IMG/VR virus record: IMGVR_UViG_3300025120_000017 | Span: 96,001 to 160,000 of that record | Length of the DNA: 64,000 nt | Source: a virus | Reading direction: 5' to 3' (one strand) | Shown here: piece after piece, positions 1-64,000 of the stretch | Numbering within the stretch: the stretch's first letter is position 1 | How the letters are laid out: every line of letters starts with the position of its first letter | Made by a program: the position numbers and the translations under genes | The notes under the pieces: model-generated | Database searches by the model: none | What the model was told of the DNA's origin: nothing | What the model saw: only the letters and a program-made list of their open reading frames with translations

Positions 1-1
1 T

Positions 2-526
2 TATTAGTATAAATCCACTTCCGAAATCATTATTACTTCTACCTACAAATTCCCCTTCTCCTGTAATGTAAAATTTAATAGGATTAGCACCATTATTTGT
101 TTTACCTACATCATGGAACATTATAGTATCCTTTGCTTGGCCGCCATTTCTAAAAGTAAAAAGAACTGGTTGGTCAGTCAAATGAGGATTTGTAATTCCT
201 GTTCCGGGTAAAAAATGATAAGTAACTTCATCTTTACCTAAACCAATTTCATTAGTCATCATCGTGGTAATCAAAATAGTATCTCCAAAAGTTGCTCCCA
301 GTTCTGCCCCAGCAATTGTTTTATATTTTTTAATTAAACTTCCTTTTATTGCAGTGGAATTATCACCATTTGTAGCATCTACTACTAATATTTGATTTGA
401 AATTATTACACTATTAATGTTTTTTAAACTATTAACATCTTCATGTAAATGTTTAAAGTTTTTATTTATGCTCTCTCTATCGGCTAATATCGACCCAGTC
501 CCTTTAAGTACTATTATTTTACCCAT
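2..526 (-). CDS. Tail spike/receptor-binding protein paralog (partial, runs off window start)
   Basis: Not in the ORF track. ATG at 526 reads MGKIIVLKGTGSILADRESINKNFKHLHEDVNSLKN...ILVVDATNGDNSTAIKGS and stays open to the window edge; N-terminus identical to 553..2214. Confidence 0.75.
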   Translation of the reverse strand, partial: MGKIIVLKGTGSILADRESINKNFKHLHEDVNSLKNINSVIISNQILVVDATNGDNSTAIKGSLIKKYKTIAGAELGATFGDTILITTMMTNEIGLGKDEVTYHFLPGTGITNPHLTDQPVLFTFRNGGQAKDTIMFHDVGKTNNGANPIKFYITGEGEFVGRSNNDFGSGFILI

Positions 527-540
527 AACTTTTTTATATT
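429..540. repeat. 112-bp exact direct repeat, copy 1 (copy 2 at 2117-2228)
   Basis: Identical sequence covering a 14-nt leader and about 33 N-terminal codons of two adjacent genes. Confidence 0.95.
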
Positions 541-552
541 CTTAATTTTGTT

Positions 553-2214
553 TTATAATAGACTTTCGTATTTTGAATATTCGGTTAATATTGTAGAATC
601 TAACAGTTTCATCTTTGGTATCCCAGTTGCATAAGAGTTTCCTGTAAAACTATCTACAAATGTATTAATTTTTACCGTTCCGTTTGATATAAACTCACCA
701 ACAATATAAGCATTATCTTCTGTATTGTCATCTGTTCCAAATACAACTTGACCAGCAGTAATTGCCAATGGATTTATGATAACCTTAGTTGTTCCATTAA
801 AGGTAAAGTTAGAAAATTTAGTATCTATGACTGAACCTCCATACCTATTAGAACCTCTTTTCCAATCGTAGAAACTTGTTTGAGCTGCAGGGTCAGTATA
901 AACAATAGTTGTATTATTATAATTTATAATTGCCTTTGATTTATGAATTGAGGTATTTGTCTTTCTTGAATAATCTAATCTTGCCCCAACACCCAATAAT
1001 ACTAAATCAACATTCATATCAAGTACCAAAGAAATCGGTGCATATGCTGTGTCTGTACTAACAGATGATACTGATTGGTGCCCACCATTACCTGGCGCAA
1101 CCGTTGTATCGTTGTGTATTTTCAAAATTCCTACATTAAATTGTACATAATGATTACAATCTTTATATGCTAAAATAATACCATTTTCATCTAATGACAT
1201 ATTTGGTCGAGGGTCATAAAATTCATATAAAGGGGTGTTTATAATATATGTAGATTTAGCAGTTGCCGAATTAGCACATTGTATATTAGCTCTTGCACCA
1301 CCTACATAATGACTACCGGTTGTTATTGATTTTTCTGCTGATAAAGTTGCAAAAGAATTATCACAAGTTGATGATGAACCACTGTTTGTAATTAATGTAA
1401 CACCATAACTTAAATCATTTGTTCTAATACTACCTTTTGTATGAATATTAATATTCGTATTGGCAGCACCAAGATTTACTACTACCCAAGCATTGACTAT
1501 ATCACCACTTGCTCTAACATCTATCGTACACCCATTACCACCTAAATAAAATAACCAACCATCATCACCAATAATTTCGATATGTTCAGAATCGAGCATT
1601 ACTACCTTAGATGCTGATGTTAATCTTACAATAGACCTTCTCCACACACCATACCAATATGAATCAATTGTAAATCTGCCACCTATTATAGTATAAGAAA
1701 TATCTGTTCCTGATTTATCTGTCCATAATGCATTCCAATTTTCTCCTGTTATGTTTGGGTCAGTTGACGGATATGACATTGTTGAATTATTTTCAAAAAT
1801 ATAAGTAATTCCATCTTTACCTCTATTTGCTTCTACAACATCTGTGATTATTTTAATAATATTTCCAACTACTGCCACATTTTCTGCACCTTCAATAGTT
1901 TTAAAAGGTTTATCATAACTCCCTTTTACTGCAGTTGCATTATCACCATTTATGGCATCAACAATTAATATGCCAGTATTTAGTTGCTGGTCAATAGGTA
2001 CACTATTTTTCAAACTCTCCAATGCATCAGTGACAGTAGTTCCAGGCACGGTTGACTCATTATCTACATTCCCAGAAGTCGTTTTAACATTTTTATTAGT
2101 AATTGTGCTTTCTATGCTATTAACATCTTCATGTAAATGTTTAAAGTTTTTATTTATGCTCTCTCTATCGGCTAATATCGACCCAGTCCCTTTAAGTACT
2201 ATTATTTTACCCAT
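553..2214 (-). CDS. Putative tail spike / beta-helical receptor-binding protein
   Basis: Short helical N-terminus (RESINKNF), VDAINGDNATA...KPFKTI motif typical of the start of beta-helix domains, beta-rich T/N/I/V body; downstream of baseplate genes. Confidence 0.55.
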   Translation of the reverse strand: MGKIIVLKGTGSILADRESINKNFKHLHEDVNSIESTITNKNVKTTSGNVDNESTVPGTTVTDALESLKNSVPIDQQLNTGILIVDAINGDNATAVKGSYDKPFKTIEGAENVAVVGNIIKIITDVVEANRGKDGITYIFENNSTMSYPSTDPNITGENWNALWTDKSGTDISYTIIGGRFTIDSYWYGVWRRSIVRLTSASKVVMLDSEHIEIIGDDGWLFYLGGNGCTIDVRASGDIVNAWVVVNLGAANTNINIHTKGSIRTNDLSYGVTLITNSGSSSTCDNSFATLSAEKSITTGSHYVGGARANIQCANSATAKSTYIINTPLYEFYDPRPNMSLDENGIILAYKDCNHYVQFNVGILKIHNDTTVAPGNGGHQSVSSVSTDTAYAPISLVLDMNVDLVLLGVGARLDYSRKTNTSIHKSKAIINYNNTTIVYTDPAAQTSFYDWKRGSNRYGGSVIDTKFSNFTFNGTTKVIINPLAITAGQVVFGTDDNTEDNAYIVGEFISNGTVKINTFVDSFTGNSYATGIPKMKLLDSTILTEYSKYESLL

Positions 2215-2228
2215 AACTTTTTTATATT
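2117..2228. repeat. 112-bp exact direct repeat, copy 2
   Basis: Identical to 429-540. Confidence 0.95.
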
Positions 2229-2229
2229 T

Positions 2230-5200
2230 TTATTCATCATATTCAACCACTCTTATAAGACCATTTTTTTGTATAGTCTTAGAGTTTCCATTAGTATCAT
2301 CAAGAGTTAATTTTACTGAATACTCTCCATTATCATTAAATAGATAAGTCATATACTTATTAAGATATGTAATAATAGTTTTTCCAGTGGTTTCATTTAT
2401 TATTTCCCATCTGGGATTAGTGTATCCTGGCATCTTACTCATGTCATAATTAAAAAATACCTGAGAACTTCTCTTTACGTCTCTCTGGTAATATAAAACA
2501 TCTAATGTGCTCCATGTTGCATTAGTTGTTATGCTTCTACCATATCGTGTTCCTAGAATATCTTTATATAATATATTACAAACATCATTAGGTGCATAAT
2601 CTTTTTTATATGCAATAATCTTTAAGTCATATGTAGTTACTCCTGTTGTTCCTGATGCAACTTTAACAATATTAAATTCCCAGTCAGCTATGAAGGGTGA
2701 ATTAGCATCTAAGTCAGCTTTAAGAGTTGCTAAATTATTAACTCCAGGTGTTATAGGATAAACAACTCCATCTATACTTAACTTAGCATCGCCTAATGCA
2801 CTTACTGTCCCTATTTCAAATATACTAAATCCGCACGGCGCATCTCCCAGTGCACCATATCCATTTATAGGTGTATTAGATGGGCTAACTGTCATTCCTG
2901 TGCTTGTGCTAAATATGTATCTATTAGGCTTTTCATATTCTTTTGATATTGCTATTATGGTATCAACCTCAAATAGTGTAAGGTTTCGTATTTTAGTGTA
3001 ATCCCATAAAAAACTTGTTAATATAGGATATGTATTAGGATCTAATTTAGTAATTTCATTAACAAAATCTATAAATAGGTTAGATGATGCACCTGTTGCT
3101 GTAAAGGTAAATGTTTCTGTTCTGTTATTATTTTCATCTACTACTATTAATTGACCTCCTGATGTTAAATCAGTTATTTGAAATTTAGTAAACGTTGGGC
3201 TTAATTCATCCCAAAATAAATGACCCATTTGATCCCATGTAACGCTATCAGGTATGTTATTCCAAATATATGGATTCATATCTTCTAAGCTGTTTTGTTC
3301 AACAGATTGTTTAGCCAAGTTTTGATAAAATTCTACATTATCAATACTATGCCAAGGAACTTCAGCAGTATCCCAAGTTGTTGAGTTTTTTACAGGAAGA
3401 TCCCATGTAAATCCTGCACTATCCCATGTCATTTCTAAACTATCCCAAGTTGCCTCATATTTATCTGCTATTTTCCATGCAGTGAAGTCTGGGTTTTTTT
3501 GTTCTACTTCGATAGCATCTTTTTTAATTATTTGGCTATAGCTTCCATATAGGTCATATAGTTTTAAATCTATTGAATATTTTCCAGGATATGGCAAAAT
3601 AACAAAGTATTCATTATATTCATCTATAGTTCCTTTTACTGTACTAGAAAATGCTGGGCTATCATCTAATGGCTTATAAACTGTCCATTCAATTTCATAA
3701 AAATTAGATTGCCCTGCTTGATCCCAACTAACCCCGCTTGATTGGTCTTGTCCGCTATTCCATAATGTTGTAGGAAACCCAATATCAGTAGGAAGAGTAA
3801 AGTCTTTATATGCATTATAGTTATCTAATGAATCCCACGTAACTTGTGCTTCACTCCATGTTATATCAAATGAAGTATTCTTTAGATATACTGGGTACCC
3901 TACTGGAATACCTTCTTTATTGTCTAAATCAAATACTGACCAATCAGGCTCAAAGAAATATCCTAAATATGCTTCACCAAAATTATTAACAGGATTAGAC
4001 CCGTTAAAGAAATCTACATGCGCTAATGTAGGTGCAGTAGACGCATATCTACCTTGCTCAACATATGAAATTATATTACTTGTGGTTGAATCTTTTTCTA
4101 CAAATAATATTTTATTATTATTAAGATTCATATGATATCTTGTAAAAGGGTATTGATTAATTTCCACAAGTTCATTATATAGCCTTGTCATATTATCCTT
4201 ATCGCTGGATTTATATAGAGCTATTATTTCTACACCTATCCCAGTAATGGTATCATATATCTTAAGCTTATTATCATAGAATGAATTTGTAAGAGTAAAC
4301 TCTCTTACTTTAAGATTTGTTGTACCATCCAGTTTTAAATCATTACCTATCTTTGTACCTATCCAATATAAAGGACGCAGATCTTGTATGAAACCAAAGT
4401 TACTTGGAGTAATGTCACATGTAACATCTATATTTACATCAATTGCATCAATTCTGGTAATATCTCTCCAATAATTTATTTCTATTTTATTATAATATAA
4501 TGCTTCCCCTACAATATCAATTATCCTTGCATTAAAAGGCAGGAAAGATTTTTTTAATTTTTCTTTAAGAGCAAATAATTTAATAAGAATTTCCTGAAGA
4601 GTAAATTCTGAAGTTTCTTCAACTATTGGGATTCCATCTTCATCAAATCTGCCGCTTTCTTTAGTTATTTGATAATATAAACCAAACTTGTTAGTTTTTC
4701 TATATACTTTAGATGGAAATAGATCAGTTCCTGTTGATGTATCACCATACTTAAATACATCTTCAATATTTACCCCCTTAAAAAACCCATATTTTTCATT
4801 ATTAATATCAACATTTTTCCAATACTCTTTAATTGTTAGATTTTCATAACCGAAAAATTTAATAATATTAATTAATGCTTTATAGCTGCCTAAATAAGGA
4901 AATATATTATGGAATTCTAATAAAAGTTCCTTTCTCTTTTTATTTATGATGTTAAAATCTATTTCAGATTCTTTAACATCAGTTTTATCAAAAATAATAA
5001 AATCTTTATTATCTATAGAGCTTCCTAATGTATTAAGTAATAAAGGAAGTCTAGGATCTTCTGCAATAACATCAGCAAAAAAGAATATTTCAGCAAGCTG
5101 GGTAATTGTTCCATTTTCATTAATATTAATGATAAGTTTTCCAACATATGAATTTGCATTGCTTGCACTAAATCCTATATTTACTGTTGTAAAATCTTTT

Positions 5201-5634
5201 TTAATGCTATCAATATTATATGCAGTAGGTACTTCTGTATATACTTTAGAAGCTATTGTTGTATCAGTAAATGTTGCATCATATGTTAACGTAACATCTT
5301 GCTCAGTTACTTTATTAATATAATAAAAATTATCATCGCCCTTTGCAATGCCATAAAAAAAGAATTCAGATGAATCATCAGATAGTTTAAATTCTAATTT
5401 TGAGTTTGAAACTTGTGTAAGAGGTTTAACATATTGGAAACTACCATCTTCTTGATCCGATACTTTTTCTAATACTATAAGTTGTTCACTCTCTATAAGA
5501 TCTGCTGATATAGAAGTATTATCGGTTATAACATAATTACCTTTATAGATTTCATCGACTGAATCCCAATGGAAATTCATGTTATCTCCTTTTTTATTAA
5601 AAAATAAGAAATTTTGCTTATTTATATTAGCCAT
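2230..5634 (-). CDS. Large baseplate wedge/structural protein (gp7-like) with PKD-like segments
   Basis: YLGSYKALINIIKFFGY wedge-type motif; PGKYSIDLKLYD and GEYSVKLTLDDTNG PKD-like ends; follows the gp6-like gene. Confidence 0.6.
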   Translation of the reverse strand: MANINKQNFLFFNKKGDNMNFHWDSVDEIYKGNYVITDNTSISADLIESEQLIVLEKVSDQEDGSFQYVKPLTQVSNSKLEFKLSDDSSEFFFYGIAKGDDNFYYINKVTEQDVTLTYDATFTDTTIASKVYTEVPTAYNIDSIKKDFTTVNIGFSASNANSYVGKLIININENGTITQLAEIFFFADVIAEDPRLPLLLNTLGSSIDNKDFIIFDKTDVKESEIDFNIINKKRKELLLEFHNIFPYLGSYKALINIIKFFGYENLTIKEYWKNVDINNEKYGFFKGVNIEDVFKYGDTSTGTDLFPSKVYRKTNKFGLYYQITKESGRFDEDGIPIVEETSEFTLQEILIKLFALKEKLKKSFLPFNARIIDIVGEALYYNKIEINYWRDITRIDAIDVNIDVTCDITPSNFGFIQDLRPLYWIGTKIGNDLKLDGTTNLKVREFTLTNSFYDNKLKIYDTITGIGVEIIALYKSSDKDNMTRLYNELVEINQYPFTRYHMNLNNNKILFVEKDSTTSNIISYVEQGRYASTAPTLAHVDFFNGSNPVNNFGEAYLGYFFEPDWSVFDLDNKEGIPVGYPVYLKNTSFDITWSEAQVTWDSLDNYNAYKDFTLPTDIGFPTTLWNSGQDQSSGVSWDQAGQSNFYEIEWTVYKPLDDSPAFSSTVKGTIDEYNEYFVILPYPGKYSIDLKLYDLYGSYSQIIKKDAIEVEQKNPDFTAWKIADKYEATWDSLEMTWDSAGFTWDLPVKNSTTWDTAEVPWHSIDNVEFYQNLAKQSVEQNSLEDMNPYIWNNIPDSVTWDQMGHLFWDELSPTFTKFQITDLTSGGQLIVVDENNNRTETFTFTATGASSNLFIDFVNEITKLDPNTYPILTSFLWDYTKIRNLTLFEVDTIIAISKEYEKPNRYIFSTSTGMTVSPSNTPINGYGALGDAPCGFSIFEIGTVSALGDAKLSIDGVVYPITPGVNNLATLKADLDANSPFIADWEFNIVKVASGTTGVTTYDLKIIAYKKDYAPNDVCNILYKDILGTRYGRSITTNATWSTLDVLYYQRDVKRSSQVFFNYDMSKMPGYTNPRWEIINETTGKTIITYLNKYMTYLFNDNGEYSVKLTLDDTNGNSKTIQKNGLIRVVEYDE

Positions 5635-5638
5635 CTAC

Positions 5639-5851
5639 TTATTTGTTTTCTTTTGTATAATTATATAAATTTTCCAAGGTTTTAATAGAATTATATGAAT
5701 GCATATAGTATCTTTCTAATCTATCTAAAAAACCTGTCATCATACCATTACCATATCGAACATAAGGCGACATAGTTTTTTCAAAAACGTCAAGATCCTC
5801 TTTAGGAACTCCGTTTATTGCTTGCTTTATTTGAGATTTTTGAGTTATCAT
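5639..5851 (-). CDS. Small hypothetical protein in baseplate operon
   Basis: Tightly packed ORF, stop/start coupled to the gp6-like gene. Confidence 0.6.
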   Translation of the reverse strand: MITQKSQIKQAINGVPKEDLDVFEKTMSPYVRYGNGMMTGFLDRLERYYMHSYNSIKTLENLYNYTKENK

Positions 5852-7671
5852 TATGCTTTATATTTTTTAAATCTTGGCACGCTTTCTTTAAAAACAACAT
5901 TAACTGCTGATAGGTTTACAGGGTCAATACCATCTTTATATTCAATATTATTTCTATCATTAAATCCACCTCTTAATATAGGAAGTTCTTTATTTCCTAT
6001 AACAATATCTCCAAAGTCATCAATACCTATTTTTGGGTCAGTTCCAGTTGATAAGATAATCTTTTCAGTTTTAGTAACATCAGTTGATGTATTAATATCT
6101 AATGAATTTTGTGTATTGTTTCTCAATTGGTCTAATAAAATATCAGACGTTTGTTTATTATTATAAGAAACTTCTTTAAAGTAATAACCATTTCGTATTG
6201 CTTCTTCATTATCCCCAGATATAAATGTAATGCTTACACTATCAATTCCATCAATAGATTCAATGGTCTTAATTAAATCCGATTTAGGTATTTTATCTCT
6301 CCGCTCAAGATTAATAAAATATTCTCCTGCTTTATTAATGATTTCCTCTTCAATAGTTTCTTCTGATGTAATATCATCAAAAACTCGTAAATAAACATTC
6401 ATTGCATATTTTTTTACAATTGGGTCTATAATTTTCATTTCTGCTGAAATAAGTTGAGATCCGCTTTTATTGATTGCATTATACACAGCTTCTTTTGTCT
6501 GTGCATCAATATAGAAATTTTCTATGCTTGTACTAAAGTAATCTGAATTGCTTGATACCTTCTTTGTAATGTCTGGCATTAAGAAAACATATACAACATT
6601 ATCATCATCTAAATAATCATCACCATAAGTGTTAAATGCATAAATAAAAGAAAATTGATTATAACGTCTTAAAAAATGTATGTAATTATCAGGATTTGCA
6701 AGAACTAAAGATCTGCTGTTTTTATTCAGTAAGTATTTTGTTAAATCAGTGCTTTCACCATCAGATCCTAGAGTAATTTTTTTAGTTACTGTAATATCAA
6801 AAATTTCATTAAGATCCACTACTTGCCCAGTTCCTAAGGTAACTTCATCATCAAATTCAAAAACTATTTCATTTTGATTTATTCCTAGGTTTCCTGCAGT
6901 TCCTGCTGTTTTAACATAATTAACTTTAATAAGTTGGCCTACATCAGGAATAGTACCATAATCTTCATTACCAAAATAAATATCGACTTGGCCATTTATA
7001 CCAGTTTTTATAATAACGCCTTTATCATTCTTATTCATATCATAAATAGATTCAAAGTTCTTATACTCTTCGTCATTTACAAATATTTTTACATTATCAT
7101 TTTCAATTATTTCAGTTCTATTGTCAATAGTAAATGACTGTAGTGGAGTTCCATCTCCTTGAAAACTTTCATCTGCTAATTCACCTTGAATTATATTAAA
7201 GTAAACAAACTCTTGACTAGTTTTAGGGATTAATATATTATCAGATGGTAATTTTATTAAGTATGCTAAGCTATTGTTTTGGCACATTAGCTTTGTAAAA
7301 TTATTTATTTTAATATTAGTGCTATTTATTAAGTTAGATGCACCTGGTTTTATCTTAAGACTTAATTCACCTGTTGCACTAGTTCCTCTAGATGGATTAT
7401 GGCCAGTCAATCGAGCAAGCCCTCTTATACTCTTTTGTTTAAATGCAGTTTCTGTATTTCTTTCATTAAGAGCATCTTCTAAATAAAAATATTGTAATTT
7501 ATTAAGTTCTTCTATTACATGAAGTATTTGGCCGTAAGGACTGGTCTCAGAAAAATTCTGATCTCTTTTAGCGTACTCTTTAATTAGATAATTTTCTACT
7601 TGAGTCTTTAATGCCTGATCTTGAATTAACAATTTATCAAGCACCAATTTTATTTTATTTTTATCAGTCAT
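5851..7671 (-). CDS. Baseplate wedge subunit (T4 gp6 / baseplate J-like)
   Basis: ETAFKQKSIRGLARLTGHNP, DIYFGNEDYGTIP, YVKTAGTAGN and LGSDGES motifs; adjacent to gp25-like gene. Confidence 0.85.
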   Translation of the reverse strand: MTDKNKIKLVLDKLLIQDQALKTQVENYLIKEYAKRDQNFSETSPYGQILHVIEELNKLQYFYLEDALNERNTETAFKQKSIRGLARLTGHNPSRGTSATGELSLKIKPGASNLINSTNIKINNFTKLMCQNNSLAYLIKLPSDNILIPKTSQEFVYFNIIQGELADESFQGDGTPLQSFTIDNRTEIIENDNVKIFVNDEEYKNFESIYDMNKNDKGVIIKTGINGQVDIYFGNEDYGTIPDVGQLIKVNYVKTAGTAGNLGINQNEIVFEFDDEVTLGTGQVVDLNEIFDITVTKKITLGSDGESTDLTKYLLNKNSRSLVLANPDNYIHFLRRYNQFSFIYAFNTYGDDYLDDDNVVYVFLMPDITKKVSSNSDYFSTSIENFYIDAQTKEAVYNAINKSGSQLISAEMKIIDPIVKKYAMNVYLRVFDDITSEETIEEEIINKAGEYFINLERRDKIPKSDLIKTIESIDGIDSVSITFISGDNEEAIRNGYYFKEVSYNNKQTSDILLDQLRNNTQNSLDINTSTDVTKTEKIILSTGTDPKIGIDDFGDIVIGNKELPILRGGFNDRNNIEYKDGIDPVNLSAVNVVFKESVPRFKKYKA

Positions 7672-7685
7672 TAATAATACTTTTT

Positions 7686-8051
7686 TTAATTAAGAACAAT
7701 TCTTACTAAATTATCATCCTCAACCGTGACATCAACCACAGCAGCTTCTTCATTTTCTATTTGATAAAAAGTAACAGAAACTTTCCAAGAAAAGTCACTA
7801 GCATATGATGAATACTCTTGAATTTGTTGGTTTATTCTAGATTTCATGTCACTTTCATTAGTACCTAACGTATGTAAATACATATCTAATGATGCGCCAA
7901 ACTTAGGACTACCAATAACAGCAGTCATAGGGCTTGTTAAGATTATTTCTATTTCTTGTAGAAATATTTCTAAGATATCATTTACTTCTATAGTGTTTGG
8001 GCTATAGTTCTTTGAATATGACTTTCTTAAGTAAATATCTGTTGCTCCCAC
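7686..8051 (-). CDS. Baseplate wedge subunit (T4 gp25-like)
   Basis: 121 aa, EIILTS...VIGSPKFGASLDMYL motif; directly upstream of gp6-like gene; GTG start. Confidence 0.8.
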   Translation of the reverse strand: MGATDIYLRKSYSKNYSPNTIEVNDILEIFLQEIEIILTSPMTAVIGSPKFGASLDMYLHTLGTNESDMKSRINQQIQEYSSYASDFSWKVSVTFYQIENEEAAVVDVTVEDDNLVRIVLN

Positions 8052-8068
8052 GGCTTACTTTATTTTTA

Positions 8069-8077
8069 TATTTAATA
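8069..8077 (-). promoter_or_regulatory. Putative late promoter TATTAAATA within a start-codon-covering hairpin (about 8047-8084)
   Basis: Motif 17 nt upstream of the GTG at 8051; CCTCGGTT can pair imperfectly with AGCCGTGG. Confidence 0.65.
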
Positions 8078-8094
8078 ACCGAGGTAATGGTAAA

Positions 8095-8475
8095 TCATGT
8101 AGTGTATGCAGAGATATATGGAATATCTTCTCTATAATGTGTTGATAATCTAGAATAACCATCAAGAACTTCATCATTAAAAATTACAATAGGATTATCC
8201 AATTCATCATCATGTGGAATTTCATCCCACTCTTCAGAATCTTCTCCATATCTATCTTCACCGCTTTTTATATATTCCTTAACATCTTTATCTTTTCTAA
8301 TTACATCTTTAACTTTAACTTTTTTTAATGTAAATGTCTTATTAGATTTAAGAATTTTTTCTATAAAAAAGTCAGGAACATCGCTACTATCTGGTGTGAT
8401 GTAAGTAATGTAATCAGCAATTTCTTGCGCTGATTTACTTTTAGCCTCATTTAAAAATTTCTTATAACTTTTCAT
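8095..8475 (-). CDS. ParB/Srx-like domain protein with capsid-targeting-like N-terminus
   Basis: N-terminus MKSYKKFLNE; PIVIFNDEVLDGYSRL resembles the ParB/Srx IIDGxHR motif. Confidence 0.6.
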   Translation of the reverse strand: MKSYKKFLNEAKSKSAQEIADYITYITPDSSDVPDFFIEKILKSNKTFTLKKVKVKDVIRKDKDVKEYIKSGEDRYGEDSEEWDEIPHDDELDNPIVIFNDEVLDGYSRLSTHYREDIPYISAYTT

Positions 8476-9242
8476 TATTGTCCGTTTGTTGTAAAGAAAA
8501 AACTAGGTGAGCTTAATCCTTTAATTTCTTCTTCTACTTTTTCAATCATAGTTACACCATTATCAAACCATTTAGAATAATCAATTTGTACATTTCCAGG
8601 AAGTTCCATTTGAAATGCTCCTAATATGTTTCCTAATTGTTTATAGGATTCTCCTAAAACATAATTATAAAATAGGTCTAGTCCATATAATGCTTCATAA
8701 GGAACTTTAATCATTACATCAAGTATAAGATCTGGGCAATTCTTAACGTCACCTTTTATAAATAGCCTATTATTTAATCGGTTGTATTCATATGTAAGTG
8801 GGTGTTTAGTAATATGATACATTAGATCATCCCAAGATGCATAAACCACATATGCAAGAACTGCATCACTATACATACCATCTTCAACAGCACCACCGCC
8901 ACCTAAGCCATAATTACCATAAACAAATTTATTTAAACTAAAGTCACTTGTTAAATCTGATGTTTTTGTAAACTGATTATTTTTAGTAAGACCATTAACT
9001 GAATATACGCATGATGGTAATGTAACTCCTCTATTCATTTTAAACAATGAATCTTTCATATACTGCTCGGATGGAATTAAAATATAAACATTATCAACAG
9101 CATCTTCATAATTTCTATAAAACCATTCAGCTGTATATTTTGATATTCTATCTATTTCAGTTAATGGAATTTTAAAAGGTATATTACATGATGCTGTTAG
9201 TGCATTTATAATATCTTGATTAAATTCTTCCTTACTTCTCAT
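8475..9242 (-). CDS. Neck / head-tail adaptor protein (T4 gp13-like)
   Basis: YEYNRLNNRLFI and YKQLGNILGAFQMELPGNVQID resemble gp13 C-terminal motifs. Confidence 0.75.
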   Translation of the reverse strand: MRSKEEFNQDIINALTASCNIPFKIPLTEIDRISKYTAEWFYRNYEDAVDNVYILIPSEQYMKDSLFKMNRGVTLPSCVYSVNGLTKNNQFTKTSDLTSDFSLNKFVYGNYGLGGGGAVEDGMYSDAVLAYVVYASWDDLMYHITKHPLTYEYNRLNNRLFIKGDVKNCPDLILDVMIKVPYEALYGLDLFYNYVLGESYKQLGNILGAFQMELPGNVQIDYSKWFDNGVTMIEKVEEEIKGLSSPSFFFTTNGQ

Positions 9243-9247
9243 ATTTA

Positions 9248-10552
9248 TTAATTATTTTGTGCTTCTTCTGCGTCTATTACCTCTACAGAATCATCTATCT
9301 CAGTATCTACATATTTACCTTCTCTAAAAATAGTGTTACCTTTAATTTGCATTCGGTCTAATGTAATAAATTTTCCATTTATATATCCATTTATGACTTT
9401 ACCGCTTTCATGGTGACCATCCTTAAGTCTAGTCTTCTTTAAATCGCATGAAATTGTATCAGTGTTTGTTAAGTCACATTTACTTGTTTTACTATCTTGT
9501 AATATTGCATTATCTATCACGCATTGTATAAACCTACAGTTATGAAAAATTACCCTATGTGAATCTATCACAGTATCCTTAAAACTAATATCAACAAACT
9601 CAAGCAATGATTCGTCTGAGTCATAATTTATTTTTCCTGCCATGCCATAAGGAATGTTTTCCATCTGTTGCATTAGTGGAAAAAATACTTGTATTATTTT
9701 ATGGAACTGTGATTTAACTGCTTCAGAATTATCATTACCATCAACAGATAACTTAAGTTTTTTAAATATGTTCTTAAAATTAAAATAATCTTTACTTGCT
9801 AAAAAAAGTTTATGCTTTTTATCTACTATAGATTTAAGAATCTTATTATCTTCTTTATCATATGGTTTATTATATGATAAAATTAATGAATCAATAAAAT
9901 AGTCCATTAACTCAATAGTTTCATCAGATCTAATTGCATATTTAGGTCCTCCTAAATATCTAAATTCTAAATAACCTTTTGATAATTTAGTAAAGTTTAT
10001 TCCATAGTACTTATTACTTGGAAATACATAATTTGTTTTATTAAATGTTAAATTATCAATGGCATAACTGCCATGTCTAGGGAAAATAGATTTAATGGTT
10101 TTGGCATATATATTATTTTTTCTATCTGGAAAATATTTATAAACCAAATCCTCATCAAAATCAATAATATATTTAAGAATGTCAATGTTTTGAATATACC
10201 TACCTTCTATATTAATGTTAATATGTATACCACATCTTTCATTAAGTGATATTTTTTTATCTTCTCTTATAAACTTAAGCATGTTTAGTAAGACAATTCT
10301 TGCTAATGGATATGATATAGGCCCAGTAACAACCTCAACTAGGCTTACGCCTCCTGAAAAATCTGGCTCCATTTTCCAATGGTCATTTGTTGGTATAAAG
10401 TCAGAATGATGTTCTTTTTCTAATTTAACATCAACTTTAAATATTTTTTTGATTTTTTTCTTAATTTCTCCTAAGTTATATTTAGGATCTCTTAAAAATT
10501 CAAACTCAAACCCTATTTGTGACTTAGTTTGTTTAATTTCGTTAGGAGTCAT
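9248..10552 (-). CDS. Putative amidoligase (COOH-NH2 ligase type 2) with C-terminal beta-helix-like repeats
   Basis: IGFEFEF, EVVTGP, CGIHINI, KYYGINF and LEFRY motifs; repetitive C-terminus (FHNCRFIQC...TISCDL). Confidence 0.8.
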   Translation of the reverse strand: MTPNEIKQTKSQIGFEFEFLRDPKYNLGEIKKKIKKIFKVDVKLEKEHHSDFIPTNDHWKMEPDFSGGVSLVEVVTGPISYPLARIVLLNMLKFIREDKKISLNERCGIHININIEGRYIQNIDILKYIIDFDEDLVYKYFPDRKNNIYAKTIKSIFPRHGSYAIDNLTFNKTNYVFPSNKYYGINFTKLSKGYLEFRYLGGPKYAIRSDETIELMDYFIDSLILSYNKPYDKEDNKILKSIVDKKHKLFLASKDYFNFKNIFKKLKLSVDGNDNSEAVKSQFHKIIQVFFPLMQQMENIPYGMAGKINYDSDESLLEFVDISFKDTVIDSHRVIFHNCRFIQCVIDNAILQDSKTSKCDLTNTDTISCDLKKTRLKDGHHESGKVINGYINGKFITLDRMQIKGNTIFREGKYVDTEIDDSVEVIDAEEAQNN

Positions 10553-10572
10553 CTATTACGCATATCTTTTAA

Positions 10573-10581
10573 TATTTAATA
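10573..10581 (-). promoter_or_regulatory. Putative late promoter TATTAAATA
   Basis: 20 nt upstream of the amidoligase ATG, immediately after a terminator. Confidence 0.65.
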
Positions 10582-10609
10582 AAAAAGACGCAGTATAATT
10601 ACTGCGTCT
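10581..10609 (-). terminator. Rho-independent terminator after the S1-like gene
   Basis: Perfect 10-bp stem agacgcagta/tactgcgtct with a 4-nt loop, followed by a T-run on the minus strand. Confidence 0.85.
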
Positions 10610-10645
10610 CTTTGAACATTTTTAAAACATGTCTTTTATATAAAA

Positions 10646-11770
10646 TTAAACAAATGATAAATCATATTTTCCATTATTAATGTTTATGATTTTGCATTCT
10701 ACTTTATCATTACGTTCTACCTCAACATTTTTCATTTTTGATATATGTACTAGACCACTTGTATTTTTATCAAATTTAACAAATGCACCGTATGAAGTAA
10801 GTTTAGTTACTCTACCTTTTACTATTTCGTTTTTCTTATATTTAACTTCCTTTAATGCTGTTAAATCCACTTCAAATCTTGATAGGATAATTCTCTTAGG
10901 ATTAATTATTTCTTTTAAGAAAAATTCAATCTCTACACCAGGCTTAACCTGACTATTGTCAAATAATTCCTTAAGGCCTTCATCAAATTCATCTTTATGA
11001 ATTAACCCTGTGAGAACTTCATTAAACTCAACAAATATACCAAAATGCGTAGTATCAGTTACTTTTCCAGTATACTTATCACCTACCACAAGATCTTGTA
11101 ATTTTATAGGAATTAAAGTTTTTAAATATTCTCGATGAGATACGATAAGAGTGTTTTTATACTTAGAATAACTATTATTATTTTTAACAGTCATTACTTT
11201 AATGGTTTCTCCAACAAGATCATTAAAATCAACTAATCTGTTTATTCCACCTAAGCTACCTGGCATAAATACATCAAGACCTAGAATATCAAGGTCATAT
11301 CCATTATTTGATAGCCTTAATACCTTAGCATCATATACTTTCTTAGAATCCCAATCTGTCATATCATCATATAGCTCTTTCCTGATCTTTCCAGTAATAG
11401 ATGCTTTTAAATACTCAGAACTTTCTTGATCTTGAGTGATAATTACTTCAATTTCCTGACCAATAGAAAAGTCGCTTGGATTTAGTTTATCCTTATCAAC
11501 AGACACGTATGCAAGTTCTCTATGCCCAACATCTAAAGATATTTCACCCTCAGTAATAGAAACAATTCTTCCTAGAACTACTTCGCCAGTGCATAATGAA
11601 TATTTTTTAACAGGAGTTACTCCATTAAAATAGTCTTCATATGATTTTGCTAAATCTTTTGCATAAGGCTCTGTTGATAGAATTTTTAAGCCTGATTTTG
11701 TTTGAAATGGTTGTTCAGCCGTGAACACGGAAATGTTTTTAGGATCCCCATAAACTTCTGTAGAGTTCAT
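10646..11770 (-). CDS. rpsA: Ribosomal protein S1 (bS1)-like protein, four S1 domains
   Basis: Four S1/OB repeats: GEVVLGRIV..; VYDAKV..VFMPGS; YTGKVTDTTHFGIFVEF..GLIH; VKGRVTKLTSYGAFV..GLVHIS. Confidence 0.85.
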   Translation of the reverse strand: MNSTEVYGDPKNISVFTAEQPFQTKSGLKILSTEPYAKDLAKSYEDYFNGVTPVKKYSLCTGEVVLGRIVSITEGEISLDVGHRELAYVSVDKDKLNPSDFSIGQEIEVIITQDQESSEYLKASITGKIRKELYDDMTDWDSKKVYDAKVLRLSNNGYDLDILGLDVFMPGSLGGINRLVDFNDLVGETIKVMTVKNNNSYSKYKNTLIVSHREYLKTLIPIKLQDLVVGDKYTGKVTDTTHFGIFVEFNEVLTGLIHKDEFDEGLKELFDNSQVKPGVEIEFFLKEIINPKRIILSRFEVDLTALKEVKYKKNEIVKGRVTKLTSYGAFVKFDKNTSGLVHISKMKNVEVERNDKVECKIININNGKYDLSFV

Positions 11771-11794
11771 ATTTTTTATTTTTAAGTGTATAAT

Positions 11795-12322
11795 TTATTT
11801 AATAGTAAATCCGATTACTGGTACTGAGATTTTAGGAGGTGGAGCTCCTGCCACTGCAAGACCATTATATAAAAATGATATAGTTTTTGCATGTCCGCTA
11901 AAGACATTAAATAATGCGCTTGTTATATTATCATAATCAGCGCTTTCTTCAAATAGAGGCAATGTAGGTGGTATTGGAGGTGTTGATATTGTGACTACTC
12001 CTGAATCAACTAAAGACATTCCAATTGTAGGAATAGCAGGTAGTTTAAGACTACCTGTTGCCCATGCAGCAATAAGAGATGCTTCTATTAAAGTAAATTG
12101 CATGTATGATCCTGGAATAGATTCAGATAATTTAATTTGTGCTACTATTGCACTTTTGATGAGTGTATAATTAATTCCACTCCATCTGTTCATATTTGAA
12201 TCTTTACCATTGCTGACAGCATCTTTATAATTATCAACAATAAGACCAGCAACATCTACTATGCTGCCAGAATTATTTAAGTTATCTTTAAATGATTGTT
12301 CTAAATCAGATTTTAGGCCCAC
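11795..12322 (-). CDS. Hypothetical protein (Pro-rich, likely virion-associated)
   Basis: GTG-start ORF in the structural region. Confidence 0.6.
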   Translation of the reverse strand: MGLKSDLEQSFKDNLNNSGSIVDVAGLIVDNYKDAVSNGKDSNMNRWSGINYTLIKSAIVAQIKLSESIPGSYMQFTLIEASLIAAWATGSLKLPAIPTIGMSLVDSGVVTISTPPIPPTLPLFEESADYDNITSALFNVFSGHAKTISFLYNGLAVAGAPPPKISVPVIGFTIK

Positions 12323-12325
12323 CGT

Positions 12326-13309
12326 TTATTTAAGTTTAGTTAATAAATCAGACCATAAATCAACTCTTGAAATATCAGGAAAGTTATATCCTGATTTTTT
12401 TCCTCTCATATCTTCAACACCGACTTCTTTTTCAAGATGCTTTATAACCATTTTAGTAATATCTTTATCGTTAAAACGTATAATAGGCTTTTCCATTATA
12501 GGTGAATAAGGACCTCCATACATATTATATTGACCTTCTTGAATAGCAAATATTTCTTTACCAAATTTTGTTTTACCTTTTACTTTAAAAGTGTTGCTGC
12601 TCCACTCTATATAGCCTTCTAATAGATCCAACTCAGCAGCAATTTGACTAGCTGCATCCTCTTCACTACTGTTATATTCTGCCCAAAGGGATCTATCAAT
12701 ATCATACTCTACGTTAATCTCTGCAGGAATCATTATTTTATCTCTTAAAACTCCTTCATTAACTGATTCCATTTTACCAGATGATAGGTCTTTAAGATCT
12801 TTATTAGCATTATCTATGTTTTTACTTTCTCTTTTGAATATTCCAATAAATTTCTTAACAACACTTTTTAAACCTTGTATCATTTTAGAAAGAATATTTT
12901 CATCGATACTTTCAGATTCATTTGTTCCTATTTCAAAAGAATGTCCTATATTGGTTATCTTTTTAGAAGCTGCTAAAGATTCTTCTAATATGTTTCTTGT
13001 TGCTGAATTAACTTTACCTAAAGCCATTTCAAACGCATTCTTATACGAAGCTGAACTTCTCTCATGTGCAAATCTTTTAATCTTTATCAAATAATCATCA
13101 GTTTCTGCTAGCTTTTCACCAGTTTCCTGCATTGAATCCAATAAAGGTGTTATTTGCTTACCATATTCACCAAATTGTTTTTTAGCTTCTTTAAGCTTTG
13201 CTGATAGTTGATTAATCTCTTCTTGTAAAAGATAAAAATCATCCATTGATGCAACAATTGAAGGGTCTTCTATTTTAGATTCTTTTATAAAATTTCGTAA
13301 ACTTTTCAT
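12326..13309 (-). CDS. Putative internal head (poly)protein with capsid-targeting-like N-terminus
   Basis: MKSLRNFIKE start; internal ESESIDE and MESVNE linkers; own late-type promoter. Confidence 0.6.
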   Translation of the reverse strand: MKSLRNFIKESKIEDPSIVASMDDFYLLQEEINQLSAKLKEAKKQFGEYGKQITPLLDSMQETGEKLAETDDYLIKIKRFAHERSSASYKNAFEMALGKVNSATRNILEESLAASKKITNIGHSFEIGTNESESIDENILSKMIQGLKSVVKKFIGIFKRESKNIDNANKDLKDLSSGKMESVNEGVLRDKIMIPAEINVEYDIDRSLWAEYNSSEEDAASQIAAELDLLEGYIEWSSNTFKVKGKTKFGKEIFAIQEGQYNMYGGPYSPIMEKPIIRFNDKDITKMVIKHLEKEVGVEDMRGKKSGYNFPDISRVDLWSDLLTKLK

Positions 13310-13328
13310 TTTAACTCATTTCTTTTTA

Positions 13329-13337
13329 TATTTAATC
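13329..13337 (-). promoter_or_regulatory. Putative late promoter GATTAAATA
   Basis: 19 nt upstream of the ATG at 13309. Confidence 0.55.
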
Positions 13338-14079
13338 ACTCAGGATCAATCGTAACCAATTTACTTTTAAAGTTTACAAAATCTGTTTTAAATTTGCTTG
13401 CTAATGCGGCCCAATTAGGCGATGAACCTATTGGACCACTAGGTCCTGTGGGTGTTGGTATTGCTGATATCTTAGCCAATTCAGTTATAAATGAATTAAG
13501 TAACTCTTCAAGAGTATCTCCTAATACTGCAGGCTCTGCAGATATATCTTCAGAACCAATGCTAATGCCATTATCGCTAATATGAATAGATTTTTGCGTC
13601 TTTCCATTAGATAATAAAATACTTTCATCTTCATTTTTAATTTGAATATATGTTAAGTTTTTTCTTATTATCAATCCTTGAGTTTCTGTATAAAAAATTT
13701 CAAGAGTCCTTTCTTCTCCTGGGGTACCTTCACCATCTTCTCCTAGTTTTTTATCATACATTAATGACCATACTTTAGGATAATCTTCACCGTATTCCGC
13801 TAAGAGGTCTTCAGAGTTTTTTATAGTTGTAAAATAAAATGGAACATAGTCATCATCATTCTCAAAAAACGTATTAATTATATCACCTACTTTAGGTATT
13901 ATACAAGTTCCTGTGCTTAGTTGATTATATGGAATAGCCCAAGGAATTACGCCCTCTTCAAGCTCATCATATTTAGAAAAGATTTTAATTTTAACTCTAC
14001 CTAATTGAAGCGGGTCATCTGTTCTAATAACTTCTCCAATCCAAATAGTACCAACAAGGACATCTTTAAAATACTTCAT
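13336..14079 (-). CDS. Baseplate spike/hub protein (gp5/VgrG OB-fold), no lysozyme domain
   Basis: WIGEV..TDDPLQLGRVKIKI..IPWAIP..IPKVGDIINTFF; C-terminal AEPAVLGDTL..PTPTGPSGP. Confidence 0.85.
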   Translation of the reverse strand: MKYFKDVLVGTIWIGEVIRTDDPLQLGRVKIKIFSKYDELEEGVIPWAIPYNQLSTGTCIIPKVGDIINTFFENDDDYVPFYFTTIKNSEDLLAEYGEDYPKVWSLMYDKKLGEDGEGTPGEERTLEIFYTETQGLIIRKNLTYIQIKNEDESILLSNGKTQKSIHISDNGISIGSEDISAEPAVLGDTLEELLNSFITELAKISAIPTPTGPSGPIGSSPNWAALASKFKTDFVNFKSKLVTIDPE

Positions 14080-15326
14080 TAATCATTTATATTTTGTATG
14101 AATGTAGGAGTTTCACCATCTAGTAAATTATTACCTAATTCATCAATCTTACTTCTTACACCAGCAGCACCTGCACTTACTATACTTCCTGCACTAAATC
14201 CATATACATTTCCTAAGAACAATGAACTAAGCCCAGCTGTTACTGCATTTGTTACTGAAGCTAATGCATCTTTTTTAAGGTCTTCTATAAACCCTTCTGT
14301 TGCATTTTTAAGTTCATCTGCTGCTTTTGCTTTTGCTTTTGCTATTTCATCTTTTAAGTTAAATGCATCGCTAGCACCGTCTACATTAGAAGATGTTTGA
14401 ATTCCACCTCCACCTAATAAGCTTTTATTAAATTCGCCTAGACCACCTCCGCTTAAATTTGTTATAATGTTATTTACATAATCTTTAACATACCAGAATT
14501 TTTTATCATCTGATTTATATAACATGCTAAGTATTTTAAATAGATTACTTTCTTCTACTAATTCATAATCAAATATTAAACTTTGTTGAGCTGCTTCATT
14601 ACCTCCATTATTAATTGAACTAAATAAATCTCCACCTGAGCCCATGTTAATTTCAACAAATGAAAAATCAAACATAAATTGGCTATACTCAAATTCACTT
14701 TCGCCAAAAAATGTTTTATTTACTTCTTCTGAGTTTGAATTAGGTTTAGGTTCAACGCCATCAATCTTATCACCTGCAAGAGATTGCATAAATGTTCTAT
14801 TATCATAAACCATCACGCCCATTTCAAAATGTCTTAGGTTATCTGTTAGTACTTCTCTCTTATGTACCCAATCATATGTAGCTTTTCTGTATAAATCAAC
14901 TAGTGCACTCATTCTTAAGTCTAAAGATTCTATGCATGCTATTGTAATTTGTCCTTTAATTTCAGGTTTTTCTATTTCAGCTCGTCTTTTCCAACATTCA
15001 TCTAATCCTGTTATTGATTGAAAGTACCACGGATATTCCTTATTAATCTTTTGTAGTAAATTAACAAAAGTATCAAGCATTTTAAACCTAGTAGTGTCTC
15101 CTATTTGATTTAAGTAATATCTAGCAGAATTTGAATTTGATGCTGCGCCTAATAATCCACCATGATTAGAATCATTAATTCCTCTAAAAAATAACTTAAA
15201 TCCTAAATATGTAGGGTCTTCAAACTGTGCTAAAGTATCTTTAGAATTAGTTCGAGTTTTAAACTTACTAAGATCTTCATTCTTTATATAATTAACGCCG
15301 TTTGTATTTTTACTCTCAATTCCCAT
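14079..15326 (-). CDS. Tail tube-like / baseplate tube initiator protein
   Basis: Located between gp27-like and gp5-like genes; tube-fold-like segments (ITIACIESLDLR, LIFDYE). Confidence 0.45.
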   Translation of the reverse strand: MGIESKNTNGVNYIKNEDLSKFKTRTNSKDTLAQFEDPTYLGFKLFFRGINDSNHGGLLGAASNSNSARYYLNQIGDTTRFKMLDTFVNLLQKINKEYPWYFQSITGLDECWKRRAEIEKPEIKGQITIACIESLDLRMSALVDLYRKATYDWVHKREVLTDNLRHFEMGVMVYDNRTFMQSLAGDKIDGVEPKPNSNSEEVNKTFFGESEFEYSQFMFDFSFVEINMGSGGDLFSSINNGGNEAAQQSLIFDYELVEESNLFKILSMLYKSDDKKFWYVKDYVNNIITNLSGGGLGEFNKSLLGGGGIQTSSNVDGASDAFNLKDEIAKAKAKAADELKNATEGFIEDLKKDALASVTNAVTAGLSSLFLGNVYGFSAGSIVSAGAAGVRSKIDELGNNLLDGETPTFIQNIND

Positions 15327-15330
15327 TTAA

Positions 15331-16791
15331 TTATTTACTTTGATTTATATTACCTCCTGGATAAGGCATTGGCCATTCTCTTCTTATAAGGTATACAATT
15401 TGAGCAAATGAGCCATCTTTTTGCCAAACAATATCATAATCTTTAACAACATACCACCCAGATAAGAAATTATCAATTAAGTATCCCTGTGGATCAGTGT
15501 ATGCTTCTTCAGTTTTTTGCTCTCTCCCTGCTAGTTCATCACCTGCAGCTCTCCTATCTTTTGCTTGCTGACCTTGCTTAAATATTGATATTGGAATGCT
15601 TTTATATTTTAAAATACTACTTGAAATTCCATTAAGAGCAATAACAAGTCCCATTTTATTTATTTCTGTATTATTTTGATAGTTTTGTATTTTAGCATAG
15701 TGATAATTAGGATGTAAACTGCCTTCATTATCTGTACTATATCTTCTGCCAAAATATTTATATTTTATTTGATTTTCATAACTATTATCACCTGCTTTAC
15801 CTTTAAGAATTACATTATCCGTTTCAGCACCTTGTGTTGTTAAAGGATCAACAAAAAAACTCTCAAATTCATTAGTGTCCATATTAAAAGAATCTGCAAA
15901 TCTTTTATATCCATTTCTCATCCAAATATCTCCTGCATTGTTAAAAAGTGAATATGACATAATAAAAGATGAACTAGTTTGCATGTTTTTATGATTACTT
16001 AACATAAACTTTTCTTGTACTCCTTCAGGCCCATCATTATCCTTGTCTTGATTTGAAAAAGTTGCCGCATCATAATCACCGCTTTGTAATGGGCCTTCTG
16101 TTTGAAAGCAACTATTTACATTTACAAAATTTAAGTAATACCATAAATCTACATAAGAAGTAAAAAAAGAATCCTCATCTTTATATGATGCATCAGTGGT
16201 CTTTTGTATAAATTCCTGTATTGTATTTTTTGCATTAAATCTAGGCATCTGGTCAGCTGTATCAGTTACATTGCTGGCAAACCCTAACTGTAATGAATCA
16301 CATATATCTAATAAATGATTATATGAGCTCCCACTAGGAAACGATATACTAATATCACTTAATAAGTCAGGAATTTTCATTATACCTGACATTTTATAAT
16401 TAGTCCCTTCTTTTCGTTGATTTGATTTAATGTTAAGAATATCAAAATCTATTCTTATTTTTTTAAATTTATCATTATTAGGACTTCTCATATATACCTC
16501 AATAAGATCACCATCTTTTGGAAAATCTGCATCAAGCATATCATCTGGATCCAAGAACTGGATCATAAGAGTTGGCCTAAATCCTATAGTACTTAGTTTA
16601 AATTTAATGATATTATTATATGTTAACCTATACCCATTAATTTTCACAAATGGGTTGGCATACCCTATAAGTTTAGAGTCATCAGGAGAGTCTCCACTTT
16701 TTTCATTATAGTTTTCCTTTATAGGAGAAGGCTTTAACTTAGGCTCTTTGACTGTAAGTACATTAGATGTATTATTTCCTAATATTGACAT
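15331..16791 (-). CDS. Baseplate hub protein (gp27/GPD-like)
   Basis: PKDGDLIEVYM; C-terminal FLSGWYVVKD..VYLIRREW hub signature; gene context. Confidence 0.65.
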   Translation of the reverse strand: MSILGNNTSNVLTVKEPKLKPSPIKENYNEKSGDSPDDSKLIGYANPFVKINGYRLTYNNIIKFKLSTIGFRPTLMIQFLDPDDMLDADFPKDGDLIEVYMRSPNNDKFKKIRIDFDILNIKSNQRKEGTNYKMSGIMKIPDLLSDISISFPSGSSYNHLLDICDSLQLGFASNVTDTADQMPRFNAKNTIQEFIQKTTDASYKDEDSFFTSYVDLWYYLNFVNVNSCFQTEGPLQSGDYDAATFSNQDKDNDGPEGVQEKFMLSNHKNMQTSSSFIMSYSLFNNAGDIWMRNGYKRFADSFNMDTNEFESFFVDPLTTQGAETDNVILKGKAGDNSYENQIKYKYFGRRYSTDNEGSLHPNYHYAKIQNYQNNTEINKMGLVIALNGISSSILKYKSIPISIFKQGQQAKDRRAAGDELAGREQKTEEAYTDPQGYLIDNFLSGWYVVKDYDIVWQKDGSFAQIVYLIRREWPMPYPGGNINQSK

Positions 16792-16793
16792 AT

Positions 16794-17300
16794 TTATAAT
16801 TTAATTCCACCATTTTTAATTTCTAAATTACTTTCTCCTGTTTTTAATGCATTAGGAGCAACATTTTCTTTAGATCCATTTTTAGTACTTTTTGATATTT
16901 GTGCAATAGCTTTAAGCCTATTATCATCTTTCTTTGATTTTTTGCTTGGGTCTATGTACTTACTATTAATTTGTGAATTGATAGCTTCTTTAGATGGATT
17001 AACATAAAAGTTTTTTGCAGGTTGTAATGCAGGAACTAAAATAAGCATGCCTTCTCTAATAGATAAAGGATCACTTATTTCATTGCATTTAAGTAATATA
17101 TCAACATAATCATCAGTCCCATATAATGAAAAGCATAATAGATCAGGTCTCTTATCATATTCATTAGTGACAATAATTCTTTTAGTTATTACAAAATCTT
17201 TAGTGTCATATCCAGGTACATATGTAGGTTCAGCAAAATCTATCATTTCTACATCATCTTTTATAATTTTAATTTTATTGTCTACTGTGTCTATCTTCAT
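16794..17300 (-). CDS. Baseplate wedge subunit (gp53-like, LysM-like)
   Basis: RPDLLCFSLYGTDDYVDILLKCNEISDPLSIREGMLILVP. Confidence 0.8.
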   Translation of the reverse strand: MKIDTVDNKIKIIKDDVEMIDFAEPTYVPGYDTKDFVITKRIIVTNEYDKRPDLLCFSLYGTDDYVDILLKCNEISDPLSIREGMLILVPALQPAKNFYVNPSKEAINSQINSKYIDPSKKSKKDDNRLKAIAQISKSTKNGSKENVAPNALKTGESNLEIKNGGIKL

Positions 17301-17315
17301 TATGTAAATATTTTT

Positions 17316-18923
17316 TTAAGCAGTTTTAATTGCTGGAAACTTCTCTTGATATACTCCTGCTACGAACTTTGAAGCTGTTTCTGCTGTATCTATTGTATTA
17401 TTAGCTGTTTGTAAAGGAGTAACCGTTTTACCACCGCCACCTGATGCTGATCTATTTCTATAATATGACTTATCAGCAAAATCTACATCAGATCCATAAT
17501 ACCTATGACCACCATAATTAAACATTTTTTGTATTGCATATTTATCTCTTGGCATAGCATGTTTAAGCTTACATGATACAATTATTGCACTAGGAACATC
17601 ATCTATAGTAAAAGGACCTTCAAAACTAATTGAAGAATCTTCTAGAGCAAGGTTACCGATCATCATGGTTGGGTTAAAGGGATTACCTACTGTTAGATGC
17701 CACTCTCCTGTGCTTTGTGCAGTTAAAAGTGAATGTAAGCTATGCATTTCAGGTCTTCCTAATTTATCAAGGCCACCTCCTACTAATTTAGCCATTGAAT
17801 TACCTCCTAAAGTTTTTCCTAAGTTTCCCATGCTTTCCATAAATCCACCACTGAATGCATTTGTGAATGTACTCTTAAGATCTTTTGCAAATGATTTTAA
17901 AAAACCTACGGTATCCCCACTTCGTAATTTACTAAAATCTCCAATAGGAGTAGCAAATCCCCCACCTCCTGTAAATCTAACAGCTCCTCCCCAAAACGGC
18001 GCTTTACTAGAAGTCATGTTTAGTATGTTACCTAGAATATCTTGAAATGCTGCTCGTGTATTTATGCCATCATATGAACGAATCTTATACTTGAATTTAA
18101 CATCAAGGTTATGTTCAAATTTTAATCCACGTGATCTAGTATAAATAGAATCTATAACATCTATAGGACCCCATGTAAAATTATCTTGATGACTTGTATA
18201 TGGGTCAAAGTCTGTTGCTGCCTGTCCTTGAAGCTTTTCTTTAGCATATCTACCATCTGAATTGAATAATCCTGCTATGTTATTTAGTTTTTTGTTACCA
18301 AATGCAGTTTTTCCTCTTTCTATTGTTTGGATTTCAGATTTGAATTCTTTCCAGTTATATCCTACAGAAAAACTAAACATAGATTCCATTGTATTATCTT
18401 CACCATCAATATAACTAATTAGCCTACTTACATCTCTTGAAGGATTTTCTAATTGATTTTTTAAATTATCTCCACATGGGTTACTAAACCTACGAAGAGT
18501 TATCATATAATTATTAGGTATTTTACCATATTTAGCAGGAAAAAGAAAATCACCTTCTTTATATTGCATTGCATGATCTACAAAATTTTCTCCAAATTCT
18601 TTTACTATATTACTGCCTGTTGGGTTTTTTAAACCAGTAGCAACATTATTATTAAAGTAATCAGTTGGAGTTCCATAAAAATCAGAGTTTGCATTACCTT
18701 GATCATTAAATTTATTAAAGTGTATGACAGATAAGCTATGTAAAAGAGATTCTCTCCCTTTAATAGGAGGCATATTTTGATTTAGCTTTTCTCCTTTTTT
18801 ACCATATTTCTTTCCTTCAGGTATATCCTTTTCAGGAGAATCTCTCCATTTCTGTCTTATTAGAGATCCTGATCCACTTTTATTTAATTTATCTAGGCTT
18901 GAATATAATACTTTAGTACTCAT
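17316..18923 (-). CDS. Baseplate tail-tube cap-like protein (gp48-like)
   Basis: RSRGLKF..KFKY, WHLTVGNPFNP..GNLALED..DDVPSAIIVSCKL; first gene of the hub operon. Confidence 0.55.
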   Translation of the reverse strand: MSTKVLYSSLDKLNKSGSGSLIRQKWRDSPEKDIPEGKKYGKKGEKLNQNMPPIKGRESLLHSLSVIHFNKFNDQGNANSDFYGTPTDYFNNNVATGLKNPTGSNIVKEFGENFVDHAMQYKEGDFLFPAKYGKIPNNYMITLRRFSNPCGDNLKNQLENPSRDVSRLISYIDGEDNTMESMFSFSVGYNWKEFKSEIQTIERGKTAFGNKKLNNIAGLFNSDGRYAKEKLQGQAATDFDPYTSHQDNFTWGPIDVIDSIYTRSRGLKFEHNLDVKFKYKIRSYDGINTRAAFQDILGNILNMTSSKAPFWGGAVRFTGGGGFATPIGDFSKLRSGDTVGFLKSFAKDLKSTFTNAFSGGFMESMGNLGKTLGGNSMAKLVGGGLDKLGRPEMHSLHSLLTAQSTGEWHLTVGNPFNPTMMIGNLALEDSSISFEGPFTIDDVPSAIIVSCKLKHAMPRDKYAIQKMFNYGGHRYYGSDVDFADKSYYRNRSASGGGGKTVTPLQTANNTIDTAETASKFVAGVYQEKFPAIKTA

Positions 18924-18966
18924 AGAGAAAAGATGTATTTATATTATTTATTATACATCTTTCTCT
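18924..18966 (-). promoter_or_regulatory. Hairpin abutting the ATG with promoter-like TAATAAATA (18945-18953) in its loop
   Basis: Minus strand reads AGAGAAAGATGTAT-loop-ATACATCTTTTCTCT-ATG: 14 bp stem with one bulge. Confidence 0.75.
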
Positions 18967-19754
18967 CGTTTTCTTGTGTTGGTTGATTTCTTTTCAGTAA
19001 ATGACTTTCTACTTTTAGTGAATTCCATTCTTCGGTATCTTCTATTTAAAATATAATCATCAAAAAATGTTGATAGTTTATCATTATGTATAAAATGCTC
19101 AAAATCAGGACCAAGCTCTTCAAGTAGGGATATTATTAAAGGTCTTGCTAATTTAAAAAACTTAGAAGTACTTGGCGTGTATATTTTAGCATTTGACTGC
19201 CTTAATGCATCATTACACATTAGGTTATGTAAGTCTCTTAGCTTATTACATAATGTTATTGTAGACATTTTAGTGCAATATTCAGCACATATGTGTAGCT
19301 TATCAAATACAAATGCTTCATTTACTAAAAATGTAAATTTTTCACTGTGATTTCTAAAAAATGTACTATATTTTGAAAAGTCAAAATATTTATCAGTTTC
19401 TTCAACTAATTCATAATCAGTAAAGCTAAATTTTCTAGTGTACTCGTTTAGGTCTTTAGGATCATTTGAAGTAACTGATTTAAACCAATTATTATGAAAA
19501 AAATCTTTTAAGATTTCTCTCTTATCAAATCCTGTGTGTATTTTTATAGCATATTCAACAGTATAGTCTGTGTTATCTACATGATATAGAACTTCGCCTG
19601 AAAACATCTTAAAATTATCAGACTCATTAAACGGGTATAAAATAAAAAATACTTTATCACCTTTTTTAAATATAGTATCACTTAAGATTTCTTTAGTATA
19701 ATAATTTTCTCTAAAAGTTTTAAGTTTCTTTGATCCTTTAGTTGGTTTAGACAT
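18951..19754 (-). CDS. Hypothetical protein
   Basis: 267-aa ORF, no recognised motif. Confidence 0.7.
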   Translation of the reverse strand: MSKPTKGSKKLKTFRENYYTKEILSDTIFKKGDKVFFILYPFNESDNFKMFSGEVLYHVDNTDYTVEYAIKIHTGFDKREILKDFFHNNWFKSVTSNDPKDLNEYTRKFSFTDYELVEETDKYFDFSKYSTFFRNHSEKFTFLVNEAFVFDKLHICAEYCTKMSTITLCNKLRDLHNLMCNDALRQSNAKIYTPSTSKFFKLARPLIISLLEELGPDFEHFIHNDKLSTFFDDYILNRRYRRMEFTKSRKSFTEKKSTNTRKREKDV

Positions 19755-20137
19755 TCTTGTTCTTTTTTAGTTATTTCTTCAATAGGTAAAAAGCATATTT
19801 CAGTATTTATAGAACCTGCCTTATATGCATTTATTTTTTTACTTACTTCTGTTATTATGCTTTCAAAAAGATCTTTGTCTATACGAGATACGTAATAATA
19901 TATAAAAAAACATGGAGTTCTTTTATTGGTAAGCATATTCTTGACAGATGTATTTATCTTGGCAAATACATCTGTCTGTAATACTAGGTTACTCTGATCT
20001 TCATCAAATATTGTGTATTTTTGATGAGATGCTTGAATATCTTCATAGCTAATTAAAACACTGTTTTTTGATTTTTTTAAATATGTTTTAAACTGCTTAT
20101 TGTTTTTAGCATATGTTATTATAAAAAACTTATTCAT
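19682..20137 (-). CDS. Hypothetical protein
   Basis: 151-aa ORF overlapping the next gene. Confidence 0.6.
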   Translation of the reverse strand: MNKFFIITYAKNNKQFKTYLKKSKNSVLISYEDIQASHQKYTIFDEDQSNLVLQTDVFAKINTSVKNMLTNKRTPCFFIYYYVSRIDKDLFESIITEVSKKINAYKAGSINTEICFLPIEEITKKEQECLNQLKDQRNLKLLEKIIILKKS

Positions 20138-20142
20138 ATTTA

Positions 20143-20364
20143 TTATGTGTCATCTTCTACACTATCATCTGTTTTAAGATCATGTAATTGCTCATCTGTT
20201 AGCGTAGAAGATTCTTCTGATTTTCTAAGCTGTTCAGAAACATGTCTTCTATGCAAATCTTTCCCGATTTTCTTAACCTCTTTCTTTGCTTTATGATATT
20301 CAGCAATATTAGTCTTTTTTAACCACTTAAGGTACTCTCTTCTCTGTGCTCTGGTTGTTTTCAT
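20143..20364 (-). CDS. Small basic hypothetical protein
   Basis: 73 aa, TRAQRR N-terminal motif common in phage small proteins. Confidence 0.6.
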   Translation of the reverse strand: MKTTRAQRREYLKWLKKTNIAEYHKAKKEVKKIGKDLHRRHVSEQLRKSEESSTLTDEQLHDLKTDDSVEDDT

Positions 20365-20881
20365 CTTCTGTTTTTATTAACTGTTCTATCCATGCATTAA
20401 TAGTGTTATGTACATTTTCTTTTATATCATCTGATATCTTATTTTTTATATACACGTTTAACTCATTTTTTAAATCTTCACCATATGCATCTATAAGTAT
20501 TTCTAGAGCTGCTTTTTTAGGTAATGATACTGAAAAATTCATTTTAATATCAACACTTTCATATGATTTTATTTTATCTAATATATCTGTAAATATTGAA
20601 TCGTTTTTAGGAGATGGGTAATCGCTAGGATTAAGTGATCCTGTTTTAATTTCTAGTTCCTTTACAAACTTCTCAGTGTCTTCTACGTCAAGTTCACTTA
20701 TTTCAGCTATAAGAGATAAGTATTCTTTAGTTAATGATTGATTTATTCGCCTTCCACTAACAAACTCAACAAATCTCATAGATCCTTGTGTTACTTCAGT
20801 GTTTTTAACAATTTCTTCTTGACCAAAGTTTTCGCCTTTAATCCATTCATATTTATTGCCAACCTTAATTCCTTGTAGCAT
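20327..20881 (-). CDS. Hypothetical protein
   Basis: 184-aa ORF. Confidence 0.7.
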   Translation of the reverse strand: MLQGIKVGNKYEWIKGENFGQEEIVKNTEVTQGSMRFVEFVSGRRINQSLTKEYLSLIAEISELDVEDTEKFVKELEIKTGSLNPSDYPSPKNDSIFTDILDKIKSYESVDIKMNFSVSLPKKAALEILIDAYGEDLKNELNVYIKNKISDDIKENVHNTINAWIEQLIKTEDENNQSTEKRVP

Positions 20882-20924
20882 ATTATTATAGTTTAATGAT
20901 TATAAAATATATAATAGATAAAAA

Positions 20925-21590
20925 TTAACATATGATTATTCTTCTTCTTGAAGAACCTCCACCACTTAGACCTTTTATTTCAACCCTATCTAAAGATACA
21001 TTACCACTCGTAGATGTTGCTCTTAAACTTATTGTACCAGCACTATGTCCAGCATCAGCACTAATTGCACCAGTTGCTACTTGTCTGTTTGTATTGTGGG
21101 TAGTAAAAGTCCTATTTGTTCCTTGTGGAATTTGTTGTGTAAGGATTTGATTAATAGAACATGATGTAATCATTATTAGTGAATCCTCTTCAACTGTTAA
21201 ATTTTGAGTGTTTGGTGTTGCTTGACCACCCGTTCTTGTGTATGCTCCAATACCACCGCTATCGGTAAAACTTCTTATGTGAACAGATACTGGATTCCAC
21301 ATGTTTTGATTAAAACTTACTACAACATTATGAGTTCCAGTAGGAGGGTCTACTAAATAAAAGAAAGACATTCTTTGTCCTAATCCACCTCTATTAGTGC
21401 TATGTAATTGTGTTAATGAAACTCCATTGTAAGTACATGGATTACTGCCTAACCCAACATTATTTGCATGAGTTATTTGAACAACAAGTAATCTATTGTT
21501 CCCTGTATTTTGATTATGTGAATAACTTTTAGAATATCCCGAAGGCGTAGCATTACTATTTGTTACATTTCCTTTAGTTGGAGCTGCCAT
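20925..21590 (-). CDS. Beta-sandwich virion/fibre-associated protein
   Basis: T/N/S-rich; NRLLVV..TYNGVSLT..YLVDPPTGTHNVVV pattern; end of the fibre operon. Confidence 0.55.
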   Translation of the reverse strand: MAAPTKGNVTNSNATPSGYSKSYSHNQNTGNNRLLVVQITHANNVGLGSNPCTYNGVSLTQLHSTNRGGLGQRMSFFYLVDPPTGTHNVVVSFNQNMWNPVSVHIRSFTDSGGIGAYTRTGGQATPNTQNLTVEEDSLIMITSCSINQILTQQIPQGTNRTFTTHNTNRQVATGAISADAGHSAGTISLRATSTSGNVSLDRVEIKGLSGGGSSRRRIIIC

Positions 21591-21591
21591 A

Positions 21592-21876
21592 TTATAAATC
21601 GTTTATGTCTTTAATTTCAATTAAATTTCTTCCTTCTAGTGTATTTACTTCCGTTCTTGCCTCATTTACTGAATCAATATCATTAAAAAATGTATTTATT
21701 GATACCTCTCCCAGTTCTAACTTGGTTCTGTTTTCTCCTAAAAAAACTCCTAAAGTACTATCATATTGTTCATTTATTTCATTTGCGATGTTAACATCTT
21801 CGGTATATCCGACATCTGTATATTTAAGAGAATCGGTTCCTTCCAATTCTATTTTGCTGATTATATAGTATTTCAT
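21592..21876 (-). CDS. Small acidic protein (possible fibre chaperone)
   Basis: 94-aa ORF in the fibre operon. Confidence 0.55.
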   Translation of the reverse strand: MKYYIISKIELEGTDSLKYTDVGYTEDVNIANEINEQYDSTLGVFLGENRTKLELGEVSINTFFNDIDSVNEARTEVNTLEGRNLIEIKDINDL

Positions 21877-21899
21877 TTTGTGTCGATTGTTATTTTAAA

Positions 21900-22295
21900 T
21901 TAATCTAAATAAGTTACTTCAACACTACCGACACTAGGAAAAAATTCTTCAATGATTTGTTTACCGTAATTGCTCATTGCATAATGAAGAGCACTTAGTC
22001 CAGTTTTTCCACCATCAGAATATACATATTTGTCAGAACCATCTTCGTTTTCCATTTCAAAGTCTTGTCCCATAATATTTTTTTCTGAATCTGCAATTTT
22101 TAATTGAACGGTGTTATTAGAATTCCATTCATTAGCTTCTCCGTAACACCAATTAAAAGGTACATTAAAATTTTGAACAGTTTCTCTTCCTGTTCCTATG
22201 TTTCCTGGACAAGAAATTTTTCTTATTCCGGCTGCGTAAATATTAAGACCTCCGGCCTTAATTTCACAATCCTCTGTTAAAGTTATAGTTATCAT
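21900..22295 (-). CDS. Hypothetical protein (possible fibre chaperone)
   Basis: 131 aa, directly downstream of the long fibre gene. Confidence 0.6.
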   Translation of the reverse strand: MITITLTEDCEIKAGGLNIYAAGIRKISCPGNIGTGRETVQNFNVPFNWCYGEANEWNSNNTVQLKIADSEKNIMGQDFEMENEDGSDKYVYSDGGKTGLSALHYAMSNYGKQIIEEFFPSVGSVEVTYLD

Positions 22296-22319
22296 ATCTT
22301 ATTTATTTTTATTTATTTA

Positions 22320-25300
22320 CTAATCTTCTGTATATCTTATATCAACACTTAAATAAACACTTGTTCCACTTGCGGCACTTGTTTCTATCCAAACCCAACT
22401 ATTTGCTGGAATAGTAGCATCACTTAATGATGCAATATCTCCGGTTGTTGTACTTGTTGTTGCAGCACTTGTTGTTAATGCATTCCCGGCATCACTTCTA
22501 GTAGGATGATGTTTTAATTGATAAGTTGTATCTGGTGATGTTCCAGTTGAACAAGCAATTACTTCTTGTACTGTTATAGCAACATCAGTTCTAAAAATTG
22601 TAATATCATCAGAAGCTGTTGGTTCTTGTAAAGTAAATGTTTTACTTAAAGAAACTGGGGCACCTGTTCCTGTATCTCCTTTTTCTCCTTTAATACCTGA
22701 AGTCTTAGATATTCTCATACCTTGAGTAAAGTTCCAAGTACCATTTGCTGAGATAGTTGTTGTATTCTGATATGATTGCAATTTAATTTCAACTTCATCA
22801 CCTACATCTAAATCAAGTGAAATACTACCCGATACGCCATCCCAAGTAGAATCATCAACAGCATCCGACGCAGCAAAAGCACCATTTGGTGTTTTTATGC
22901 TTCCGTTAATAAATGCTTGTAAATTGTAATATGCAGAAGTACTATTTGTAGCAAATAAATTAACTTCAAATTGATAAGTTCCAGCACCACTTGTTGAGCT
23001 AACAACAAACTTTTTATTTGTATTATCCCAATCACCGTTCTTGTCTATCGCTCCTGTTACGGTGTCATCAAAATTAATAGTAGTTGCGTTGTTAGCAACA
23101 GTAATAAGTTGGTTGGTACTTCCAAAACCTAAATCAACAAGTAATCCACCACCTACGGCTGGCGTTTCTGATAAGTTTTTCCATTTTAATCCTGTTGCTT
23201 CCGTACTATCAGCTACTAATGCTTGTCCGTTAGTTCCAACTGGCAATCTTGCATCGGCAGTATCGTATGTATAAACATCTCCTTTTGTTGTTAATGGACT
23301 TGAACTACCAGCTGCTCCCCAAGAAAGAACTCCTGAACCATCAGTTTTCAAAAATTGTCCGTTAGAACCGGTGTCGTTTGGAAATGTTAAAGTATAACTT
23401 GCACCTGCAGAATGCGGTGGTGATTTAAGTTTTATACCGTGATTATTATTCCAACAATTTAATTGAATATAACCATCTTGTGATGAACCATCTCCTTTTG
23501 CAATAAAAGCTGCAATAGAACTTGTAGAAGTACTACTGACATTTCCTGTCATTTCTATTGCATTTGATGAACTAATCGTAAACGGTTCCGTTGAAGTTGT
23601 TCCGTTGTATATACGGAAAGTGCTATCGCTTTCGTTACCTATTGACCATTTAAAATTCCCTTGATTTAAAAATTTTATAAAAACTCCTGTATCAGCAGTC
23701 GTGTCTAGTGATATATTTGGGTTTGAGCTGAAACTGCTTTTAAAAGTTAAAATATCTTTTACAGTAGAATTAAATGTAGTTGCCTGTCCTAAATGAACAT
23801 TACCATCATTTCTAAAGTCCCATAACGAAGCATCATTAATATCAGTAACTTTGAAACCACTTGTACTTGCTGAATTATCAGAACCTTTAACTAGTGTGTC
23901 GTCTTGTAGGCTAATTCCTTCGCTTCCTATGACGTTTGAACCGTTGGCAATTGTTTTTCCGTTCCTTATTCTAAAGGTTTCTAAATGCGCAAGAGTTCCA
24001 AAAATTAAACTCATATCATTTGAACCATGCCATACATTTTGCATTCTACTAGAAAAATAACCACTAACATTAAAATCAATTGATGCTTTTTCTCCAGCTA
24101 CTAAAGAGCCAGTTTTGTTTATTCTTAAAGCCGTATGGTTTGCGCTTGTATTTTCTAAAGTTAACCCCGTAAAGGCATCACCTGCTAAACTTGAATGTAT
24201 TTCTCCTGCTACATCTAAATCATAACTTGGAATTATTTGTTTTATTCCTACTTTTCCATTCCTAATTCTAAAAGTTTCTAAATGCGCTAAAGTTCCTAAT
24301 GTTAAACTAATATCATTTGAACCATGCCATACATTTTGCATTCTACTAGAAAAATAACCACTAACATTAAAATCTATAGAAGCTTTTTCACCTGCAACTA
24401 ATGAACCAGTTTTATTAATTAAAATACCTGTATGATCTGTATTTGTGTTTTCTAAAGTTAGAGAAGGAATAGTAGAACTTGCATTTTTAAAAGTTAAATC
24501 ATTACCATTTAAATCAAGTATTCTATCTCCTGTTAAAGTTCCATCAGCAGTATAAATAGAACTACCACCAGTTCCGCTAGTTCCTATTCTAACTACTCCG
24601 TTTTCATTCCATAAATCGCCAGCTGATAAACCACTTGAGCTAGTAGGCATATTAACATTTATAGTGTTAGTTTTAACTGCTACTTTAGTTGTTACCGTTC
24701 CACTATCTGCCACCCTTAACTCTAATCTTCCCGTATGACTACCTGCTGTATTGCTTTCAATTATTGATACAAATCTTGCATAAGTTGCCTGAGCACTGCT
24801 TGAGTTATGTAAATCAATATTGAAACCTGCTCCGTAGCCAGTTGGATTTGCTGGTCTACAAAATGTAAAAGTAGATGAGGTATTAGAATCACCTATGATA
24901 TTAACATCTTGGCCTACTAGTATATCTCCGTTATTTCTAAAGTCCCATTTAGAATCATCATTTGTATCAACTATTTTAAATCCACTTGTACTTGCTGAAT
25001 TATCAGAACCTTTAACAAGGGTATTGCCTTGTAAAGAAATACTTTCACTTCCTACAACAGCATCTTCACCTACTATAAATTTATGTGTTGCTAAAGCACC
25101 AGCGGCAGCTAAAAAGTAATGCGGAACATTTGCGCCTATCTTAGTGTGTGCTCCACTCCATTGGTCAGAAAAGTGCATGTAACTTGTTGTTCCTGATCCT
25201 CTTCTTAGTTGTATTGCTTTTTGTGGTCCGATATCTAAACCTAAATAATTAAAGGAAACTCCATTAACATAATTACCAGCGTTATCAATATTTATTGCGT

Positions 25301-25685
25301 TTTGTCTAGTTCCCCATCTATCATAATATTCTGTAACTGGAATACCAATAGAACTATTATAATAATGATCTATTCTATCAGTTGTACCTGTTAGTCTACC
25401 CTTAAAAGTTAATTTATTACTATCAAGTTCAAGTTCTCTATCACCCGTTAAAGTACCATCAGCGGTATAAATACTAGAACCCCCACCGCCCCCACCGGCT
25501 TCATTCCATACGGCTGCTCCGGCTGTTGCATCAACACAATTATATGCTTTATCATTCGTAACATCTATCCATGTTGAACCTACTGAAAATCCAGTAGAAG
25601 TATCATCATTTACAGTCGGTGCTGCGGTTGCATCGAATTTATTTCCTTGTATCTTTAAAAGATTAATATTTGGTGTAGCACTCAT
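22320..25685 (-). CDS. Long mosaic tail fibre with internal duplications and a C1q-like domain
   Basis: G/S/T-rich; duplicated modules ([13 protein letters not shown] x2, [15 protein letters not shown] x2, 99-aa repeat); [14 protein letters not shown] fibre motif; [20 protein letters not shown]1q-like segment. Confidence 0.8.
23955..24460. repeat. Tandem ~297-bp intragenic duplication in the fibre gene
   Basis: 65-bp identical cores at 24013-24077 and 24310-24374; outer boundaries approximate. Confidence 0.85.
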
Positions 25686-25692
25686 ATATTAT

Positions 25693-25869
25693 TTAATTAT
25701 TTTCTTCTTGTGATTCTAACCATTCTGTGTATTCTTTGGGCGGTTCATCACTCCAAAACCAACCATTTTTTTCAATCTTATTATCTTTTGTGATAATCGT
25801 TCCGTCTGAAAATCCCACTCTACCTGCTGAATTCCATTCATCATTTTCTTCGTTGTATATATAGAACAT
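25693..25869 (-). CDS. 58-aa protein below the ORF-track cutoff
   Basis: MFYIYNEENDEWNSAGRVGFSDGTIITKDNKIEKNGWFWSDEPPKEYTEWLESQEENN; fills the gap between two operon genes. Confidence 0.7.
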   Translation of the reverse strand: MFYIYNEENDEWNSAGRVGFSDGTIITKDNKIEKNGWFWSDEPPKEYTEWLESQEENN

Positions 25870-25888
25870 AATTTTAATTTTTATTTTA

Positions 25889-27520
25889 TTATGTAATTGC
25901 TACCGTCCATCCTTTTGCTGTTGCTATTGCTATCTCTGCACTTGTAACTGAAGATGAGCCTGGATTGTCTTGAACATTTATAGTTTGTGTTCCATTAGCT
26001 GTACCTAAATTGTTAAAAATAACTACGATTTGTGCTTGTTCTAAATTACAATATCTATATGAATGTCCTACAGTTAGGTTGGTTATTAATACTTCTTGTA
26101 AAGCATAACAGCCTTGAAACCAGTTTCCACAGCTTGTTATATTTGCACCATCCCATGCGGGTATTTTTACCAAACTCTGACAATTATTGAAGGCAGCACT
26201 AAAAGAAGTAGTTGTTGTATTAATTACAATGTTAGGCAATTCCTCCAAAGAAGTATTGCTTAAAAATACTCTAGTCATTGATGTTGGAGGGGTGCCATTA
26301 AAGGTACCCCACTTTTTTATCTGATTAGCATTTTGAGCAAAATATGGATGTATTCCTGTTCCTAATTGCGCAGGACTTTTTCTAAGACCACTATATATAA
26401 ACATATACTGCATACTGGTAGATGAACTAAAATCAAATGCGCTTAAATCATCTATCCTATATGTGTTCCTAAACATAAATTGACTATTAGTTACATTACT
26501 GCAATCAAAGACCTTTACTTCTTCTAAATAAATGCATTGGTCAAACATATAATCTGTCCTAGTTAAGTTGTTTGGGAATGTGGCATTGCAGCTTATTAGA
26601 TTTGTACAGCCAATAAACATACTTTTGACGTCCGTTGCACTTGAACAGTCTAAATTAAAGTCTCCACCCCACTTATTTCCTGAAAATACAGCAGTAAAGA
26701 CTTGAATATTGGAACAACTTGTAATCGGACAAACCATTAGTGTACTACAAGCATAAAACATGTTTTGAATGCTAATAAGGTTAGGGGCATCAGCATCTAA
26801 ACTCCAAGGTTCTATGTATTCTATCTCATAGCAATTGTAAAACATTTCCGTAACTCCTGTAGCACTAGATAAATCTAATTTTGGAACTTCTAATAATAAT
26901 ACACATTGACGAAAACACCTATAAAAATTAGTAACATTAGAAGTATCTATTCCAACTACCTTTTGTAATCTGTAACTTAAATAAAATGCTTGCGACATGT
27001 TTGTAACATTACAAGTTCCCACAAATTCAAATTGCTCTAATCCCGAATTATTGTAAAAACTACTTGCTAATGATGTGATATTAACACTTGCCATTTTGCA
27101 ATCAATGATATTATTATTTGCTGAACCTGCACTAGCATCATTAGGATTTAATAAATTACCCATAACAAAGGAAGTAAGGTTTTGCCCAGATTGAGGTGTT
27201 AATGTAACTATTGCCTGTCTGTATCCTTCAGTAGTTTGTGTTGTTGCTGAAATATGTGTAAAGTCAATAGAATAGTCTGCAAATGCTCCCGAAGAATAAT
27301 TTACTGAACCCTGCCCATCACCCCAATCAACAGTATAATCACCTGCCGCTTGTAATCTTATGTGATTGCCAAACTTTTCATATATCTTAACTAGTAGATA
27401 AACTTTTTGGTCACCATCAGATAATACAGGTAAATCTAAATATTCAGGATTCCGAATATACTTTCTGAAAGATTTTTGCCCTCCTAATAATCTGCCGTTA
27501 TTTATTATTATATTTGCCAT
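25889..27520 (-). CDS. BspA/DUF285-like leucine-rich-repeat protein with PKD-like N-terminal part
   Basis: ~23-25-aa repeats (DTSNVTNFYRCF, DLSSATGVTEMF, DCSNVTNSQFMF); YTVDWGDG; C-terminal IATAKGWTV. Confidence 0.8.
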   Translation of the reverse strand: MANIIINNGRLLGGQKSFRKYIRNPEYLDLPVLSDGDQKVYLLVKIYEKFGNHIRLQAAGDYTVDWGDGQGSVNYSSGAFADYSIDFTHISATTQTTEGYRQAIVTLTPQSGQNLTSFVMGNLLNPNDASAGSANNNIIDCKMASVNITSLASSFYNNSGLEQFEFVGTCNVTNMSQAFYLSYRLQKVVGIDTSNVTNFYRCFRQCVLLLEVPKLDLSSATGVTEMFYNCYEIEYIEPWSLDADAPNLISIQNMFYACSTLMVCPITSCSNIQVFTAVFSGNKWGGDFNLDCSSATDVKSMFIGCTNLISCNATFPNNLTRTDYMFDQCIYLEEVKVFDCSNVTNSQFMFRNTYRIDDLSAFDFSSSTSMQYMFIYSGLRKSPAQLGTGIHPYFAQNANQIKKWGTFNGTPPTSMTRVFLSNTSLEELPNIVINTTTTSFSAAFNNCQSLVKIPAWDGANITSCGNWFQGCYALQEVLITNLTVGHSYRYCNLEQAQIVVIFNNLGTANGTQTINVQDNPGSSSVTSAEIAIATAKGWTVAIT

Positions 27521-27535
27521 AATTTATGTTATTTA

Positions 27536-30500
27536 TCATCCTCTAATTAATCTAATCCAAGTATTATCTGCAACTGCAGTAAACCAATAGTTTCCATTGT
27601 AATGTGATTGTCCTTGATAGGTTCCTGTTATTGTACTTCCTGTATAATTACCATTAACATCCCAATTAGATGTTGTTTCTAATAATGTTGCTACTGCTCC
27701 TGCTGATAGATAGGCTTCAATTATTGGAATTTCTGAAACTTGTCCAACTCCAGCACTAGTTTTACCTAACATACAGGGCTGAGTAACATCTTGCATTTTA
27801 TCGTAAGTAACTTTATCAGCTCCAATGGTAACCACTCCAGTATTACTTATTGTAGTGTCTCCACTCATTGCTACCGAAGTTGCAGCGTTTGAAGAGTTAC
27901 CTACAAATATTTGTCCATTATTTAAAGTTGGTGTTCCACCTCCACCAGCTTCAGATACACCATAACATTCCCATTTACTTGTGTCGGTGCTATATCTAAA
28001 TCTCGCAGCTACTACATCACCAACTATAGTTGTGTTTGGAAGGGTTATACCATTAATTCCAGTGTAAATAGCATTCCAAGTAATTGCTCTAGCAGTGCCA
28101 TCATCATCTAATCGAAACTCAAGTCTTTGTCCATTTCTAGGAGTTCCTGTTGGAGCATTTATACCTACTGCACCACCTAGTGCCTGATAATCAACAAAGT
28201 CTGTGAAGTCTCCATCCCAACTTGCCGATGTGCCTGTATTTTCAAAAGTCCTTACAATCTTAGTATAATCTCTAAGATTGTCCATTTCTACCTTTTTCTT
28301 ATTATTAGAATCAAATATATCCTCAATAAGCATTACTTCCCCGCCAACAAGAACTGTCTTCTGTGTGATAGGAGTAATTTCTGAAGCTTTATTGCTATGT
28401 ATTGCAGTATCAAATTCAGTATAAAAATTTAAGTACTTAATAGCACCTTGATTTGCATCATCTCTTATCATTACTTGTGCTGCTGTACTTCCGCTATATA
28501 AAGGAAGAGTTTGGGTAAGTGACCATGCTGGGGAATCTAATACTACACTAGATTCATTAATTGTAATGCTTGATGTATCACCGCCAGTGCCTCCATAATG
28601 TTCAAGTTTTATAGATGCATCTTGTAAACTAATTTTTCTATGAGATGCATCAGATATTTTAGTTTGTTTCCAAAACGCTGAACCTGTCCCAAAAATATTT
28701 GATTGGTCCCATTCTACAGTATGAAATTGGCTATTATTTTTAATATTACTTTTATATGCATCAAAATAGTAGTCTTGAGCATATAAGTTTCTTGTAGATG
28801 TTCCTTTATTTAATGCATATGGTACTGCAGTTGGTCCGTTTATCCAACCTGAAAATAATTTAGATCCACTTACAGTAATGCCTGGTGTTCCTGGGTTTGT
28901 TGCTCCTGGAGTACCACTATATATTTCTAAGTATACTGGCTTTCCTGTAGATGTAGCGCCTATCTGGTCAGTCTTTGCTCTTGCGCTTGAATCCGTTGCA
29001 CCTGAGTAACTATCATTAACAACACTTTGCCAATCTTGCACAGATCCTGAAGGGCCTGTTGGTCCTGGTACAGTGCTTTGTGCACCTGTATTACCTTGAA
29101 CTCCTTGAACTCCTTGAATTCCTTGAGATCCTTGTGGTCCTGTAACTCCTATTAGTCCTGTAGGACCAACTACCGTACTTGCGGCTCCTGTTGGGCCAGC
29201 AACACCTTGGGCTCCTGTTGGTCCTATTGGCCCTTGAGCTCCAGTAGTTCCTATTGTACCTACAGGTCCCTGTGGCCCAGTAGCTCCAATAGCTCCAGGC
29301 GTTCCGGCCGATCCTGTCGGTCCTTGTGCACCTGTTACCCCAGTTCCCAATACGCCAGTTGGCACAATCGTCCAATCAGAATTTGTACCTCCTAAAGAAG
29401 ATACATAAAAAGGTGTATCTAATGTTATATCCCCGCTTCCTGGACTATATCCAATAACTTTACAATCTGCAAATTGATTAGGAATGTTGTCATTTATAAT
29501 TCTAGCAAACTGACCTGGTGCAAATGCTTGACCTGATGGAAATGAAGTAATAGTAAGAGGGTTAATATCAATTAATCCAAATGATTGTGTACTTCTTATT
29601 ATTGCGCCTGCGCCTGTTAGCCCTTGTGCACCGTTAAGACCATTAAATCCAGTTACTCCTGTCGCTCCTTGACTTCCTTGGAGTCCTGAGATTCCTTGAG
29701 CTCCTGTAGGTCCAGCAGGACCTACAGGACCACCGCTTGGTCCTGTTGGGCCAATTGCAGTAGCACCTGTGGCACCTATTGGCCCAGTTACTCCTTGAGG
29801 CCCTGTTGGTCCTGGTAAACCAGTACCTGTAATTACCCAGCTATTTGATGGGTTGGTATCAGCACCTGGATTTATATAAAAAGGTGCATCAAATTGTAAT
29901 GCGCCAGTATTGTTATTAAATGAAGATACTCTACTTACTTGAAAATCACTAGGTGATAAAGTTTTTGAAATCTGTACATATGAGCCTACCACGAATGCAG
30001 TACCATATGAATTGGTTCCAATATTAGGTACTACATTAAGTTGAGATGTACTTCCGTTATTCAATGAAAATAGAGTTGCAGATGTTGCATATAATCCAGG
30101 GCCACTAGCACCAGCTGCACCTGTTACTCCTATTCCTGTAGGTCCTGCTGGTCCTGCTACTGTACTATTTGCACCTGTTGCTCCTGTTACTCCAGTACCT
30201 GTAGCTCCTATCGGTCCTGTAGGTCCTATTGGTCCTGGAACAGTAGATTGAGCTCCTTGAGTTCCTTGAATTCCTTGAATTCCTTGAGCTCCTGTAGGTC
30301 CTGCCACTGTACTATTTGCACCTGTTGGTCCTGTTACTCCAATTCCTGTTGCTCCAACAGGTCCAATATTACCTTGACTACCTGTAGCTCCAGTAGGTCC
30401 TGTAACACCAGGAACGCCACTACCACCTACGCCTATTTTTGTCCAATCTAATGGATCAAATGTTGCTTTCTGTGTATCGAATTTTGCTATGTAATTGTAG

Positions 30501-30649
30501 GGTCCTAGTCCATCATCATAAAGAACTACCATATCTTTTTTATATGGATAGTTAGCTGACCACTGTTCTTTATACCTAAAGTTATTATCTAACTCTGTAT
30601 GAGTTAGTGGCCTATTTTTGTTACCTCTATAATTAATTTTATCTGCCAT
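27536..30649 (-). CDS. Collagen-like tail fibre protein
   Basis: Several Gly-X-Y blocks (GPTGATG, GAQG); N-terminal RGNKNRPLTHTELDNNF motif; GQIFVGNSSN..MSGD fibre motif. Confidence 0.85.
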   Translation of the reverse strand: MADKINYRGNKNRPLTHTELDNNFRYKEQWSANYPYKKDMVVLYDDGLGPYNYIAKFDTQKATFDPLDWTKIGVGGSGVPGVTGPTGATGSQGNIGPVGATGIGVTGPTGANSTVAGPTGAQGIQGIQGTQGAQSTVPGPIGPTGPIGATGTGVTGATGANSTVAGPAGPTGIGVTGAAGASGPGLYATSATLFSLNNGSTSQLNVVPNIGTNSYGTAFVVGSYVQISKTLSPSDFQVSRVSSFNNNTGALQFDAPFYINPGADTNPSNSWVITGTGLPGPTGPQGVTGPIGATGATAIGPTGPSGGPVGPAGPTGAQGISGLQGSQGATGVTGFNGLNGAQGLTGAGAIIRSTQSFGLIDINPLTITSFPSGQAFAPGQFARIINDNIPNQFADCKVIGYSPGSGDITLDTPFYVSSLGGTNSDWTIVPTGVLGTGVTGAQGPTGSAGTPGAIGATGPQGPVGTIGTTGAQGPIGPTGAQGVAGPTGAASTVVGPTGLIGVTGPQGSQGIQGVQGVQGNTGAQSTVPGPTGPSGSVQDWQSVVNDSYSGATDSSARAKTDQIGATSTGKPVYLEIYSGTPGATNPGTPGITVSGSKLFSGWINGPTAVPYALNKGTSTRNLYAQDYYFDAYKSNIKNNSQFHTVEWDQSNIFGTGSAFWKQTKISDASHRKISLQDASIKLEHYGGTGGDTSSITINESSVVLDSPAWSLTQTLPLYSGSTAAQVMIRDDANQGAIKYLNFYTEFDTAIHSNKASEITPITQKTVLVGGEVMLIEDIFDSNNKKKVEMDNLRDYTKIVRTFENTGTSASWDGDFTDFVDYQALGGAVGINAPTGTPRNGQRLEFRLDDDGTARAITWNAIYTGINGITLPNTTIVGDVVAARFRYSTDTSKWECYGVSEAGGGGTPTLNNGQIFVGNSSNAATSVAMSGDTTISNTGVVTIGADKVTYDKMQDVTQPCMLGKTSAGVGQVSEIPIIEAYLSAGAVATLLETTSNWDVNGNYTGSTITGTYQGQSHYNGNYWFTAVADNTWIRLIRG

Positions 30650-30665
30650 TTAAGCAATTTTATTT

Positions 30666-31208
30666 TTATTCTAATCCGCTGTTATCAGTAGCAGGGTCAT
30701 TAGGATTATATCCTAATACTCCAACATATCCTGGGTCTACATAACATACATCAACAGATGCATCTTCTCTAGTTGTCTTAAGAAGAGTATTTTTATTAAA
30801 GTATGTAATTAAAGAATCTTTTAAATATGCAACACTTTTATTAGTGCCTGCAATTAATGAAGCATTCTTATAATTATTATATTCTGTATCTGTTTTTGAC
30901 TTTGGATTCCCATCTGCTATATTATAAAAACTTATATTACTTTTATACGAAACTGTGTTATTAATAAACCTAATGTTCTCTAAAAATATAAAATCACCTA
31001 CTATACAATATTTATTAGGCTTTGTATCGTTTATTAGGCTTGAATATCTAGCAAGAAAATCTGCTAAATCATTATAACTTATATAAGTTTTTTTACCAGA
31101 TAATTTAGAAATAATCTTAAATGATAAATCATAAGAAATAAACCCTTGAGTTTCTAAGTCTTTTAGAAATAGATATGTATATTCAAGAGTAGTAATATCA
31201 AGTTCCAA
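30666..31208 (-). CDS. Hypothetical protein, first gene of the fibre operon (TTG start)
   Basis: 180 aa; C-terminal YVDPGYV motif; preceded by late motif and hairpin. Confidence 0.65.
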   Translation of the reverse strand: MELDITTLEYTYLFLKDLETQGFISYDLSFKIISKLSGKKTYISYNDLADFLARYSSLINDTKPNKYCIVGDFIFLENIRFINNTVSYKSNISFYNIADGNPKSKTDTEYNNYKNASLIAGTNKSVAYLKDSLITYFNKNTLLKTTREDASVDVCYVDPGYVGVLGYNPNDPATDNSGLE

Positions 31209-31255
31209 CAGTACATATATTATTTTTATTATTTAATAGAGTACTATTGGAACTT
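31200..31255 (-). promoter_or_regulatory. 15-bp hairpin covering the TTG start, with TATTAAATA (31230-31238) in the loop
   Basis: AAGTTCCAATAGTAC pairs with GTACTGTTGGAACTT (one U-G pair). Confidence 0.8.
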
Positions 31256-31266
31256 ATAATCAAAAA

Positions 31267-32511
31267 TTAGAATAATGATTTTGTTTTTATAATGTTTAGC
31301 TTCTGTTCTGTTGATTTGTTAGAAACTATTTCTATATTCTTAGAGAGTGCTTTAAATAGGCTTGATGCATATTGACCGTTAAAATATACATCATCAAGAT
31401 ACTTCTTATATAAATGAACTCTAAGCTGTTTGTATTTTTCTGGATTTTGCTCCAATGCTTTTATTTTAGTGTGTAGCTCTTTAGAGTTTTTAACTCTTAA
31501 AAAGTCATGTAAATCTAGGTTATTCTGTGTATCATAAGTTTCATGAACAAACGGTATCATACCATGATAAACAACTTCTCTAAATTTTGTAGTTACTGGA
31601 CCTTTTGTGTTTCCTACAACAAGAGTATACTTAAATTTTTGAGCCAATGGATCTAATTCATGAAATTTAACCACTCCTTTGATTTGAGAATGTGCATTAA
31701 GAACTTCTTCTTTCCAATTTCCATAAATATGAGCTTCTTGATTAACATCATAATCTAATACATATTCTTGTAAGATTTTTAATCTATCTTGAGATGATGC
31801 ATTCCCTTGATTAAGAATTAGCCCTATCTTTATTGGTTTTTCAATGGATAACCATGAATCAAGATCTAGTTTATTCTTATCATATAATATTGTAGCATCT
31901 AATTTAGAGTAAATTTCTTTAACTTTATCAACCTTTTTAGTATTATCACCTTTTGCAATTATACTCTTTATTTCATGCTCTTGTTCCCAAACACTGATGC
32001 ATCTTCTAGGTGGATTAATTAAATCAACTGATGCATATGGAAAGTAGTTTTTATCTACACATAGCATATCAAAAGTTATCTTACTTTCATTAAGATAAGA
32101 AAACATTGGACCTACATAATTCTTTAACATATCAAGAGGTGTACCCATTTTATTAGAATCACTCTCAAGAGGCGTATGATTAGGAATATTTGTTCTTCCT
32201 ACAGGACCTGTGTATATTAATCCATAATCTATTGTAATATTCATTCTTTTAAAGAACTCATATGGAAATCTCCACATATCACAATGATAGTCTTCAGTGT
32301 TATAGAATTGCCAAATATCAATTAAATTATCTGCTATATTTAACTTTTTTCTTGTTAAGTCATTTTTACCTATACAATAAAAAGTAATATTTGGATTAGC
32401 TTTAATTATTGGGTAATATATGTTATATGCATCACAATCACCACCTTTTCCATTCCATGATTTAGTATCAAATGATAAAGATTTACCTATTTTACCTATT
32501 ACTACGTTCAT
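31267..32511 (-). CDS. GT-B glycosyltransferase, T4 DNA beta-glucosyltransferase-like
   Basis: C-terminal VTTKFREVVYHGMIPFVHETYDTQ..FLRVKNSKELHTKIKALE resembles the T4 BGT C-terminal domain (by-eye comparison). Confidence 0.65.
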   Translation of the reverse strand: MNVVIGKIGKSLSFDTKSWNGKGGDCDAYNIYYPIIKANPNITFYCIGKNDLTRKKLNIADNLIDIWQFYNTEDYHCDMWRFPYEFFKRMNITIDYGLIYTGPVGRTNIPNHTPLESDSNKMGTPLDMLKNYVGPMFSYLNESKITFDMLCVDKNYFPYASVDLINPPRRCISVWEQEHEIKSIIAKGDNTKKVDKVKEIYSKLDATILYDKNKLDLDSWLSIEKPIKIGLILNQGNASSQDRLKILQEYVLDYDVNQEAHIYGNWKEEVLNAHSQIKGVVKFHELDPLAQKFKYTLVVGNTKGPVTTKFREVVYHGMIPFVHETYDTQNNLDLHDFLRVKNSKELHTKIKALEQNPEKYKQLRVHLYKKYLDDVYFNGQYASSLFKALSKNIEIVSNKSTEQKLNIIKTKSLF

Positions 32512-32512
32512 T

Positions 32513-33793
32513 CTAAAATAACTTTTTGCTTTTTATAGCAGGTTCAACATCGCCTAAAACAATTTTTTGAGCACAATTATCTTGCATTAAATATCGGGTA
32601 TTACTTAATGGTAATTCACCGTTTAAAAATTTAACAACCTCATGAGTCCAATCAGCTGCAGTATTTACTGGGACATTTTGAGTAATTGCATGAATTTCAG
32701 ATTTACCTTTAATTTCAAAATCATGAGGAAATCCCATTAAGTGTAGCATTTCTCTAACATTTAGATACCTATTTTCATTTGGATTAATAAAACTTGCTAC
32801 AGATTTTGAAATTAACGCATTCATACAATCTCCATTAAACTGTGGAGATTCATCCCAATATCCACCTGCTTGTCTAACTTTTACTTTATCCCAAATTCTA
32901 TCAATCTTTGCTTTGATTCTACGTTTTCTATCTTTTTCATCTAATGTATCATATCCTTTCTTTGAAAACCATTGACAGAATTCATCATATAATTCTTCTT
33001 CTAATATAGTTTCAACAGTAGAGAATTTTTTACCACCAGTTTTCTTTAAGAAGTCTGTATAGCTTAACCCACTCCTTTCAATAAGAAACTCAAATGTAGG
33101 AAATGCATCAGTTGGTGATAACTCGTTTGAATATAAATCTCTAAGAGATGCAGTATCAGGAATATCATTTAAGTATTCTATTAAGGATTTTCTTTCTCTA
33201 TCATAATAACCTAATATTGGAGATGCATCAGATTTCCAGAAAAAATAAAAACTTCTTGTTCTATTTTGTGGTATTCCATGTAACTTTGTACTTGTTTTAA
33301 TAACACTATAACTATAATTATGCTTTTCAGCAATAAGTCTTAGTCTTTCACGAACACCTGCACCTAGTTTTGTAAAAAACCCTGGAGCATTTTCTCCAAA
33401 CATTACTTTAGGTTTTACTGTACCTAAAACAAACTCAGTACTTTTATACATCCATTCGTTTTGAGCAGCATCTGATCCTCTACTACTTGCACTTTTGCCA
33501 TTTGATGCATTAAGCATTGATAAACCTGCACATGGACAAGTACTACTTACAATATCAACATCAGTAAGTCTTTCCCCATTATTTGCATCTATTAATTCAT
33601 TAGTTTCTGCATCGATAGTAATATATGGAATATCAAGTCCTTTATTTTCATAATGTCTTAATAATAAACCATCATTAAAACCAAATGCAGGATAAGATAA
33701 GATATATTCAGGAGGAGTTCCTAATTCTTTCTCAACTCCTATAGGTAATCCTCCTATAAGTGGAATAATTGCAGCATGCTTGTATTTTTTCAT
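32513..33793 (-). CDS. C5 DNA cytosine methyltransferase-like protein (atypical motif I)
   Basis: Catalytic PC (TCPCAGLS), ENA (ENV-like), PQNRTR, RYLNVREMLHLMGFP and QNVPV; motif I reads IPLIGG. Confidence 0.85.
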   Translation of the reverse strand: MKKYKHAAIIPLIGGLPIGVEKELGTPPEYILSYPAFGFNDGLLLRHYENKGLDIPYITIDAETNELIDANNGERLTDVDIVSSTCPCAGLSMLNASNGKSASSRGSDAAQNEWMYKSTEFVLGTVKPKVMFGENAPGFFTKLGAGVRERLRLIAEKHNYSYSVIKTSTKLHGIPQNRTRSFYFFWKSDASPILGYYDRERKSLIEYLNDIPDTASLRDLYSNELSPTDAFPTFEFLIERSGLSYTDFLKKTGGKKFSTVETILEEELYDEFCQWFSKKGYDTLDEKDRKRRIKAKIDRIWDKVKVRQAGGYWDESPQFNGDCMNALISKSVASFINPNENRYLNVREMLHLMGFPHDFEIKGKSEIHAITQNVPVNTAADWTHEVVKFLNGELPLSNTRYLMQDNCAQKIVLGDVEPAIKSKKLF

Positions 33794-35145
33794 AACTTTA
33801 ATTTTTTCAGAATGTATTTTTTAATGCTATCTTTATTGTTTAAATCATTAAATCCCATGTATTGTTTTATTTCATCAATAATTTCTTGAGCTTCTTCAGG
33901 ATTTTGATTAAAATATTTTATCTTTTGATTAATTTCACTAGAATTTTTTACTCTTAAAATATCATTAAATTTAGATGGCAACTGTTTATTTAACGGGTCA
34001 TAATCGTGAGCAACAAGAGGTAAATTATTTAGAGATACTGCCTGTGCAATTCTTCTATGATAACTATTATTAATTATAGGAGATGGAACAAAAGAATACT
34101 TATGTCTAATAAATTGTTTTGTACATTCATCATATGTTACTTCAATTCCTTTATGAAACTTGTTGTTTAATATATGTTCATAAGTACTTGGTGCTTTTAG
34201 TTCATTACCTTTAATCTTTTTATAATATAAAGAATGTGGCCCATCAGCTATATTCATAATATAGTCTTCATACATTTTTATCCTAGATTCGTTTCTTTCA
34301 CTTGATACGGTGCCACAAAAAAGTAAATCCATTTTCTTATCCTTAAATTTTAATAGTGGATTATTAAATAAGCCTGTGCTTAAATGGCTTTGTGTAACAT
34401 ACCCATGTTTAATAACATCAACTTTAAAATCTTCAGTAATTGGATAATACATATCATCAGCTGCAAATGTATAAAGGTTTTCTCTGTATAGTTTACTATA
34501 CCTAGGATCAGGTGAAAATATATGCACAGATTTACCTAACCTATTAAGAATATACATTGTACATCTATATAAATTCATAGATAGTCCAATATATCCACCT
34601 AAATTAAAACCAGGCTCGTGACTATTCCATAACTCTAAGAAATCTTTTGCGCCTCTGGCATTTCTTTTAATTCTAACACCTCCTTTAAATTGTTCAATTC
34701 CTTTTACATTATTATATGCAACATAAGATTGTGCAAATGTAAATGTTGACCTACAACTAAAATCAACTACTAATGTAATGTTAAGAGGGTTAATAACGTT
34801 TTCTATAATATTGAAAATGCTTTCACGATGTTCAGCGAATTCTTCTTTAAGAATTAAACTATCACCTTCAAGCTTAATTAAGATAATTCCATTTCCATGA
34901 TTTTTTAATTTATCACTATTGTATGTAGTGATAGATCCTGTTATAAAGATAATATTATAATCATCTTTTATAAAAGGTAAAATACAATCAGTAAAGTCTT
35001 CATGATGCTCAGATTCTAAATCTAATTGTTGATATACTTTACTATATCCTAAAGGAAATAATAGAGTTTTCTTACTATTAAGAGAGTTAAGTTCTTTATA
35101 TTCAACAATTAATCTGTCTAATGGGTTTTTAATTATCGTTTTCAT
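33790..35145 (-). CDS. Second BGT-like GT-B glycosyltransferase
   Basis: DLLFCGT..RNESR, RRIAQAVSLNNLPLVAHDYDP..LRVKNSSEINQKIK; C-terminal domain similar to 31267..32511. Confidence 0.55.
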   Translation of the reverse strand: MKTIIKNPLDRLIVEYKELNSLNSKKTLLFPLGYSKVYQQLDLESEHHEDFTDCILPFIKDDYNIIFITGSITTYNSDKLKNHGNGIILIKLEGDSLILKEEFAEHRESIFNIIENVINPLNITLVVDFSCRSTFTFAQSYVAYNNVKGIEQFKGGVRIKRNARGAKDFLELWNSHEPGFNLGGYIGLSMNLYRCTMYILNRLGKSVHIFSPDPRYSKLYRENLYTFAADDMYYPITEDFKVDVIKHGYVTQSHLSTGLFNNPLLKFKDKKMDLLFCGTVSSERNESRIKMYEDYIMNIADGPHSLYYKKIKGNELKAPSTYEHILNNKFHKGIEVTYDECTKQFIRHKYSFVPSPIINNSYHRRIAQAVSLNNLPLVAHDYDPLNKQLPSKFNDILRVKNSSEINQKIKYFNQNPEEAQEIIDEIKQYMGFNDLNNKDSIKKYILKKLKL

Positions 35146-35638
35146 TAATGTATCCTACATTCAGGTTTTTGTTATTTTCTTCTAATTGACATCGCTTTCT
35201 TAAATCAGATGAACTGTATGGATGTCTTCTAGTATTGTATTTTATTTCAATTTCATTGATATACTTACCTGTGAAATCTTTATCTCTATATTCTTCTCCA
35301 ACTAATCTGATTTTAGGTAATAGAGTAAGTAATGCATTTTCTAAATCTTTCTCTGAATCAAGCGGAATTACCTCATCTATATATTCTACTGAGTTTAATT
35401 GTCCCCACCTTTCAAATAAGCTCTGTACTGGTTTATTCTTTGTTTCTGGTCTATCAATCGTTGCATCATTAATTAAACCAACAACAAGATAGTCTCCAAG
35501 AGACCTTGCTTTATAATAAAGATCAATATGTCCTATATGGTTTAATTCACCGCAAGTGCTAGTAAAAATAATATCAAGTTCATTAACATTCTTTCCTAGC
35601 TCTTTAGCACGCTTTTGTAATAATTTAAAGTTTAGCAT
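35129..35638 (-). CDS. Cytidylyltransferase-family nucleotidyltransferase (TagD / HldE-II-like)
   Basis: HIGH motif, GDYLVVGL, KPVQSLFER, YIDEVIP, YSSSDLR. Confidence 0.9.
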   Translation of the reverse strand: MLNFKLLQKRAKELGKNVNELDIIFTSTCGELNHIGHIDLYYKARSLGDYLVVGLINDATIDRPETKNKPVQSLFERWGQLNSVEYIDEVIPLDSEKDLENALLTLLPKIRLVGEEYRDKDFTGKYINEIEIKYNTRRHPYSSSDLRKRCQLEENNKNLNVGYINENDN

Positions 35639-36713
35639 TAATAAGATCTTTAGTTATATTTAAGTATTTTTTAAAATTAGGATCATTTGTATGATATTTT
35701 AAGATTCTAACCCATTGAGTTGTTTCAAGAATTTTTAGTACTTTATTCAATAGAGATTTATCAAGATCATCGGTATATCGCTTCATTACATACCTACAGT
35801 ATGATTGTAATCCGCTATTATTATGTTTTCTTCCACTATGTGATAGTTTCGCAATATCAAGATATACTGATGAATACAGGTCTTTTATATAGATAGGATC
35901 AATTAAAACAAGACCTTTAGTTTTATTAAAGATCATATTTTCTATTGAGAAATCACCATGCATAAAAGATTTGTGCATATTCATAAAAGGAGTAATTCTA
36001 TGCATATTTTCTAATAATAACATTCTTTCATCATTTAATAAATGCCCAGACTCAACATTGATCTTTAGATGTGAATCTATTCTATCTATATATGTAATAA
36101 AATCAGATCCTAGTGATGGAGTTGATGCAATACAGTTTAGTTCATTGCCTATTGCATGGAAATTAAGAATATCATCATGTTTAATGTATTCCATTCTTAA
36201 GGTATTTCCTACAAGACTTTTAATTTCCGGAATACTTAATCCTGCTGACTCTGCTTTAATGTACCATTTACTAGCTTCTCTGCTATCTGTATGTGTTTTG
36301 TAAATTTCATTGCCATGTTTTTCAACTATTGCACCACTCTTACCTCTTTTAATAGGAGTTATATCAATGTTTAAAAACTCTTCAGGAAGAATTCCTTTAT
36401 CATCAATGTAATATGCAGCAAGTGGCTTATTGAAACTTAACTCATTATAAATAAGACCATGAAAGTTTAAGAATTGTTCTATGTTCTTTCTATATTTTTT
36501 ATCAGCTTCTTTTCGACTATCGCATGAAATAGACCCTCTTGCTGTTAAAACAAGAATATACCAACCATTCTTTTGTAATTCATTCAGTCTTTTAATAAGT
36601 TCTTTATTAACATCAGCGCTTTCCCAGTTTCGGGTTTTAGTAAAGCTAAGAGTATCATCAAAATCAACACATATGATTTTACTCATGTCTTGTGGTCTTT
36701 CTTTATAAAACAT
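35625..36713 (-). CDS. HAD phosphatase fused to an APH/choline-kinase-like phosphotransferase
   Basis: N-terminal CVDFDDTL..LTAR..KP..YIDDK (HAD); C-terminal HGDFSIENMIF..LIDP..DIAKL (kinase). Confidence 0.85.
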   Translation of the reverse strand: MFYKERPQDMSKIICVDFDDTLSFTKTRNWESADVNKELIKRLNELQKNGWYILVLTARGSISCDSRKEADKKYRKNIEQFLNFHGLIYNELSFNKPLAAYYIDDKGILPEEFLNIDITPIKRGKSGAIVEKHGNEIYKTHTDSREASKWYIKAESAGLSIPEIKSLVGNTLRMEYIKHDDILNFHAIGNELNCIASTPSLGSDFITYIDRIDSHLKINVESGHLLNDERMLLLENMHRITPFMNMHKSFMHGDFSIENMIFNKTKGLVLIDPIYIKDLYSSVYLDIAKLSHSGRKHNNSGLQSYCRYVMKRYTDDLDKSLLNKVLKILETTQWVRILKYHTNDPNFKKYLNITKDLINAKL

Positions 36714-37242
36714 TATAAGAATTCATTAAGTTAAGAATGTGTATTTGTTTTAAGATTGATGCAATTCTTTTTGCCATATGATTTTTAGATATAGCAATAC
36801 GTTCTTCGGTCATTTCAAGACCTAAATATATTTTATAAATATCATCACCTTTTAAATTAAGCTGGGTTAAGCTATTTATAATATCTACATCAAAAGAGTT
36901 TTCATACTTAATACTTCCTGTTGTTTCTATATATGCTTTATTAAACTCTTCAATAGTAAAAGATGCATATCCATTATCTTCTAAGATTGCATTAATTTCA
37001 GAAATCCTATAAGCAATTGCATCTAATAAATTGTCTTCTTTATGGTTATATTTTTGCCTACTTAGTTTTAATCCATATAAATATCTAAAGCTATTTAATT
37101 GAGATTCTTTATCGCATTCAATATTTAAGAATTCTGAAATATTAGTAGCTGCTTTCATTCCTTCTATCATAGGACCATATTGCCTAGTTTTCTCTTCAGA
37201 TCTAGAATTAATGATCTGATTTGCTTTTTCTACTAATGACAT
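36703..37242 (-). CDS. DUF6378-like helical protein (possible nucleotide-processing enzyme)
   Basis: ANQIINSRSEEKTRQYGP..LKLSR..HKEDNLLDAIAY. Confidence 0.6.
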   Translation of the reverse strand: MSLVEKANQIINSRSEEKTRQYGPMIEGMKAATNISEFLNIECDKESQLNSFRYLYGLKLSRQKYNHKEDNLLDAIAYRISEINAILEDNGYASFTIEEFNKAYIETTGSIKYENSFDVDIINSLTQLNLKGDDIYKIYLGLEMTEERIAISKNHMAKRIASILKQIHILNLMNSYNVL

Positions 37243-37269
37243 ATTTTTTATTATTAAATATGATGTATG

Positions 37270-37533
37270 TTAATATTGTTTAATTAATGCGATTAAAAAT
37301 CCAGATTTTCTAATTAACCTATGATAATTTTCTTTAAATACAAAGCATTTAATTCCTATTGATAATTTTTTAGGAAGCTCATTATCATATTGAAATAGCC
37401 ATTTGCCAAAAGGAAAGAAAAAAATTTCACGATGTTCATTATCTCTATGCCATTGATAGAGCATTTCATCTTTTTTGTAGAATATTCTAATTACATATCC
37501 ACATATGTTTAGTTGCTTAAATGGATTTACCAC
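37270..37533 (-). CDS. Small cupin-like protein
   Basis: WHRDNEHRE..WLFQYDNELP..YHRLI (HxD..H pattern). Confidence 0.55.
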   Translation of the reverse strand: MVNPFKQLNICGYVIRIFYKKDEMLYQWHRDNEHREIFFFPFGKWLFQYDNELPKKLSIGIKCFVFKENYHRLIRKSGFLIALIKQY

Positions 37534-38036
37534 GGATAGTCACTTTTTAGTCCAAGATGCTTTGCAAATAAATGAATATTACAACTCCAAAAGCCTGCTT
37601 TATTAACATCTGTTTTACTATCACATCTATGCCTTGCTTGAAAACTATCAGCAGCCTTTTTATCATGATTTTTTATTGATAGATTAGGATCACCAAATCT
37701 TATTATATTTGCTATAGGTAATCCACTATCTTTATCTTTTTTACCGCTATCTAAATAAACTCTAAGTTTTTTAGTTTCAGTTTTAGCATAATCAGGTAAA
37801 TGTAACTTAATCTTCTTTCCTTTATAAATACCAGGCTCTCCAGTTTTTAAAGATGCGATTGCTTTATCTCTACCTTCAAGAAGCAGTTTACCATTATTGT
37901 AAAGTTCTCTAACTTCAATAATTAGATCACAAAACTTTTCAGACCCGTACATAAATACGCATTCAGAAATTCCAATACCATTATTCAAATGATATTCTAG
38001 TTCTTGTGACATTTTAAATGATGATAGCGGTTTCAT
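37527..38036 (-). CDS. Conserved phage protein (RFGDP..SFQARHRC..FWSC domain), possibly head cargo
   Basis: Domain recurrent in T4-like phages; late-type motif 20 nt upstream; N-terminus MKPLSSF loosely resembles the capsid-targeting signal. Confidence 0.65.
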   Translation of the reverse strand: MKPLSSFKMSQELEYHLNNGIGISECVFMYGSEKFCDLIIEVRELYNNGKLLLEGRDKAIASLKTGEPGIYKGKKIKLHLPDYAKTETKKLRVYLDSGKKDKDSGLPIANIIRFGDPNLSIKNHDKKAADSFQARHRCDSKTDVNKAGFWSCNIHLFAKHLGLKSDYPW

Positions 38037-38071
38037 ATAATGTAAATTCTTTATATTATTTATTCCATTAT
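38037..38071 (-). promoter_or_regulatory. GAATAAATA motif (38057-38065) in an AT-rich hairpin abutting the ATG
   Basis: ATAATG-GAAT pairs with ATTT-A-CATTAT directly before the ATG at 38036. Confidence 0.45.
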
Positions 38072-38266
38072 TTGCATAAAGAAATCTTCAAGATCTTGAA
38101 TAGTGCTATTATTTTCTATAAGTGATGCTTCCCCATTAACAGATTCATACCAAATTATTTCATCAGGTATTTTAATATCTGCAAATTTTGAAAATTGTCT
38201 TATGTATGTAGACTCTTTATGTTGTATTGTGTATATTGCATTATATTGGGCTGTTATGATTTTCAT
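38060..38266 (-). CDS. Hypothetical protein
   Basis: 68-aa ORF coupled by an ATGA overlap. Confidence 0.6.
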   Translation of the reverse strand: MKIITAQYNAIYTIQHKESTYIRQFSKFADIKIPDEIIWYESVNGEASLIENNSTIQDLEDFFMQIME

Positions 38267-38961
38267 TTAAAAACTCCTATTATTTTTTTTATTTTGTAAT
38301 TTTTATGACCAGGTAATCTGCTACTATTAACAAACAATTCCTCTTTATGATATGATGTTGATACGTTAGTATCATGAAGAAAGTATACATATAACTCAGG
38401 ATCTTGATATGAAACTGCCTTATGTTTAGTAAATAGCTCTTTAAGTACAGGAGTATCTTCATATCTCTGCATGTTTGAATATAATGGCATAATATCTCTT
38501 CTACACATTAATGATCCTTCCCAACCTTCAAGACGGTCAAAGCTTAACCTAACTTCATCTTTAGCTGATGAAAATAATAAAAGACTTCTTAATGTACATC
38601 CATCTAATCCATCTTCAAGTATTTTATTAAGTTGTGATTCAATACGGATAGGTGAATAGTAATCATCATCGTCCCATATTATAACATAATCACCACTTGC
38701 CTTACTTATCAAGTGATTTCTTAATGATCCTAGGTAGATTCCATCTTGTGGTATATGCTTAAATATTCTGATATTATTTTTATTTCTCCAAAACTTATCT
38801 AAGCTGTTTAAATATTTCATGGTTTCACTATCATTACTGTAATACATTATTAACATTTCTTTGTTAATATGAGTTTGATTAAGATAATGATTTATAGATG
38901 TTTTAAGAAATTCACACCTATTTTTTGTTACTGTTATTGTACTTACTTTAATGCTTTTCAT
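38263..38961 (-). CDS. Family 2 glycosyltransferase (GT-A)
   Basis: VSTITVTKNR..LNQT, LGSLRN..ASGDYVIIWDDDDYYSPIRI, ED motif. Confidence 0.9.
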   Translation of the reverse strand: MKSIKVSTITVTKNRCEFLKTSINHYLNQTHINKEMLIMYYSNDSETMKYLNSLDKFWRNKNNIRIFKHIPQDGIYLGSLRNHLISKASGDYVIIWDDDDYYSPIRIESQLNKILEDGLDGCTLRSLLLFSSAKDEVRLSFDRLEGWEGSLMCRRDIMPLYSNMQRYEDTPVLKELFTKHKAVSYQDPELYVYFLHDTNVSTSYHKEELFVNSSRLPGHKNYKIKKIIGVFK

Positions 38962-39638
38962 ATCTTAGGTCTATGTATTCCAATTAAATTACGTCTTGGA
39001 ATTGTTGCTGGGTCTACATTTAGAGGAAACAAGTGCACTACATCAGATTCAATAAACTTAAGTTTATTACTATTGCTGCTTATAGTGCCATTCCATTCAT
39101 TTGTTAAAATACAGTCTTCATATACAATAGGTAAAATTCTAAAAAGTACCTCATTATCCCCCCAACAGTTAAGAAATAACTCACGTTCTGTCCATTCATT
39201 ATAATCAGGATTAGCTTCTTTAAATAATTTCATGACATTATGATATGAAGAGCATTCTTTAATATATGCTTTAACGCCTTTATTTTTTTTAACTGAACCC
39301 ATAAAGCCATTTTGTAACCACCATGTATCAGTCCTACTCACAAAAAAATCACAATTAAGAAGGTCTTCATTCATTCTTTTGTATGGCTTAATATCAACAT
39401 CAATGTATATTCCACCTTCTTGATATAAAATATTAGCCCTAACCCAGTCACACACAAACCTATATTCATTAAGTTCTATCGCAGCTTTAACAAACGCATT
39501 TTCGCCAAAGTCGTTTTCTCGCCATAATTTATATTCAAAATCTGGATACTTTTCTTTCCATTGATTAGCCCATTCTAGACATTGAGCAGGCGGCTCTTTA
39601 TCTCCTAACCAAACTTGATGAATCTTTTTTGGTATCAT
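38958..39638 (-). CDS. GT32 / OCH1-like DxD glycosyltransferase
   Basis: MIPKKIHQVW, DWVRANILYQEGGIYIDVD. Confidence 0.9.
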   Translation of the reverse strand: MIPKKIHQVWLGDKEPPAQCLEWANQWKEKYPDFEYKLWRENDFGENAFVKAAIELNEYRFVCDWVRANILYQEGGIYIDVDIKPYKRMNEDLLNCDFFVSRTDTWWLQNGFMGSVKKNKGVKAYIKECSSYHNVMKLFKEANPDYNEWTERELFLNCWGDNEVLFRILPIVYEDCILTNEWNGTISSNSNKLKFIESDVVHLFPLNVDPATIPRRNLIGIHRPKI

Positions 39639-40549
39639 GCATGTATAGAATTATAGTCGTTTAGATATTTAATTAGAGCCAATTCTTTAGCTTTTGCTTC
39701 TAATACAACATCAAATTCATATATGTCAGTATATGGAATATGGTCATAAAGATAATCTGCATGTGCAACAACTTTTACATTACCATCTTCGTAATTTTTA
39801 CGAGAGCTGCTATAATGGGTCATTGGTTTTATGCCTTTTGGCCATGTATGTATCGCATATCGTAATGCTTGTTCTTTTGATAAATTACCTGGATGGCAAT
39901 CATGGTGATGAAAATCAAATACTATAGGAACTCCTGTCGATTCTGATACATATAATAAGTCTTCAACTGCGTACATGCTTGGCTTATCATCGTTTTCTAT
40001 AGTAAGTCGCTTCTTTGTGGATTCTGAAAGTCGTTTGAAATTAGTAATCCACCTATCCATAGCAGAAGACTTGTCGCCATATGCACCGCCTATATGAATA
40101 TTTATCTTATGTGTATTATTAATAGGTAATCCCATACAATCAAGAATGAATGCATGCTGTCCTAATTCTTTGATAGTATTTTCTACAACATCTTCTCTAG
40201 GAGAACATAAAATATTAAAAGGCCCTGGGTGAAATGATAGTCGCATATTACTTTGCATTGCTAGGGTACCAGCATTAAGTAACATATTACTAATTTCTTG
40301 CCAATCAGGCAAATCAGAAATAGTATATTCAGACATCCACGGAAATAGATCTGATGACATCCTAAATACTTTTATGTTGTTTTTAGTATTCCATTCAATT
40401 ATAGTATGGAGATCTTGTACATTCTTTAGTGCAAGCTCAGATGCATATAATAAACCACGTTCTTGAAATGTTTTTTTAATCATTCCTCGGTTGGTAGTTA
40501 TCTTATTTTGTTTTAGTGTATTATTGATACATGCGTAGCCTAAATCCAT
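39635..40549 (-). CDS. uvsE: UV-damage endonuclease UvsE/UVDE
   Basis: LGYACIN, FRMSSDLFP, RLSFHPGPF, INIHIGG, LTIENDD, FDFHHH, HYSS, HADY, EAKAKE. ATG at 40549; the ORF track starts at TTG 40555. Confidence 0.95.
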   Translation of the reverse strand: MDLGYACINNTLKQNKITTNRGMIKKTFQERGLLYASELALKNVQDLHTIIEWNTKNNIKVFRMSSDLFPWMSEYTISDLPDWQEISNMLLNAGTLAMQSNMRLSFHPGPFNILCSPREDVVENTIKELGQHAFILDCMGLPINNTHKINIHIGGAYGDKSSAMDRWITNFKRLSESTKKRLTIENDDKPSMYAVEDLLYVSESTGVPIVFDFHHHDCHPGNLSKEQALRYAIHTWPKGIKPMTHYSSSRKNYEDGNVKVVAHADYLYDHIPYTDIYEFDVVLEAKAKELALIKYLNDYNSIHA

Positions 40550-40595
40550 ATTCAAATATATATAAAATATACATAAAATAATTAATTCTGTACAT

Positions 40596-40635
40596 AAAAA
40601 TTAATAGAGAAGGGCTTTTAATCCTTCTCTATTAA
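40596..40635 (-). terminator. Rho-independent terminator after nrdA
   Basis: 13-bp stem ttaatagagaagg/ccttctctattaa followed by a T-run on the minus strand. Confidence 0.8.
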
Positions 40636-40639
40636 ATGA

Positions 40640-42346
40640 TCATCCATCACAACTAGAACACTCCATTAAATTACGTTTAAATTCTTGTGCTGCATTAACG
40701 TTATTTTGATAATATAGTGACTTAACACCCATGTCTGCAGCTTCTAAATATAATGCATTTACATCTTTTGTTGGAGTTCGTGGGTCAATTGTTAAATTTA
40801 AACTCTGGCCTTGACAGATATATCTTTGTCTTTGAGCAGCTTGTTGAATTATTGTTAGTTGACTGATTTCTCTAAATGTTTTAAAAACATTCTTTTCATG
40901 TTCAGATAGAAATTTTAAATGCTGTACAGATCCATCCTTTTCAAGTATTGATAGCCATGTTTTTCTATCATTTTTATTATTTAACTTAAGTACTTTTTCT
41001 AAATAAGGATTTTTAAAAGTTGTCTTTATTTTAGCAAGATCTTTTACATAAATATTACTTGTAAAAGGTTCTATACCTAAAGATGCTTGACCCATTATAA
41101 AGGCGCTTGATTTAGTTGGAGCTATTGCAAGTAGTGTAGTATTTCTTCTACCATATCCTTCTAATACATCAGGCTCACCATATATCTCTGCTAATTTTTC
41201 TGAAGCAGTATATGCGGTTTCTTTTAAATTTGAAAATATTTGATTATTTAACTGCATTGCATCAAAGCTTTCAAATGCTAAGTTTTTACTTTGTAATAAT
41301 GAATGCCATCCTATAACACCCATTCCTAGTGCCCTATGCCGCTTTGCAAAATTATAAGTTCTTTGCATAAAATACCACACATGCTGATCCTCTCTGCTGC
41401 TGCTAGATTTATAGGCTTCAAGCTTTTCAATAAACTCTGACATAACAGCATCTAAAAAGAAAGTCATAACCTCCACAGCATCAGTGTCTTTCCACTCATC
41501 ATAATAAACTAGGTTTAATGAACTTAAACAACAAACAAAACTTTCTTCAGAATTACTAGGCAGCATAATTTCACTGCAAAGATTAGAAGCATATATCTTC
41601 ATATCTTTATCCTTATAAACATCTACAGTGTTTTCATTTGCATTATCTTTAAATAAGATATATGGAGCACCAATTTCACCTCTCACAGTTAACAGCTTTG
41701 CCCATACCTTTCTTTTAGCTTTATCACCTGCTTTCATTTCTTCAAGCCATTGTTTCCCTACACAAACTCCATAAAACATTAATTGAATTGGGTTACCTTC
41801 AAGCTGTATCTCTAACCATTCATTAATGTCATCATGTTCAATGTCTATATAACCAGCAAACTGGCCTCTACGTGTAGTTCCTTGGCTAATAACATCTATT
41901 GATGTATCAAATTTCCTAGCAAATGGAAATGATCCATTACTTTCTCCATTACCTGAAATAGATTTTCCTCTACCTCGAATGTGTCCAAAATATCCTGATG
42001 CACCGCCGCCCATTTTTGACATCATATCAACTTCGCTATTTGCATAACTAATACCACCTACACTATCTTCAATATAACTACCAAAACAGCTAATAGGTAA
42101 ACCACGCTTATTTCCAAAGTTTGACCATATCGGAGAGCTTAAAGAAAACCATCCTTTACTCATATAATCTTTAAACTTATCAGCATAATTATAATCTTTT
42201 AATTGTAAGATCTTTTCTGCATGTATTGCTATTTCATTAAGCCTATCTTCAGGTGTTTGATTACTACCTAAATACCCACCATTTAAGAATGTTCTACTAT
42301 GCTCGTTTAACCATTGATATGGTTCTCTATCTTTAGAATAAGTCAT
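40640..42346 (-). CDS. nrdA: Ribonucleoside-diphosphate reductase alpha subunit (class I, compact, no ATP cone)
   Basis: LPISCF, SNLCSEI, AIAPT, QGQSLN, KSLYY and C-terminal CSSC. Confidence 0.95.
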   Translation of the reverse strand: MTYSKDREPYQWLNEHSRTFLNGGYLGSNQTPEDRLNEIAIHAEKILQLKDYNYADKFKDYMSKGWFSLSSPIWSNFGNKRGLPISCFGSYIEDSVGGISYANSEVDMMSKMGGGASGYFGHIRGRGKSISGNGESNGSFPFARKFDTSIDVISQGTTRRGQFAGYIDIEHDDINEWLEIQLEGNPIQLMFYGVCVGKQWLEEMKAGDKAKRKVWAKLLTVRGEIGAPYILFKDNANENTVDVYKDKDMKIYASNLCSEIMLPSNSEESFVCCLSSLNLVYYDEWKDTDAVEVMTFFLDAVMSEFIEKLEAYKSSSSREDQHVWYFMQRTYNFAKRHRALGMGVIGWHSLLQSKNLAFESFDAMQLNNQIFSNLKETAYTASEKLAEIYGEPDVLEGYGRRNTTLLAIAPTKSSAFIMGQASLGIEPFTSNIYVKDLAKIKTTFKNPYLEKVLKLNNKNDRKTWLSILEKDGSVQHLKFLSEHEKNVFKTFREISQLTIIQQAAQRQRYICQGQSLNLTIDPRTPTKDVNALYLEAADMGVKSLYYQNNVNAAQEFKRNLMECSSCDG

Positions 42347-43307
42347 CTTCTGTTATACTTTTTGTTTTTTTACTGTATGCAGTGCTTCTTTTAACAAAGA
42401 AATCATTTTCTTTGGTTCCTATCATTTCTTCATCAAACCAAACAGTTTCATTTAGTAGTTCTTCACTAACTTCAAAAATTGGTTCAATGTCTAATGATGC
42501 TAATGCGTTATTAAACCTGTTTTTAATAAAGTTTTTTACTATGTCTTTTGACATAAACTCTAGTTCGCCTTTTTCAAATATCCAATCTAATATTTTACAT
42601 TCAGCCTTTTCTGCTTTTTTACAAGCTTTAACTATATCATCAGTAAGATCTCCATCAAACCAATCAGGAAATTCATTTTTGATTATCTTAACAATTTCAA
42701 CACCAAATTGACCATGAATCTCCTCTTCTTTACTAGTTGCTTCAACTATATTAGAAAGTCCACTAAACATTTTCTTATGCTTATTAAAACTCATCATAAT
42801 TAAGAACTGTGAAAACAAGGAAACATGCTCTATAAAAACTGCAAATAGCAATACTGATAGCGCATACTTTTTGTTATCTCTACTTCTAGAACCACTTAAA
42901 TACTTAGTTAAATAATCAACACGGTCTTTAATTGCTGGAACTTCCATAATAGATCTAAACTCATCATTTAGACCAAGTCTTTCTAATAAAAAAGCATATG
43001 CATCAGCATGTCTTACTTCACTTTCAGCAAACGTCATTCCAACTGCGCCTATTTCTGGCTTTGGCATTCTCTTGTATATATCAGCCCAAAAAGTTTTTAC
43101 TGAAATTTCAATTTGTGAAATAGCAAGCATTGCTCTCTTTATTGCCTCTCTTTCACTATTACTTATGTTCACTAAAAAATTTTGTACATCTGATTCTACA
43201 TTAAATTCTGTATGTAACCAATATGAATGCCGTATAGCATCTTTAAATCTTAATAATTCAGGATATTCATTTGGTTTATATGCAACTCTCTTATCAAAAA
43301 TTCCCAT
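42333..43307 (-). CDS. nrdB: Ribonucleoside-diphosphate reductase beta subunit
   Basis: YWLHTE, ESEVRHADAY, IEHVSLFSQF, EEEIH, DFFVKRSTAY. Confidence 0.95.
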   Translation of the reverse strand: MGIFDKRVAYKPNEYPELLRFKDAIRHSYWLHTEFNVESDVQNFLVNISNSEREAIKRAMLAISQIEISVKTFWADIYKRMPKPEIGAVGMTFAESEVRHADAYAFLLERLGLNDEFRSIMEVPAIKDRVDYLTKYLSGSRSRDNKKYALSVLLFAVFIEHVSLFSQFLIMMSFNKHKKMFSGLSNIVEATSKEEEIHGQFGVEIVKIIKNEFPDWFDGDLTDDIVKACKKAEKAECKILDWIFEKGELEFMSKDIVKNFIKNRFNNALASLDIEPIFEVSEELLNETVWFDEEMIGTKENDFFVKRSTAYSKKTKSITEDDLF

Positions 43308-43321
43308 TCTGTTTTTTATTT

Positions 43322-43573
43322 TTATTTTAAGCTTTTTAAGATTTCATTAATCACAATAGATTCATCTACATTTTCTCTTTTTGATATTTTAGTAACAAAT
43401 AATTGCTCCGCTTCTCTAATATCACGTAACTCTTTAGCACTTTCATCTAATTCTTTACTAAGCTTTAGTATTTCATCTTGCTTTATTTTCAAAATACGTC
43501 TAGCTTCACTATATGAATTTATAAGACTATGTAATTCATGCTGATCTTTTTCAGTTATTTTCATAATATTCAA
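43322..43573 (-). CDS. Small coiled-coil hypothetical protein
   Basis: 83-aa ORF. Confidence 0.65.
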   Translation of the reverse strand: MNIMKITEKDQHELHSLINSYSEARRILKIKQDEILKLSKELDESAKELRDIREAEQLFVTKISKRENVDESIVINEILKSLK

Positions 43574-44402
43574 ATATTGCGTTTACTTCTTTATCTACAT
43601 TTGCACATTCGATATACACATCTTCGCTTCTACCATATTCAAGATTCTTTGTGCTTATTATCCAACATTCACCTGGTTTAAGACCACTTAACCTACAGGC
43701 TAATTTTTGGTATATCCTTAATTGTATGCTATAATGCATAAAACTGCAATCAGGAAGATGCCCTAAAAAATGTTTAAGTCTTTGGTCATTGAATGCAGTC
43801 CTATCAATTTTTTTATTTGTTTTAAAATCGTGTATATGAATATACCCTTTATCAAAAAGTGGCAAATCTGCAAGTCCTCCTAATTTCATGCCATGATCCC
43901 ATAACAATATCTCGGGTATAGCACATATGTCATTTTTATCTACTTGCAGTATGTTCTTATTTGAGCTTGGATAGTATTTATTATCCCAAGTGAATCCGTT
44001 TTTGATGATTTCTGCTTCTCTTTTGCCATGTTCTATAGATCCTGCAAGCGCAGCATCATTTCCACTCTTAGCCCAATCATTTAAAAATTGTTTCTGTCTT
44101 TGCTCTAGAGAATTCTTAAGCTTATCACTATGATTTAATAGAGAATCCCAATAATTTTTTACTTTATCCCAGCCGCCTGCCTTACGCTTAAGCTTATTAA
44201 AAGAATCGGGAGATAAGACTTCCTTAATTGATTTATATCTACTCATGCCTTTACTATCAAATGAATTCTTAAATTCACCTATAATTCCAGTAGATGATTT
44301 ATATATTTCACCATTTGCATTTGAGTATATATGATTTTCCTCATCAAACTTAACACCTCCTATGTCAGTAAGATCATAGCTCCTGTTTTGTAATTCAGAC
44401 AT
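43551..44402 (-). CDS. PD-(D/E)XK exonuclease (Cas4/RecB-like)
   Basis: FDEENHIY, GSIEH, GLADL..IHDFKTNK, YSIQLRIY. Confidence 0.85.
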   Translation of the reverse strand: MSELQNRSYDLTDIGGVKFDEENHIYSNANGEIYKSSTGIIGEFKNSFDSKGMSRYKSIKEVLSPDSFNKLKRKAGGWDKVKNYWDSLLNHSDKLKNSLEQRQKQFLNDWAKSGNDAALAGSIEHGKREAEIIKNGFTWDNKYYPSSNKNILQVDKNDICAIPEILLWDHGMKLGGLADLPLFDKGYIHIHDFKTNKKIDRTAFNDQRLKHFLGHLPDCSFMHYSIQLRIYQKLACRLSGLKPGECWIISTKNLEYGRSEDVYIECANVDKEVNAIFEYYENN

Positions 44403-44673
44403 TCAGTTCTTTCTTTATGTCATTAATATCTTTATCTATATCAATAACAACAGATTGACCTAAAGACTGTTTATGGTTTACAAAACCTGTATATAAATCC
44501 TTAATAAATGTATCTAAATTTTCTGGTGATACTTGATGAACTACGCCTTCACCGTGAGCAGATAAGAAGGTATAAACATAATGAGACCCACTCCTTTCAA
44601 TATAATGTACTTCAGATTCATCGCTTTCTTTTAAAATTTGAATCTTCTTTACATCATTTCTTACTTCTATCAT
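44395..44673 (-). CDS. Hypothetical protein
   Basis: 92-aa ORF in operon. Confidence 0.6.
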   Translation of the reverse strand: MIEVRNDVKKIQILKESDESEVHYIERSGSHYVYTFLSAHGEGVVHQVSPENLDTFIKDLYTGFVNHKQSLGQSVVIDIDKDINDIKKELNV

Positions 44674-44725
44674 ATTTTTATTTATTGAATTATGACAATG
44701 CTTATTTAGTTTAAAAAATAATAGA

Positions 44726-44953
44726 TTATTTAGTTAATCTATCAGAATATACTTTAATAGCTTTATGAAAAAACTTCATAGAATAATTAAATGACATGCT
44801 TTCATATGCTTTTTTATTATTGATATTTTTAGCATCATCTGTTATAATAACACTATACAAATTATTTTTTCTGTATATCTTAACACTAAATATATCCGTA
44901 CCATTGCTTTCAAATGACATCAATTCTTTTATTTCTGTTTTAGAGTTTTTCAT
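44726..44953 (-). CDS. Hypothetical protein
   Basis: 75-aa ORF, ATGA overlap. Confidence 0.6.
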   Translation of the reverse strand: MKNSKTEIKELMSFESNGTDIFSVKIYRKNNLYSVIITDDAKNINNKKAYESMSFNYSMKFFHKAIKVYSDRLTK

Positions 44954-45276
44954 TTTTTTAAAAAAGTTTCAGGATCATTGATTACTTTTCTTAAATCAGT
45001 AGTATATTTTTTAAAAGATTCTTGCAAGTCATCAACCATTACAATATTATTATCTGTTAATAGTTTTTCCATTAATATTACAGATGCTTCTAATTGAGAT
45101 GTCATTATAATACTTAAGACATCTGGAACATTAACAACCTCAGCTTCATCAGATTTACCCATTTCATCTACTGTATGTATCGTATATTTACTGCGCTCTA
45201 GTAAATCATATGGAGTTGTTGATTTAACTATAGGTGATATATATGTTGTTATGTTTTTATCTGTCTTGTCTGACAT
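44950..45276 (-). CDS. Hypothetical protein
   Basis: 108-aa ORF, first gene of the leftward operon. Confidence 0.65.
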   Translation of the reverse strand: MSDKTDKNITTYISPIVKSTTPYDLLERSKYTIHTVDEMGKSDEAEVVNVPDVLSIIMTSQLEASVILMEKLLTDNNIVMVDDLQESFKKYTTDLRKVINDPETFLKK

Positions 45277-45458
45277 ATTGTTTAATTTGTTTTATTGTTT
45301 AATCGCTATATTATTTAATTTGTTTAAATATTAAAATAAACTTCCATATGTTAAACAAATCTCTGGATTGTGTATTTAATATATTGTAAAAACTTTAAGG
45401 AAGTTGAGACTCTGATTCTTTTAGAGAACACTAGAGTAATTAAAAATAATATACTAGT

Positions 45459-47360
45459 TTGGCTAAAAAAGGAGAAAGTAGATTCTTTGATGATAAGCTA
45501 ATTACATTTGCTAACCAGTTCTCAGATATAAATGAACCAGATTTTGATTCTACTATATGGACAACTGAATTAGTTGAAGATCTTCGTGATAAAGTACAAA
45601 ACGCAGGACTAAGTCTTAGCGATGTGCGTCACCCATTCTTTATGAATGATATTTCAATTAGGCGAGGGAACACATCGTTTCAATACACTGAAGAAGAGAT
45701 TAATGAATTTAAAAAATGTAAAAAAGATATAATATATTTTGCAAACACTTATGTAAAAGTTATGCAAGAACATGGTATTGATCATATTACTTTATATCCA
45801 TACCAAGAAACGATGTTATTAAACTATAAAAAAGATAGATATAATATAGTTGTAGGATCAAGACAGATTGGTAAAACTGTTGTTGCTGGTGTATTTCTTG
45901 TATGGTATATGATGTTTCATTTTGATAAGAACATAATGCTTGCAGGTAATAAAGGAGTAACGGCTAAAGAAATTCTTGATAAAGCAAAAATGGTAATACA
46001 GAACTTGCCATTCTTTTTAAAACCTGCAATGACTGTATGGAATCAATTCAGTATTAGTTCAGATGCAAATAGTAGAATATTAGCCACAACTACCACTGAT
46101 AAAGCAGCTATTGGTTTTACAATTCACTTATTATTCTTAGATGAATTTGCCCATGTTAGAAACAATATTCAGCATGACTTTTATAATAATATATATCCTG
46201 TAGTTTCCGCAGGTGAAAATACTAAAATAATTGTAACAAGTACTCCTAATGGATATGATTTATTTCAAGATATTTTTGATAAATCAATGAAAGGAAAGAA
46301 TGAATATAAATCTCTTGAAGTTCCTTGGTGGAAAGTGCCAGGAAGAGATGATGATTGGGCTAAGAAGCAAATTTCTAACATGGGAGATGAAGCTTTTAAT
46401 GAACAATTTAATTGTAGTTTCTTGAGAAGTGATACGTTATTACTTAGCGGTGAACAGTTGAGAATTGTTGAAAGCAGTAAAAAGAAATACACTCAAAGAA
46501 TAATACCATTACTTGATGATTATATGCTAGACCATGATGGCTTGGTATGGGATAATGAGTTTGACCTAGAAACTATTCAAAATGATTCTGCATATTTCTT
46601 TTTAAGTATAGATTTAGCAGAAGGAGTAGGAAGAGATCATACAGTAATGCAAATCTTTCAAATAGTTGCTAAAAACGAAGATGGTATTAAAGAATTAAGT
46701 AATGAAAGATTTGAGCTCTATAAATTCTTTAAGTTTAAACAAGTTGGTATGTTCAGAAGAAACGATATGCCTATTGATGAGTTTTGTAAAATATGTTACT
46801 TATTATTTTATTCTGATAAATTTTTTAATATTGATAGGCTAAAAGTAGTTCTTGAGTGGAATACATATGGCAGCTTTTATATTGAAAAGATTAAAAATTT
46901 ATTTGGAGGTGGTGATTATGATGAATCAATATTTGTTAGAAGCTATCATAGAAAAGGTGCAAGATCAAGAAGAATAGGTATAAGACAAGATAAAGAAAGT
47001 AAACCAAGAAATTGTGTAGAGCTTAAATCACGAATATCAAAAAGAGATATTGAAATATCGGAGGAATGGACTGCTAAGGAATTAGGGTTCTTTAGTCGTA
47101 ATAAAAAAGGCAGCTATGAAGCAGTTACAGGACATGATGACACTGTTATGGCTTGTGTAAACCTTATGGAAAGTTATAGAGGAATTGAATATCAAGATAC
47201 TATAGCAGAAGCATTTGATAAGCTGCCTGCAGAAACTCAAAATATGATTCTTGAGACTATGGGAAGAGGGTCAATTTCTGATGAAAGTACTGATTTTCTA
47301 GCAGATGGCTTTAATGAAATTTTTAATAGAGAAACTGATGATCCATTATCATTTATGTAA
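45459..47360 (+). CDS. terL: Terminase large subunit (T4 gp17-like)
   Basis: LYPYQ, Walker A SRQIGKT, Walker B LFLDEFAH, TSTPNG, nuclease motifs IDLAEGVGRD and GHDDTVMA. Confidence 0.95.
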   Translation: MAKKGESRFFDDKLITFANQFSDINEPDFDSTIWTTELVEDLRDKVQNAGLSLSDVRHPFFMNDISIRRGNTSFQYTEEEINEFKKCKKDIIYFANTYVKVMQEHGIDHITLYPYQETMLLNYKKDRYNIVVGSRQIGKTVVAGVFLVWYMMFHFDKNIMLAGNKGVTAKEILDKAKMVIQNLPFFLKPAMTVWNQFSISSDANSRILATTTTDKAAIGFTIHLLFLDEFAHVRNNIQHDFYNNIYPVVSAGENTKIIVTSTPNGYDLFQDIFDKSMKGKNEYKSLEVPWWKVPGRDDDWAKKQISNMGDEAFNEQFNCSFLRSDTLLLSGEQLRIVESSKKKYTQRIIPLLDDYMLDHDGLVWDNEFDLETIQNDSAYFFLSIDLAEGVGRDHTVMQIFQIVAKNEDGIKELSNERFELYKFFKFKQVGMFRRNDMPIDEFCKICYLLFYSDKFFNIDRLKVVLEWNTYGSFYIEKIKNLFGGGDYDESIFVRSYHRKGARSRRIGIRQDKESKPRNCVELKSRISKRDIEISEEWTAKELGFFSRNKKGSYEAVTGHDDTVMACVNLMESYRGIEYQDTIAEAFDKLPAETQNMILETMGRGSISDESTDFLADGFNEIFNRETDDPLSFM

Positions 47361-47371
47361 TTCTTAAAGTG

Positions 47372-47833
47372 TTATTTAAAATATCCTACAGTAGAAAAGA
47401 TTTCTTCTAAATCACAGTATCTTAAATCAATAACTTTATTTGATTTATTTAGTTCTATTTGATAAAGATCTATTAATTTTTTAAGACAAGCTAATTGCGC
47501 TTCTTCGTAAGTATCACACCAAATAGTAAAATCTGAATTTTGAATGTAACCATAATGTTTACTATGTTTAAATTCAATAGCATGGTACAACTTATGTTTT
47601 TCTCTAAACCACTTAAATGCTTGTTGGTAAAGTGCAGCTGAGCAATATTCATCTGATGTGTAATTCTTAAGCTGTTGATTAGTGCAAGTACTAAACTGAT
47701 TATCATTATGTGTATTGCATGCACTTAAGATGCTATAATTACTTCTATTACTATAAAATGATAAACAAGGTTCATTAAATCCTAATTCTTTAAGTGATAT
47801 TGATTCTGAGTGCGGTACAAATTGAGTTTCCAT
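47372..47833 (-). CDS. Conserved phage hypothetical protein
   Basis: FVP..LKELGFNEPC..LYQQAFKWFREK..TYEEAQLACLKKLI, a family I associate with Bacteroidota phages. Confidence 0.7.
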   Translation of the reverse strand: METQFVPHSESISLKELGFNEPCLSFYSNRSNYSILSACNTHNDNQFSTCTNQQLKNYTSDEYCSAALYQQAFKWFREKHKLYHAIEFKHSKHYGYIQNSDFTIWCDTYEEAQLACLKKLIDLYQIELNKSNKVIDLRYCDLEEIFSTVGYFK

Positions 47834-47840
47834 ACTTTAT

Positions 47841-48326
47841 TTATTTTGAGTTCAGAAACTTAATTATTTTCATTATAAAATTTATTGTAGACTCAGTAGG
47901 TATCTTACCTATTTTAGATTCTCTAGGACCTGCGACATTTAATATTTTAATTTTATGGTTCTTTATCCATTCAACTGTTTCATATAATGCAAGAGGATCT
48001 TCTATATTATCTATCACAAAGTAATGTGCTCTGTTTTTAATACATAGTGATTTTGTTAATGCAGTTCCAGGTGATTTTAAACCCCATGAAATTATTAATG
48101 TACCATCAGCCGCATCAATATTACTTTCTGTTCTTATTTGATATGTGCTGGTATCATATCGGTCTGCTATTAAATTGTATTTTTTTAATAAACCTTCTCT
48201 TGGACCATCTTCAGTCATCCAATTATAAGGTGCCCAACCTCCTGTAGGTACTTTCATTAGCGTAGATGCTTTTAACGCTGCTTGGTCAACTCCTGATTGC
48301 CCTCCTGATATAATTCTTTTAATCAT
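47841..48326 (-). CDS. SLOG-family protein ('putative molybdenum carrier', YpsA/DprA-like)
   Basis: IISGGQSGVDQAAL, GGWAP, RTESNI..ADGTL, LNVAGPRES; likely start is the ATG at 48326 (ORF track gives 48386). Confidence 0.85.
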   Translation of the reverse strand: MIKRIISGGQSGVDQAALKASTLMKVPTGGWAPYNWMTEDGPREGLLKKYNLIADRYDTSTYQIRTESNIDAADGTLIISWGLKSPGTALTKSLCIKNRAHYFVIDNIEDPLALYETVEWIKNHKIKILNVAGPRESKIGKIPTESTINFIMKIIKFLNSK

Positions 48327-48399
48327 CTCTTTGTTTTTAAACACTAGTATAGTAACAAATATAACTAGAAAAAATACATAATGCAAATTATTTTTTTAT

Positions 48400-49524
48400 T
48401 TAATTTACTTTTATATAGATACTTGAGCTTTGTATTCTTGATGATGCATGGTTAAAAACCTTTTCAAAGATCTCATCAGATGTTTCTCCTTTATGTGTTT
48501 CGAGAATGTCTATAATTAATAGATTATAGTATTGCGAAAATAATCTATAAGGATCCTTATTTATTTTTGAATAGAACTTATCATATGACCAAGTCTTTTT
48601 ACAATATTTTATAAAAATATCATAAATCATATTAATAAGTTTGTCTATATCAGTTTTCGCTATGCTTGAAATTTCTTTATATCCAGGTAACCCACTTCTA
48701 TTAGTAAATTCTTCAATAAATGATCTGATTATTGTCCATCCTACTTTACCGCCTGCTGCGGAACTTCCCATTACTTCTAATGCATATGCAGTAAATTTAG
48801 TACTCTCAAAAGTACGTCCTTGCATTTTAACTGGAGCTTTTTCTTTACCAAACAAATACATATGCTTATTTCCAAAAAATGCATCATCATGGTCTACTTT
48901 ACCTTCTTTGTATGAAAATCCTGTATAATACATAGGTGTAATAAAATCATCTACATTAAAAAGTTGTAGCCTAGGTGATTTTATTGATTTAGGTTTCTTT
49001 AAACTTATTCCTATAAGCTCTTTACTTTCAAATTTATCTTTAATCCACTTATTATAACTTTCTATTGAATCAACCGGAACATGCTTAAGGTTTAATGTAG
49101 GTGAACTAACCCAAATATCGCCTGGATTCCACTTATCATCATTAAGTGCACCCATTCCACTATTTTTTGCGGCTATTCTAGCTTTCATATAAATCGCTTG
49201 CATGAACTTATCATTTCTATGATATATTCCATTAGGTATAGAATATCCTTCATTTAGTAACTTGTTTGCTATTGAAACAATGATGTTTTTCCAATCATCT
49301 GAAAGAGATGTAATTATAGGCTTTCTATTTTGTGATTTAACAAACATTTTAGCTTGTTTAATCATATCATCATTTATATCACTTACCGTTATTTTAGATT
49401 TTTTTATGTTTGATGCAATGGCACATGCATAACATTGAGCAAGCTCTGCTATTGTAGCAACATCTTTTCCTCCTCTTACGCTCTTTTTTTCTAATAATTG
49501 ATAGAATTCAGATAGACTTCTCAC
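48400..49524 (-). CDS. Restriction-endonuclease-like PD-(D/E)XK nuclease with capsid-targeting-like N-terminus
   Basis: N-terminus MRSLSEFYQLLE; TIAELAQ, KWNPGDIW and IGISLKK. Confidence 0.6.
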   Translation of the reverse strand: MRSLSEFYQLLEKKSVRGGKDVATIAELAQCYACAIASNIKKSKITVSDINDDMIKQAKMFVKSQNRKPIITSLSDDWKNIIVSIANKLLNEGYSIPNGIYHRNDKFMQAIYMKARIAAKNSGMGALNDDKWNPGDIWVSSPTLNLKHVPVDSIESYNKWIKDKFESKELIGISLKKPKSIKSPRLQLFNVDDFITPMYYTGFSYKEGKVDHDDAFFGNKHMYLFGKEKAPVKMQGRTFESTKFTAYALEVMGSSAAGGKVGWTIIRSFIEEFTNRSGLPGYKEISSIAKTDIDKLINMIYDIFIKYCKKTWSYDKFYSKINKDPYRLFSQYYNLLIIDILETHKGETSDEIFEKVFNHASSRIQSSSIYIKVN

Positions 49525-49542
49525 GATATAAATAATTTAATA

Positions 49543-49551
49543 TATTTAATC
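49543..49551 (-). promoter_or_regulatory. Putative late promoter GATTAAATA
   Basis: 18 nt upstream of the GTG at 49524. Confidence 0.55.
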
Positions 49552-49602
49552 AATTCTTAAACAAAATCTATAAAAACCTAATTAAATTAAAAAGATCTGA
49601 AT

Positions 49603-50751
49603 ATGGCAAGTAAATATGATTACTTAAGGCCAGAAATAGATGTAATGGCAAAACAAGGCAAAAATGCTAATGCTATTGCGGTAAAATTATCATCTATACA
49701 TGGACTTAACAAAAATAGCTTATATGATTGGATCAGAAGAAAGGCTTTAGTAAAGCTAAATACTTTTGAAAATCATCTTGAAGATAACAACTTTACACCT
49801 CCTGAAAACTGGGCATATGGGTGGTTAAAAACAGAAAAAGGATCTATCTTTATTAAAAATCAACAAAGCCTAATTTCTTATGATGAAATAAGAGATGAAA
49901 TCATAGAAGAAATGAAAGTCCATTCACCTTCATATGATAAAATTGAAAGGAAAGATACAAACGCTGAAAAACATTCATTAACTATTGATATTGCTGACTT
50001 GCATATAGGAAAGCTTGCAGTTAAATCAGAAACAGGTGAATCATATAATATCAAGAAAGCTATTAAGAGAGCACTTGAAGGAGTATCTGGTATTTTAGAA
50101 AAATCAAGTGGCTATCATATTGATAAGATATTTTTTATTATTGGAAATGATATTCTACATATTGATAAAACTAATAGGACAACAACCGCAAACACTCCAC
50201 AAGATACTGACGGCATGTGGTATCAATCATTTACAGCAGCAAGAAAGCTATATGTAGATATTTTAGAAAATTTATCTCAAATAGCAGATGTACATGTTAT
50301 ACATTGCCCAAGCAATCATGACTTTATGAGTGGATATATGTTAGCAGATTCCATTGCAAGTTGGTTTAACAAAAATCCTAATATTAGTTTTGATGTTTCA
50401 AATAATCATCGAAAGTACATTAAGTATGGGAAATCATTATTAGGATTTTCTCACGGTGATGGTGCAAAGATGGCAGATATGCCACTGTTAATGGCAAATG
50501 AAAGTAAATCATTATGGGCTGAAACTGATCATAGATATATTTACCTACATCACGTGCATCATAAAGATGTTAGAATATTTCAAAGCGGTAAAGATTATCA
50601 AGGAGCTACTGTTGAATATTTAAGAAGCCCATCTGCAACAGATTCATGGCATCACAGAAATGGATATAGTGGAAACACTAAGGCAATTGAAGGTTTTATA
50701 CATTCAAAGAAACATGGGCAAGTTGCAAAACTTACTCATATCTTTAAATAG
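49603..50751 (+). CDS. Calcineurin-like metallophosphoesterase with N-terminal HTH-like region
   Basis: DLHIG, GND, SNHD, HGD, HHVHH. Confidence 0.85.
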   Translation: MASKYDYLRPEIDVMAKQGKNANAIAVKLSSIHGLNKNSLYDWIRRKALVKLNTFENHLEDNNFTPPENWAYGWLKTEKGSIFIKNQQSLISYDEIRDEIIEEMKVHSPSYDKIERKDTNAEKHSLTIDIADLHIGKLAVKSETGESYNIKKAIKRALEGVSGILEKSSGYHIDKIFFIIGNDILHIDKTNRTTTANTPQDTDGMWYQSFTAARKLYVDILENLSQIADVHVIHCPSNHDFMSGYMLADSIASWFNKNPNISFDVSNNHRKYIKYGKSLLGFSHGDGAKMADMPLLMANESKSLWAETDHRYIYLHHVHHKDVRIFQSGKDYQGATVEYLRSPSATDSWHHRNGYSGNTKAIEGFIHSKKHGQVAKLTHIFK

Positions 50752-50758
50752 TAAATAA

Positions 50759-51499
50759 ATGAAAATAAAAATAGCGTGTATATCTGATACCCATTCTTTA
50801 CATGACAAATGGCATGATAAATTAAAATATGATGAATTTGGATATGAAACATATTCAAAATGGAAAGATGCTGATATTATATTACATGCAGGCGATTGTA
50901 CATCATCTGGGTATATGCATGAAGTTAAAGCATTCCTAGATTGGTTTAATACATTGCCAGCACCTTCTAAAATTTTCATTGCAGGAAATCATGACTTCTT
51001 TTTTGATACTGGATATAAATACCAAAGACCTATTCCATGTACTGATGCTGAAGAAGTTAATGAGCTCCTTAAGCCATACCAAAACCTTACTTACTTAAAT
51101 GAAAATACTACAAATTCATTCGGGTTAAATATATACGGTACTCCTATTCAACCATGGTTTAATAATTGGGCATTTAACAAAATGAGAGGAGATGAAATTC
51201 AATTACATTGGGATAAGATACCTAGCAATACTGATATACTTATAGTTCATGGTCCACCGTATGGCATTCTTGATTTAATAGATCATAAGTTTAGAAAGTA
51301 TAATGAAAGCCCTAACGTAGGTTGTGAATTGCTGCTTAAAAAAATACAAGAAGTAAAGCCTAAAGTTGTTGTGTTTGGTCATATACATGAACAGTATGGA
51401 GTTATTGAAAAAGATGGCATTACATTTATTAATGCAAGTTGCTTAAATGAAAATTATAAACCTATTAATGCGCCGCAATTTATAGAAATAGAAATATGA
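50759..51499 (+). CDS. Metallophosphoesterase (MPPED/Icc-like)
   Basis: ISDTH, HAGD, AGNHD, HGPP, FGHIHE. Confidence 0.9.
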   Translation: MKIKIACISDTHSLHDKWHDKLKYDEFGYETYSKWKDADIILHAGDCTSSGYMHEVKAFLDWFNTLPAPSKIFIAGNHDFFFDTGYKYQRPIPCTDAEEVNELLKPYQNLTYLNENTTNSFGLNIYGTPIQPWFNNWAFNKMRGDEIQLHWDKIPSNTDILIVHGPPYGILDLIDHKFRKYNESPNVGCELLLKKIQEVKPKVVVFGHIHEQYGVIEKDGITFINASCLNENYKPINAPQFIEIEI

Positions 51500-51693
51500 A
51501 TGTTAAAGATTTACAGCATCCTACTGAATTATCTACTTATAAAGCAAGTGACATATTAGCAATGGATATTCATCAAATACATATGTTAACTTCAGTATTT
51601 AGAACAAAATGGGCATTAAAATTTATACGTGAAAATACAAAAATAAGTGCAGCTCAAATTTATATTGATAACATTTTAACAGACAAAATATAA
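51496..51693 (+). CDS. Hypothetical protein
   Basis: Coupled small ORF. Confidence 0.6.
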   Translation: MNVKDLQHPTELSTYKASDILAMDIHQIHMLTSVFRTKWALKFIRENTKISAAQIYIDNILTDKI

Positions 51694-51965
51694 TGGAAAT
51701 ATTTTTAGATGTAATACAAGAACATGTACATGAAGATTTTTATAAATACTCTAATCCGTTTACAGGAAAATCTGAATATGCCTTAGGTAAAAAGAAAGAT
51801 CTTCTTTTAAATGAAGAATTTCCTATAATTACATTTAACCCTATAAGCACTGAGGCCAGCTATGGATTTGGCAGTATTAATAAAAAATGTAAAGGGCCTG
51901 ATGATCTAAAATGCTTTATTGAGGCTATAGATTTTTTGTTCAACACAGGATTAATAAAATTATGA
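51693..51965 (+). CDS. Hypothetical protein
   Basis: Coupled small ORF. Confidence 0.6.
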   Translation: MEIFLDVIQEHVHEDFYKYSNPFTGKSEYALGKKKDLLLNEEFPIITFNPISTEASYGFGSINKKCKGPDDLKCFIEAIDFLFNTGLIKL

Positions 51966-52171
51966 AAGCAAAACTAGAATTCGATTTAGAGGATTTAGAT
52001 GACGTAATGGCTCATTTAAGATGTGTTAAATCATTAGATATGGCAAAGACATTGTTTAAAATACAAGGTATAATAAAAGATAAGTGGGAATACAATGCAG
52101 TTGAAATACAAAGTAAAATAAGAGATGTATTTGAAGAGTATGATATTAACTTGGAAGATTTAATACAATGA
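51962..52171 (+). CDS. Conserved small phage protein (MKAKLEFDL.. family)
   Basis: Coupled ORF with a common phage N-terminal motif. Confidence 0.7.
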   Translation: MKAKLEFDLEDLDDVMAHLRCVKSLDMAKTLFKIQGIIKDKWEYNAVEIQSKIRDVFEEYDINLEDLIQ

Positions 52172-52206
52172 TTAATTAAAAATAAATACACATTAAATAA
52201 TAAATT

Positions 52207-52887
52207 ATGATACAAGAAGAAATCAAAGACACTTTTAACGAATCTGTTGAGTTAAGAGAAAGAATACAAAATGAACTAAGAGAGGATCAAAAAAATCTTA
52301 AGAAGTTAGTAGAAATCATCAGTAATGATAGCATTTCAGGTAATGAATTCAACAATGTAGTAAATATGTATCACTATAGAGAAGGCGGGTACCCAAGTCC
52401 TAATAGTAAACCAAGACACGTTGAATTTGTTAAGAAATTTGTTAGCTTATATAAAATACTTAATTTTCTTGAATTAGATGACTTCTTATGCATGGAATTA
52501 TATGGAGCCAGTGTTGTAATTCATGAACCTATTGAAGATTTTACAATAAGCGGAGATAGTCTTGAAACAATTAAGGAAAGAGGATATACTGCTACTACGT
52601 TTAAAGAATTTTTAACAGAAGCACTTCTTAGAGGAGATCATATACTAACATCTGTATGTAATTGTGCTGATATTATTAAGGAAAAGGCAAAAGAAATTGA
52701 AGAAACTGCAAATATTAAAAAGAAACATTATGGATCTGCTGTAATGACAGAAGTAAAAAGACGAAATGCAGGAGCAGAAGGAAATGTAAAAAGAGCTAAT
52801 AAAATTGAGGAATCTATTAATGAAGATTATGAAAGTTATGTACAATCATTAGGATTACTTGAAATAGATCAAGAAAATGGAAAATAG
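52207..52887 (+). CDS. Hypothetical acidic helical protein
   Basis: 226-aa ORF. Confidence 0.7.
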   Translation: MIQEEIKDTFNESVELRERIQNELREDQKNLKKLVEIISNDSISGNEFNNVVNMYHYREGGYPSPNSKPRHVEFVKKFVSLYKILNFLELDDFLCMELYGASVVIHEPIEDFTISGDSLETIKERGYTATTFKEFLTEALLRGDHILTSVCNCADIIKEKAKEIEETANIKKKHYGSAVMTEVKRRNAGAEGNVKRANKIEESINEDYESYVQSLGLLEIDQENGK

Positions 52888-53236
52888 AATAAAAATAGGA
52901 GATGTCTGGTATGTCAAAGAAGCTAAAGATGATATATCTATTAAAAAAGATTTTGCATATAGCCGAAGCATAACATATGAATGTGATAATTTTATGATTG
53001 AGGCACATGTACTAGAAGATAACGAAAAATTCACTATGCCAACTTTAAAATATGTGGATAAAAAATATCCTGAATGCTCTTGGGTTGCAAGCAACCCAGC
53101 ATATCTTATAGGAGTTGCAGAGCGAAATCCTAAATGGATGACTATTATAAATGCTGAGAGCCCTGAATTAATATCAGCAGTTAAAGAAATAATAGATGAA
53201 ATGAAAGATTCTGGGTGGCTATCAAATAATACTTAA
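52877..53236 (+). CDS. Hypothetical protein
   Basis: 119-aa ORF ending the plus-strand operon, convergent with 53233..53463. Confidence 0.65.
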   Translation: MENRIKIGDVWYVKEAKDDISIKKDFAYSRSITYECDNFMIEAHVLEDNEKFTMPTLKYVDKKYPECSWVASNPAYLIGVAERNPKWMTIINAESPELISAVKEIIDEMKDSGWLSNNT

Positions 53237-53463
53237 TTCTTACTCCCAAAGTTTTTAGGATATGGTCCACCGCCTTCAATGATGTCTAGCATATTAGATT
53301 CTTTATCTGAAATGTGGACCATTTTTTTATTACCTCCGCGAGCAATCCAAGTATTTACAAATTTCTTTGCGGACTTATTACTTATATTTTTAAGAAGACC
53401 TTTAAGATACTGAACAGATACATTTCTTTCTGATTCATTTAAAAACTCTTTATAGCTTTTCAT
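53233..53463 (-). CDS. Putative small internal head protein
   Basis: MKSYKEFLNE closely resembles the T4 internal-protein capsid-targeting sequence MKTYQEFIAE. Confidence 0.7.
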   Translation of the reverse strand: MKSYKEFLNESERNVSVQYLKGLLKNISNKSAKKFVNTWIARGGNKKMVHISDKESNMLDIIEGGGPYPKNFGSKN

Positions 53464-53752
53464 CTTTTATTTCTTTTTTTGATTTGATTTTATTGACAAC
53501 ATCTATAAATTTACCGCCAAACGTATATCCACAAAATAATAGCATAGCGCTATATAAACCTTGAGATATTAATCTAAGTATCTCTACATTTACATCATAT
53601 GATTTTGGGCTATATGCTTCAAGAGCCATAAGTACGTGAACTGTAAAATAAAAAAACACAGAGCAAAATGTATATACTCTTGCTTGTGAATATTTTTTAC
53701 TACCATCTTTTTTAGTTTCTTTAAGTATATCACTTAACATTGTAATTTTCAT
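53450..53752 (-). CDS. Two-TM membrane protein (holin-like)
   Basis: Two hydrophobic segments, KYSQARV motif, basic C-terminus. Confidence 0.55.
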   Translation of the reverse strand: MKITMLSDILKETKKDGSKKYSQARVYTFCSVFFYFTVHVLMALEAYSPKSYDVNVEILRLISQGLYSAMLLFCGYTFGGKFIDVVNKIKSKKEIKDEKL

Positions 53753-53767
53753 CTATATTTACTTATT

Positions 53768-54100
53768 TTATTCTTCGCTATCATAATCAGAATCTTCATC
53801 TTCTTCACTATCAGTGCCTTTATCAATATCTTTATTTATACGCTCTTTATCAGCATTTGCATCTTTTTTAATAATATCTTCAACATCACCTTCTTCTTCT
53901 GATGCTTTTGTATCTAATGCACTTCGTAAGCCACTCTTTTCATCCCAAGAGCAATCTATAAATCTCCTACCAAATTTGGATTTAGCCATTTTATCTAATT
54001 CTGCTTTTTCTTTAGGATCCATATCACTATATACTGATTTGCTGGTTGAAGCATTATAATACATAGAACCTGTCTTGTAATATTCTTTTAATGATTTCAT
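53768..54100 (-). CDS. Putative internal head protein with acidic tail
   Basis: MKSLKEYYK N-terminus. Confidence 0.6.
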   Translation of the reverse strand: MKSLKEYYKTGSMYYNASTSKSVYSDMDPKEKAELDKMAKSKFGRRFIDCSWDEKSGLRSALDTKASEEEGDVEDIIKKDANADKERINKDIDKGTDSEEDEDSDYDSEE

Positions 54101-54107
54101 TTAAGAT

Positions 54108-54635
54108 TTAAGCTTTTTTTAATTTTTTATCCTCACCTCTCTTAATAACTTCTCTTGCCATATCAGCATCTGCCTTACCCCATGTACCATCACCTTTAGT
54201 TAAAAATGCGTTAACTCTGGCTAATGCCCATTGTTCTTGACCTGCACCTTTTCTATGGCTTGAGTTCCATGCTGCTAATCCTCGCCTTGCAACTGCTCTT
54301 AATATACCAATATATACACCAGTTTCATCTGACTTATTTTTAAGAGCTTTTTCCATCTTTTGGCTTTTAAGAGGTCCTTCTGAAATCTGCTCTTTATTAT
54401 TCTTATCAGATTCTTTTTCTGCTTCATCAACATTATCACCATATAAATCATGGTAATTTTTTGTATGTTTACTCTTTTTTACCTTTCCTGATTTTCTAGC
54501 AGCTTCATCGCCTGGAGCATCTTTATATGCATCAGGATTACTATCTGATAATTCATCATTCTTTTTAAAAAAATCAGCTCTCTTTTTACTTACTGATTTT
54601 TTCTTTTCATTTAAAAATTCGTTAAGGCTTTTCAT
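54108..54635 (-). CDS. Putative internal head protein with DUF5824-like C-terminal domain
   Basis: Likely start MKSLNEFLNE (ATG 54635); RRGLAAWNSSHRKGAGQEQWALARVNAF. Confidence 0.7.
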   Translation of the reverse strand: MKSLNEFLNEKKKSVSKKRADFFKKNDELSDSNPDAYKDAPGDEAARKSGKVKKSKHTKNYHDLYGDNVDEAEKESDKNNKEQISEGPLKSQKMEKALKNKSDETGVYIGILRAVARRGLAAWNSSHRKGAGQEQWALARVNAFLTKGDGTWGKADADMAREVIKRGEDKKLKKA

Positions 54636-55275
54636 CTTCTTTATCATTTATTTCATAAAAGTATCCTTCGTCAGCAGCCCACTTATGGCCATTTTCACAA
54701 AAGAACTCGTGTGTACTAACTTTAAAGTCAGGTTTTCTTAATTTATTAGGTGTAAGAGATTGGTCATAAAATAAAACTCTGTTATTAGGCTGAGCAGCAA
54801 ATTGACCATTATCCATTTTTAGTATATTAAATGACTTATGCTCATTAGGTGTTTGTGATAAACTAACATTGAGTTCATTTGGATCTGAATGACAACTATC
54901 AATAGTAAAAAGATAATATCCTTTATGCCACTCTTTATCTTTCATATACACTTGGCAATCTATATTTTTTAATATAGTTTTTTCTATAACCGTTATGTTA
55001 TAACTAAAACAATCCCAGATTTGTAGAAAATCTAAAGGTAAAAAATCATTTTGATTAACGTCTTTATCCCAAACAAATGCAGATAAAGGTAACTTATCAT
55101 ATAGAGCACCATACTCAGTTAAATATGCTTCTATGTATAATGCTTTACCTAATATTGATTTGGCGCTTACCCAATAGCATGGTTCATATTCACCATGACC
55201 TTTTTCAAAATCATAAAGATATTCTTTACGTACATAACATTGTATTTGTGGTAAATTAGTTACTAAATAGCTCAT
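54622..55275 (-). CDS. Conserved T4-like phage hypothetical protein
   Basis: YVRKEYLYD..GHGE, GALYDKLPLSAF, GQFAAQPNNR. Confidence 0.8.
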   Translation of the reverse strand: MSYLVTNLPQIQCYVRKEYLYDFEKGHGEYEPCYWVSAKSILGKALYIEAYLTEYGALYDKLPLSAFVWDKDVNQNDFLPLDFLQIWDCFSYNITVIEKTILKNIDCQVYMKDKEWHKGYYLFTIDSCHSDPNELNVSLSQTPNEHKSFNILKMDNGQFAAQPNNRVLFYDQSLTPNKLRKPDFKVSTHEFFCENGHKWAADEGYFYEINDKEDEKP

Positions 55276-55299
55276 ATTAATTTATTGATTAAGGTTCTT

Positions 55300-56250
55300 T
55301 TATATTTTACTACCAACATCTGCATTATCATAATCTTTTAAAGTGATTTTCCAATTTCTAACTTGGCCTACAGGAACTCCAAGCTCTTTTGCCTTTTGTC
55401 TAACCTCCATCTTAAAGAGCTTAAATATTTTTTTAACCTGTGCTTCATATTTTCCATCAGGTCCAAATAATTCTTTTGTAGTAGCAGAGACAACTTTATT
55501 ACTATTTTTCATTCTTTTAGTTTGTCTTATACGTCTTTCAAAAAGAATTCCTTCATCTAGGTCAACAAACGCATGAACTGTATTATCATCAGGATCATCA
55601 GTTACTTTAACTTTAAATCCTCCAATAATAACTTCTTCACCATTAGAAAGCTTTTCAACATCTCCTAATGTTATTAACATTAGTGGCCAAAAAGTATCAC
55701 CAAGTTCTTTATGTTCATTAGTTGCCTCTTTCTTTATTAATTCTAAAAAATAATCTAATGCTCCTTTTCTTCTTTTATCTCTAATCTTTTTATATAAATC
55801 TTTAGCAAGCTTTATAGGATTTGCTGCCTTTATTAACATATCATGTAAATCTGCATGTACTGCCCAAAAGTATTGTTCATCTCTTGTAATGTTTTCAACG
55901 ATAGATGAATTGCTTCCTAGTGATTTTTTTATATTCGATAATGCTCTTTCTTTAATGTATTTTTGATTATCGTTTAATAAACTCTCAATAAGCTTTTCAC
56001 ATGCCTGCCTGAATTGCTCCATATGTTTCTTAGCTGCATTAATGTCATCTTCCTCAATTGCATCAATTGCCATCATAAGGTGCTCTGCTTCTTTATGATA
56101 ATTAACATCTACGAAGCTATTATATAATTTCTTAAGATCTTTATCTCCCATTGATATATCAGAGTTAGTTGCAATTTTAAGCATACCATCATAATCAAAG
56201 TTGCTTTTATACTTATCTCCTAATTTGTAAAATTCATATAATGATTTCAT
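55300..56250 (-). CDS. Putative internal head (poly)protein
   Basis: Likely start MKSLYEFYKL at ATG 56250; the ORF-track start at 56355 overlaps the upstream gene. Confidence 0.65.
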   Translation of the reverse strand: MKSLYEFYKLGDKYKSNFDYDGMLKIATNSDISMGDKDLKKLYNSFVDVNYHKEAEHLMMAIDAIEEDDINAAKKHMEQFRQACEKLIESLLNDNQKYIKERALSNIKKSLGSNSSIVENITRDEQYFWAVHADLHDMLIKAANPIKLAKDLYKKIRDKRRKGALDYFLELIKKEATNEHKELGDTFWPLMLITLGDVEKLSNGEEVIIGGFKVKVTDDPDDNTVHAFVDLDEGILFERRIRQTKRMKNSNKVVSATTKELFGPDGKYEAQVKKIFKLFKMEVRQKAKELGVPVGQVRNWKITLKDYDNADVGSKI

Positions 56251-56251
56251 A

Positions 56252-56623
56252 TTATGCGTCTTTATATTTGAATGTTCTAGGGTAAAAGCTTTTAGCTTGA
56301 TATTCTTTAAACTCACCTTCTTTATTAAAGACAGCATAACCGTCATTTGTAGCAACTAATACAGTTGGCTCAGTATGTAAATTAGAGAAAGCAAGATATT
56401 GTTCTGCTTTGGCTGCTGGTGCAAACATTTTTCGGTTAGCATCCATATATTTCTGTATTTTTTTAACATCAATATAGTCTTTAAGAAGTTTAGCATTCTT
56501 TGCTTTCATCTTTTTAACTTTAGCAGATGTGTTTGGTATTTCGATGATTTCCCACCCTTTAATGTCAACAGCATCTGGTGTAAACTTTTCATCTAATTTA
56601 TAAAATTTATATAATGATTTCAT
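56252..56623 (-). CDS. Putative internal head protein
   Basis: MKSLYKFYKLDE N-terminus. Confidence 0.65.
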   Translation of the reverse strand: MKSLYKFYKLDEKFTPDAVDIKGWEIIEIPNTSAKVKKMKAKNAKLLKDYIDVKKIQKYMDANRKMFAPAAKAEQYLAFSNLHTEPTVLVATNDGYAVFNKEGEFKEYQAKSFYPRTFKYKDA

Positions 56624-57483
56624 TATCTTGATATTTTTTTAATTTTAGAAGAAACTTGTTTAAAATGCTTATCAAATAATTTCTTATATTCTCTGATATA
56701 ATTAGTTTTATCTAATTTAGCTTCAAGGGATTCGATTGAAGTAATTATAGTTGTACCTTCTTCATCATCTTCAATCTCTTCTTCATCAGGATCAAAATCA
56801 GTTTCAGTTAAAGATTCTTCACGTCTTTTAGATTTTTCAGATTTATATTCGTTTTGCCTTTCTTTAGCAATATCTAAATCTTCTTTTATATCATCAAGAA
56901 TTCTACTCTCAGCTGAAAATAATGATTCAATTGCAGTTTCAACTATAGTTCTTTTATTTTCTTTTGTATTATCTAAAACATCTCTTATTACTTCATGATT
57001 ATAATTCTTATCCCAATCATCAAAAGATTCTTCATTAATTTTAGATTTAATCGCTTCAATAATATAATCATTTATGGTAGATGTCATTACTTCATCATGG
57101 TCATCAAAATACGACTCAATCTCCAACTCCAAGTTATCAATAACATCTTCAAGCGCTTCAGGGTAATTTTCCTCTTCAACCGTTTCTTTAATCTTTGGCG
57201 GCTTTGCATACTTCTTTCCTTCATTTATAGATTCATTTACATTCCAAGAAGCTGGTAATAAGTTAACCTTTCCCATTTCTTTAGCTCTTTTGATAACCCA
57301 TGCTTTTGCACGATCTTTATCTTTAGCTCTTCCGTAAGCTCTTATTGCATTTTTAAGATCTTCCTTATTTTCAATAGGAAATGAACCATCAGGTAATGCC
57401 ATTCCTTTATCAGCTAACTCTCTTCGCTGTGCTGTAGAAAACTTTCGCTCTATTATTTTATAATACTCAAAAAGAGATTTCAT
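56623..57483 (-). CDS. Putative internal head polyprotein (basic N-domain plus acidic domain)
   Basis: MKSLFEYYKIIE; PDGSFPI..DLKNAIRAYGR domain; VNESINE linker at about residue 88. Confidence 0.65.
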   Translation of the reverse strand: MKSLFEYYKIIERKFSTAQRRELADKGMALPDGSFPIENKEDLKNAIRAYGRAKDKDRAKAWVIKRAKEMGKVNLLPASWNVNESINEGKKYAKPPKIKETVEEENYPEALEDVIDNLELEIESYFDDHDEVMTSTINDYIIEAIKSKINEESFDDWDKNYNHEVIRDVLDNTKENKRTIVETAIESLFSAESRILDDIKEDLDIAKERQNEYKSEKSKRREESLTETDFDPDEEEIEDDEEGTTIITSIESLEAKLDKTNYIREYKKLFDKHFKQVSSKIKKISR

Positions 57484-57515
57484 AATTACATATATTTTTT
57501 CATATCAGCCATCTG

Positions 57516-58718
57516 CTAATTAGATTTATTAACTGGTTTCATACCTGTTCGGCGTTTAACATATTCCATTATTTCAGTATAAGAAACAGATTCAGGATAT
57601 TCAGGTTTTCCAGTAGTAGTTAAAGATTTCTTTTTGAAATCTGCAGTTATTGTAAAGCTTCCTGATGCCGGTGTAATTTTTAAAATATCACCGCTTACTG
57701 ATGCAGTAAATCTTTTAGGCTTTAAAAATGAACTAAAATGTTTAGATTCTTTATTTAAGAAATCTCCAAGAGCTGATGGAGATTTATCATGTTTAGATTC
57801 ATTAACCATTGATTCTTTTAATTTATCATAAAATCCAGAATATTCATCAGCGATGTCTTCACCATAATATTTATCCCATAGTTCAGCTATTTCACTTTTA
57901 GTAATACCTGCTTTATAATTTTTGCTGATGTCATCTATAAAAGATCCATACTCATTAGACATGTCTTCAGCATAAACTTCATCCCACACATTGAAGAGTT
58001 CTTTTATTTTATATTTCTTACCTTCATTAACCTTTGATTCATATGCACTGGTTCTTTTAAGTTTAACATTTTTAAAATATATAGGCAATAAATTATCATA
58101 GTCCCATACATCATAATCAATAATTTCACGCTTCTTTTTATTAATAACTAAGAATGCATTCTTTGTATCATCTCCGTAATCTTCATATCCTGAAACTAAA
58201 ATATGTTTAGGAGTTTCAGCCATTGGATTTTCTATTTGGCTATTATATGCATAAACAAATGTTCCTTTACGTTCATTTCCCCAGTATCTCTGTATTCCAG
58301 TGTCATATTCATCTCCGTCACCAAATTCTCTATTTAAGCCTTTTATATTATTATATCTTTTTTTGGCTTCATTAACATTTGATTCTTTGACTTTAGCATT
58401 TTTAAAATATATAGGCAATAATTTATCATAGCCCCAATGTTGATAATCAATGATATTACCTTTCTTTTTGTTAATGACTATATATACGTTCATTTCATCA
58501 TCCCCGCCTTGGTCAAATCCTGAAACTAAAATATGTTTAGGAGTTTCTGCTATAGGCTCTTCTATTGACCACTTAGACGCATAGATTCCACTATTACCTA
58601 GCCGTAATTTACCTGTGTATTCATCTTCATAGTCAACTTTTATGGTTTTGAGGCCTTCTATATCACTATATCTTTTTTTGGCTTCATTAATTAGTTTATG
58701 CTCGTCTAAACTTCTCAT
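57516..58718 (-). CDS. Putative internal head polyprotein, four modules
   Basis: MRSLDEHKLINE; linkers ESNVNE, ESKVNE, ESMVNE; modules 1 and 2 are paralogous. Confidence 0.7.
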   Translation of the reverse strand: MRSLDEHKLINEAKKRYSDIEGLKTIKVDYEDEYTGKLRLGNSGIYASKWSIEEPIAETPKHILVSGFDQGGDDEMNVYIVINKKKGNIIDYQHWGYDKLLPIYFKNAKVKESNVNEAKKRYNNIKGLNREFGDGDEYDTGIQRYWGNERKGTFVYAYNSQIENPMAETPKHILVSGYEDYGDDTKNAFLVINKKKREIIDYDVWDYDNLLPIYFKNVKLKRTSAYESKVNEGKKYKIKELFNVWDEVYAEDMSNEYGSFIDDISKNYKAGITKSEIAELWDKYYGEDIADEYSGFYDKLKESMVNESKHDKSPSALGDFLNKESKHFSSFLKPKRFTASVSGDILKITPASGSFTITADFKKKSLTTTGKPEYPESVSYTEIMEYVKRRTGMKPVNKSN

Positions 58719-58739
58719 TTTATTTGTTTTGTTTTGTTT

Positions 58740-59189
58740 TTAATATCTACCACGGTTAGGTCTAAATTTACCAACTTTTCTATCACCTTCTAAGTGTGCA
58801 ATTAATTCAGCCTCAGTTTCAAAATCAGTATATCCTAAAGGACTGGAATGATGTAAGATTGTGTATTGACCATTATCATCTATTCTTGCAAACCAATGTT
58901 CGTCACCAGCATTTATTGTTAATGTATCTCCTATTCTATCTTTATGTTTAGAGACCCGCTTACCTTTAGTTGCTTTACTATTTAAAATATTCTTCATATC
59001 CTTAGATTCTAATACCTTAATGTTTCCATTAATATATTGTCTAATATCATCTAATTTAGCAATAATTTCAAAAGATTTTGATTTATCTAATCCTGACTTT
59101 CTTAATACTTTCTCTACATTATCTATAGATTCATGCAAATCAAAGAATTTAGATTCATTAATTTCTTTATGTTCATTTAATGACTTCAT
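58740..59189 (-). CDS. Putative internal head protein
   Basis: MKSLNEHKEINE N-terminus; first gene after a late motif. Confidence 0.65.
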   Translation of the reverse strand: MKSLNEHKEINESKFFDLHESIDNVEKVLRKSGLDKSKSFEIIAKLDDIRQYINGNIKVLESKDMKNILNSKATKGKRVSKHKDRIGDTLTINAGDEHWFARIDDNGQYTILHHSSPLGYTDFETEAELIAHLEGDRKVGKFRPNRGRY

Positions 59190-59209
59190 TTTCTTTATCT
59201 ATTTTTTTG

Positions 59210-59218
59210 TATTTAATC
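59210..59218 (-). promoter_or_regulatory. Putative late promoter GATTAAATA heading the cargo-gene array
   Basis: 20 nt upstream of the ATG at 59189. Confidence 0.55.
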
Positions 59219-59800
59219 AATTTCTTCACTATCTGTAATATCATCATCTAAATCCTTTAACATATTTTTAGCATTAAGATATGTATTAGGTTTTACTTGA
59301 TTAACTTCGACATTTTGCGATTGCTGTTCAGAAAGTGGTAATTCTTGCTTAACTCTTTTAAAATCTTCTTGCATTGAAATTATATGTAGCTGAGTGTTCT
59401 TTAATAGTTCTATTATCGTGTTTTGGACACTGGTTGCAACTTCAAACATTCTTGGCTGCATATTTCCATTATCCATTTCATTAATGAGTTTGTTCATCAT
59501 ATGTTCACTCATTTTCAATTGCTGAAAAAGTGTCATTATGTTACTTGTTGCTACTGCGCTCTTTGCTTGTAAGAATTCATTCTTATTAATCATCTTTTCA
59601 TCAAAATATAGCTTAAGACAACTAATAACTGTTTTTTGTGCTTTCTTTCTTGCTTTATCTGTAATATCTCCAAGATTTAATGGTGCAACTGTAGTTACTT
59701 CAATATCAGGCAACTCATTATCATTACTTGCAAGACTTTGGTTTACTAAATCGTCTAAACTATCTTTAAGTTCTTTACCTAAGTCGTTTTTATTACTCAT
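59213..59800 (-). CDS. terS: Terminase small subunit (T4 gp16-like)
   Basis: Helical protein with QPRMFEVATSV, resembling the gp16 PR.(F/Y/M)EV motif; motif AATTAAATA at 59816-59824 upstream. Confidence 0.6.
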   Translation of the reverse strand: MSNKNDLGKELKDSLDDLVNQSLASNDNELPDIEVTTVAPLNLGDITDKARKKAQKTVISCLKLYFDEKMINKNEFLQAKSAVATSNIMTLFQQLKMSEHMMNKLINEMDNGNMQPRMFEVATSVQNTIIELLKNTQLHIISMQEDFKRVKQELPLSEQQSQNVEVNQVKPNTYLNAKNMLKDLDDDITDSEEID

Positions 59801-59823
59801 AATTTAATATTTGTATATTTAAT

Positions 59824-59860
59824 TTAATTCATATCTAGAGATATATTAGATATGTATTAA
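59824..59860 (-). terminator. Hairpin / possible terminator after the WYL gene
   Basis: catatcta/tagatatg stem extended by ttaat/attaa; no clear U-tract. Confidence 0.4.
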
Positions 59861-59876
59861 AGTACTTTTATTCATG

Positions 59877-60428
59877 TTATAATAATTCTATCAATCCTAG
59901 CTTAAACGCCTCATTAACAAGCTTTTCTTGATTATCTCTAATATCTTTAATATCAGCAGCTGTGATAATTCCGCCTTTCATTGCACTATCGCTTTCATTA
60001 TAATTAGATTCAGCAGTTCTAAAGAAACTTCCTGTAAAACTAAGTTCTTCAATATTAGCGGTTTTAAATAATCGCCAAACTTTTTTTGTATTTTTACCTA
60101 ATGACTTACTATTTCCTTTTAAATGAAATGCTCTTAGTAGGTTTTCATCATCTGCGTTTTTACCAAGAACCATAGGTTGAATAGTTCTTTTGGTTTTTAC
60201 ACCATCTTTTTCATAAGTCATTTCAAGAATCATTCCCCATTGTATTGCATCATATAATATCTGTTGATTATATCCAAAGTTTTTACCTACAGGCCAATCT
60301 TTAAAAACTCTATGATTAGTGTTTTTTGGTTTAAATCTAGGTACAAGTATTTTATCACCTTCATTAGTTTCATATACCTCAAACGCTTCAAGTAATAAAT
60401 ACTCTTTATATTCTTTTAAGCTTTTCAT
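59877..60428 (-). CDS. WYL-domain protein with capsid-targeting-like N-terminus
   Basis: MKSLKEYKEYLLLE; LEMTY..KRTIQPMVLG..LLRAF..WRLFKTANI. Confidence 0.7.
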   Translation of the reverse strand: MKSLKEYKEYLLLEAFEVYETNEGDKILVPRFKPKNTNHRVFKDWPVGKNFGYNQQILYDAIQWGMILEMTYEKDGVKTKRTIQPMVLGKNADDENLLRAFHLKGNSKSLGKNTKKVWRLFKTANIEELSFTGSFFRTAESNYNESDSAMKGGIITAADIKDIRDNQEKLVNEAFKLGLIELL

Positions 60429-60706
60429 TTATTCTTTTTTGATTTGATAAGATAGCATATTCCATTTATAATTGCTCTTATAAACCAATACACTGCAAAT
60501 AAAACTAAATATATAACTCCTATATAATAAATAACATCCCAAAAGTTTACCATTGATTCTATTTCTAAAACTCCATCAGTTCCTAACACTGCTCCAATTA
60601 TAAACATAAAGGAAAATACCTGAAGTCTAATAAAATGATTTATCCAAAATGCTTTAAAAATGTTTTTAATTTTCATAATACTCTTATTTATTTGATAAAT
60701 ATCCAA
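60425..60706 (-). CDS. Two-TM membrane protein
   Basis: Two hydrophobic helices; start may be the internal Met. Confidence 0.6.
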   Translation of the reverse strand: MDIYQINKSIMKIKNIFKAFWINHFIRLQVFSFMFIIGAVLGTDGVLEIESMVNFWDVIYYIGVIYLVLFAVYWFIRAIINGICYLIKSKKNK

Positions 60707-62423
60707 GATAGCTTAGCGGATAGCAATCATCAATAATGTATCCTTTACTATCTTCTCTGAATATTAATTTATTAAATGATGTTGGTTGATTTTCAACTGT
60801 CATCACGTCTTTTAAAAATCTTATACTTGCAATTTCATCGTTACTTGCATATAAGCCTACATCCCATTTAGGTCCAAATGCTGTAGGCTTAATAGTTGAT
60901 TCATATACTATAGACATTTTTGTGGTTTTATTTACAAGATCTTGTCTTTTCCAAATTCTTAAAGTAAGTTCATCATATGTTACATTATTACCTATATATA
61001 TGCCATACCATTCATTATTAGGTAAGTTAAATGACCATGTGTTACTGCCAATCTCTAATCCTGTAAATGCTGTTTCTGTTCCTATTACATTAACAAGAGT
61101 TTGGCCACCAAATAACTTAACAGTAGCAGAAGGTTGATATAATGTCCCAGTAACTCTAGGTTTCATATAATACCAAAACATTAAACAAAAATTACTGCTA
61201 GTATCTATAGAATTTTGATAAGTTATTAAAGGATCACTTACAGTAGATGCAGTTGCACCTGCCATGCCTGTTGCTCCTATTCCACTACTTTCATTAACAC
61301 CTTTACTCAGTGATGATTTAGGAAATGATAAATCATATTGAAATTTACTAAATACTGTATAATAATTATTTAGGTTTCTTTCTATAACACCTACTTTTTC
61401 CCAATCTGTGTTAATAGTTTCCCTGCAATTATCACTATCACCAATTCTTCTAACCGTGTATTGTTGTGGCTTAACTATATCTATTTCTTCAGCTGCTTTA
61501 ATTGTATCAAATCCAACATCTTCAAAGTTTAATGTAAGATCATCAATTGCTTTTTGTGTATCACTATCTTTTACTATGCTATCAGACTCAGTCCATTTTA
61601 TTAAGCTTGCTTTCCACCACTGTACTTGTCTCATAAATCCTTTGTGAGATTGTACTGAATTTAATCTATACATTCTACGCTCTAATGGAAAATACAGAAA
61701 ATCTTTTTCAGCAGGCTGTTCACCTGCTCCAAATGATGCCCAAAAACTTTCCTTATGTATTTGGATTTCTAACTCATCCGCAAAGTCTACATCAAACTCG
61801 GTAAATTGAAATTCACCAGACCCGAAATCATTATCAGGCACAATTACTTTAATTTTTTTACAGTCTCTAACTTTTAATAGTGACCATTCTTTAAAAATAA
61901 CATCTCGACTTTCTTCTATTTCATCAGCTTTAAAATATAATACAGGCCATCCCATATTATTAAACACTGAGCATGTTAAATTTTCAAACCAAGGTAATCC
62001 ACTTAATGCTGTGCTATATAGTGCAGATGTATTACAATTAGCAAGAAATGAATTATCTCCACTATTTGTTCCACATGCAGTTATAGTACAAGCGCATGAT
62101 CCATTTTCACCTAATTTACCTCCTTCCCATTCAATTTTTAAAGAAGTTACGGTTATATCAACATCAGATTTAACCCTAAATCCAAGCCAAGTAAATTCAT
62201 TAGTAAATGCAGGAGAGTTAGGTGCAGGCCATGATTTCCATTCTGTCCATGTATCACCATCTTTACTAAACCTATATTCAGTGGTTAAAGTAGATGATGT
62301 AGGAGTAACAGCAAATCCTATATTAAAAAGCGATGTTAAATTTTGAATTGCTTCGGTTAGTTCAATAACAAGCCATTCATTAGCTTTAATCGCTTTGCTT
62401 ATATCAATTATATATGAATTCAT
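60684..62423 (-). CDS. Neck / head-closure protein (T4 gp14-like core) with N- and C-terminal extensions
   Basis: DVIFKE, LEIQIHKESF, PAEKDFLYFP..RMYRLNSV; LamG-like C-terminus (FCLMFW, NEWYGIYI). Confidence 0.7.
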   Translation of the reverse strand: MNSYIIDISKAIKANEWLVIELTEAIQNLTSLFNIGFAVTPTSSTLTTEYRFSKDGDTWTEWKSWPAPNSPAFTNEFTWLGFRVKSDVDITVTSLKIEWEGGKLGENGSCACTITACGTNSGDNSFLANCNTSALYSTALSGLPWFENLTCSVFNNMGWPVLYFKADEIEESRDVIFKEWSLLKVRDCKKIKVIVPDNDFGSGEFQFTEFDVDFADELEIQIHKESFWASFGAGEQPAEKDFLYFPLERRMYRLNSVQSHKGFMRQVQWWKASLIKWTESDSIVKDSDTQKAIDDLTLNFEDVGFDTIKAAEEIDIVKPQQYTVRRIGDSDNCRETINTDWEKVGVIERNLNNYYTVFSKFQYDLSFPKSSLSKGVNESSGIGATGMAGATASTVSDPLITYQNSIDTSSNFCLMFWYYMKPRVTGTLYQPSATVKLFGGQTLVNVIGTETAFTGLEIGSNTWSFNLPNNEWYGIYIGNNVTYDELTLRIWKRQDLVNKTTKMSIVYESTIKPTAFGPKWDVGLYASNDEIASIRFLKDVMTVENQPTSFNKLIFREDSKGYIIDDCYPLSYLGYLSNK

Positions 62424-62426
62424 TTA

Positions 62427-62459
62427 AGGGCTATTCTTTTATTATTTAATAAGTGCCCT
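62427..62459 (-). promoter_or_regulatory. TATTAAATA (62443-62451) enclosed by an AGGGC/GCCCT stem ending 3 nt before the ATG
   Basis: Motif 19 nt upstream of the ATG at 62423. Confidence 0.6.
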
Positions 62460-62469
62460 AGAAAAAGGA

Positions 62470-63012
62470 TTATATTTTTTTTGCTCTATTAAGTTTATTC
62501 TTCTCAATAAATTGTTTAGCAATATCAGGCTCAGTATGTGGAATTTTTAAAAATTCCTTGTGTGAAGTAAATAGGCTATACATATAACATTCTTCATTGG
62601 ATATTACATGATGATTAACATCTTTAGGTATTATATAAATATCTCCTTTATTTAAGGTAACTTTTGATATTCTATCATATGCTTGACCTTCAAGAATCTT
62701 AATTACTTCCCATTCTTTTGAATGTACGTGTGGTGCAATATATGAATTTTTTGAATAATATGTTAACACAGATCGGTATTCATCAGATAAATGTAATCCC
62801 ATAGTAGATACGCCTCTTGATACATTTAACGGCAAATCTGTCCATCTATTTTTTACTATATTAAAATCTAATGAAGTTACGTCTTGAAAATTTGCATTAA
62901 TATTTTGAATTGCATTTTCTATCCTAAGACATGATGCAACTGCCTCTGCATATGTAGCATTACATTGCTTTCCTGTTAAAATATTCCAAATGTTTTTTGC
63001 AAATATTCCCAT
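62470..63012 (-). CDS. Cupin-domain protein
   Basis: PHVHSKEWEVIKILEG..LNKGDIYIIPKDVNH. Confidence 0.85.
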   Translation of the reverse strand: MGIFAKNIWNILTGKQCNATYAEAVASCLRIENAIQNINANFQDVTSLDFNIVKNRWTDLPLNVSRGVSTMGLHLSDEYRSVLTYYSKNSYIAPHVHSKEWEVIKILEGQAYDRISKVTLNKGDIYIIPKDVNHHVISNEECYMYSLFTSHKEFLKIPHTEPDIAKQFIEKNKLNRAKKI

Positions 63013-63016
63013 TTTA

Positions 63017-63277
63017 TTATTTATTTCCTAGCTTTATCTTAATCTCGTTAAGTAATGCTAATGCCTCTTTTCTAAACTGTTTTTCTTCATCACTCTCATT
63101 GCCTAATTCATTTGCTTTTGATTCCCAAAGAGTTGTTAGCTTTATAACTGCATTAGATAAAGCAGTTTTATCTTCCTCTGATTTAATAAGACGCTTTTGT
63201 AACCACCATATCACTATTCCCATTATTACAATAACAGGCGCTTGATCTAATAACCACCCTAGTATGCCTTCATTCAT
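63017..63277 (-). CDS. Single-TM plus coiled-coil membrane protein (holin-like)
   Basis: N-terminal TM followed by a charged helix; late motif upstream. Confidence 0.55.
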   Translation of the reverse strand: MNEGILGWLLDQAPVIVIMGIVIWWLQKRLIKSEEDKTALSNAVIKLTTLWESKANELGNESDEEKQFRKEALALLNEIKIKLGNK

Positions 63278-63295
63278 CTGTTAAAAGATTTTTAA

Positions 63296-63304
63296 TATTT
63301 AATA
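63296..63304 (-). promoter_or_regulatory. Putative late promoter TATTAAATA
   Basis: 18 nt upstream of the ATG at 63277. Confidence 0.6.
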
Positions 63305-63314
63305 AAGAACTGTA

Positions 63315-63503
63315 TCATGAAAATATCTCTATTAAACAAAGTGCACCCATGATTGATATAAATGCGCCTATCCCATTAGCAATAAATGTAGCCATAGGAG
63401 AATCATCTGCATCTTCTTGGTATCTTGATACGTTATAACCTAAGTATATACATATTATAAAAAAAATAAATTTAAAAGCATTGAAAATAATTAAACTAGT
63501 CAT
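63315..63503 (-). CDS. Small two-TM protein
   Basis: 62 aa, two hydrophobic segments, ATGA overlap. Confidence 0.55.
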   Translation of the reverse strand: MTSLIIFNAFKFIFFIICIYLGYNVSRYQEDADDSPMATFIANGIGAFISIMGALCLIEIFS

Positions 63504-63790
63504 ATTAATTCTTTTTTAAGGTTTCTGAAGCTTTTTAATAACCAAATCCTAAAGCCTTGACTAAAAATAGGTTCATATATTTGAAGTGCATCATAAAAAT
63601 CTACGCTTTGCTTATCAAATATTTCAATTAATTCATGGTGAGGTAAGCCTTTACTATTTTCTATAAGTTCTTTAGTTTTAATTACATATAGACATATCTT
63701 CATTATAAATGCGCTTGATACTACCTCAGTTTCTTCTAATAAATTTAATACTTTATCAAAAGATGTCCCTGTTTTATGCTTAAACTCCAT
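63500..63790 (-). CDS. Hypothetical protein
   Basis: 96-aa ORF. Confidence 0.6.
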   Translation of the reverse strand: MEFKHKTGTSFDKVLNLLEETEVVSSAFIMKICLYVIKTKELIENSKGLPHHELIEIFDKQSVDFYDALQIYEPIFSQGFRIWLLKSFRNLKKELI

Positions 63791-63806
63791 ATATTATTTA
63801 TTACAC

Positions 63807-63840
63807 TGAAAACTCTGCCTATTTTTAGACAGAGTTTTCA
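63807..63840 (-). terminator. Stem-loop (possible terminator or processing site)
   Basis: tgaaaactctg/cagagttttca 11-bp stem, extendable with a G-U pair on the minus strand; no U-tract. Confidence 0.55.
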
Positions 63841-63858
63841 ATATAATAAATATTTTAA

Positions 63859-63999
63859 TTAGTGTGCTTTAAGACTAGATTCTTTATTAGCCTGTAATAG
63901 CTTACCTTTTAATGTTAATGCAACTAATTTAGTATGAGAGCTCATAGAATCAGCTTTTTCACCAATCCAAGATAAATATCCTATAACATCATTATGTGA
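63859..63999 (-). CDS. 3' end of a gene starting beyond the window
   Basis: Open frame ...SHNDVIGYLSWIGEK...ESSLKAH*. Confidence 0.55.
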   Translation of the reverse strand, partial: SHNDVIGYLSWIGEKADSMSSHTKLVALTLKGKLLQANKESSLKAH

Positions 64000-64000
64000 T

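Follow-up and report, generated by a model that had tools for sequence, protein, structure and literature searches.

The internal proteins (IPs) of phage T4 are the closest described counterparts of the genes reported here. In the accounts given in PMC9026906 and PMC3012670, they carry an N-terminal leader of 10-19 residues that ends in [LI]-x-E, and their mature parts are mutually unrelated. IPII and IPIII begin MKTYQEFIAE; the initial annotation of this DNA had assigned that peptide to all three proteins, which does not hold for IPI, whose start is MKTFKEF and whose cleavage follows ITE at residue 19. The suppressor genetics of Mullaney and Black, as reviewed in PMC9026906, place the requirement for targeting at residues 4 and 7 of the leader and that for processing at residues 8 and 10. 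The T-even phages, close T4 relatives of enterobacteria, have a polymorphic internal-protein locus with a handful of genes, whose diverse products have only the capsid-targeting sequence (CTS) in common and are read as an arms-race repertoire (Repoila et al. 1994, cited in PMC9026906; Rao and Black 2010, PMC3012670).

More distant parallels are found elsewhere. The phages phiKZ, 201phi2-1 and SPN3US encode a gp21-related protease and cut many head proteins after Glu at a three-residue motif, and their ejection or inner-body proteins form a large cargo ejected with the DNA; their motifs are S/A/G-x-E or A-x-E, and their propeptides are mostly longer than 100 residues and lack a short shared N-terminal tag (PMC5694885). 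Polyvalent proteins (Iyer et al. 2017, PMC5512222) are likewise multi-module, predicted to travel with the DNA and split into separate activities; they bring their own peptidase domains, while the modules reported here are joined by prohead-protease-type linkers behind a CTS-like tag. A limited literature search turned up no account of leaders resembling the CTS in T4-like phages from the sea.

Leader-bearing genes of an uncultured ocean phage

Our analysis covers the viral record IMGVR_UViG_3300025120_000017 (171,834 bp; ~67% complete genome, ~211 genes) and, within it, a window of 64,000 nucleotides, the whole stretch of DNA presented, at positions 96,001 to 160,000 of the record; coordinates below are those of the window. 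A common leader is present on ~29 of the ~211 genes of this 172-kb record, with 12 of them in the window, so that the tagged genes make up ~12% of coding capacity and about one gene in seven. Written as M-[KR]-x-[LYI]-x-x-[FYHI]…[LIV]-x-E with an obligatory terminal [LIV]-x-E, the pattern matches 23 of the 1,312 ATGs of the whole record with 40 or more open codons behind them, each of the 23 being at, or at most 35 codons from, the 5' end of an ORF, and it fits no ATG other than a start; genome-wide, the terminal [LIV]-x-E is satisfied by 23 of the 29 tagged genes. A PSSM gives its 16 strict members at least 10.4 bits and the best start outside the 29 tagged genes 2.2. Across the record, none of the 184 untagged genes starts with MKS[LY], where ~0.5 would be expected from position frequencies. 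Chance fails as an explanation of the shared pattern. In all 29 leaders position 4 is L, Y or I and position 7 is F, Y, I or H, so that both are invariantly hydrophobic or aromatic, and positions 8 and 10 are conserved; the key residues thus fall at the same four places as in the T4 leaders. Lengths of 10, 12 and 14 residues occur.

The twelve minus-strand N-termini listed in the initial annotation were all recovered at their start coordinates, and its count of ten ending in [LI]-x-E is correct, the exceptions being 54100 (…YYKTGS) and 56250 (…YKLGD). Four of these genes stand apart. The first (8095..8475, minus strand, as are all twelve; 126 aa, MKSYKKFLNE) starts where an adaptor-like gene has its stop codon, and Pfam and PHROG searches assigned its product to no family. 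The second (12326..13309, 327 aa, MKSLRNFIKE), downstream of a baseplate-hub-like gene, has an internal MESVNE|G at residue 185. The third (48400..49524, 374 aa, MRSLSEFYQLLE) has a GTG start, and two orthologues (77% and 71% identical) start there with ATG instead, reading MKSLREFYQINE and MKGLFEYYSLLE. The fourth (59877..60428, 183 aa) begins MKSLKEYKEYLLLE.

The remaining eight form the co-directional block that had been described from 59189 down to 53233. Read in that direction, it comprises a 149-aa gene (58740..59189, MKSLNEHKEINE), a 400-aa polyprotein (57516..58718, MRSLDEHKLINE), a 286-aa gene with internal NVNE|S and SINE|G (56623..57483, MKSLFEYYKIIE), a 123-aa gene (56252..56623, MKSLYKFYKLDE), a 316-aa gene with Asp in place of the expected Glu (55300..56250, MKSLYEFYKLGD), a 175-aa gene with a DUF5824 domain (54108..54635, MKSLNEFLNE), a 110-aa gene without a distal [LIV]-x-E (53768..54100, MKSLKEYYK), and a 76-aa gene (53233..53463, MKSYKEFLNE) whose leader is closest to the T4 CTS (6 of 10 residues identical). 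That the bodies behind these leaders are unrelated was borne out when the first 15 residues were removed from the 29 tagged proteins and the remainders were compared by all-vs-all BLASTP, which returned one related pair, outside the window.

Compared with T4, which has three tagged genes, ~29 are present in two thirds of this genome, and the identical DNA pattern gives 13 real matches in the record against three in T4. The studied phage differs further in its several leader lengths, in the polyproteins or enzymes among its tagged products and in its marine host; and whereas the T-even genes occupy one locus, those of this distant marine lineage are both dispersed and arrayed. A BLASTP comparison of the mature parts of the T4 IPs with the bodies of the 29 tagged proteins found no homology (best E 0.31). 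By analogy, the tagged genes would work like IPs from outside the IPI, IPII and IPIII families.

Head-maturation genes, tagged bodies and internal linkers

Like T4, the studied phage has a gene for a gp21-family protease in its own genome. This S77 prohead protease (PF03420, 47 bits, E 1.6e-13) aligns with T4 gp21 by BLASTP (E 9e-13), including the His and Ser motifs GELDHP and SSRAAG, and is fused to a scaffold-like region, coiled-coil and rich in repeats, that contains VNE161|S and five copies of the repeat WSEHVTE|T. The adjacent gene encodes a gp23 capsid protein (PF07068, 124 bits, E 4e-37) with SSLNE51|N near the position of the LTE65 cleavage site of T4; the L-N-E ending of the leaders thus recurs at the predicted maturation site of the capsid protein.

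A polyprotein organisation is suggested for several of the tagged proteins, in which modules begin directly after [LIV]-x-E. In the product of 57516..58718, VNE sites lie between the modules 13-117, 118-232, 233-307 and 308-400, and in the AF2 model of a tagged polyprotein confidence drops at two linkers. Far away from start codons, the NE|AKK junction of the leaders turns up again in the interior of proteins. As a motif for gp21, [LIV]-x-E is loose and common: all proteins have it at 16-21 per 1,000 aa. Of internal VNE, the tagged proteins contain 13 occurrences where shuffling predicts 1.4±1.1, and elsewhere its rate is 0.28 per 1,000 aa; this enrichment is not seen in the tagged ORFs of 80 related viral loci taken together. 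Homologous modules were compared in 84 proteins; of 60 cases, 29 start exactly behind an [LIVM]-x-E and 14 more within a few residues of one.

Recognisable domains among the tagged proteins are R2K ATP-grasp, GNAT, DUF5824 and DUF3008, the others being without a family. The AF2 model of the 374-aa protein (48400..49524) has an overall pLDDT of 85, with residues 1-19 below 50, and no PDB fold matched it (Foldseek E at least 0.2, VIA-align Z at most 3.8); the polyprotein model (57516..58718) had no credible fold match (Foldseek E at least 0.03). A restriction-endonuclease-like reading of cargo (ESM-atlas, 0.87; invariant KWNPxDxW…SLK motif) is kept as a lead only, because these two cargo models gave no credible match.

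In T4, gp21 acts on core proteins too (PMC5694885), and the proteins that the tag brings into the prohead could serve during assembly as core, scaffold or DNA-condensing parts, many of them degraded and expelled like T4 gp22, gp67 and gp68, in place of delivered effectors. Such a role would suit the many tagged proteins that are small, charged and without enzymatic domains, and also the location of two tagged genes upstream of the portal gene, from which 2.0 and 2.6 kb and three intervening genes separate them. It is hard to square with 29 unrelated, fast-evolving bodies, with the presence of R2K ATP-grasp and GNAT enzyme domains, and with folded modules kept across many phages; we consider it unlikely.

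DNA upstream of the tagged genes

The late-promoter motif of T4 is TATAAATA. A late-promoter-like motif of the studied phage is ATTAAATA, for which the longer form ATTAAATATAAAAAG is frequent. Of its 67 copies, 30 are found 5-43 nt upstream of a gene start, 29 starts in all, and among the genes concerned are ones for neck and baseplate, very large genes that look structural, and seven tagged genes. On the minus strand of the window one copy heads the eight-gene block (59210..59217), with the 59189 gene first behind it, and the dispersed genes 13309 and 49524 each have their own, 20 nt upstream at 13329..13336 for the former and at 49543..49550 for the latter; the initial annotation had reported this arrangement of copies. 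Most tagged genes lack a copy of their own. Many are preceded by another conserved stretch of DNA, AAAATAAAAA-N(4-8)-TTTAAR-ATG.

The conserved starts might on these grounds be an expression or recombination element, a translation-initiation region combined with a cassette-exchange junction, in which the peptide itself has no role, and the different leader types found on homologues do suggest swapping at the tag. The codons speak against this: Ser3 is written AGT, AGC, TCA or TCT and Leu4 TTA, CTT or CTA, those for Lys, Glu, Asn and Phe are likewise variable, and the amino acids are kept throughout, so that selection on the leader acts at the peptide level. Homologues of the DUF5824 gene (54635) have leaders of 10 or 13 residues, yet over this diverged family the terminal Glu is at least 90% conserved, and the recurrence of NE|AKK within proteins is equally at odds with an element tied to start codons. 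An exchange of cassettes can go together with targeting and is no substitute for it, and we regard a silent peptide as very improbable. That the leader is the recognition sequence of a modifying enzyme (RiPP-like) is the least credible alternative, as no radical-SAM gene was found in the 172 kb of the record, the likeness of the leader to the T4 CTS extends to individual residues, and the genome encodes the protease that goes with it.

Related leaders and a proposed model for head loading

The product of 48400..49524 is homologous (E 3e-18) to ORF90 of the cyanophage S-SCSM1, which together with the NMNAT ORF91 was detected in virions by mass spectrometry (PMC9602691). ORF91, an NMNAT/cytidylyltransferase, is an enzyme of purified virions that starts with a tag-like leader, MKSFLQFLKE, and its P-SSM7 homologue begins MKKFSAFLTE; the S-SCSM1 authors drew no link between virion presence and a targeting leader (PMC9602691). 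Cyanophage genomes have one or two leader-bearing genes each, against ~29 in the studied phage, and the strict DNA pattern found no further leader-bearing starts in the remaining 129 kb of S-SCSM1. The pattern is an imperfect predictor of packaging, because T4 gp61.1, a small gene of the early replication region not known to be packaged, also begins MKTFKEFIKE. S-SCSM1 ORF30 begins MKTFKQFMSE, yet it is not annotated as a virion protein in a record that marks those detected by mass spectrometry.

Alignment of DUF5824 homologues gathered 80 related loci (1 Mb of viral contigs), in which leaders stand at 161 of 1,466 ORF starts and at 7 of 7,146 internal Met; the scan of gene starts proposed in the initial annotation thus finds the leader specific to starts both in the genome and in these loci. 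Arrays of up to 14 tagged genes occur, and the S77 protease was found in four of the five large related contigs that carry leaders. Searches for related loci with the protease and with the neck protein as queries returned none, and the exact degenerate leader pattern had no match in viral contigs.

From this analysis, we propose that the shared N-terminus of 10-14 residues is probably a T4-type capsid-targeting propeptide, whose cargo would be packaged, cut and ejected with the DNA. This reading, put forward at the outset as a portable tag, fits all the sequence-level tests: the S77 and gp23 genes, the positions critical in T4, the L-N-E of the capsid protein, the relatives detected by mass spectrometry and the specificity for starts. 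Late in infection, the tagged proteins would bind the assembling prohead core through their leaders, mainly through residues 4 and 7, and become enclosed by the gp23-type shell. The S77 protease would cut after the terminal [LIV]-x-E of the leader and also at the internal ES-x-V-N-E linkers of several proteins, releasing separate modules, and the mature products would remain in the head once it is filled with DNA and would probably exit together with that DNA at infection. Their ejection into the host is inferred from T4. A leader so much like the T4 head-loading tag, on ~29 otherwise unrelated genes, makes it probable that this uncultured T4-like ocean phage carries an unusually large protein cargo in its head; as diverse internal proteins with a common CTS are already known from T-even phages, it would be a much enlarged variant of that arrangement.

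Should the tag act as it does in T4, proteins inside the particles of abundant ocean phages could be named by a simple rule on sequence, which would also explain the recurrence of enzymes such as NMNAT in cyanophage virion proteomes, and the leader variants would be a natural set for packaging foreign proteins into T4-like heads. Almost all of the proteins that the rule picks in this genome are of unknown function; packaged proteins act first in infection, and these would therefore be natural candidates for host takeover and counter-defence. More tentatively, and at somewhat less than an even chance, the leader and the [LIV]-x-E linkers together may form an address code, tunable by lineage, with which T4-like phages of the sea stock their heads with dozens of exchangeable kinds of cargo, among them enzymes and polyproteins that are cut there into separate modules, for delivery with the DNA. 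Such a code, if real, would allow packaged proteins to be predicted from sequence in viromes throughout the ocean and would amount to a fast-evolving, virion-borne effector arsenal comparable to the effector repertoires of secretion systems.

The shared leader in the window and across the record

The source phage is a distant T4-like phage whose closest cultured relatives, gene by gene, are the pelagiphage HTVC008M, the methylophage Melnitz and T4-like cyanophages. The window spans bases 96,001-160,000 of its single 171,834-bp IMG/VR viral record (29.8% GC, about 67% complete by CheckV), in which 180 of some 211 ORFs are minus-strand. Genes for baseplate, tail fibre, neck, terminase, ribonucleotide reductase and exonuclease fall within the window. 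The head module is located elsewhere in the record and includes a portal-like gene, a gp23-family capsid protein and a 544-aa protein with a Peptidase_S77 domain at its N-terminus.

All twelve N-termini that the initial annotation had described as sharing a peptide pattern were found at their assigned starts, and the window contains no other tagged gene. The leader can be written M-[KR]-x-[LYI]-x-x-[FYHI]…[LIV]-x-E. The [LI]-x-E end ascribed to ten of the twelve is indeed present in that number; the leader at 54100 lacks the distal site and that at 56250 ends in L-G-D, so that both are without the terminal Glu of a cleavage motif, [LIV]-x-E, that is itself loose. The gene at 49524 starts with GTG, and its orthologues (77% and 71% identical) have ATG at the equivalent position and variant leaders of the same pattern. 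The proposed cluster of eight genes behind a late-type motif corresponds to a block of co-directional genes, running from 59189 to 53233, with a single ATTAAATA ahead of it; the dispersed genes at 13309 and 49524 are each preceded by a separate copy of ATTAAATA, as had been suggested. The block is interrupted by an untagged, highly conserved 217-aa gene (54622-55275; phrog_3704, annotated 'ferredoxin', E 3e-94) and by a 100-aa hydrophobic ORF (53450-53752). Many tagged genes, among them those starting at 64744, 65774, 66515, 45903, 45309 and 67842 of the whole record (G000:C1, outside the window), have a further conserved DNA element upstream, AAAATAAAAA-N(4-8)-TTTAAR-ATG, which is distinct from ATTAAATA and may make cassette exchange easier by acting as a junction or initiation element.

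Across the record about 29 genes bear the leader, 16 in a strict 10-residue form and 13 in looser 12-14-residue or variant forms, and these genes account for about 12% of its coding capacity. The genome-wide motif scan proposed with the initial annotation bore out its specificity: among the 1,312 ATGs with 40 or more open codons after them, the pattern matches 23, all at the 5' ends of ORFs, and no untagged gene starts with MKS[LY], against about 0.5 expected. The tagged bodies are unrelated, with a single pair sharing a 66-residue module in an all-against-all BLASTP comparison from which the first 15 residues had been removed. Conserved leader residues are encoded by differing synonymous codons (Ser3 by AGT, AGC, TCA or TCT; Leu4 by TTA, CTT or CTA), and selection therefore acts on the peptide. 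The leader pattern is neither chance nor a DNA repeat.

Correspondence with the T4 capsid-targeting system

The T4 ipII and ipIII proteins start with MKTYQEFIAE, as the initial annotation had stated for IPI-III as a whole; the statement is slightly off because the sequence of ipI starts with MKTFKEF and has ITE at residues 17-19. The leader MKSYKEFLNE of this phage is identical to the T4 tag at 6 of 10 positions. In the T4 capsid-targeting sequence (CTS), residues 4 and 7 are reported to matter most for targeting and residues 8 and 10 for processing, with Asp at position 10 stopping cutting while targeting is retained (PMC9026906, a review of Black's work). All 29 leaders found here have a hydrophobic or aromatic residue at positions 4 and 7; L, I or Y predominates at position 8, N at position 9 and E at position 10, with 5 and 6 variable. 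None of the tagged bodies resembles T4 IPI-III, and it is an established concept that T-even phages carry diverse internal proteins with only the CTS in common (PMC3012670, PMC9026906). A strict DNA pattern has 13 real matches in this record, three in T4, two in S-SCSM1 and none in HTVC008M, and the description of the repertoire as "expanded" is therefore justified.

The S77 protease gene (G000:C1:39345-40979, outside the window) encodes a domain that aligns with the T4 prohead protease gp21 (E 9e-13) and keeps its GEL[DN]HP and SSR motifs. Downstream of this domain come VNE161|S, where the bar marks a predicted cut, and a coiled-coil region of about 380 residues with five tandem WSEHVTE|T repeats; from its sequence the protein looks like a gp21-gp22 fusion, predicted to be cut into small pieces. 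In three related contigs the S77 match likewise sits inside long open frames (577-831 aa). The capsid protein aligns with gp23 from end to end. Near the position of the T4 LTE65 cleavage it has SSLNE51|N, whose L-N-E is also the terminus of the commonest leader.

Cargo bodies and internal junctions

Most tagged bodies could be assigned to no Pfam or PHROG family. The recognised domains are an R2K-clade ATP-grasp, a GNAT acetyltransferase, DUF5824 and DUF3008, with only DUF5824 falling within the window; an anti-defence role, which the initial annotation raised as a possibility, would be speculative. The 374-aa family (48400-49524) is modeled by AF2 with a pLDDT of 85 and a disordered leader, and the model has no match among solved structures in the PDB. 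An invariant KWNPxDxW…SLK motif in this family is reminiscent of PD-(D/E)xK nucleases. Its remoter homologues extend about 100 residues further at the N-terminal end, and an [LIVM]-x-E at about residue 103 is common to many of them; the alignment of cyanophage S-SCSM1 ORF90 to the 48400-49524 product begins at residue 98, near this site.

The tagged set contains 13 internal VNE tripeptides, against 1.4±1.1 by shuffling and 0.28 per 1,000 aa elsewhere, usually in the context ES-x-VNE|[SGA]. The product of 57516-58718 (400 aa) has LINE|AKKRY where its leader ends and NVNE|AKKRY where its second module starts; the leader junction is thus equivalent to an internal one. When 1.84 billion representatives were searched in full with HMMER, this product gave 84 hits, whose matches form discrete blocks with edges near residues 232 and 307. 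In these proteins [LIVM]-x-E immediately precedes the homologous module in 29 of 60 cases and lies a few residues from its start in another 14 (for example ES-x-V-[NT]-E|AKKYKFKD). The junction is placed differently from one protein to another, over protein lengths of 71-1,111 residues. AF2 predicts modules 233-300 and 311-395 with pLDDT values over 90, and confidence dips at the two linkers. These junctions and models make several tagged proteins look like polyproteins. VNE enrichment was not seen across all tagged ORFs of related loci and is a feature of particular families.

Spread among relatives and role of the leader

In 80 IMG/VR loci around DUF5824-type genes (1.03 Mb), 161 of 1,466 ORF starts match a leader pattern, as against 7 of 7,146 internal Met, and the leader is thereby seen to be widespread among marine T4-like contigs. 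The largest arrays have 14 tagged genes in 20 kb, and four of five large contigs from this set encode an S77 protease. The number of tags varies greatly among phages, with about six in a complete 270-kb relative. Most proteins homologous to the DUF5824 cargo (54108-54635) start with a 10-residue MKS[LFY]xxF[LI]xE or a 13-residue MKH[IV]xTFExF[LIV]xE leader, with the terminal Glu at least 90% conserved and followed by a length-variable stretch. Protein P0026 of this family has a permuted order, with DUF5824 directly after the leader and an acidic 'DDDDP-AYK-PGD' module last, an arrangement that shows module shuffling within tagged proteins. A family of about 411 aa with KNTHxxHxED frequently bears the leader in uncultured relatives (loci L022, L024, L029 and L030); its untagged cultured-phage homologues, HTVC008M gp127 and P-SSM7 ORF190, have VKWDG, a ligase-type KxDG motif. 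The limited body of literature searched contained no description of diverse proteins sharing a CTS in marine T4-like phages.

Several indirect lines of evidence converge to make packaging and cleavage of the T4 type probable for the tagged proteins, and injection into the host is predicted with less confidence. The serious alternative is that targeting to the prohead is real and the tagged products serve assembly, not delivery. Nor does every such leader mark a packaged protein with certainty: T4 gp61.1 lies in the early region, and S-SCSM1 ORF30 has a leader, yet no virion-protein annotation in its record. The former (NC_000866 18966-19130, locus L115) is a 54-aa hypothetical protein adjoining the primase gene, with the CTS-like start MKTFKEFIKE. 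A RiPP-like recognition leader would have no partner here, because a search of the record for a radical-SAM gene found none. A role purely at the RNA or DNA level is contradicted by the synonymous codon variation in the leader and by the recurrence of the same junction inside proteins.

Packaging, the reading we favor, has independent experimental support from relatives. The tagged 374-aa protein is homologous to S-SCSM1 ORF90 (E 3e-18), which sits in a run of consecutive "virion protein" genes (ORFs 89-93), a label that reflects detection by mass spectrometry in CsCl-purified particles (PMC9602691). Its neighbor ORF91, an NMNAT and also a virion protein, starts with MKSFLQFLKE, and the P-SSM7 homologue with MKKFSAFLTE. 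The presence of NMNAT in S-SCSM1 particles puzzled the authors of that study, who note that virion proteomes of cyanophages repeatedly include NMNAT-like proteins (PMC9602691); a targeting leader would explain this recurrence.

What the first reader, a model, noticed from the sequence alone, without database searches (positions are those of the whole stretch)
31200..31255. Late promoter inside a hairpin that hides the start codon (fibre operon gate)
Seen: the minus strand reads AAGTTCCAATAGTAC-tcTATTAAATAataaaaataatatat-GTACTG[TTG]GAACTT, a 15-bp stem with one U-G pair. The 3' arm contains the TTG start and the loop contains the late motif. It sits at the junction between the DNA-modification operon and the fibre operon, with no U-tract. 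Known: T4 genes e, soc, 49 and I-TevI are silenced on early read-through RNA by such hairpins and released when a late promoter starts the transcript inside them. Inference: the same timing switch operates here.
Basis: partly seen in the sequence, partly recalled or inferred. Interest (0 to 1): 0.72.

Follow-up and report, generated by a model that had tools for sequence, protein, structure and literature searches.

The report
Late promoter inside start-codon hairpin
An uncultured marine T4-like phage hides the start codon of a small gene ahead of its tail-fibre gene in a strong RNA hairpin whose loop carries the gene's own late promoter, so probably only late-started RNA is translated; phage T4 is already known to do this, so it is a good new example, not a new mechanism.

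Summary
On the minus strand, arms 31255-31241 and 31214-31200 form a 15-bp stem with one G-U pair (RNAfold -21.7 kcal/mol, z -6.2). TATTAAATA lies in the 26-nt loop, the TTG start is in the 3' arm, and no U-tract follows.

The motif behaves as a late promoter: [AT]TAAATA lies 14-24 nt before 32 gene starts (2.3 expected), including tail sheath. The sugar-modification operon upstream has a different, replication-gene-type promoter and no terminator before the hairpin.

Opening the start region costs about 19 kcal/mol on read-through RNA. It costs 2-6 on RNA started at the loop promoter. T4 genes e and 49 give the same figures in the same pipeline.

Homologues of the 180-aa gene keep the motif and a GTG start. 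Five lineages have a canonical terminator just upstream and no significant hairpin. A sixth (L005) has no GC-rich terminator and an unrelated start-hiding hairpin.

Best reading (about 0.55): a T4-type translational timing switch, and a new member of a known kind. It gates only the 180-aa gene directly, not demonstrably the whole fibre operon. Transcript ends were not measured.

This scan has noted the same device in other phage genomes.

The parts
31241..31255 (-). 5' arm of the hairpin (AAGTTCCAATAGTAC), wholly intergenic, 11 nt after the TAA stop of the upstream gene
31215..31240 (-). 26-nt A/U-rich loop
31230..31238 (-). Late-promoter-type motif TATTAAATA (core TAAATA as in T4 TATAAATA), 21 nt before the TTG start. 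It fits the genome consensus tTAtTAAATAtaAAAa.
   Evidence: conserved before every homologue
31222..31226 (-). Predicted late transcription start (about 6 nt after the motif, by T4 spacing). It lies in the loop, downstream of the 5' arm. Inferred, not measured.
   Evidence: inference from T4 late-promoter geometry; folds are insensitive to the exact position
31200..31214 (-). 3' arm (GTACTGTTGGAACTT), covering -6 to +9 of the translation start
31206..31208 (-). TTG start codon of the 180-aa ORF. It aligns with the GTG start of all homologues; in L002 a stop codon sits directly before the GTG.
30666..31208 (-). 180-aa ORF of unknown function. Wherever the downstream DNA was read (window, L002-L005) it lies directly before a large ORF of at least 455 aa; in the window this is the collagen-like fibre gene.
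   Evidence: AF2 model pLDDT 77 without a clear fold match
27536..30649 (-). 1037-aa collagen-repeat tail-fibre gene. It has no promoter motif of its own, and its ATG is 16 nt after the ORF180 stop.
31267..32511 (-). Last gene of the DNA sugar-modification operon (414 aa). It scores only weakly as glycosyltransferase-like, below Pfam's cut-off. It is absent at this place in relative L002, where the C5-methylase-like gene is followed by a terminator.
37254..37281 (-). AAACA-N17-ATTTAA promoter-like site, 11 nt before the first gene of the modification operon (36703-37242). The same class precedes replication and nucleotide-metabolism genes.

Best explanation
This is a translational timing switch of the T4 type. 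RNA started at the replication-class promoter ahead of the DNA-modification operon (about 37281-37254) meets no terminator and runs across the intergenic gap. On that RNA the 15-16 bp hairpin forms and buries the TTG start and its flanks (-6 to +9). This phage uses almost no Shine-Dalgarno sequences, and the start codon is weak, so initiation should depend on an open, A/U-rich start region and the 180-aa ORF stays silent. Late in infection the phage's gp55-type sigma reads TATTAAATA in the loop. The transcript then starts near 31224, lacks the 5' arm, cannot form the hairpin, and is translated. Shown: the hairpin, the motif's genome-wide placement, the start codon by homology, and the folding contrast. 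Inferred: read-through, the start-site position, the timing of the two promoter classes, and any effect on the fibre gene.
For: Hairpin: -21.7 kcal/mol, z -6.2.
Folding contrast: P(unpaired) of the start codon is 0.001 on read-through RNA and 0.35-0.49 on late RNA. The opening cost of -12..+15 is 18-19 against 2-6 kcal/mol.
Positive controls, same script: T4 e gives 15.5 against 1.6-4.3, and T4 49 gives 19.0 against 5.8. One of T4 e's late promoters also sits in the loop.
Late motif: [AT]TAAATA lies 14-24 nt before starts 32 times against 2.3 expected, with 4 in the antisense control. It precedes tail sheath and a helicase.
Upstream promoter class: AAACA-N16-18-ATT[AT]AA occurs 28 times against 8.9 expected. 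It precedes a gp41-like helicase, gp44, a thymidylate-synthase-family gene, a dNTP pyrophosphatase-like gene and the head of the modification operon.
No terminator: there is no intergenic terminator between that promoter and the hairpin.
Uniqueness: of 36 stable intergenic structures in the genome, this is the only one with a same-strand start codon in its stem. Most of the rest are short-loop stems followed by U-tracts.
No SD-like motif before any of 31 late genes.
Relatives: L005 has an unrelated hairpin (-17.1 kcal/mol, z -4.3) whose 5' arm holds the late motif and whose 3' arm holds the GTG start; opening costs 17.3 against 5.3. Relatives with a strong terminator have no such hairpin.
Second case in this window: a promoter-in-loop hairpin at 18924-18966 (z -3.4).
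Against: There are no transcript or translation data.
The hairpin is a singleton. No relative with the same stem could be fetched, so covariation cannot be assessed.
Most relatives insulate this gene with a terminator, so the hairpin is not an ancestral, conserved feature.
The near-perfect arms could be a recent inverted duplication that selection has not yet tested.
The fibre gene downstream is not itself hidden, which weakens the adaptive rationale unless it is translationally coupled.
The gp55 homologue is detected only weakly: PHROG late-sigma families at E about 1e-4, and two short collinear motifs against T4 gp55.
Confidence: 0.55

Rival explanations
1. The hairpin acts on the upstream operon's RNA. 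It would be a non-canonical terminator or pause site, a 3'-end stabiliser, or an RNase III-type processing site closing the modification operon. Its overlap with the next gene's start would then be secondary.
For: It stands exactly where five related lineages have an intrinsic terminator. With its 4-bp outer extension the helix is about 20 bp long, a length RNase III can use (my own knowledge).
Against: It has a 26-nt loop, an A/U-rich stem and no U-tract. Most of this genome's other stable intergenic hairpins have 4-9 nt loops, GC-rich stems and U-tracts. This does not explain why the 3' arm is made of the start codon and first two codons.
Confidence: 0.15
2. It is a neutral by-product. A recent local inverted duplication or template switch, made when the extra 414-aa gene replaced the terminator, left a chance inverted repeat with no selected function.
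For: Inverted repeats of 13-16 bp arise in Markov shuffles of this genome. The arms are nearly perfect, which suggests youth. The stem is unique to this genome. The junction was rearranged compared with L002-L004.
Against: My rough estimate is about 1e-3 for a chance repeat to bracket one of about 32 promoter-start pairs with the start inside the arm. The single mismatch keeps pairing (U-G) on the sense RNA but not on the antisense RNA (-21.7 against -18.0). A non-homologous hairpin does the same at the orthologous gene in L005. Even a neutral stem of this strength would still block initiation on long RNA.
Confidence: 0.2
3. It is a DNA-level element. The inverted repeat would bind a dimeric regulator or extrude as a cruciform to control the late promoter, or it would mark a recombination or homing site.
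For: In T4, I-TevI binds an operator overlapping its own late promoter (PMC2988022). The promoter lies exactly between the arms.
Against: The arm centres are 41 bp apart, far for an operator. The arm sequence recurs nowhere else in the genome, and IMG/VR matches were chance single arms without the partner. No endonuclease or regulator gene is adjacent.
Confidence: 0.07

Closest known systems
Phage T4 genes e, soc, 49 and the intron endonucleases I-TevI/II/III (also segB, and Aeh1 mobE): a start-region hairpin with an internal late promoter
   Same: A stable helix hides the start region on transcripts from upstream early/middle promoters. A TAAATA-core late promoter lies within the structure, so late RNA lacks the 5' strand. 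The computed opening-energy contrast is the same size as for T4 e and 49. T4 e also has one late promoter in the loop. Literature: PMC3014915, PMC2988022.
   Different: There is no Shine-Dalgarno sequence to hide; the stem covers the start codon itself, a weak TTG. The motif is ATTAAATA rather than TATAAATA. The stem is longer (15-16 bp) and the loop larger (26 nt). The gated gene is a small partner of a tail-fibre gene, not a lysozyme, capsid decoration protein or nuclease. The phage is a distant, uncultured marine relative. Nothing here has been measured.
Terminator followed by late promoter, the arrangement before the same gene in relatives L001-L004, L145 and L147
   Same: Same gene boundary, same ATTAAATA motif, same 16-21 nt spacing to a non-ATG start. 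Both would keep upstream transcription from expressing the gene early.
   Different: Those relatives stop the RNA with a GC-rich short-loop stem plus U-tract. Here the RNA would continue and only translation of the first gene is blocked.
PeSLs (promoter-early stem-loops) of RB49/phi1-type phages (Arbiol et al. 2010, PMC2839356, abstract read)
   Same: A promoter joined to a stem-loop at a gene boundary in a T4-type phage, at a place where gene content differs between relatives.
   Different: PeSLs are repeated cassettes with strong sigma70-like early promoters and stem-loops that terminate transcription. This hairpin is unique in its genome, carries a late-type motif and lacks terminator features.

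Membership tests
T4-type late-promoter / start-region hairpin switch | A stable RNA helix sequesters the ribosome site and/or start codon on long transcripts | tested here: met
   -21.7 kcal/mol, z -6.2. P(unpaired) of the start codon is 0.001. Opening cost is 18-19 kcal/mol.
T4-type late-promoter / start-region hairpin switch | A late promoter lies within the structure, so the late transcript lacks the 5' strand | tested here: met
   TATTAAATA sits in the loop. The motif class is enriched 14-fold at 14-24 nt before starts. The start-site position itself is inferred from T4 spacing, not mapped.
T4-type late-promoter / start-region hairpin switch | Late-initiated RNA has an open start region | tested here: met
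   Opening cost is 2-6 kcal/mol for predicted starts 31222-31226. T4 e and 49 controls behave alike.
T4-type late-promoter / start-region hairpin switch | Early or middle transcripts read through from upstream | tested here: inconclusive
   A replication-class promoter heads the upstream operon, and no intergenic terminator follows it. There are no RNA data.
T4-type late-promoter / start-region hairpin switch | The phage encodes a gp55-type late sigma factor | tested here: inconclusive
   L126:1785-2690(-) matches PHROG late-sigma families at E about 1e-4 and shares two collinear motifs with T4 gp55. phmmer and the genome search with T4 gp55 found nothing. gp44, gp46 and gp47 homologues are clear.
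T4-type late-promoter / start-region hairpin switch | Translation is repressed on long RNA and relieved on late RNA, shown by experiment | not testable with these tools
   Needs toeprinting, reporters or ribosome profiling.
Intrinsic (Rho-independent) terminator | GC-rich stem, short loop, U-tract directly after the stem | tested here: not met
   The loop is 26 nt, the stem has 6 G-C pairs of 15, and the tail GAUAUUAC has no U-tract. The terminator scan did not call it. Most of the genome's other stable intergenic hairpins have these features.
PeSL regulatory cassette | A repeated cassette with a sigma70-like early promoter and a terminating stem-loop | tested here: not met
   The arm sequence is unique in the genome at up to 3 mismatches. 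The motif is of the late type. PeSL definition taken from PMC2839356.

The most novel reading that the evidence does not exclude
In these Shine-Dalgarno-poor marine T4-like phages, start-codon hairpins built around the late promoter may be an interchangeable alternative to intrinsic terminators for insulating late genes. They would arise repeatedly and independently at the same gene boundary whenever a terminator is lost: this window and L005 have them, while five terminator-bearing lineages do not. They might form by inverted duplication of the gene's first codons.
Probability: 0.25. Interest if true: 0.5.

Novelty: new member of a known kind. Interest (0 to 1): 0.35.

Why it matters
It extends a classic T4 control device to a very distant, uncultured marine relative that initiates translation without Shine-Dalgarno sequences, and to a tail-fibre-associated gene. 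If the reading holds, the logic (hide the start on read-through RNA, start the productive RNA inside the hairpin) is older or more easily re-invented than the few T4 cases suggest. The relatives add a natural comparison: the same gene boundary is insulated either by a terminator or by a start-hiding hairpin. Practically, it helps to annotate late promoters, non-ATG starts and transcription units in metagenomic phage genomes.

Tried and rejected
1. Hairpin as a repeat or mobile element: the arm is unique in the genome. The 119+ IMG/VR matches to the 15-mer were single arms without the partner, which is about the chance expectation.
2. Known RNA family: no Rfam match at E <= 1.
3. Intrinsic terminator: its defining features are not met.
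4. Relatives for covariation:
   - Single-protein and alignment scans of IMG/VR and of GTDB genomes found no close relative of the 180-aa ORF.
   - The one metagenome scan gave five loci, and scans with L003 and L005 proteins gave three new loci and none.
5. A genome-wide trend of start-hiding hairpins at late promoters: only a weak excess. 5 of 31 late starts fall below the 5th percentile of other genes. The candidate at 62405-62480 is not significant (z -0.3).
6. The moderate hairpin in L001/L002 is not better than shuffles.
7. Function of the 180-aa ORF:
   - No Pfam or PHROG family.
   - Foldseek on PDB gave nothing.
   - The best VIA-align match was the Aha1 N-domain at Z 6.5, within the noise range.
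   - ESM Atlas hits were below 0.9.
8. Raw hairpin rarity: by energy alone the stem is not the strongest local structure in the genome, because GC-rich collagen-repeat coding regions fold more stably.

Full report
OBSERVATION.
- 5' arm AAGTTCCAATAGTAC at 31255-31241.
- A 26-nt loop at 31240-31215, with TATTAAATA at 31238-31230.
- 3' arm GTACTGTTGGAACTT at 31214-31200, with TTG at 31208-31206.

The repeat finder reports the same arms: 15 nt, 93% complementary, 26 nt apart. The one mismatch is a U-G pair on the sense RNA. RNAfold adds a 16th pair and a short outer helix, giving -21.7 kcal/mol, z -6.19, with 0 of 200 shuffles as stable. The whole structure lies in the 58-nt gap between the TAA of gene 31267-32511 and the TTG of ORF 30666-31208. 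No U-tract follows the stem.

CONTEXT. The window is part of a 171,834-bp, 29.8% GC virus record. The record has clear homologues of T4 gp44, gp46 and gp47.

Upstream on the same strand lie, in order:
- a phosphoheptose-isomerase-like gene and a cytidylyltransferase-like gene;
- a 451-aa gene scoring weakly as glycosyltransferase-like;
- a C5-methylase-like gene;
- the 414-aa gene, also weakly glycosyltransferase-like.

Both glycosyltransferase matches are below Pfam's cut-off. Downstream lie the 180-aa ORF, a 1037-aa collagen-repeat tail-fibre gene and a DUF285 protein.

TWO PROMOTER-LIKE CLASSES.
- Late class. [AT]TAAATA lies 14-24 nt before 32 gene starts, against 2.3 expected from its genome-wide rate (P about 2e-25). 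The antisense control gives 4. The extended consensus is tTAtTAAATAtaAAAa. It precedes a tail-sheath gene (PHROG E 1e-128) and a helicase. Its core equals that of the T4 late promoter TATAAATA.
- Replication class. AAACA-N16-18-ATT[AT]AA occurs 28 times against 8.9 +/- 3.2 expected, and half the sites lie 9-24 nt before a start. It precedes a DnaB/gp41-like helicase, gp44, a thymidylate-synthase-family gene, a dNTP pyrophosphatase-like gene and a repair exonuclease. It also precedes gene 36703-37242, the head of the modification operon, at 37281-37254.

Between that site and the hairpin there is no intergenic terminator. A gp55-like gene is detected only weakly.

THE START CODON. Nine homologues (58-77% identical, 177-180 aa) all begin at the same residue, M/V-E-L-D. 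In all loci whose DNA I could read, the start is GTG preceded by ATTAAATA at 16-19 nt. In L002 a stop codon lies directly before the GTG. The TTG is thus the true start. In the window its 21-nt distance from the motif fits the genome's spacing.

FOLDING CONTRAST.
- On RNA that enters from the upstream gene, the start codon is unpaired with probability 0.001. Opening -12..+15 costs 18-19 kcal/mol.
- On RNA started at 31222-31226 (about 6 nt after the motif, as in T4), the probability is 0.35-0.49 when the RNA is folded to 31140. The cost is 2-6 kcal/mol, depending on how much coding sequence is included.
- The same script on T4 gives 15.5 against 1.6-4.3 for gene e and 19.0 against 5.8 for gene 49. 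One of the two late promoters of e lies in the hairpin loop, as here.
- SD-like motifs are absent before all 31 late-class genes and rare elsewhere (11 of 177). Initiation should therefore depend on an open start region.

CHANCE.
- A 15-bp inverted repeat with one mismatch is not remarkable somewhere in this A/T-rich genome. Markov shuffles reach 13-16 bp.
- By raw energy, GC-rich collagen-repeat coding regions fold more stably.
- What stands out is the position. Of 36 intergenic structures at -15 kcal/mol or below, this is the only one with a same-strand start codon inside its stem. Most of the others are short-loop, GC-rich stems with U-tracts.
- Pairing of the pre-start-site segment with the start region (-21.8) exceeds every other gene in the genome (next best -12.8) and all 2000 shuffles.
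- I estimate roughly 1e-3 for a chance repeat to bracket one of the promoter-start pairs in this way. This is an estimate, not a simulation.

RELATIVES.
- Five lineages have a GC-rich, short-loop stem with a U-tract, then ATTAAATA, then GTG: L001/L002, L003=L144, L004/L146, L145 and L147. None has a significant start-hiding hairpin.
- L005 (37% identical protein) lacks a GC-rich terminator. It has an unrelated hairpin at 764-811 (-17.1 kcal/mol, z -4.3). Its 5' arm contains the late motif and its 3' arm contains the GTG and the next codons. Opening costs 17.3 on long RNA and 5.3 on late RNA.
- So the need to insulate this gene from upstream transcription looks conserved, while the means differs. 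With so few and partly related lineages this is suggestive only.
- In L002 the methylase-like gene (50% identical to 32513-33793) is followed directly by the terminator. Here an extra 414-aa gene intervenes and the terminator is gone.
- In L003, L004 and L005 the whole modification cluster is absent at this place.

WHAT IS GATED. Only the 180-aa ORF is hidden. The fibre gene has no motif of its own and starts 16 nt after the ORF180 stop. The A-rich spacer is 16-17 nt in every relative read. Coupling is possible but untested, so 'fibre operon gate' overstates the evidence. The ORF's function is unknown:
- no Pfam or PHROG family;
- an AF2 model with pLDDT 77;
- no Foldseek match;
- best VIA-align Z 6.5 to the Aha1 N-domain, within noise.

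RIVALS. A non-canonical terminator, stabiliser or processing site fits the position but not the anatomy. A young, neutral inverted duplication is not excluded, because no relative with the same stem could be read. A DNA-level operator or cruciform is unlikely but untested. The hairpin is not a repeat family, not an Rfam family and not a PeSL.

COMPARISON AND NOVELTY. The device is the one reviewed for T4 e, soc, 49, I-TevI/II/III, segB and Aeh1 mobE (PMC3014915, PMC2988022). This case differs in several ways: it hides a weak TTG without any Shine-Dalgarno sequence, the stem is longer, the gated gene is different, and the phage is only distantly related. It is a new member of a known kind. Notes from this scan report similar promoter-in-hairpin arrangements in other phage genomes, and one more in this window at 18924-18966. 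I confirmed the latter as a significant hairpin (z -3.4), and relative L136 keeps a 7-bp promoter-in-loop stem of different sequence.

There are no expression data.

Noticed in passing
window 37254-37281 (-) and 13 other sites genome-wide: AAACA-N16-18-ATT[AT]AA occurs 28 times against about 9 expected. It sits 9-24 nt before replication and nucleotide-metabolism genes and before the head of the DNA-modification operon. It is a second, non-late promoter class.
   Followed up: partly
window 18924-18966 (-): A second promoter-in-loop hairpin: a 14-bp stem whose 3' arm ends at the ATG of gene 17316-18923, with AATAAATA/TATAAATA in the loop (-15.3 kcal/mol, z -3.4). Relative L136 keeps a 7-bp stem of different sequence (GACCTAA/TTAGGTC) around the same motif. 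L135 is unclear.
   Followed up: partly
window 63794-63852: A 27-bp near-perfect hairpin with a 4-nt loop (-33.7 kcal/mol on the minus strand). It is the strongest intergenic structure in the genome and ends just before the gene at 63500-63790.
   Followed up: no
whole genome: Shine-Dalgarno-like motifs are nearly absent: 0 of 31 late-class genes and 11 of 177 others. This points to a host with SD-independent initiation.
   Followed up: partly
window 30650-30665 and L002-L005: The spacer between the 180-aa ORF's stop and the fibre gene's ATG is A-rich and 16-17 nt long in every relative, which would fit a stop-restart coupling.
   Followed up: no
L126:1785-2690 (-) = genome 43784-44689: A candidate gp55-like late sigma, about 90 residues longer than T4 gp55. 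It shares only the N-terminal NYVNN..LL motif and the NP..Y.T..C.N motif with T4 gp55. It lies next to gp4-like and gp2-like genes.
   Followed up: partly
window 31267-38036 compared with L003/L004: In L003, L004 and L005 the 180-aa ORF follows a 67-69-aa gene directly. If that gene matches the window's 68-aa gene at 38060-38266 (similarity is only weak, E 0.016), about 6.8 kb holding the modification operon and two small genes is an insertion relative to them.
   Followed up: partly
genome 74135-74191 (window -21865 to -21809): An intergenic hairpin with a 13-15 bp GC-containing stem and a large A/T-rich loop (-25.4 kcal/mol). Its function is unknown.
   Followed up: no

Follow-up and report, generated by a model that had tools for sequence, protein, structure and literature searches.

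The product of gene P0001, encoded on a viral contig from IMG/VR, is probably a capsid-targeted cargo polyprotein that is cut by a protease, and comparison of related sequences shows that the unit duplicated and exchanged within it is a module together with its linker. The DNA analysed here (the window) comprises 64,000 nucleotides, bases 96001-160000 of a contig of 171,834 bp which has a GC content of about 30% and a completeness estimated by CheckV at 67%. As packaging and cleavage are only inferred, "phage polyprotein" is the best-supported reading of this gene and not a demonstrated one.

The scenario we favor has four steps. A leader resembling the T4 capsid-targeting sequence (CTS) would dock P0001 on the scaffolding core of the prohead. 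There, an S77 (gp21-type) protease would cut after the Glu of the [V/I/L]-N-E motif at the end of the leader and in each of the three ES-x-VNE linkers. Four folded domains of about 12, 13.6, 8.9 and 10.3 kDa would be freed and kept in the head, and would enter the host with the DNA as T4 internal proteins do; by analogy with Ip1-3 of T4, the released domains may be anti-defence proteins. Finally, the linker doubles as a recombination joint, with GAA TCA NNN GTT AAT GAA, or at least GTT AAT GAA, as the joint codons; comparison of relatives shows that this is where cassettes are duplicated, exchanged, gained and lost, both from gene to gene and from phage to phage. With the linker acting as a joint for cassette exchange, one targeting tag can carry a changeable set of domains.

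Architecture and predicted structure of P0001

The ORF lies on the minus strand at 57516..58718 of the window and encodes 400 amino acids in one uninterrupted reading frame. Its leader MRSLDEHKLINE (residues 1-12, 58683..58718), with a predicted cut after E12, is a variant of a leader found genome-wide. It is followed on the same strand by module 1 (residues 13-111, 58386..58682), linker 1 (ESNVNE, residues 112-117, 58368..58385, encoded by GAA TCA AAT GTT AAT GAA), module 2 (residues 118-226, 58041..58367), linker 2 (ESKVNE, residues 227-232, 58023..58040), module 3 (residues 233-301, 57816..58022), linker 3 (ESMVNE, residues 302-307, 57798..57815) and module 4 (residues 308-400, 57519..57797), the predicted cuts in the linkers falling after E117, E232 and E307. 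A previous sequence-only reading of this gene had described the ES-x-V-N-E linkers ending at residues 117, 232 and 307 and the leader end ..LINE12, and all of them are present in the translation. At the extreme C-terminus, the tail ..KPVNKSN* contains a vestigial linker, V396-N397-K398 (57525..57533, minus strand), recognised by its homology to a linker of the relative P0004.

The modules are 69 to 109 residues long and belong to three unrelated types. Module 1, of about 12 kDa including its linker, is beta-rich and paralogous to module 2: a BLASTP comparison of piece 13-117 with piece 118-232 gives 54% identity (E 6e-34), and in both AKKRY directly follows NE. The two modules also share an exact 30-bp repeat, whose copy in module 2 (58188..58217, minus strand, encoding ETPKHILVSG) equals its partner in module 1 (58518-58547) at 30 of 30 bases. 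Both the paralogy with its AKKRY start and the 30-bp identity had been pointed out from the sequence, and both hold. Module 3 is acidic (pI 4.4) and helical, with two repeats of about 36 amino acids of the form W..xYGEDxxxEYxGF, and module 4 is a basic (pI 9.8) alpha/beta domain. Neither Pfam nor PHROGs yielded a family for P0001 at E<=0.01, and a search for paralogs of its modules elsewhere on the contig returned none that was significant.

All three linkers are encoded by the same DNA word GAATCNNNNGTTAATGAA, of 18 nt, which has three matches in the 64-kb window and none in any of 100 dinucleotide-preserving shuffles. This count bears on the trivial explanation that small genes were fused by sequencing errors, or that the motif arose by chance in an AT-rich genome. 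The low-complexity composition of this genome (30% GC) speaks for such an artefact, and nothing more does; besides the shuffles, the ORF is intact, in the same or a variant form, in the independent assemblies L008, L009 and L010, and the reading frame is kept in at least three independent assemblies with different module sets. We give this explanation next to no credence, and with the homology breaks at the linkers described below it is effectively refuted.

The sequence-only reading had also expected independent domains joined by disordered linkers. AlphaFold2 was used to predict the structure of P0001 from an alignment built on a subset of the module fragments, in which the modules were checked to be correctly placed. 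In the joint run, residues 233-301 (module 3) and 310-395 (in module 4) reached a pLDDT of about 90, with values of 92-98 within module 4, while pLDDT fell below 50 at residues 303-308, in linker 3, and over residues 205-231 ahead of module 3; modules 1 and 2 were poorly modelled. When residues 108-236 were modelled alone, a pTM of 0.71 was obtained with a core at residues 138-217 (pLDDT 77-93); in this model linker 1 is a low-confidence helix (pLDDT 55-61) and linker 2 stays below 50, as it does in the joint run. In these models, modules 2 and 4 fold as alpha/beta or beta-rich domains, pLDDT reaching 98; modules 1 and 2 are modelled only moderately well overall. The expectation is borne out for modules 3 and 4, for the core of module 2 and for linkers 2 and 3, and less clearly for linker 1, a segment of low to moderate confidence drawn as a weak helix.

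The folds themselves resemble nothing recognisable in the collections searched. Foldseek comparison of the modules with the PDB and BFVD gave no match at E<=0.001, and VIA-align against 48,161 chains gave best Z scores of 5.3 (module 4) and 4.5 (module 2), which lie within the background range. Matches in the ESM Atlas were only of a generic small-domain kind. Across Pfam, PHROGs, Foldseek, VIA-align and the ESM Atlas, no module obtained a recognised fold or function.

The shared leader and the head machinery of the phage

About 25 ORFs of the contig, otherwise mostly unrelated to one another, start with MKS[YL]xxF[LI]NE; a loose regular expression for this leader retrieves 31 of the 208 ORFs, including a few false matches. 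The T4 CTS has the sequence MKTYQEFIAE (PMC8442874), in which residues 4 and 7, hydrophobic or aromatic in this class of leaders, serve targeting and residues 8 (I/L) and 10 (Glu) processing (PMC9026906), and the consensus of the contig leaders conserves these same four positions. P0001 itself departs from the consensus: its leader, a variant of 12 residues, has L4, H7, I10 and E12, with a His instead of the aromatic residue at position 7, and this variant is common to P0001, its upstream neighbour and the relatives P0002 and P0003. A strict DNA pattern for the leader had no match in Tenacibaculum phage pT24 or in LR756500.1, the pattern being so narrow that it catches only 4 of the roughly 25 leaders of its own genome. 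Arrays of leader-bearing genes are also present on other contigs.

The linker motif and the leader occur together. No protein of the contig without the leader contains ES.VNE, the density of VNE is 2.07 per 1000 amino acids in these proteins versus 0.29 in the rest (about sevenfold), and [LIVM]NE[SAGN] is six times denser in them than in the other contig proteins. Both neighbours of P0001 on the minus strand bear the leader: the upstream gene (58740..59189, 149 aa) begins with MKSLNEHKEINE and the downstream gene (56623..57483, 286 aa) with MKSLFEYYKIIE. The latter contains an internal double site, ..WNVNE/SINE/GKKY.. (slashes mark the sites), and is a candidate second polyprotein.

Cleavage after such motifs calls for a prohead protease, which the sequence-only reading had implied, and the contig encodes one. 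Outside the window, a portal protein (phrog_213), a 544-aa protease and a gp23-type major capsid protein follow each other in the gene order of T4. The protease (genome positions 39345-40979) matches PF03420 Peptidase_S77 with 47.1 bits, above the cut-off, and phrog_207, head maturation protease, with an E value of 1e-41. The capsid protein matches T4 gp23 with an E value of 8e-06 only; its relatives are found in Lak megaphages, Sphingomonas phage PAU and jumbo phages of Tenacibaculum, Chryseobacterium and Flavobacterium, a set described as "group 2.2" (PMC7824862). The source is most likely an uncultured marine jumbo myophage of this lineage, and its host is probably a Bacteroidota bacterium.

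Copies of the motif are present in these head proteins as well. In the capsid protein, SLNE/N occurs at residue 51; the cut of T4 gp23 at E65 aligns with a position about five residues away (mature gp23 chains in the PDB are without 65 residues), and the protease has VNE/S at residue 161, just behind its S77 domain. This second site is kept in the 612-aa protease of L005, a 165-kb relative, which ends in a scaffold-like tail with 10 further [LIV]NE sites; the protease ORF thus seems to include a fused part with a scaffold-like function. From these sequence comparisons, [V/I/L]-N-E is likely to be the motif of the prohead protease of this phage.

Another view of the leader would take P0001 out of the virion altogether: its N-terminus would be a different signal, such as a translation or mRNA element of late genes or some other localisation tag, and the NE repeats would be a by-product of recombination. 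The leader codons, which are AT-rich and lysine-rich, could indeed serve initiation in a host without Shine-Dalgarno sites. We nevertheless give very little credence to this possibility, since the functional positions of the T4 CTS are matched, an S77 protease is present and the motif recurs inside the capsid protein and the protease; moreover, the internal copies of the motif lie far from start codons and cannot be initiation signals. The locus of P0001 lies in a late, structural-looking block, adjoining a neck-protein-like gene. The T4 late promoter TATAAATA is not enriched in the window (21 matches versus 24.8 expected), and none of its matches lies upstream of P0001.

Modules in relatives and the linker as recombination joint

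The sequence-only reading had suggested looking for modules alone or shuffled in relatives, and both arrangements occur there, with module edges at [LIV]NE. In all, those of its proposed checks that computation can address turned out in its favor. An exhaustive phmmer search gave 84 metagenomic proteins, nearly all with module 3 only or module 4 only: module 3 has 57 homologous domains in 54 proteins and module 4 has 38 homologs. The start of module 4 lies at most four residues from [LIVMF]NE in 26 of 37 cases (3.0 expected) and its end is near this motif in 24 of 28 (5.2 expected), while the start of module 3 is near it in 21 of 52 (2.9 expected). With the relaxed motif [LIVM][NTSD]E, these starts become 28 of 37 for module 4 and 35 of 52 for module 3. 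The residue at P1' is A, S, G or N at 59 of 64 sites.

Lone modules behind a leader are found for the module 1/2 type (P0082), for module 3 (P0066, P0076 and P0092) and for module 4 (P0017), and module 3 also has homologs with neither leader nor site (P0075, P0078, P0081 and P0089). Long relatives contain up to nine or ten cassettes, joined by linkers such as ESEEVNE, ESEELNE, ESVVNE and ESVVTE. The module 1/2 family comprises P0002, P0003, P0044 and P0082, and a word-index search with module 1 returned no further homologs. In P0044 the homolog of module 2 directly follows SESLNE/, and the natural C-termini of P0044 and P0082, at ..YF(K), correspond to residues 105-106 of P0001, before linker 1. 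In a 165-kb relative, the portal, protease and capsid genes are followed two genes later by P0004, a gene made of a leader and module 4. The flanks of P0012 and P0007 contain no head genes, only more arrays of leader-bearing genes. A tblastn search of P0001 against 50,697 phage records gave no match, and no isolate among them carries the gene.

The exchange of modules can be followed in close relatives. Two metagenomic contigs, L008 and L009, carry different module sets although their DNA matches the window with 96-98% identity. In L008, which encodes P0003, there is no homology upstream of linker 1 and perfect homology from its GAA TCA onward; in L009, which encodes P0002, perfect homology extends across linker 3 and ends one codon beyond it, the last module being a different one. 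The upstream neighbour is affected too. In L008 the body of the 58740..59189 gene is absent, the upstream homology stopping about 14 codons in and being followed by the start of P0003 with its different modules, and in L009 the same gene is truncated to 70 aa. Leader DNA behaves similarly at its own end, P0001 and P0003 being nearly identical until about four codons past NE and unrelated afterwards. In P0004, the cassette of module 4 matches P0001 from GTT AAT GAA on, though it is preceded there by a leader and not by a linker. After this cassette, P0004 has the intact linker ..EPVNE/SNELNE/, and the homologous tail ..KPVNKSN* that closes P0001 is this linker in decayed form.

Because homology breaks at linkers 1 and 3 in the comparison with L008 and L009 and the P0004 cassette matches from the same codons, linker plus domain is, by comparison, the unit of accretion, as had been proposed from the duplicated modules within P0001. 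Modules are gained and lost between contigs that are 96-98% identical, and none of them has a paralog elsewhere on the contig, so P0001 shares with the other leader-bearing genes only the leader and belongs to a variable locus. Were the cassette-joint model general, breakpoints would cluster within about 10 nt of GTTAATGAA.

A joint of this kind can be read without internal cleavage, and this is the main rival of the polyprotein: the leader would be cut and P0001 would otherwise stay in one piece, a beads-on-a-string internal protein in which the ES-x-VNE segments would only join the domains flexibly and offer places to recombine. The breaks of homology at the linkers show a recombination role that needs no cleavage, and that role alone could explain why the linker DNA is conserved among close relatives. 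The rival also agrees with the single cut undergone by T4 internal proteins (PMC8442874) and with the model of the linker 1 region, where a low-confidence helix takes the place of a clear disordered loop. What makes us consider it unlikely is the behavior of the motif over longer distances: distant relatives differ in their linker DNA and yet keep [V/L/I]-N/T-E followed by a small residue at the 59 of 64 P1' positions given above, and a peptide motif kept while its DNA differs indicates selection on the peptide and not on the DNA. Furthermore, the same tripeptide closes every leader, at the position which is the processing site in T4 and where an Asp, at CTS position 10, prevents processing there, the motif is also present where maturation cuts are expected in the capsid protein and in the protease, and the terminal linker of P0001 has decayed to VNK once nothing follows it.

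Taking the polyprotein reading one step further, a lineage of marine jumbo phages might have made the protease cleavage site a joint for cassettes of every kind. The word coding for ..V-N-E would have two functions, as the release mark for the protease and as the microhomology through which domains could be copied, exchanged and lined up after one capsid-targeting tag. Such a system would generate injected mini-proteins combinatorially, probably as an arsenal against host defences, its polyproteins reaching about ten cassettes in relatives; we advance this combined idea tentatively, with confidence somewhat short of even. In the literature searched, we found no account of a polyprotein in which small cassettes follow a CTS and are linked by sites for the prohead protease.

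Comparison with known head proteins and implications

The closest parallel is with the internal proteins of T4 (IPI, IPII, IPIII and Alt), which have an anti-restriction role (PMC8442874, PMC9026906, PMC12373910, PMC3012670). In both systems, going by the genome-wide consensus and not by the 12-residue variant of P0001, a leader of about 10 residues with conserved positions 4, 7, 8 and 10 precedes unrelated bodies, a gp21-type S77 protease cuts in T4, and would cut here, after the Glu of an (L/I)-x-E type of site, and the loci are hypervariable (PMC8442874, PMC9026906). The T4 proteins, however, are single domains with one cut at the leader, whereas P0001 has one leader, four domains and three further sites; since they are cut once, they offer no direct precedent for multiple cuts that free folded domains. 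Other differences are that P2 is almost always Asn in the sites of this phage, unlike in T4, that leader-bearing genes number about 25 here versus 4 in T4, and that cassettes recombine within genes at the codons of the cleavage site, which is not the case in T4. The phage itself belongs to a jumbo lineage distant from T4.

Several cuts per polypeptide are known from the phiKZ-like giants, where processed internal head proteins (SPN3US gp53 and gp54, the inner-body proteins of phiKZ) form paralog families and depend on an S77-type protease (PMC5694885, PMC10052503). In those phages the extra cuts fall in long N-terminal propeptides which are removed, the motif is A/S/G-x-E and there is no short T4-like leader; in P0001, by contrast, every piece is modelled or predicted as folded, [VIL]-N-E serves as the motif, and shuffling moves the pieces as cassettes. 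The polyvalent proteins of phages and conjugative elements resemble P0001 in combining several unrelated domains in one probably packaged polypeptide (Iyer et al. 2017, PMC5512222). Their effector domains are packaged and delivered with the DNA, and release by proteolysis was proposed for them, with RNA-virus polyproteins as an analogy (PMC5512222). They are large, with recognisable enzymatic domains and usually a zincin-like metallopeptidase of their own, whereas P0001 has tiny modules and no Pfam domain, and the prohead protease would act on it in trans at a fixed linker motif.

A further group of proteins raises an alternative for P0001, namely that it has an accessory role in the core or scaffold, comparable to that of gp22, gp67 and gp68 in T4 or of the long SPN3US propeptides: it would assist in building the prohead core and then be cut, and its pieces would leave the capsid with nothing delivered to the host. 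Core proteins and propeptides are typically cut several times (PMC5694885, PMC10052503), the cuts of gp22, gp67 and gp68 being made by the prohead protease at many (L/I)-x-E sites in T4 (PMC5694885), and the position of P0001 beside a neck-protein-like gene in a late block would suit such a protein. But the T4 proteins are degraded to short peptides which mostly leave the head, and prohead core proteins are conserved assembly parts of helical or coiled-coil nature, while the pieces of P0001 are predicted to be folded domains of 9-14 kDa rather than short peptides or coiled coils. The hypervariability of the locus between phages 96-98% identical fits a dispensable cargo engaged in an arms race and not parts needed for assembly, and the scaffold-like function of this phage is apparently already fused to the protease ORF. 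We regard a scaffold role for P0001 as quite improbable, and a packaged cargo polyprotein remains the reading we prefer.

Host defences first encounter a phage through the proteins injected together with its DNA, and sequence alone hardly reveals such proteins except in T4 and the phiKZ-like phages. If the polyprotein reading is true, the combination of the leader and the [VIL]-N-E linker would constitute a simple sequence rule for finding candidate injected proteins in uncultured marine phages; the set flagged in this way would amount to about 12-15% of the genes of the contig, to which arrays of such genes in relatives would be added. The small modules represent a pool of candidate anti-defence proteins without a recognised fold, and the leader and linker rule could help to load several proteins into engineered capsids. 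The capsid-targeting principle of T4 would be extended to a distant jumbo lineage, and a polyprotein mode with several cargos for one tag would ease any limit set by the targeting sites available on the core. Recombination at the codons of the cleavage site would then provide these phages with a concrete mechanism for the fast diversification of their cargo.

Leader-bearing genes and the prohead protease

Across the whole contig (G000), a T4 CTS-like leader, MKS[YL]xxF[LI]NE, opens about 25 of the 208 ORFs, and a looser form of the pattern retrieves 31 of the 208. Examples in the window lie at 8095-8475, 12326-13309, 53233-53463, 53768-54100, 54108-54647, 56252-56623, 56623-57483, 58740-59189 and 59877-60428. 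Several leader-bearing ORFs of the contig also contain internal ES(x)VNE/ sites (the slash marks a predicted prohead-protease cut), and judging from their sequences these ORFs, e.g., those at genome positions 63761-64744, 64770-65774 and 65787-66515, look like additional polyproteins. The S77 prohead protease, encoded outside the window (genome 39345-40979; 544 aa), has a long C-terminal extension fused to it, as does that of the 165-kb relative L005 (positions 5936-7774; 612 aa). Because this extension carries ten [LIV]NE sites in the L005 protein, it resembles a self-destructing scaffold joined to the protease.

A further array was observed on L013, the contig of the relative P0012, where at least six genes (129-7063) share the leader MKHxxTFExF[LV]NE; a second xVNE or xLNE often follows 5-8 residues past the leader, giving predicted double cut sites.

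The tail of P0001 and module architecture in relatives

The candidate polyprotein P0001 ends in the C-terminal tail MKPVNKSN* (residues 394-400; window 57519-57539). In its metagenomic relative P0004 (L005, 10001-10717), the same module 4 cassette runs on as MEPVNE/SNELNE/ into another module. The first Glu codon of this VNE/SNELNE/ stretch corresponds to AAA (Lys) in P0001 and the second to the TAG stop; the P0001 tail is a decayed linker.

Module 3 (window 57816-58022) consists of a helical unit of about 36 residues, W..xYGEDxxxEYxGF, present twice as a tandem duplication, and its homologs P0075, P0078, P0081 and P0089 are devoid of any leader. Many relatives (P0005-P0015, P0020-P0026 and P0030) share a constant first module (ELQKSYxEYF...KKxFFNEI) and a constant last module (...GDWGAAVGKLNKA), between which the cassettes are variable; the role of the two terminal modules may also be constant. 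In the relatives P0016, P0034, P0038 and P0061, a Cys-rich CxCGGNCxCG stretch, possibly a metal-binding propeptide, is flanked by the leader on one side and the first predicted cut site on the other.

Neighboring genes

The downstream neighbor of P0001 (56623-57483) presents the motif ALPDGSFPI..NAIRAYGR within its first post-leader module, which is followed by a double site, WNVNE/SINE/GKKY. Further along, a leaderless 217-aa ORF (54622-55275) matches phrog_3704 ('ferredoxin'; E 2.9e-94), and the ORF next to it (54108-54647), in which MIKK precedes the leader MKSLNEFLNE, contains a DUF5824 domain (PF19141, E 3e-11). The gene upstream of P0001 (58740-59189) encodes a leader-bearing protein of 149 aa which is missing in the near-identical contig L008: there, the upstream-side homology stops about 14 codons into the gene and the relative P0003 begins. 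The same gene is shortened to 70 aa in L009, and comparison of these contigs identifies the locus (58740-59189) as a hotspot of gain and loss.
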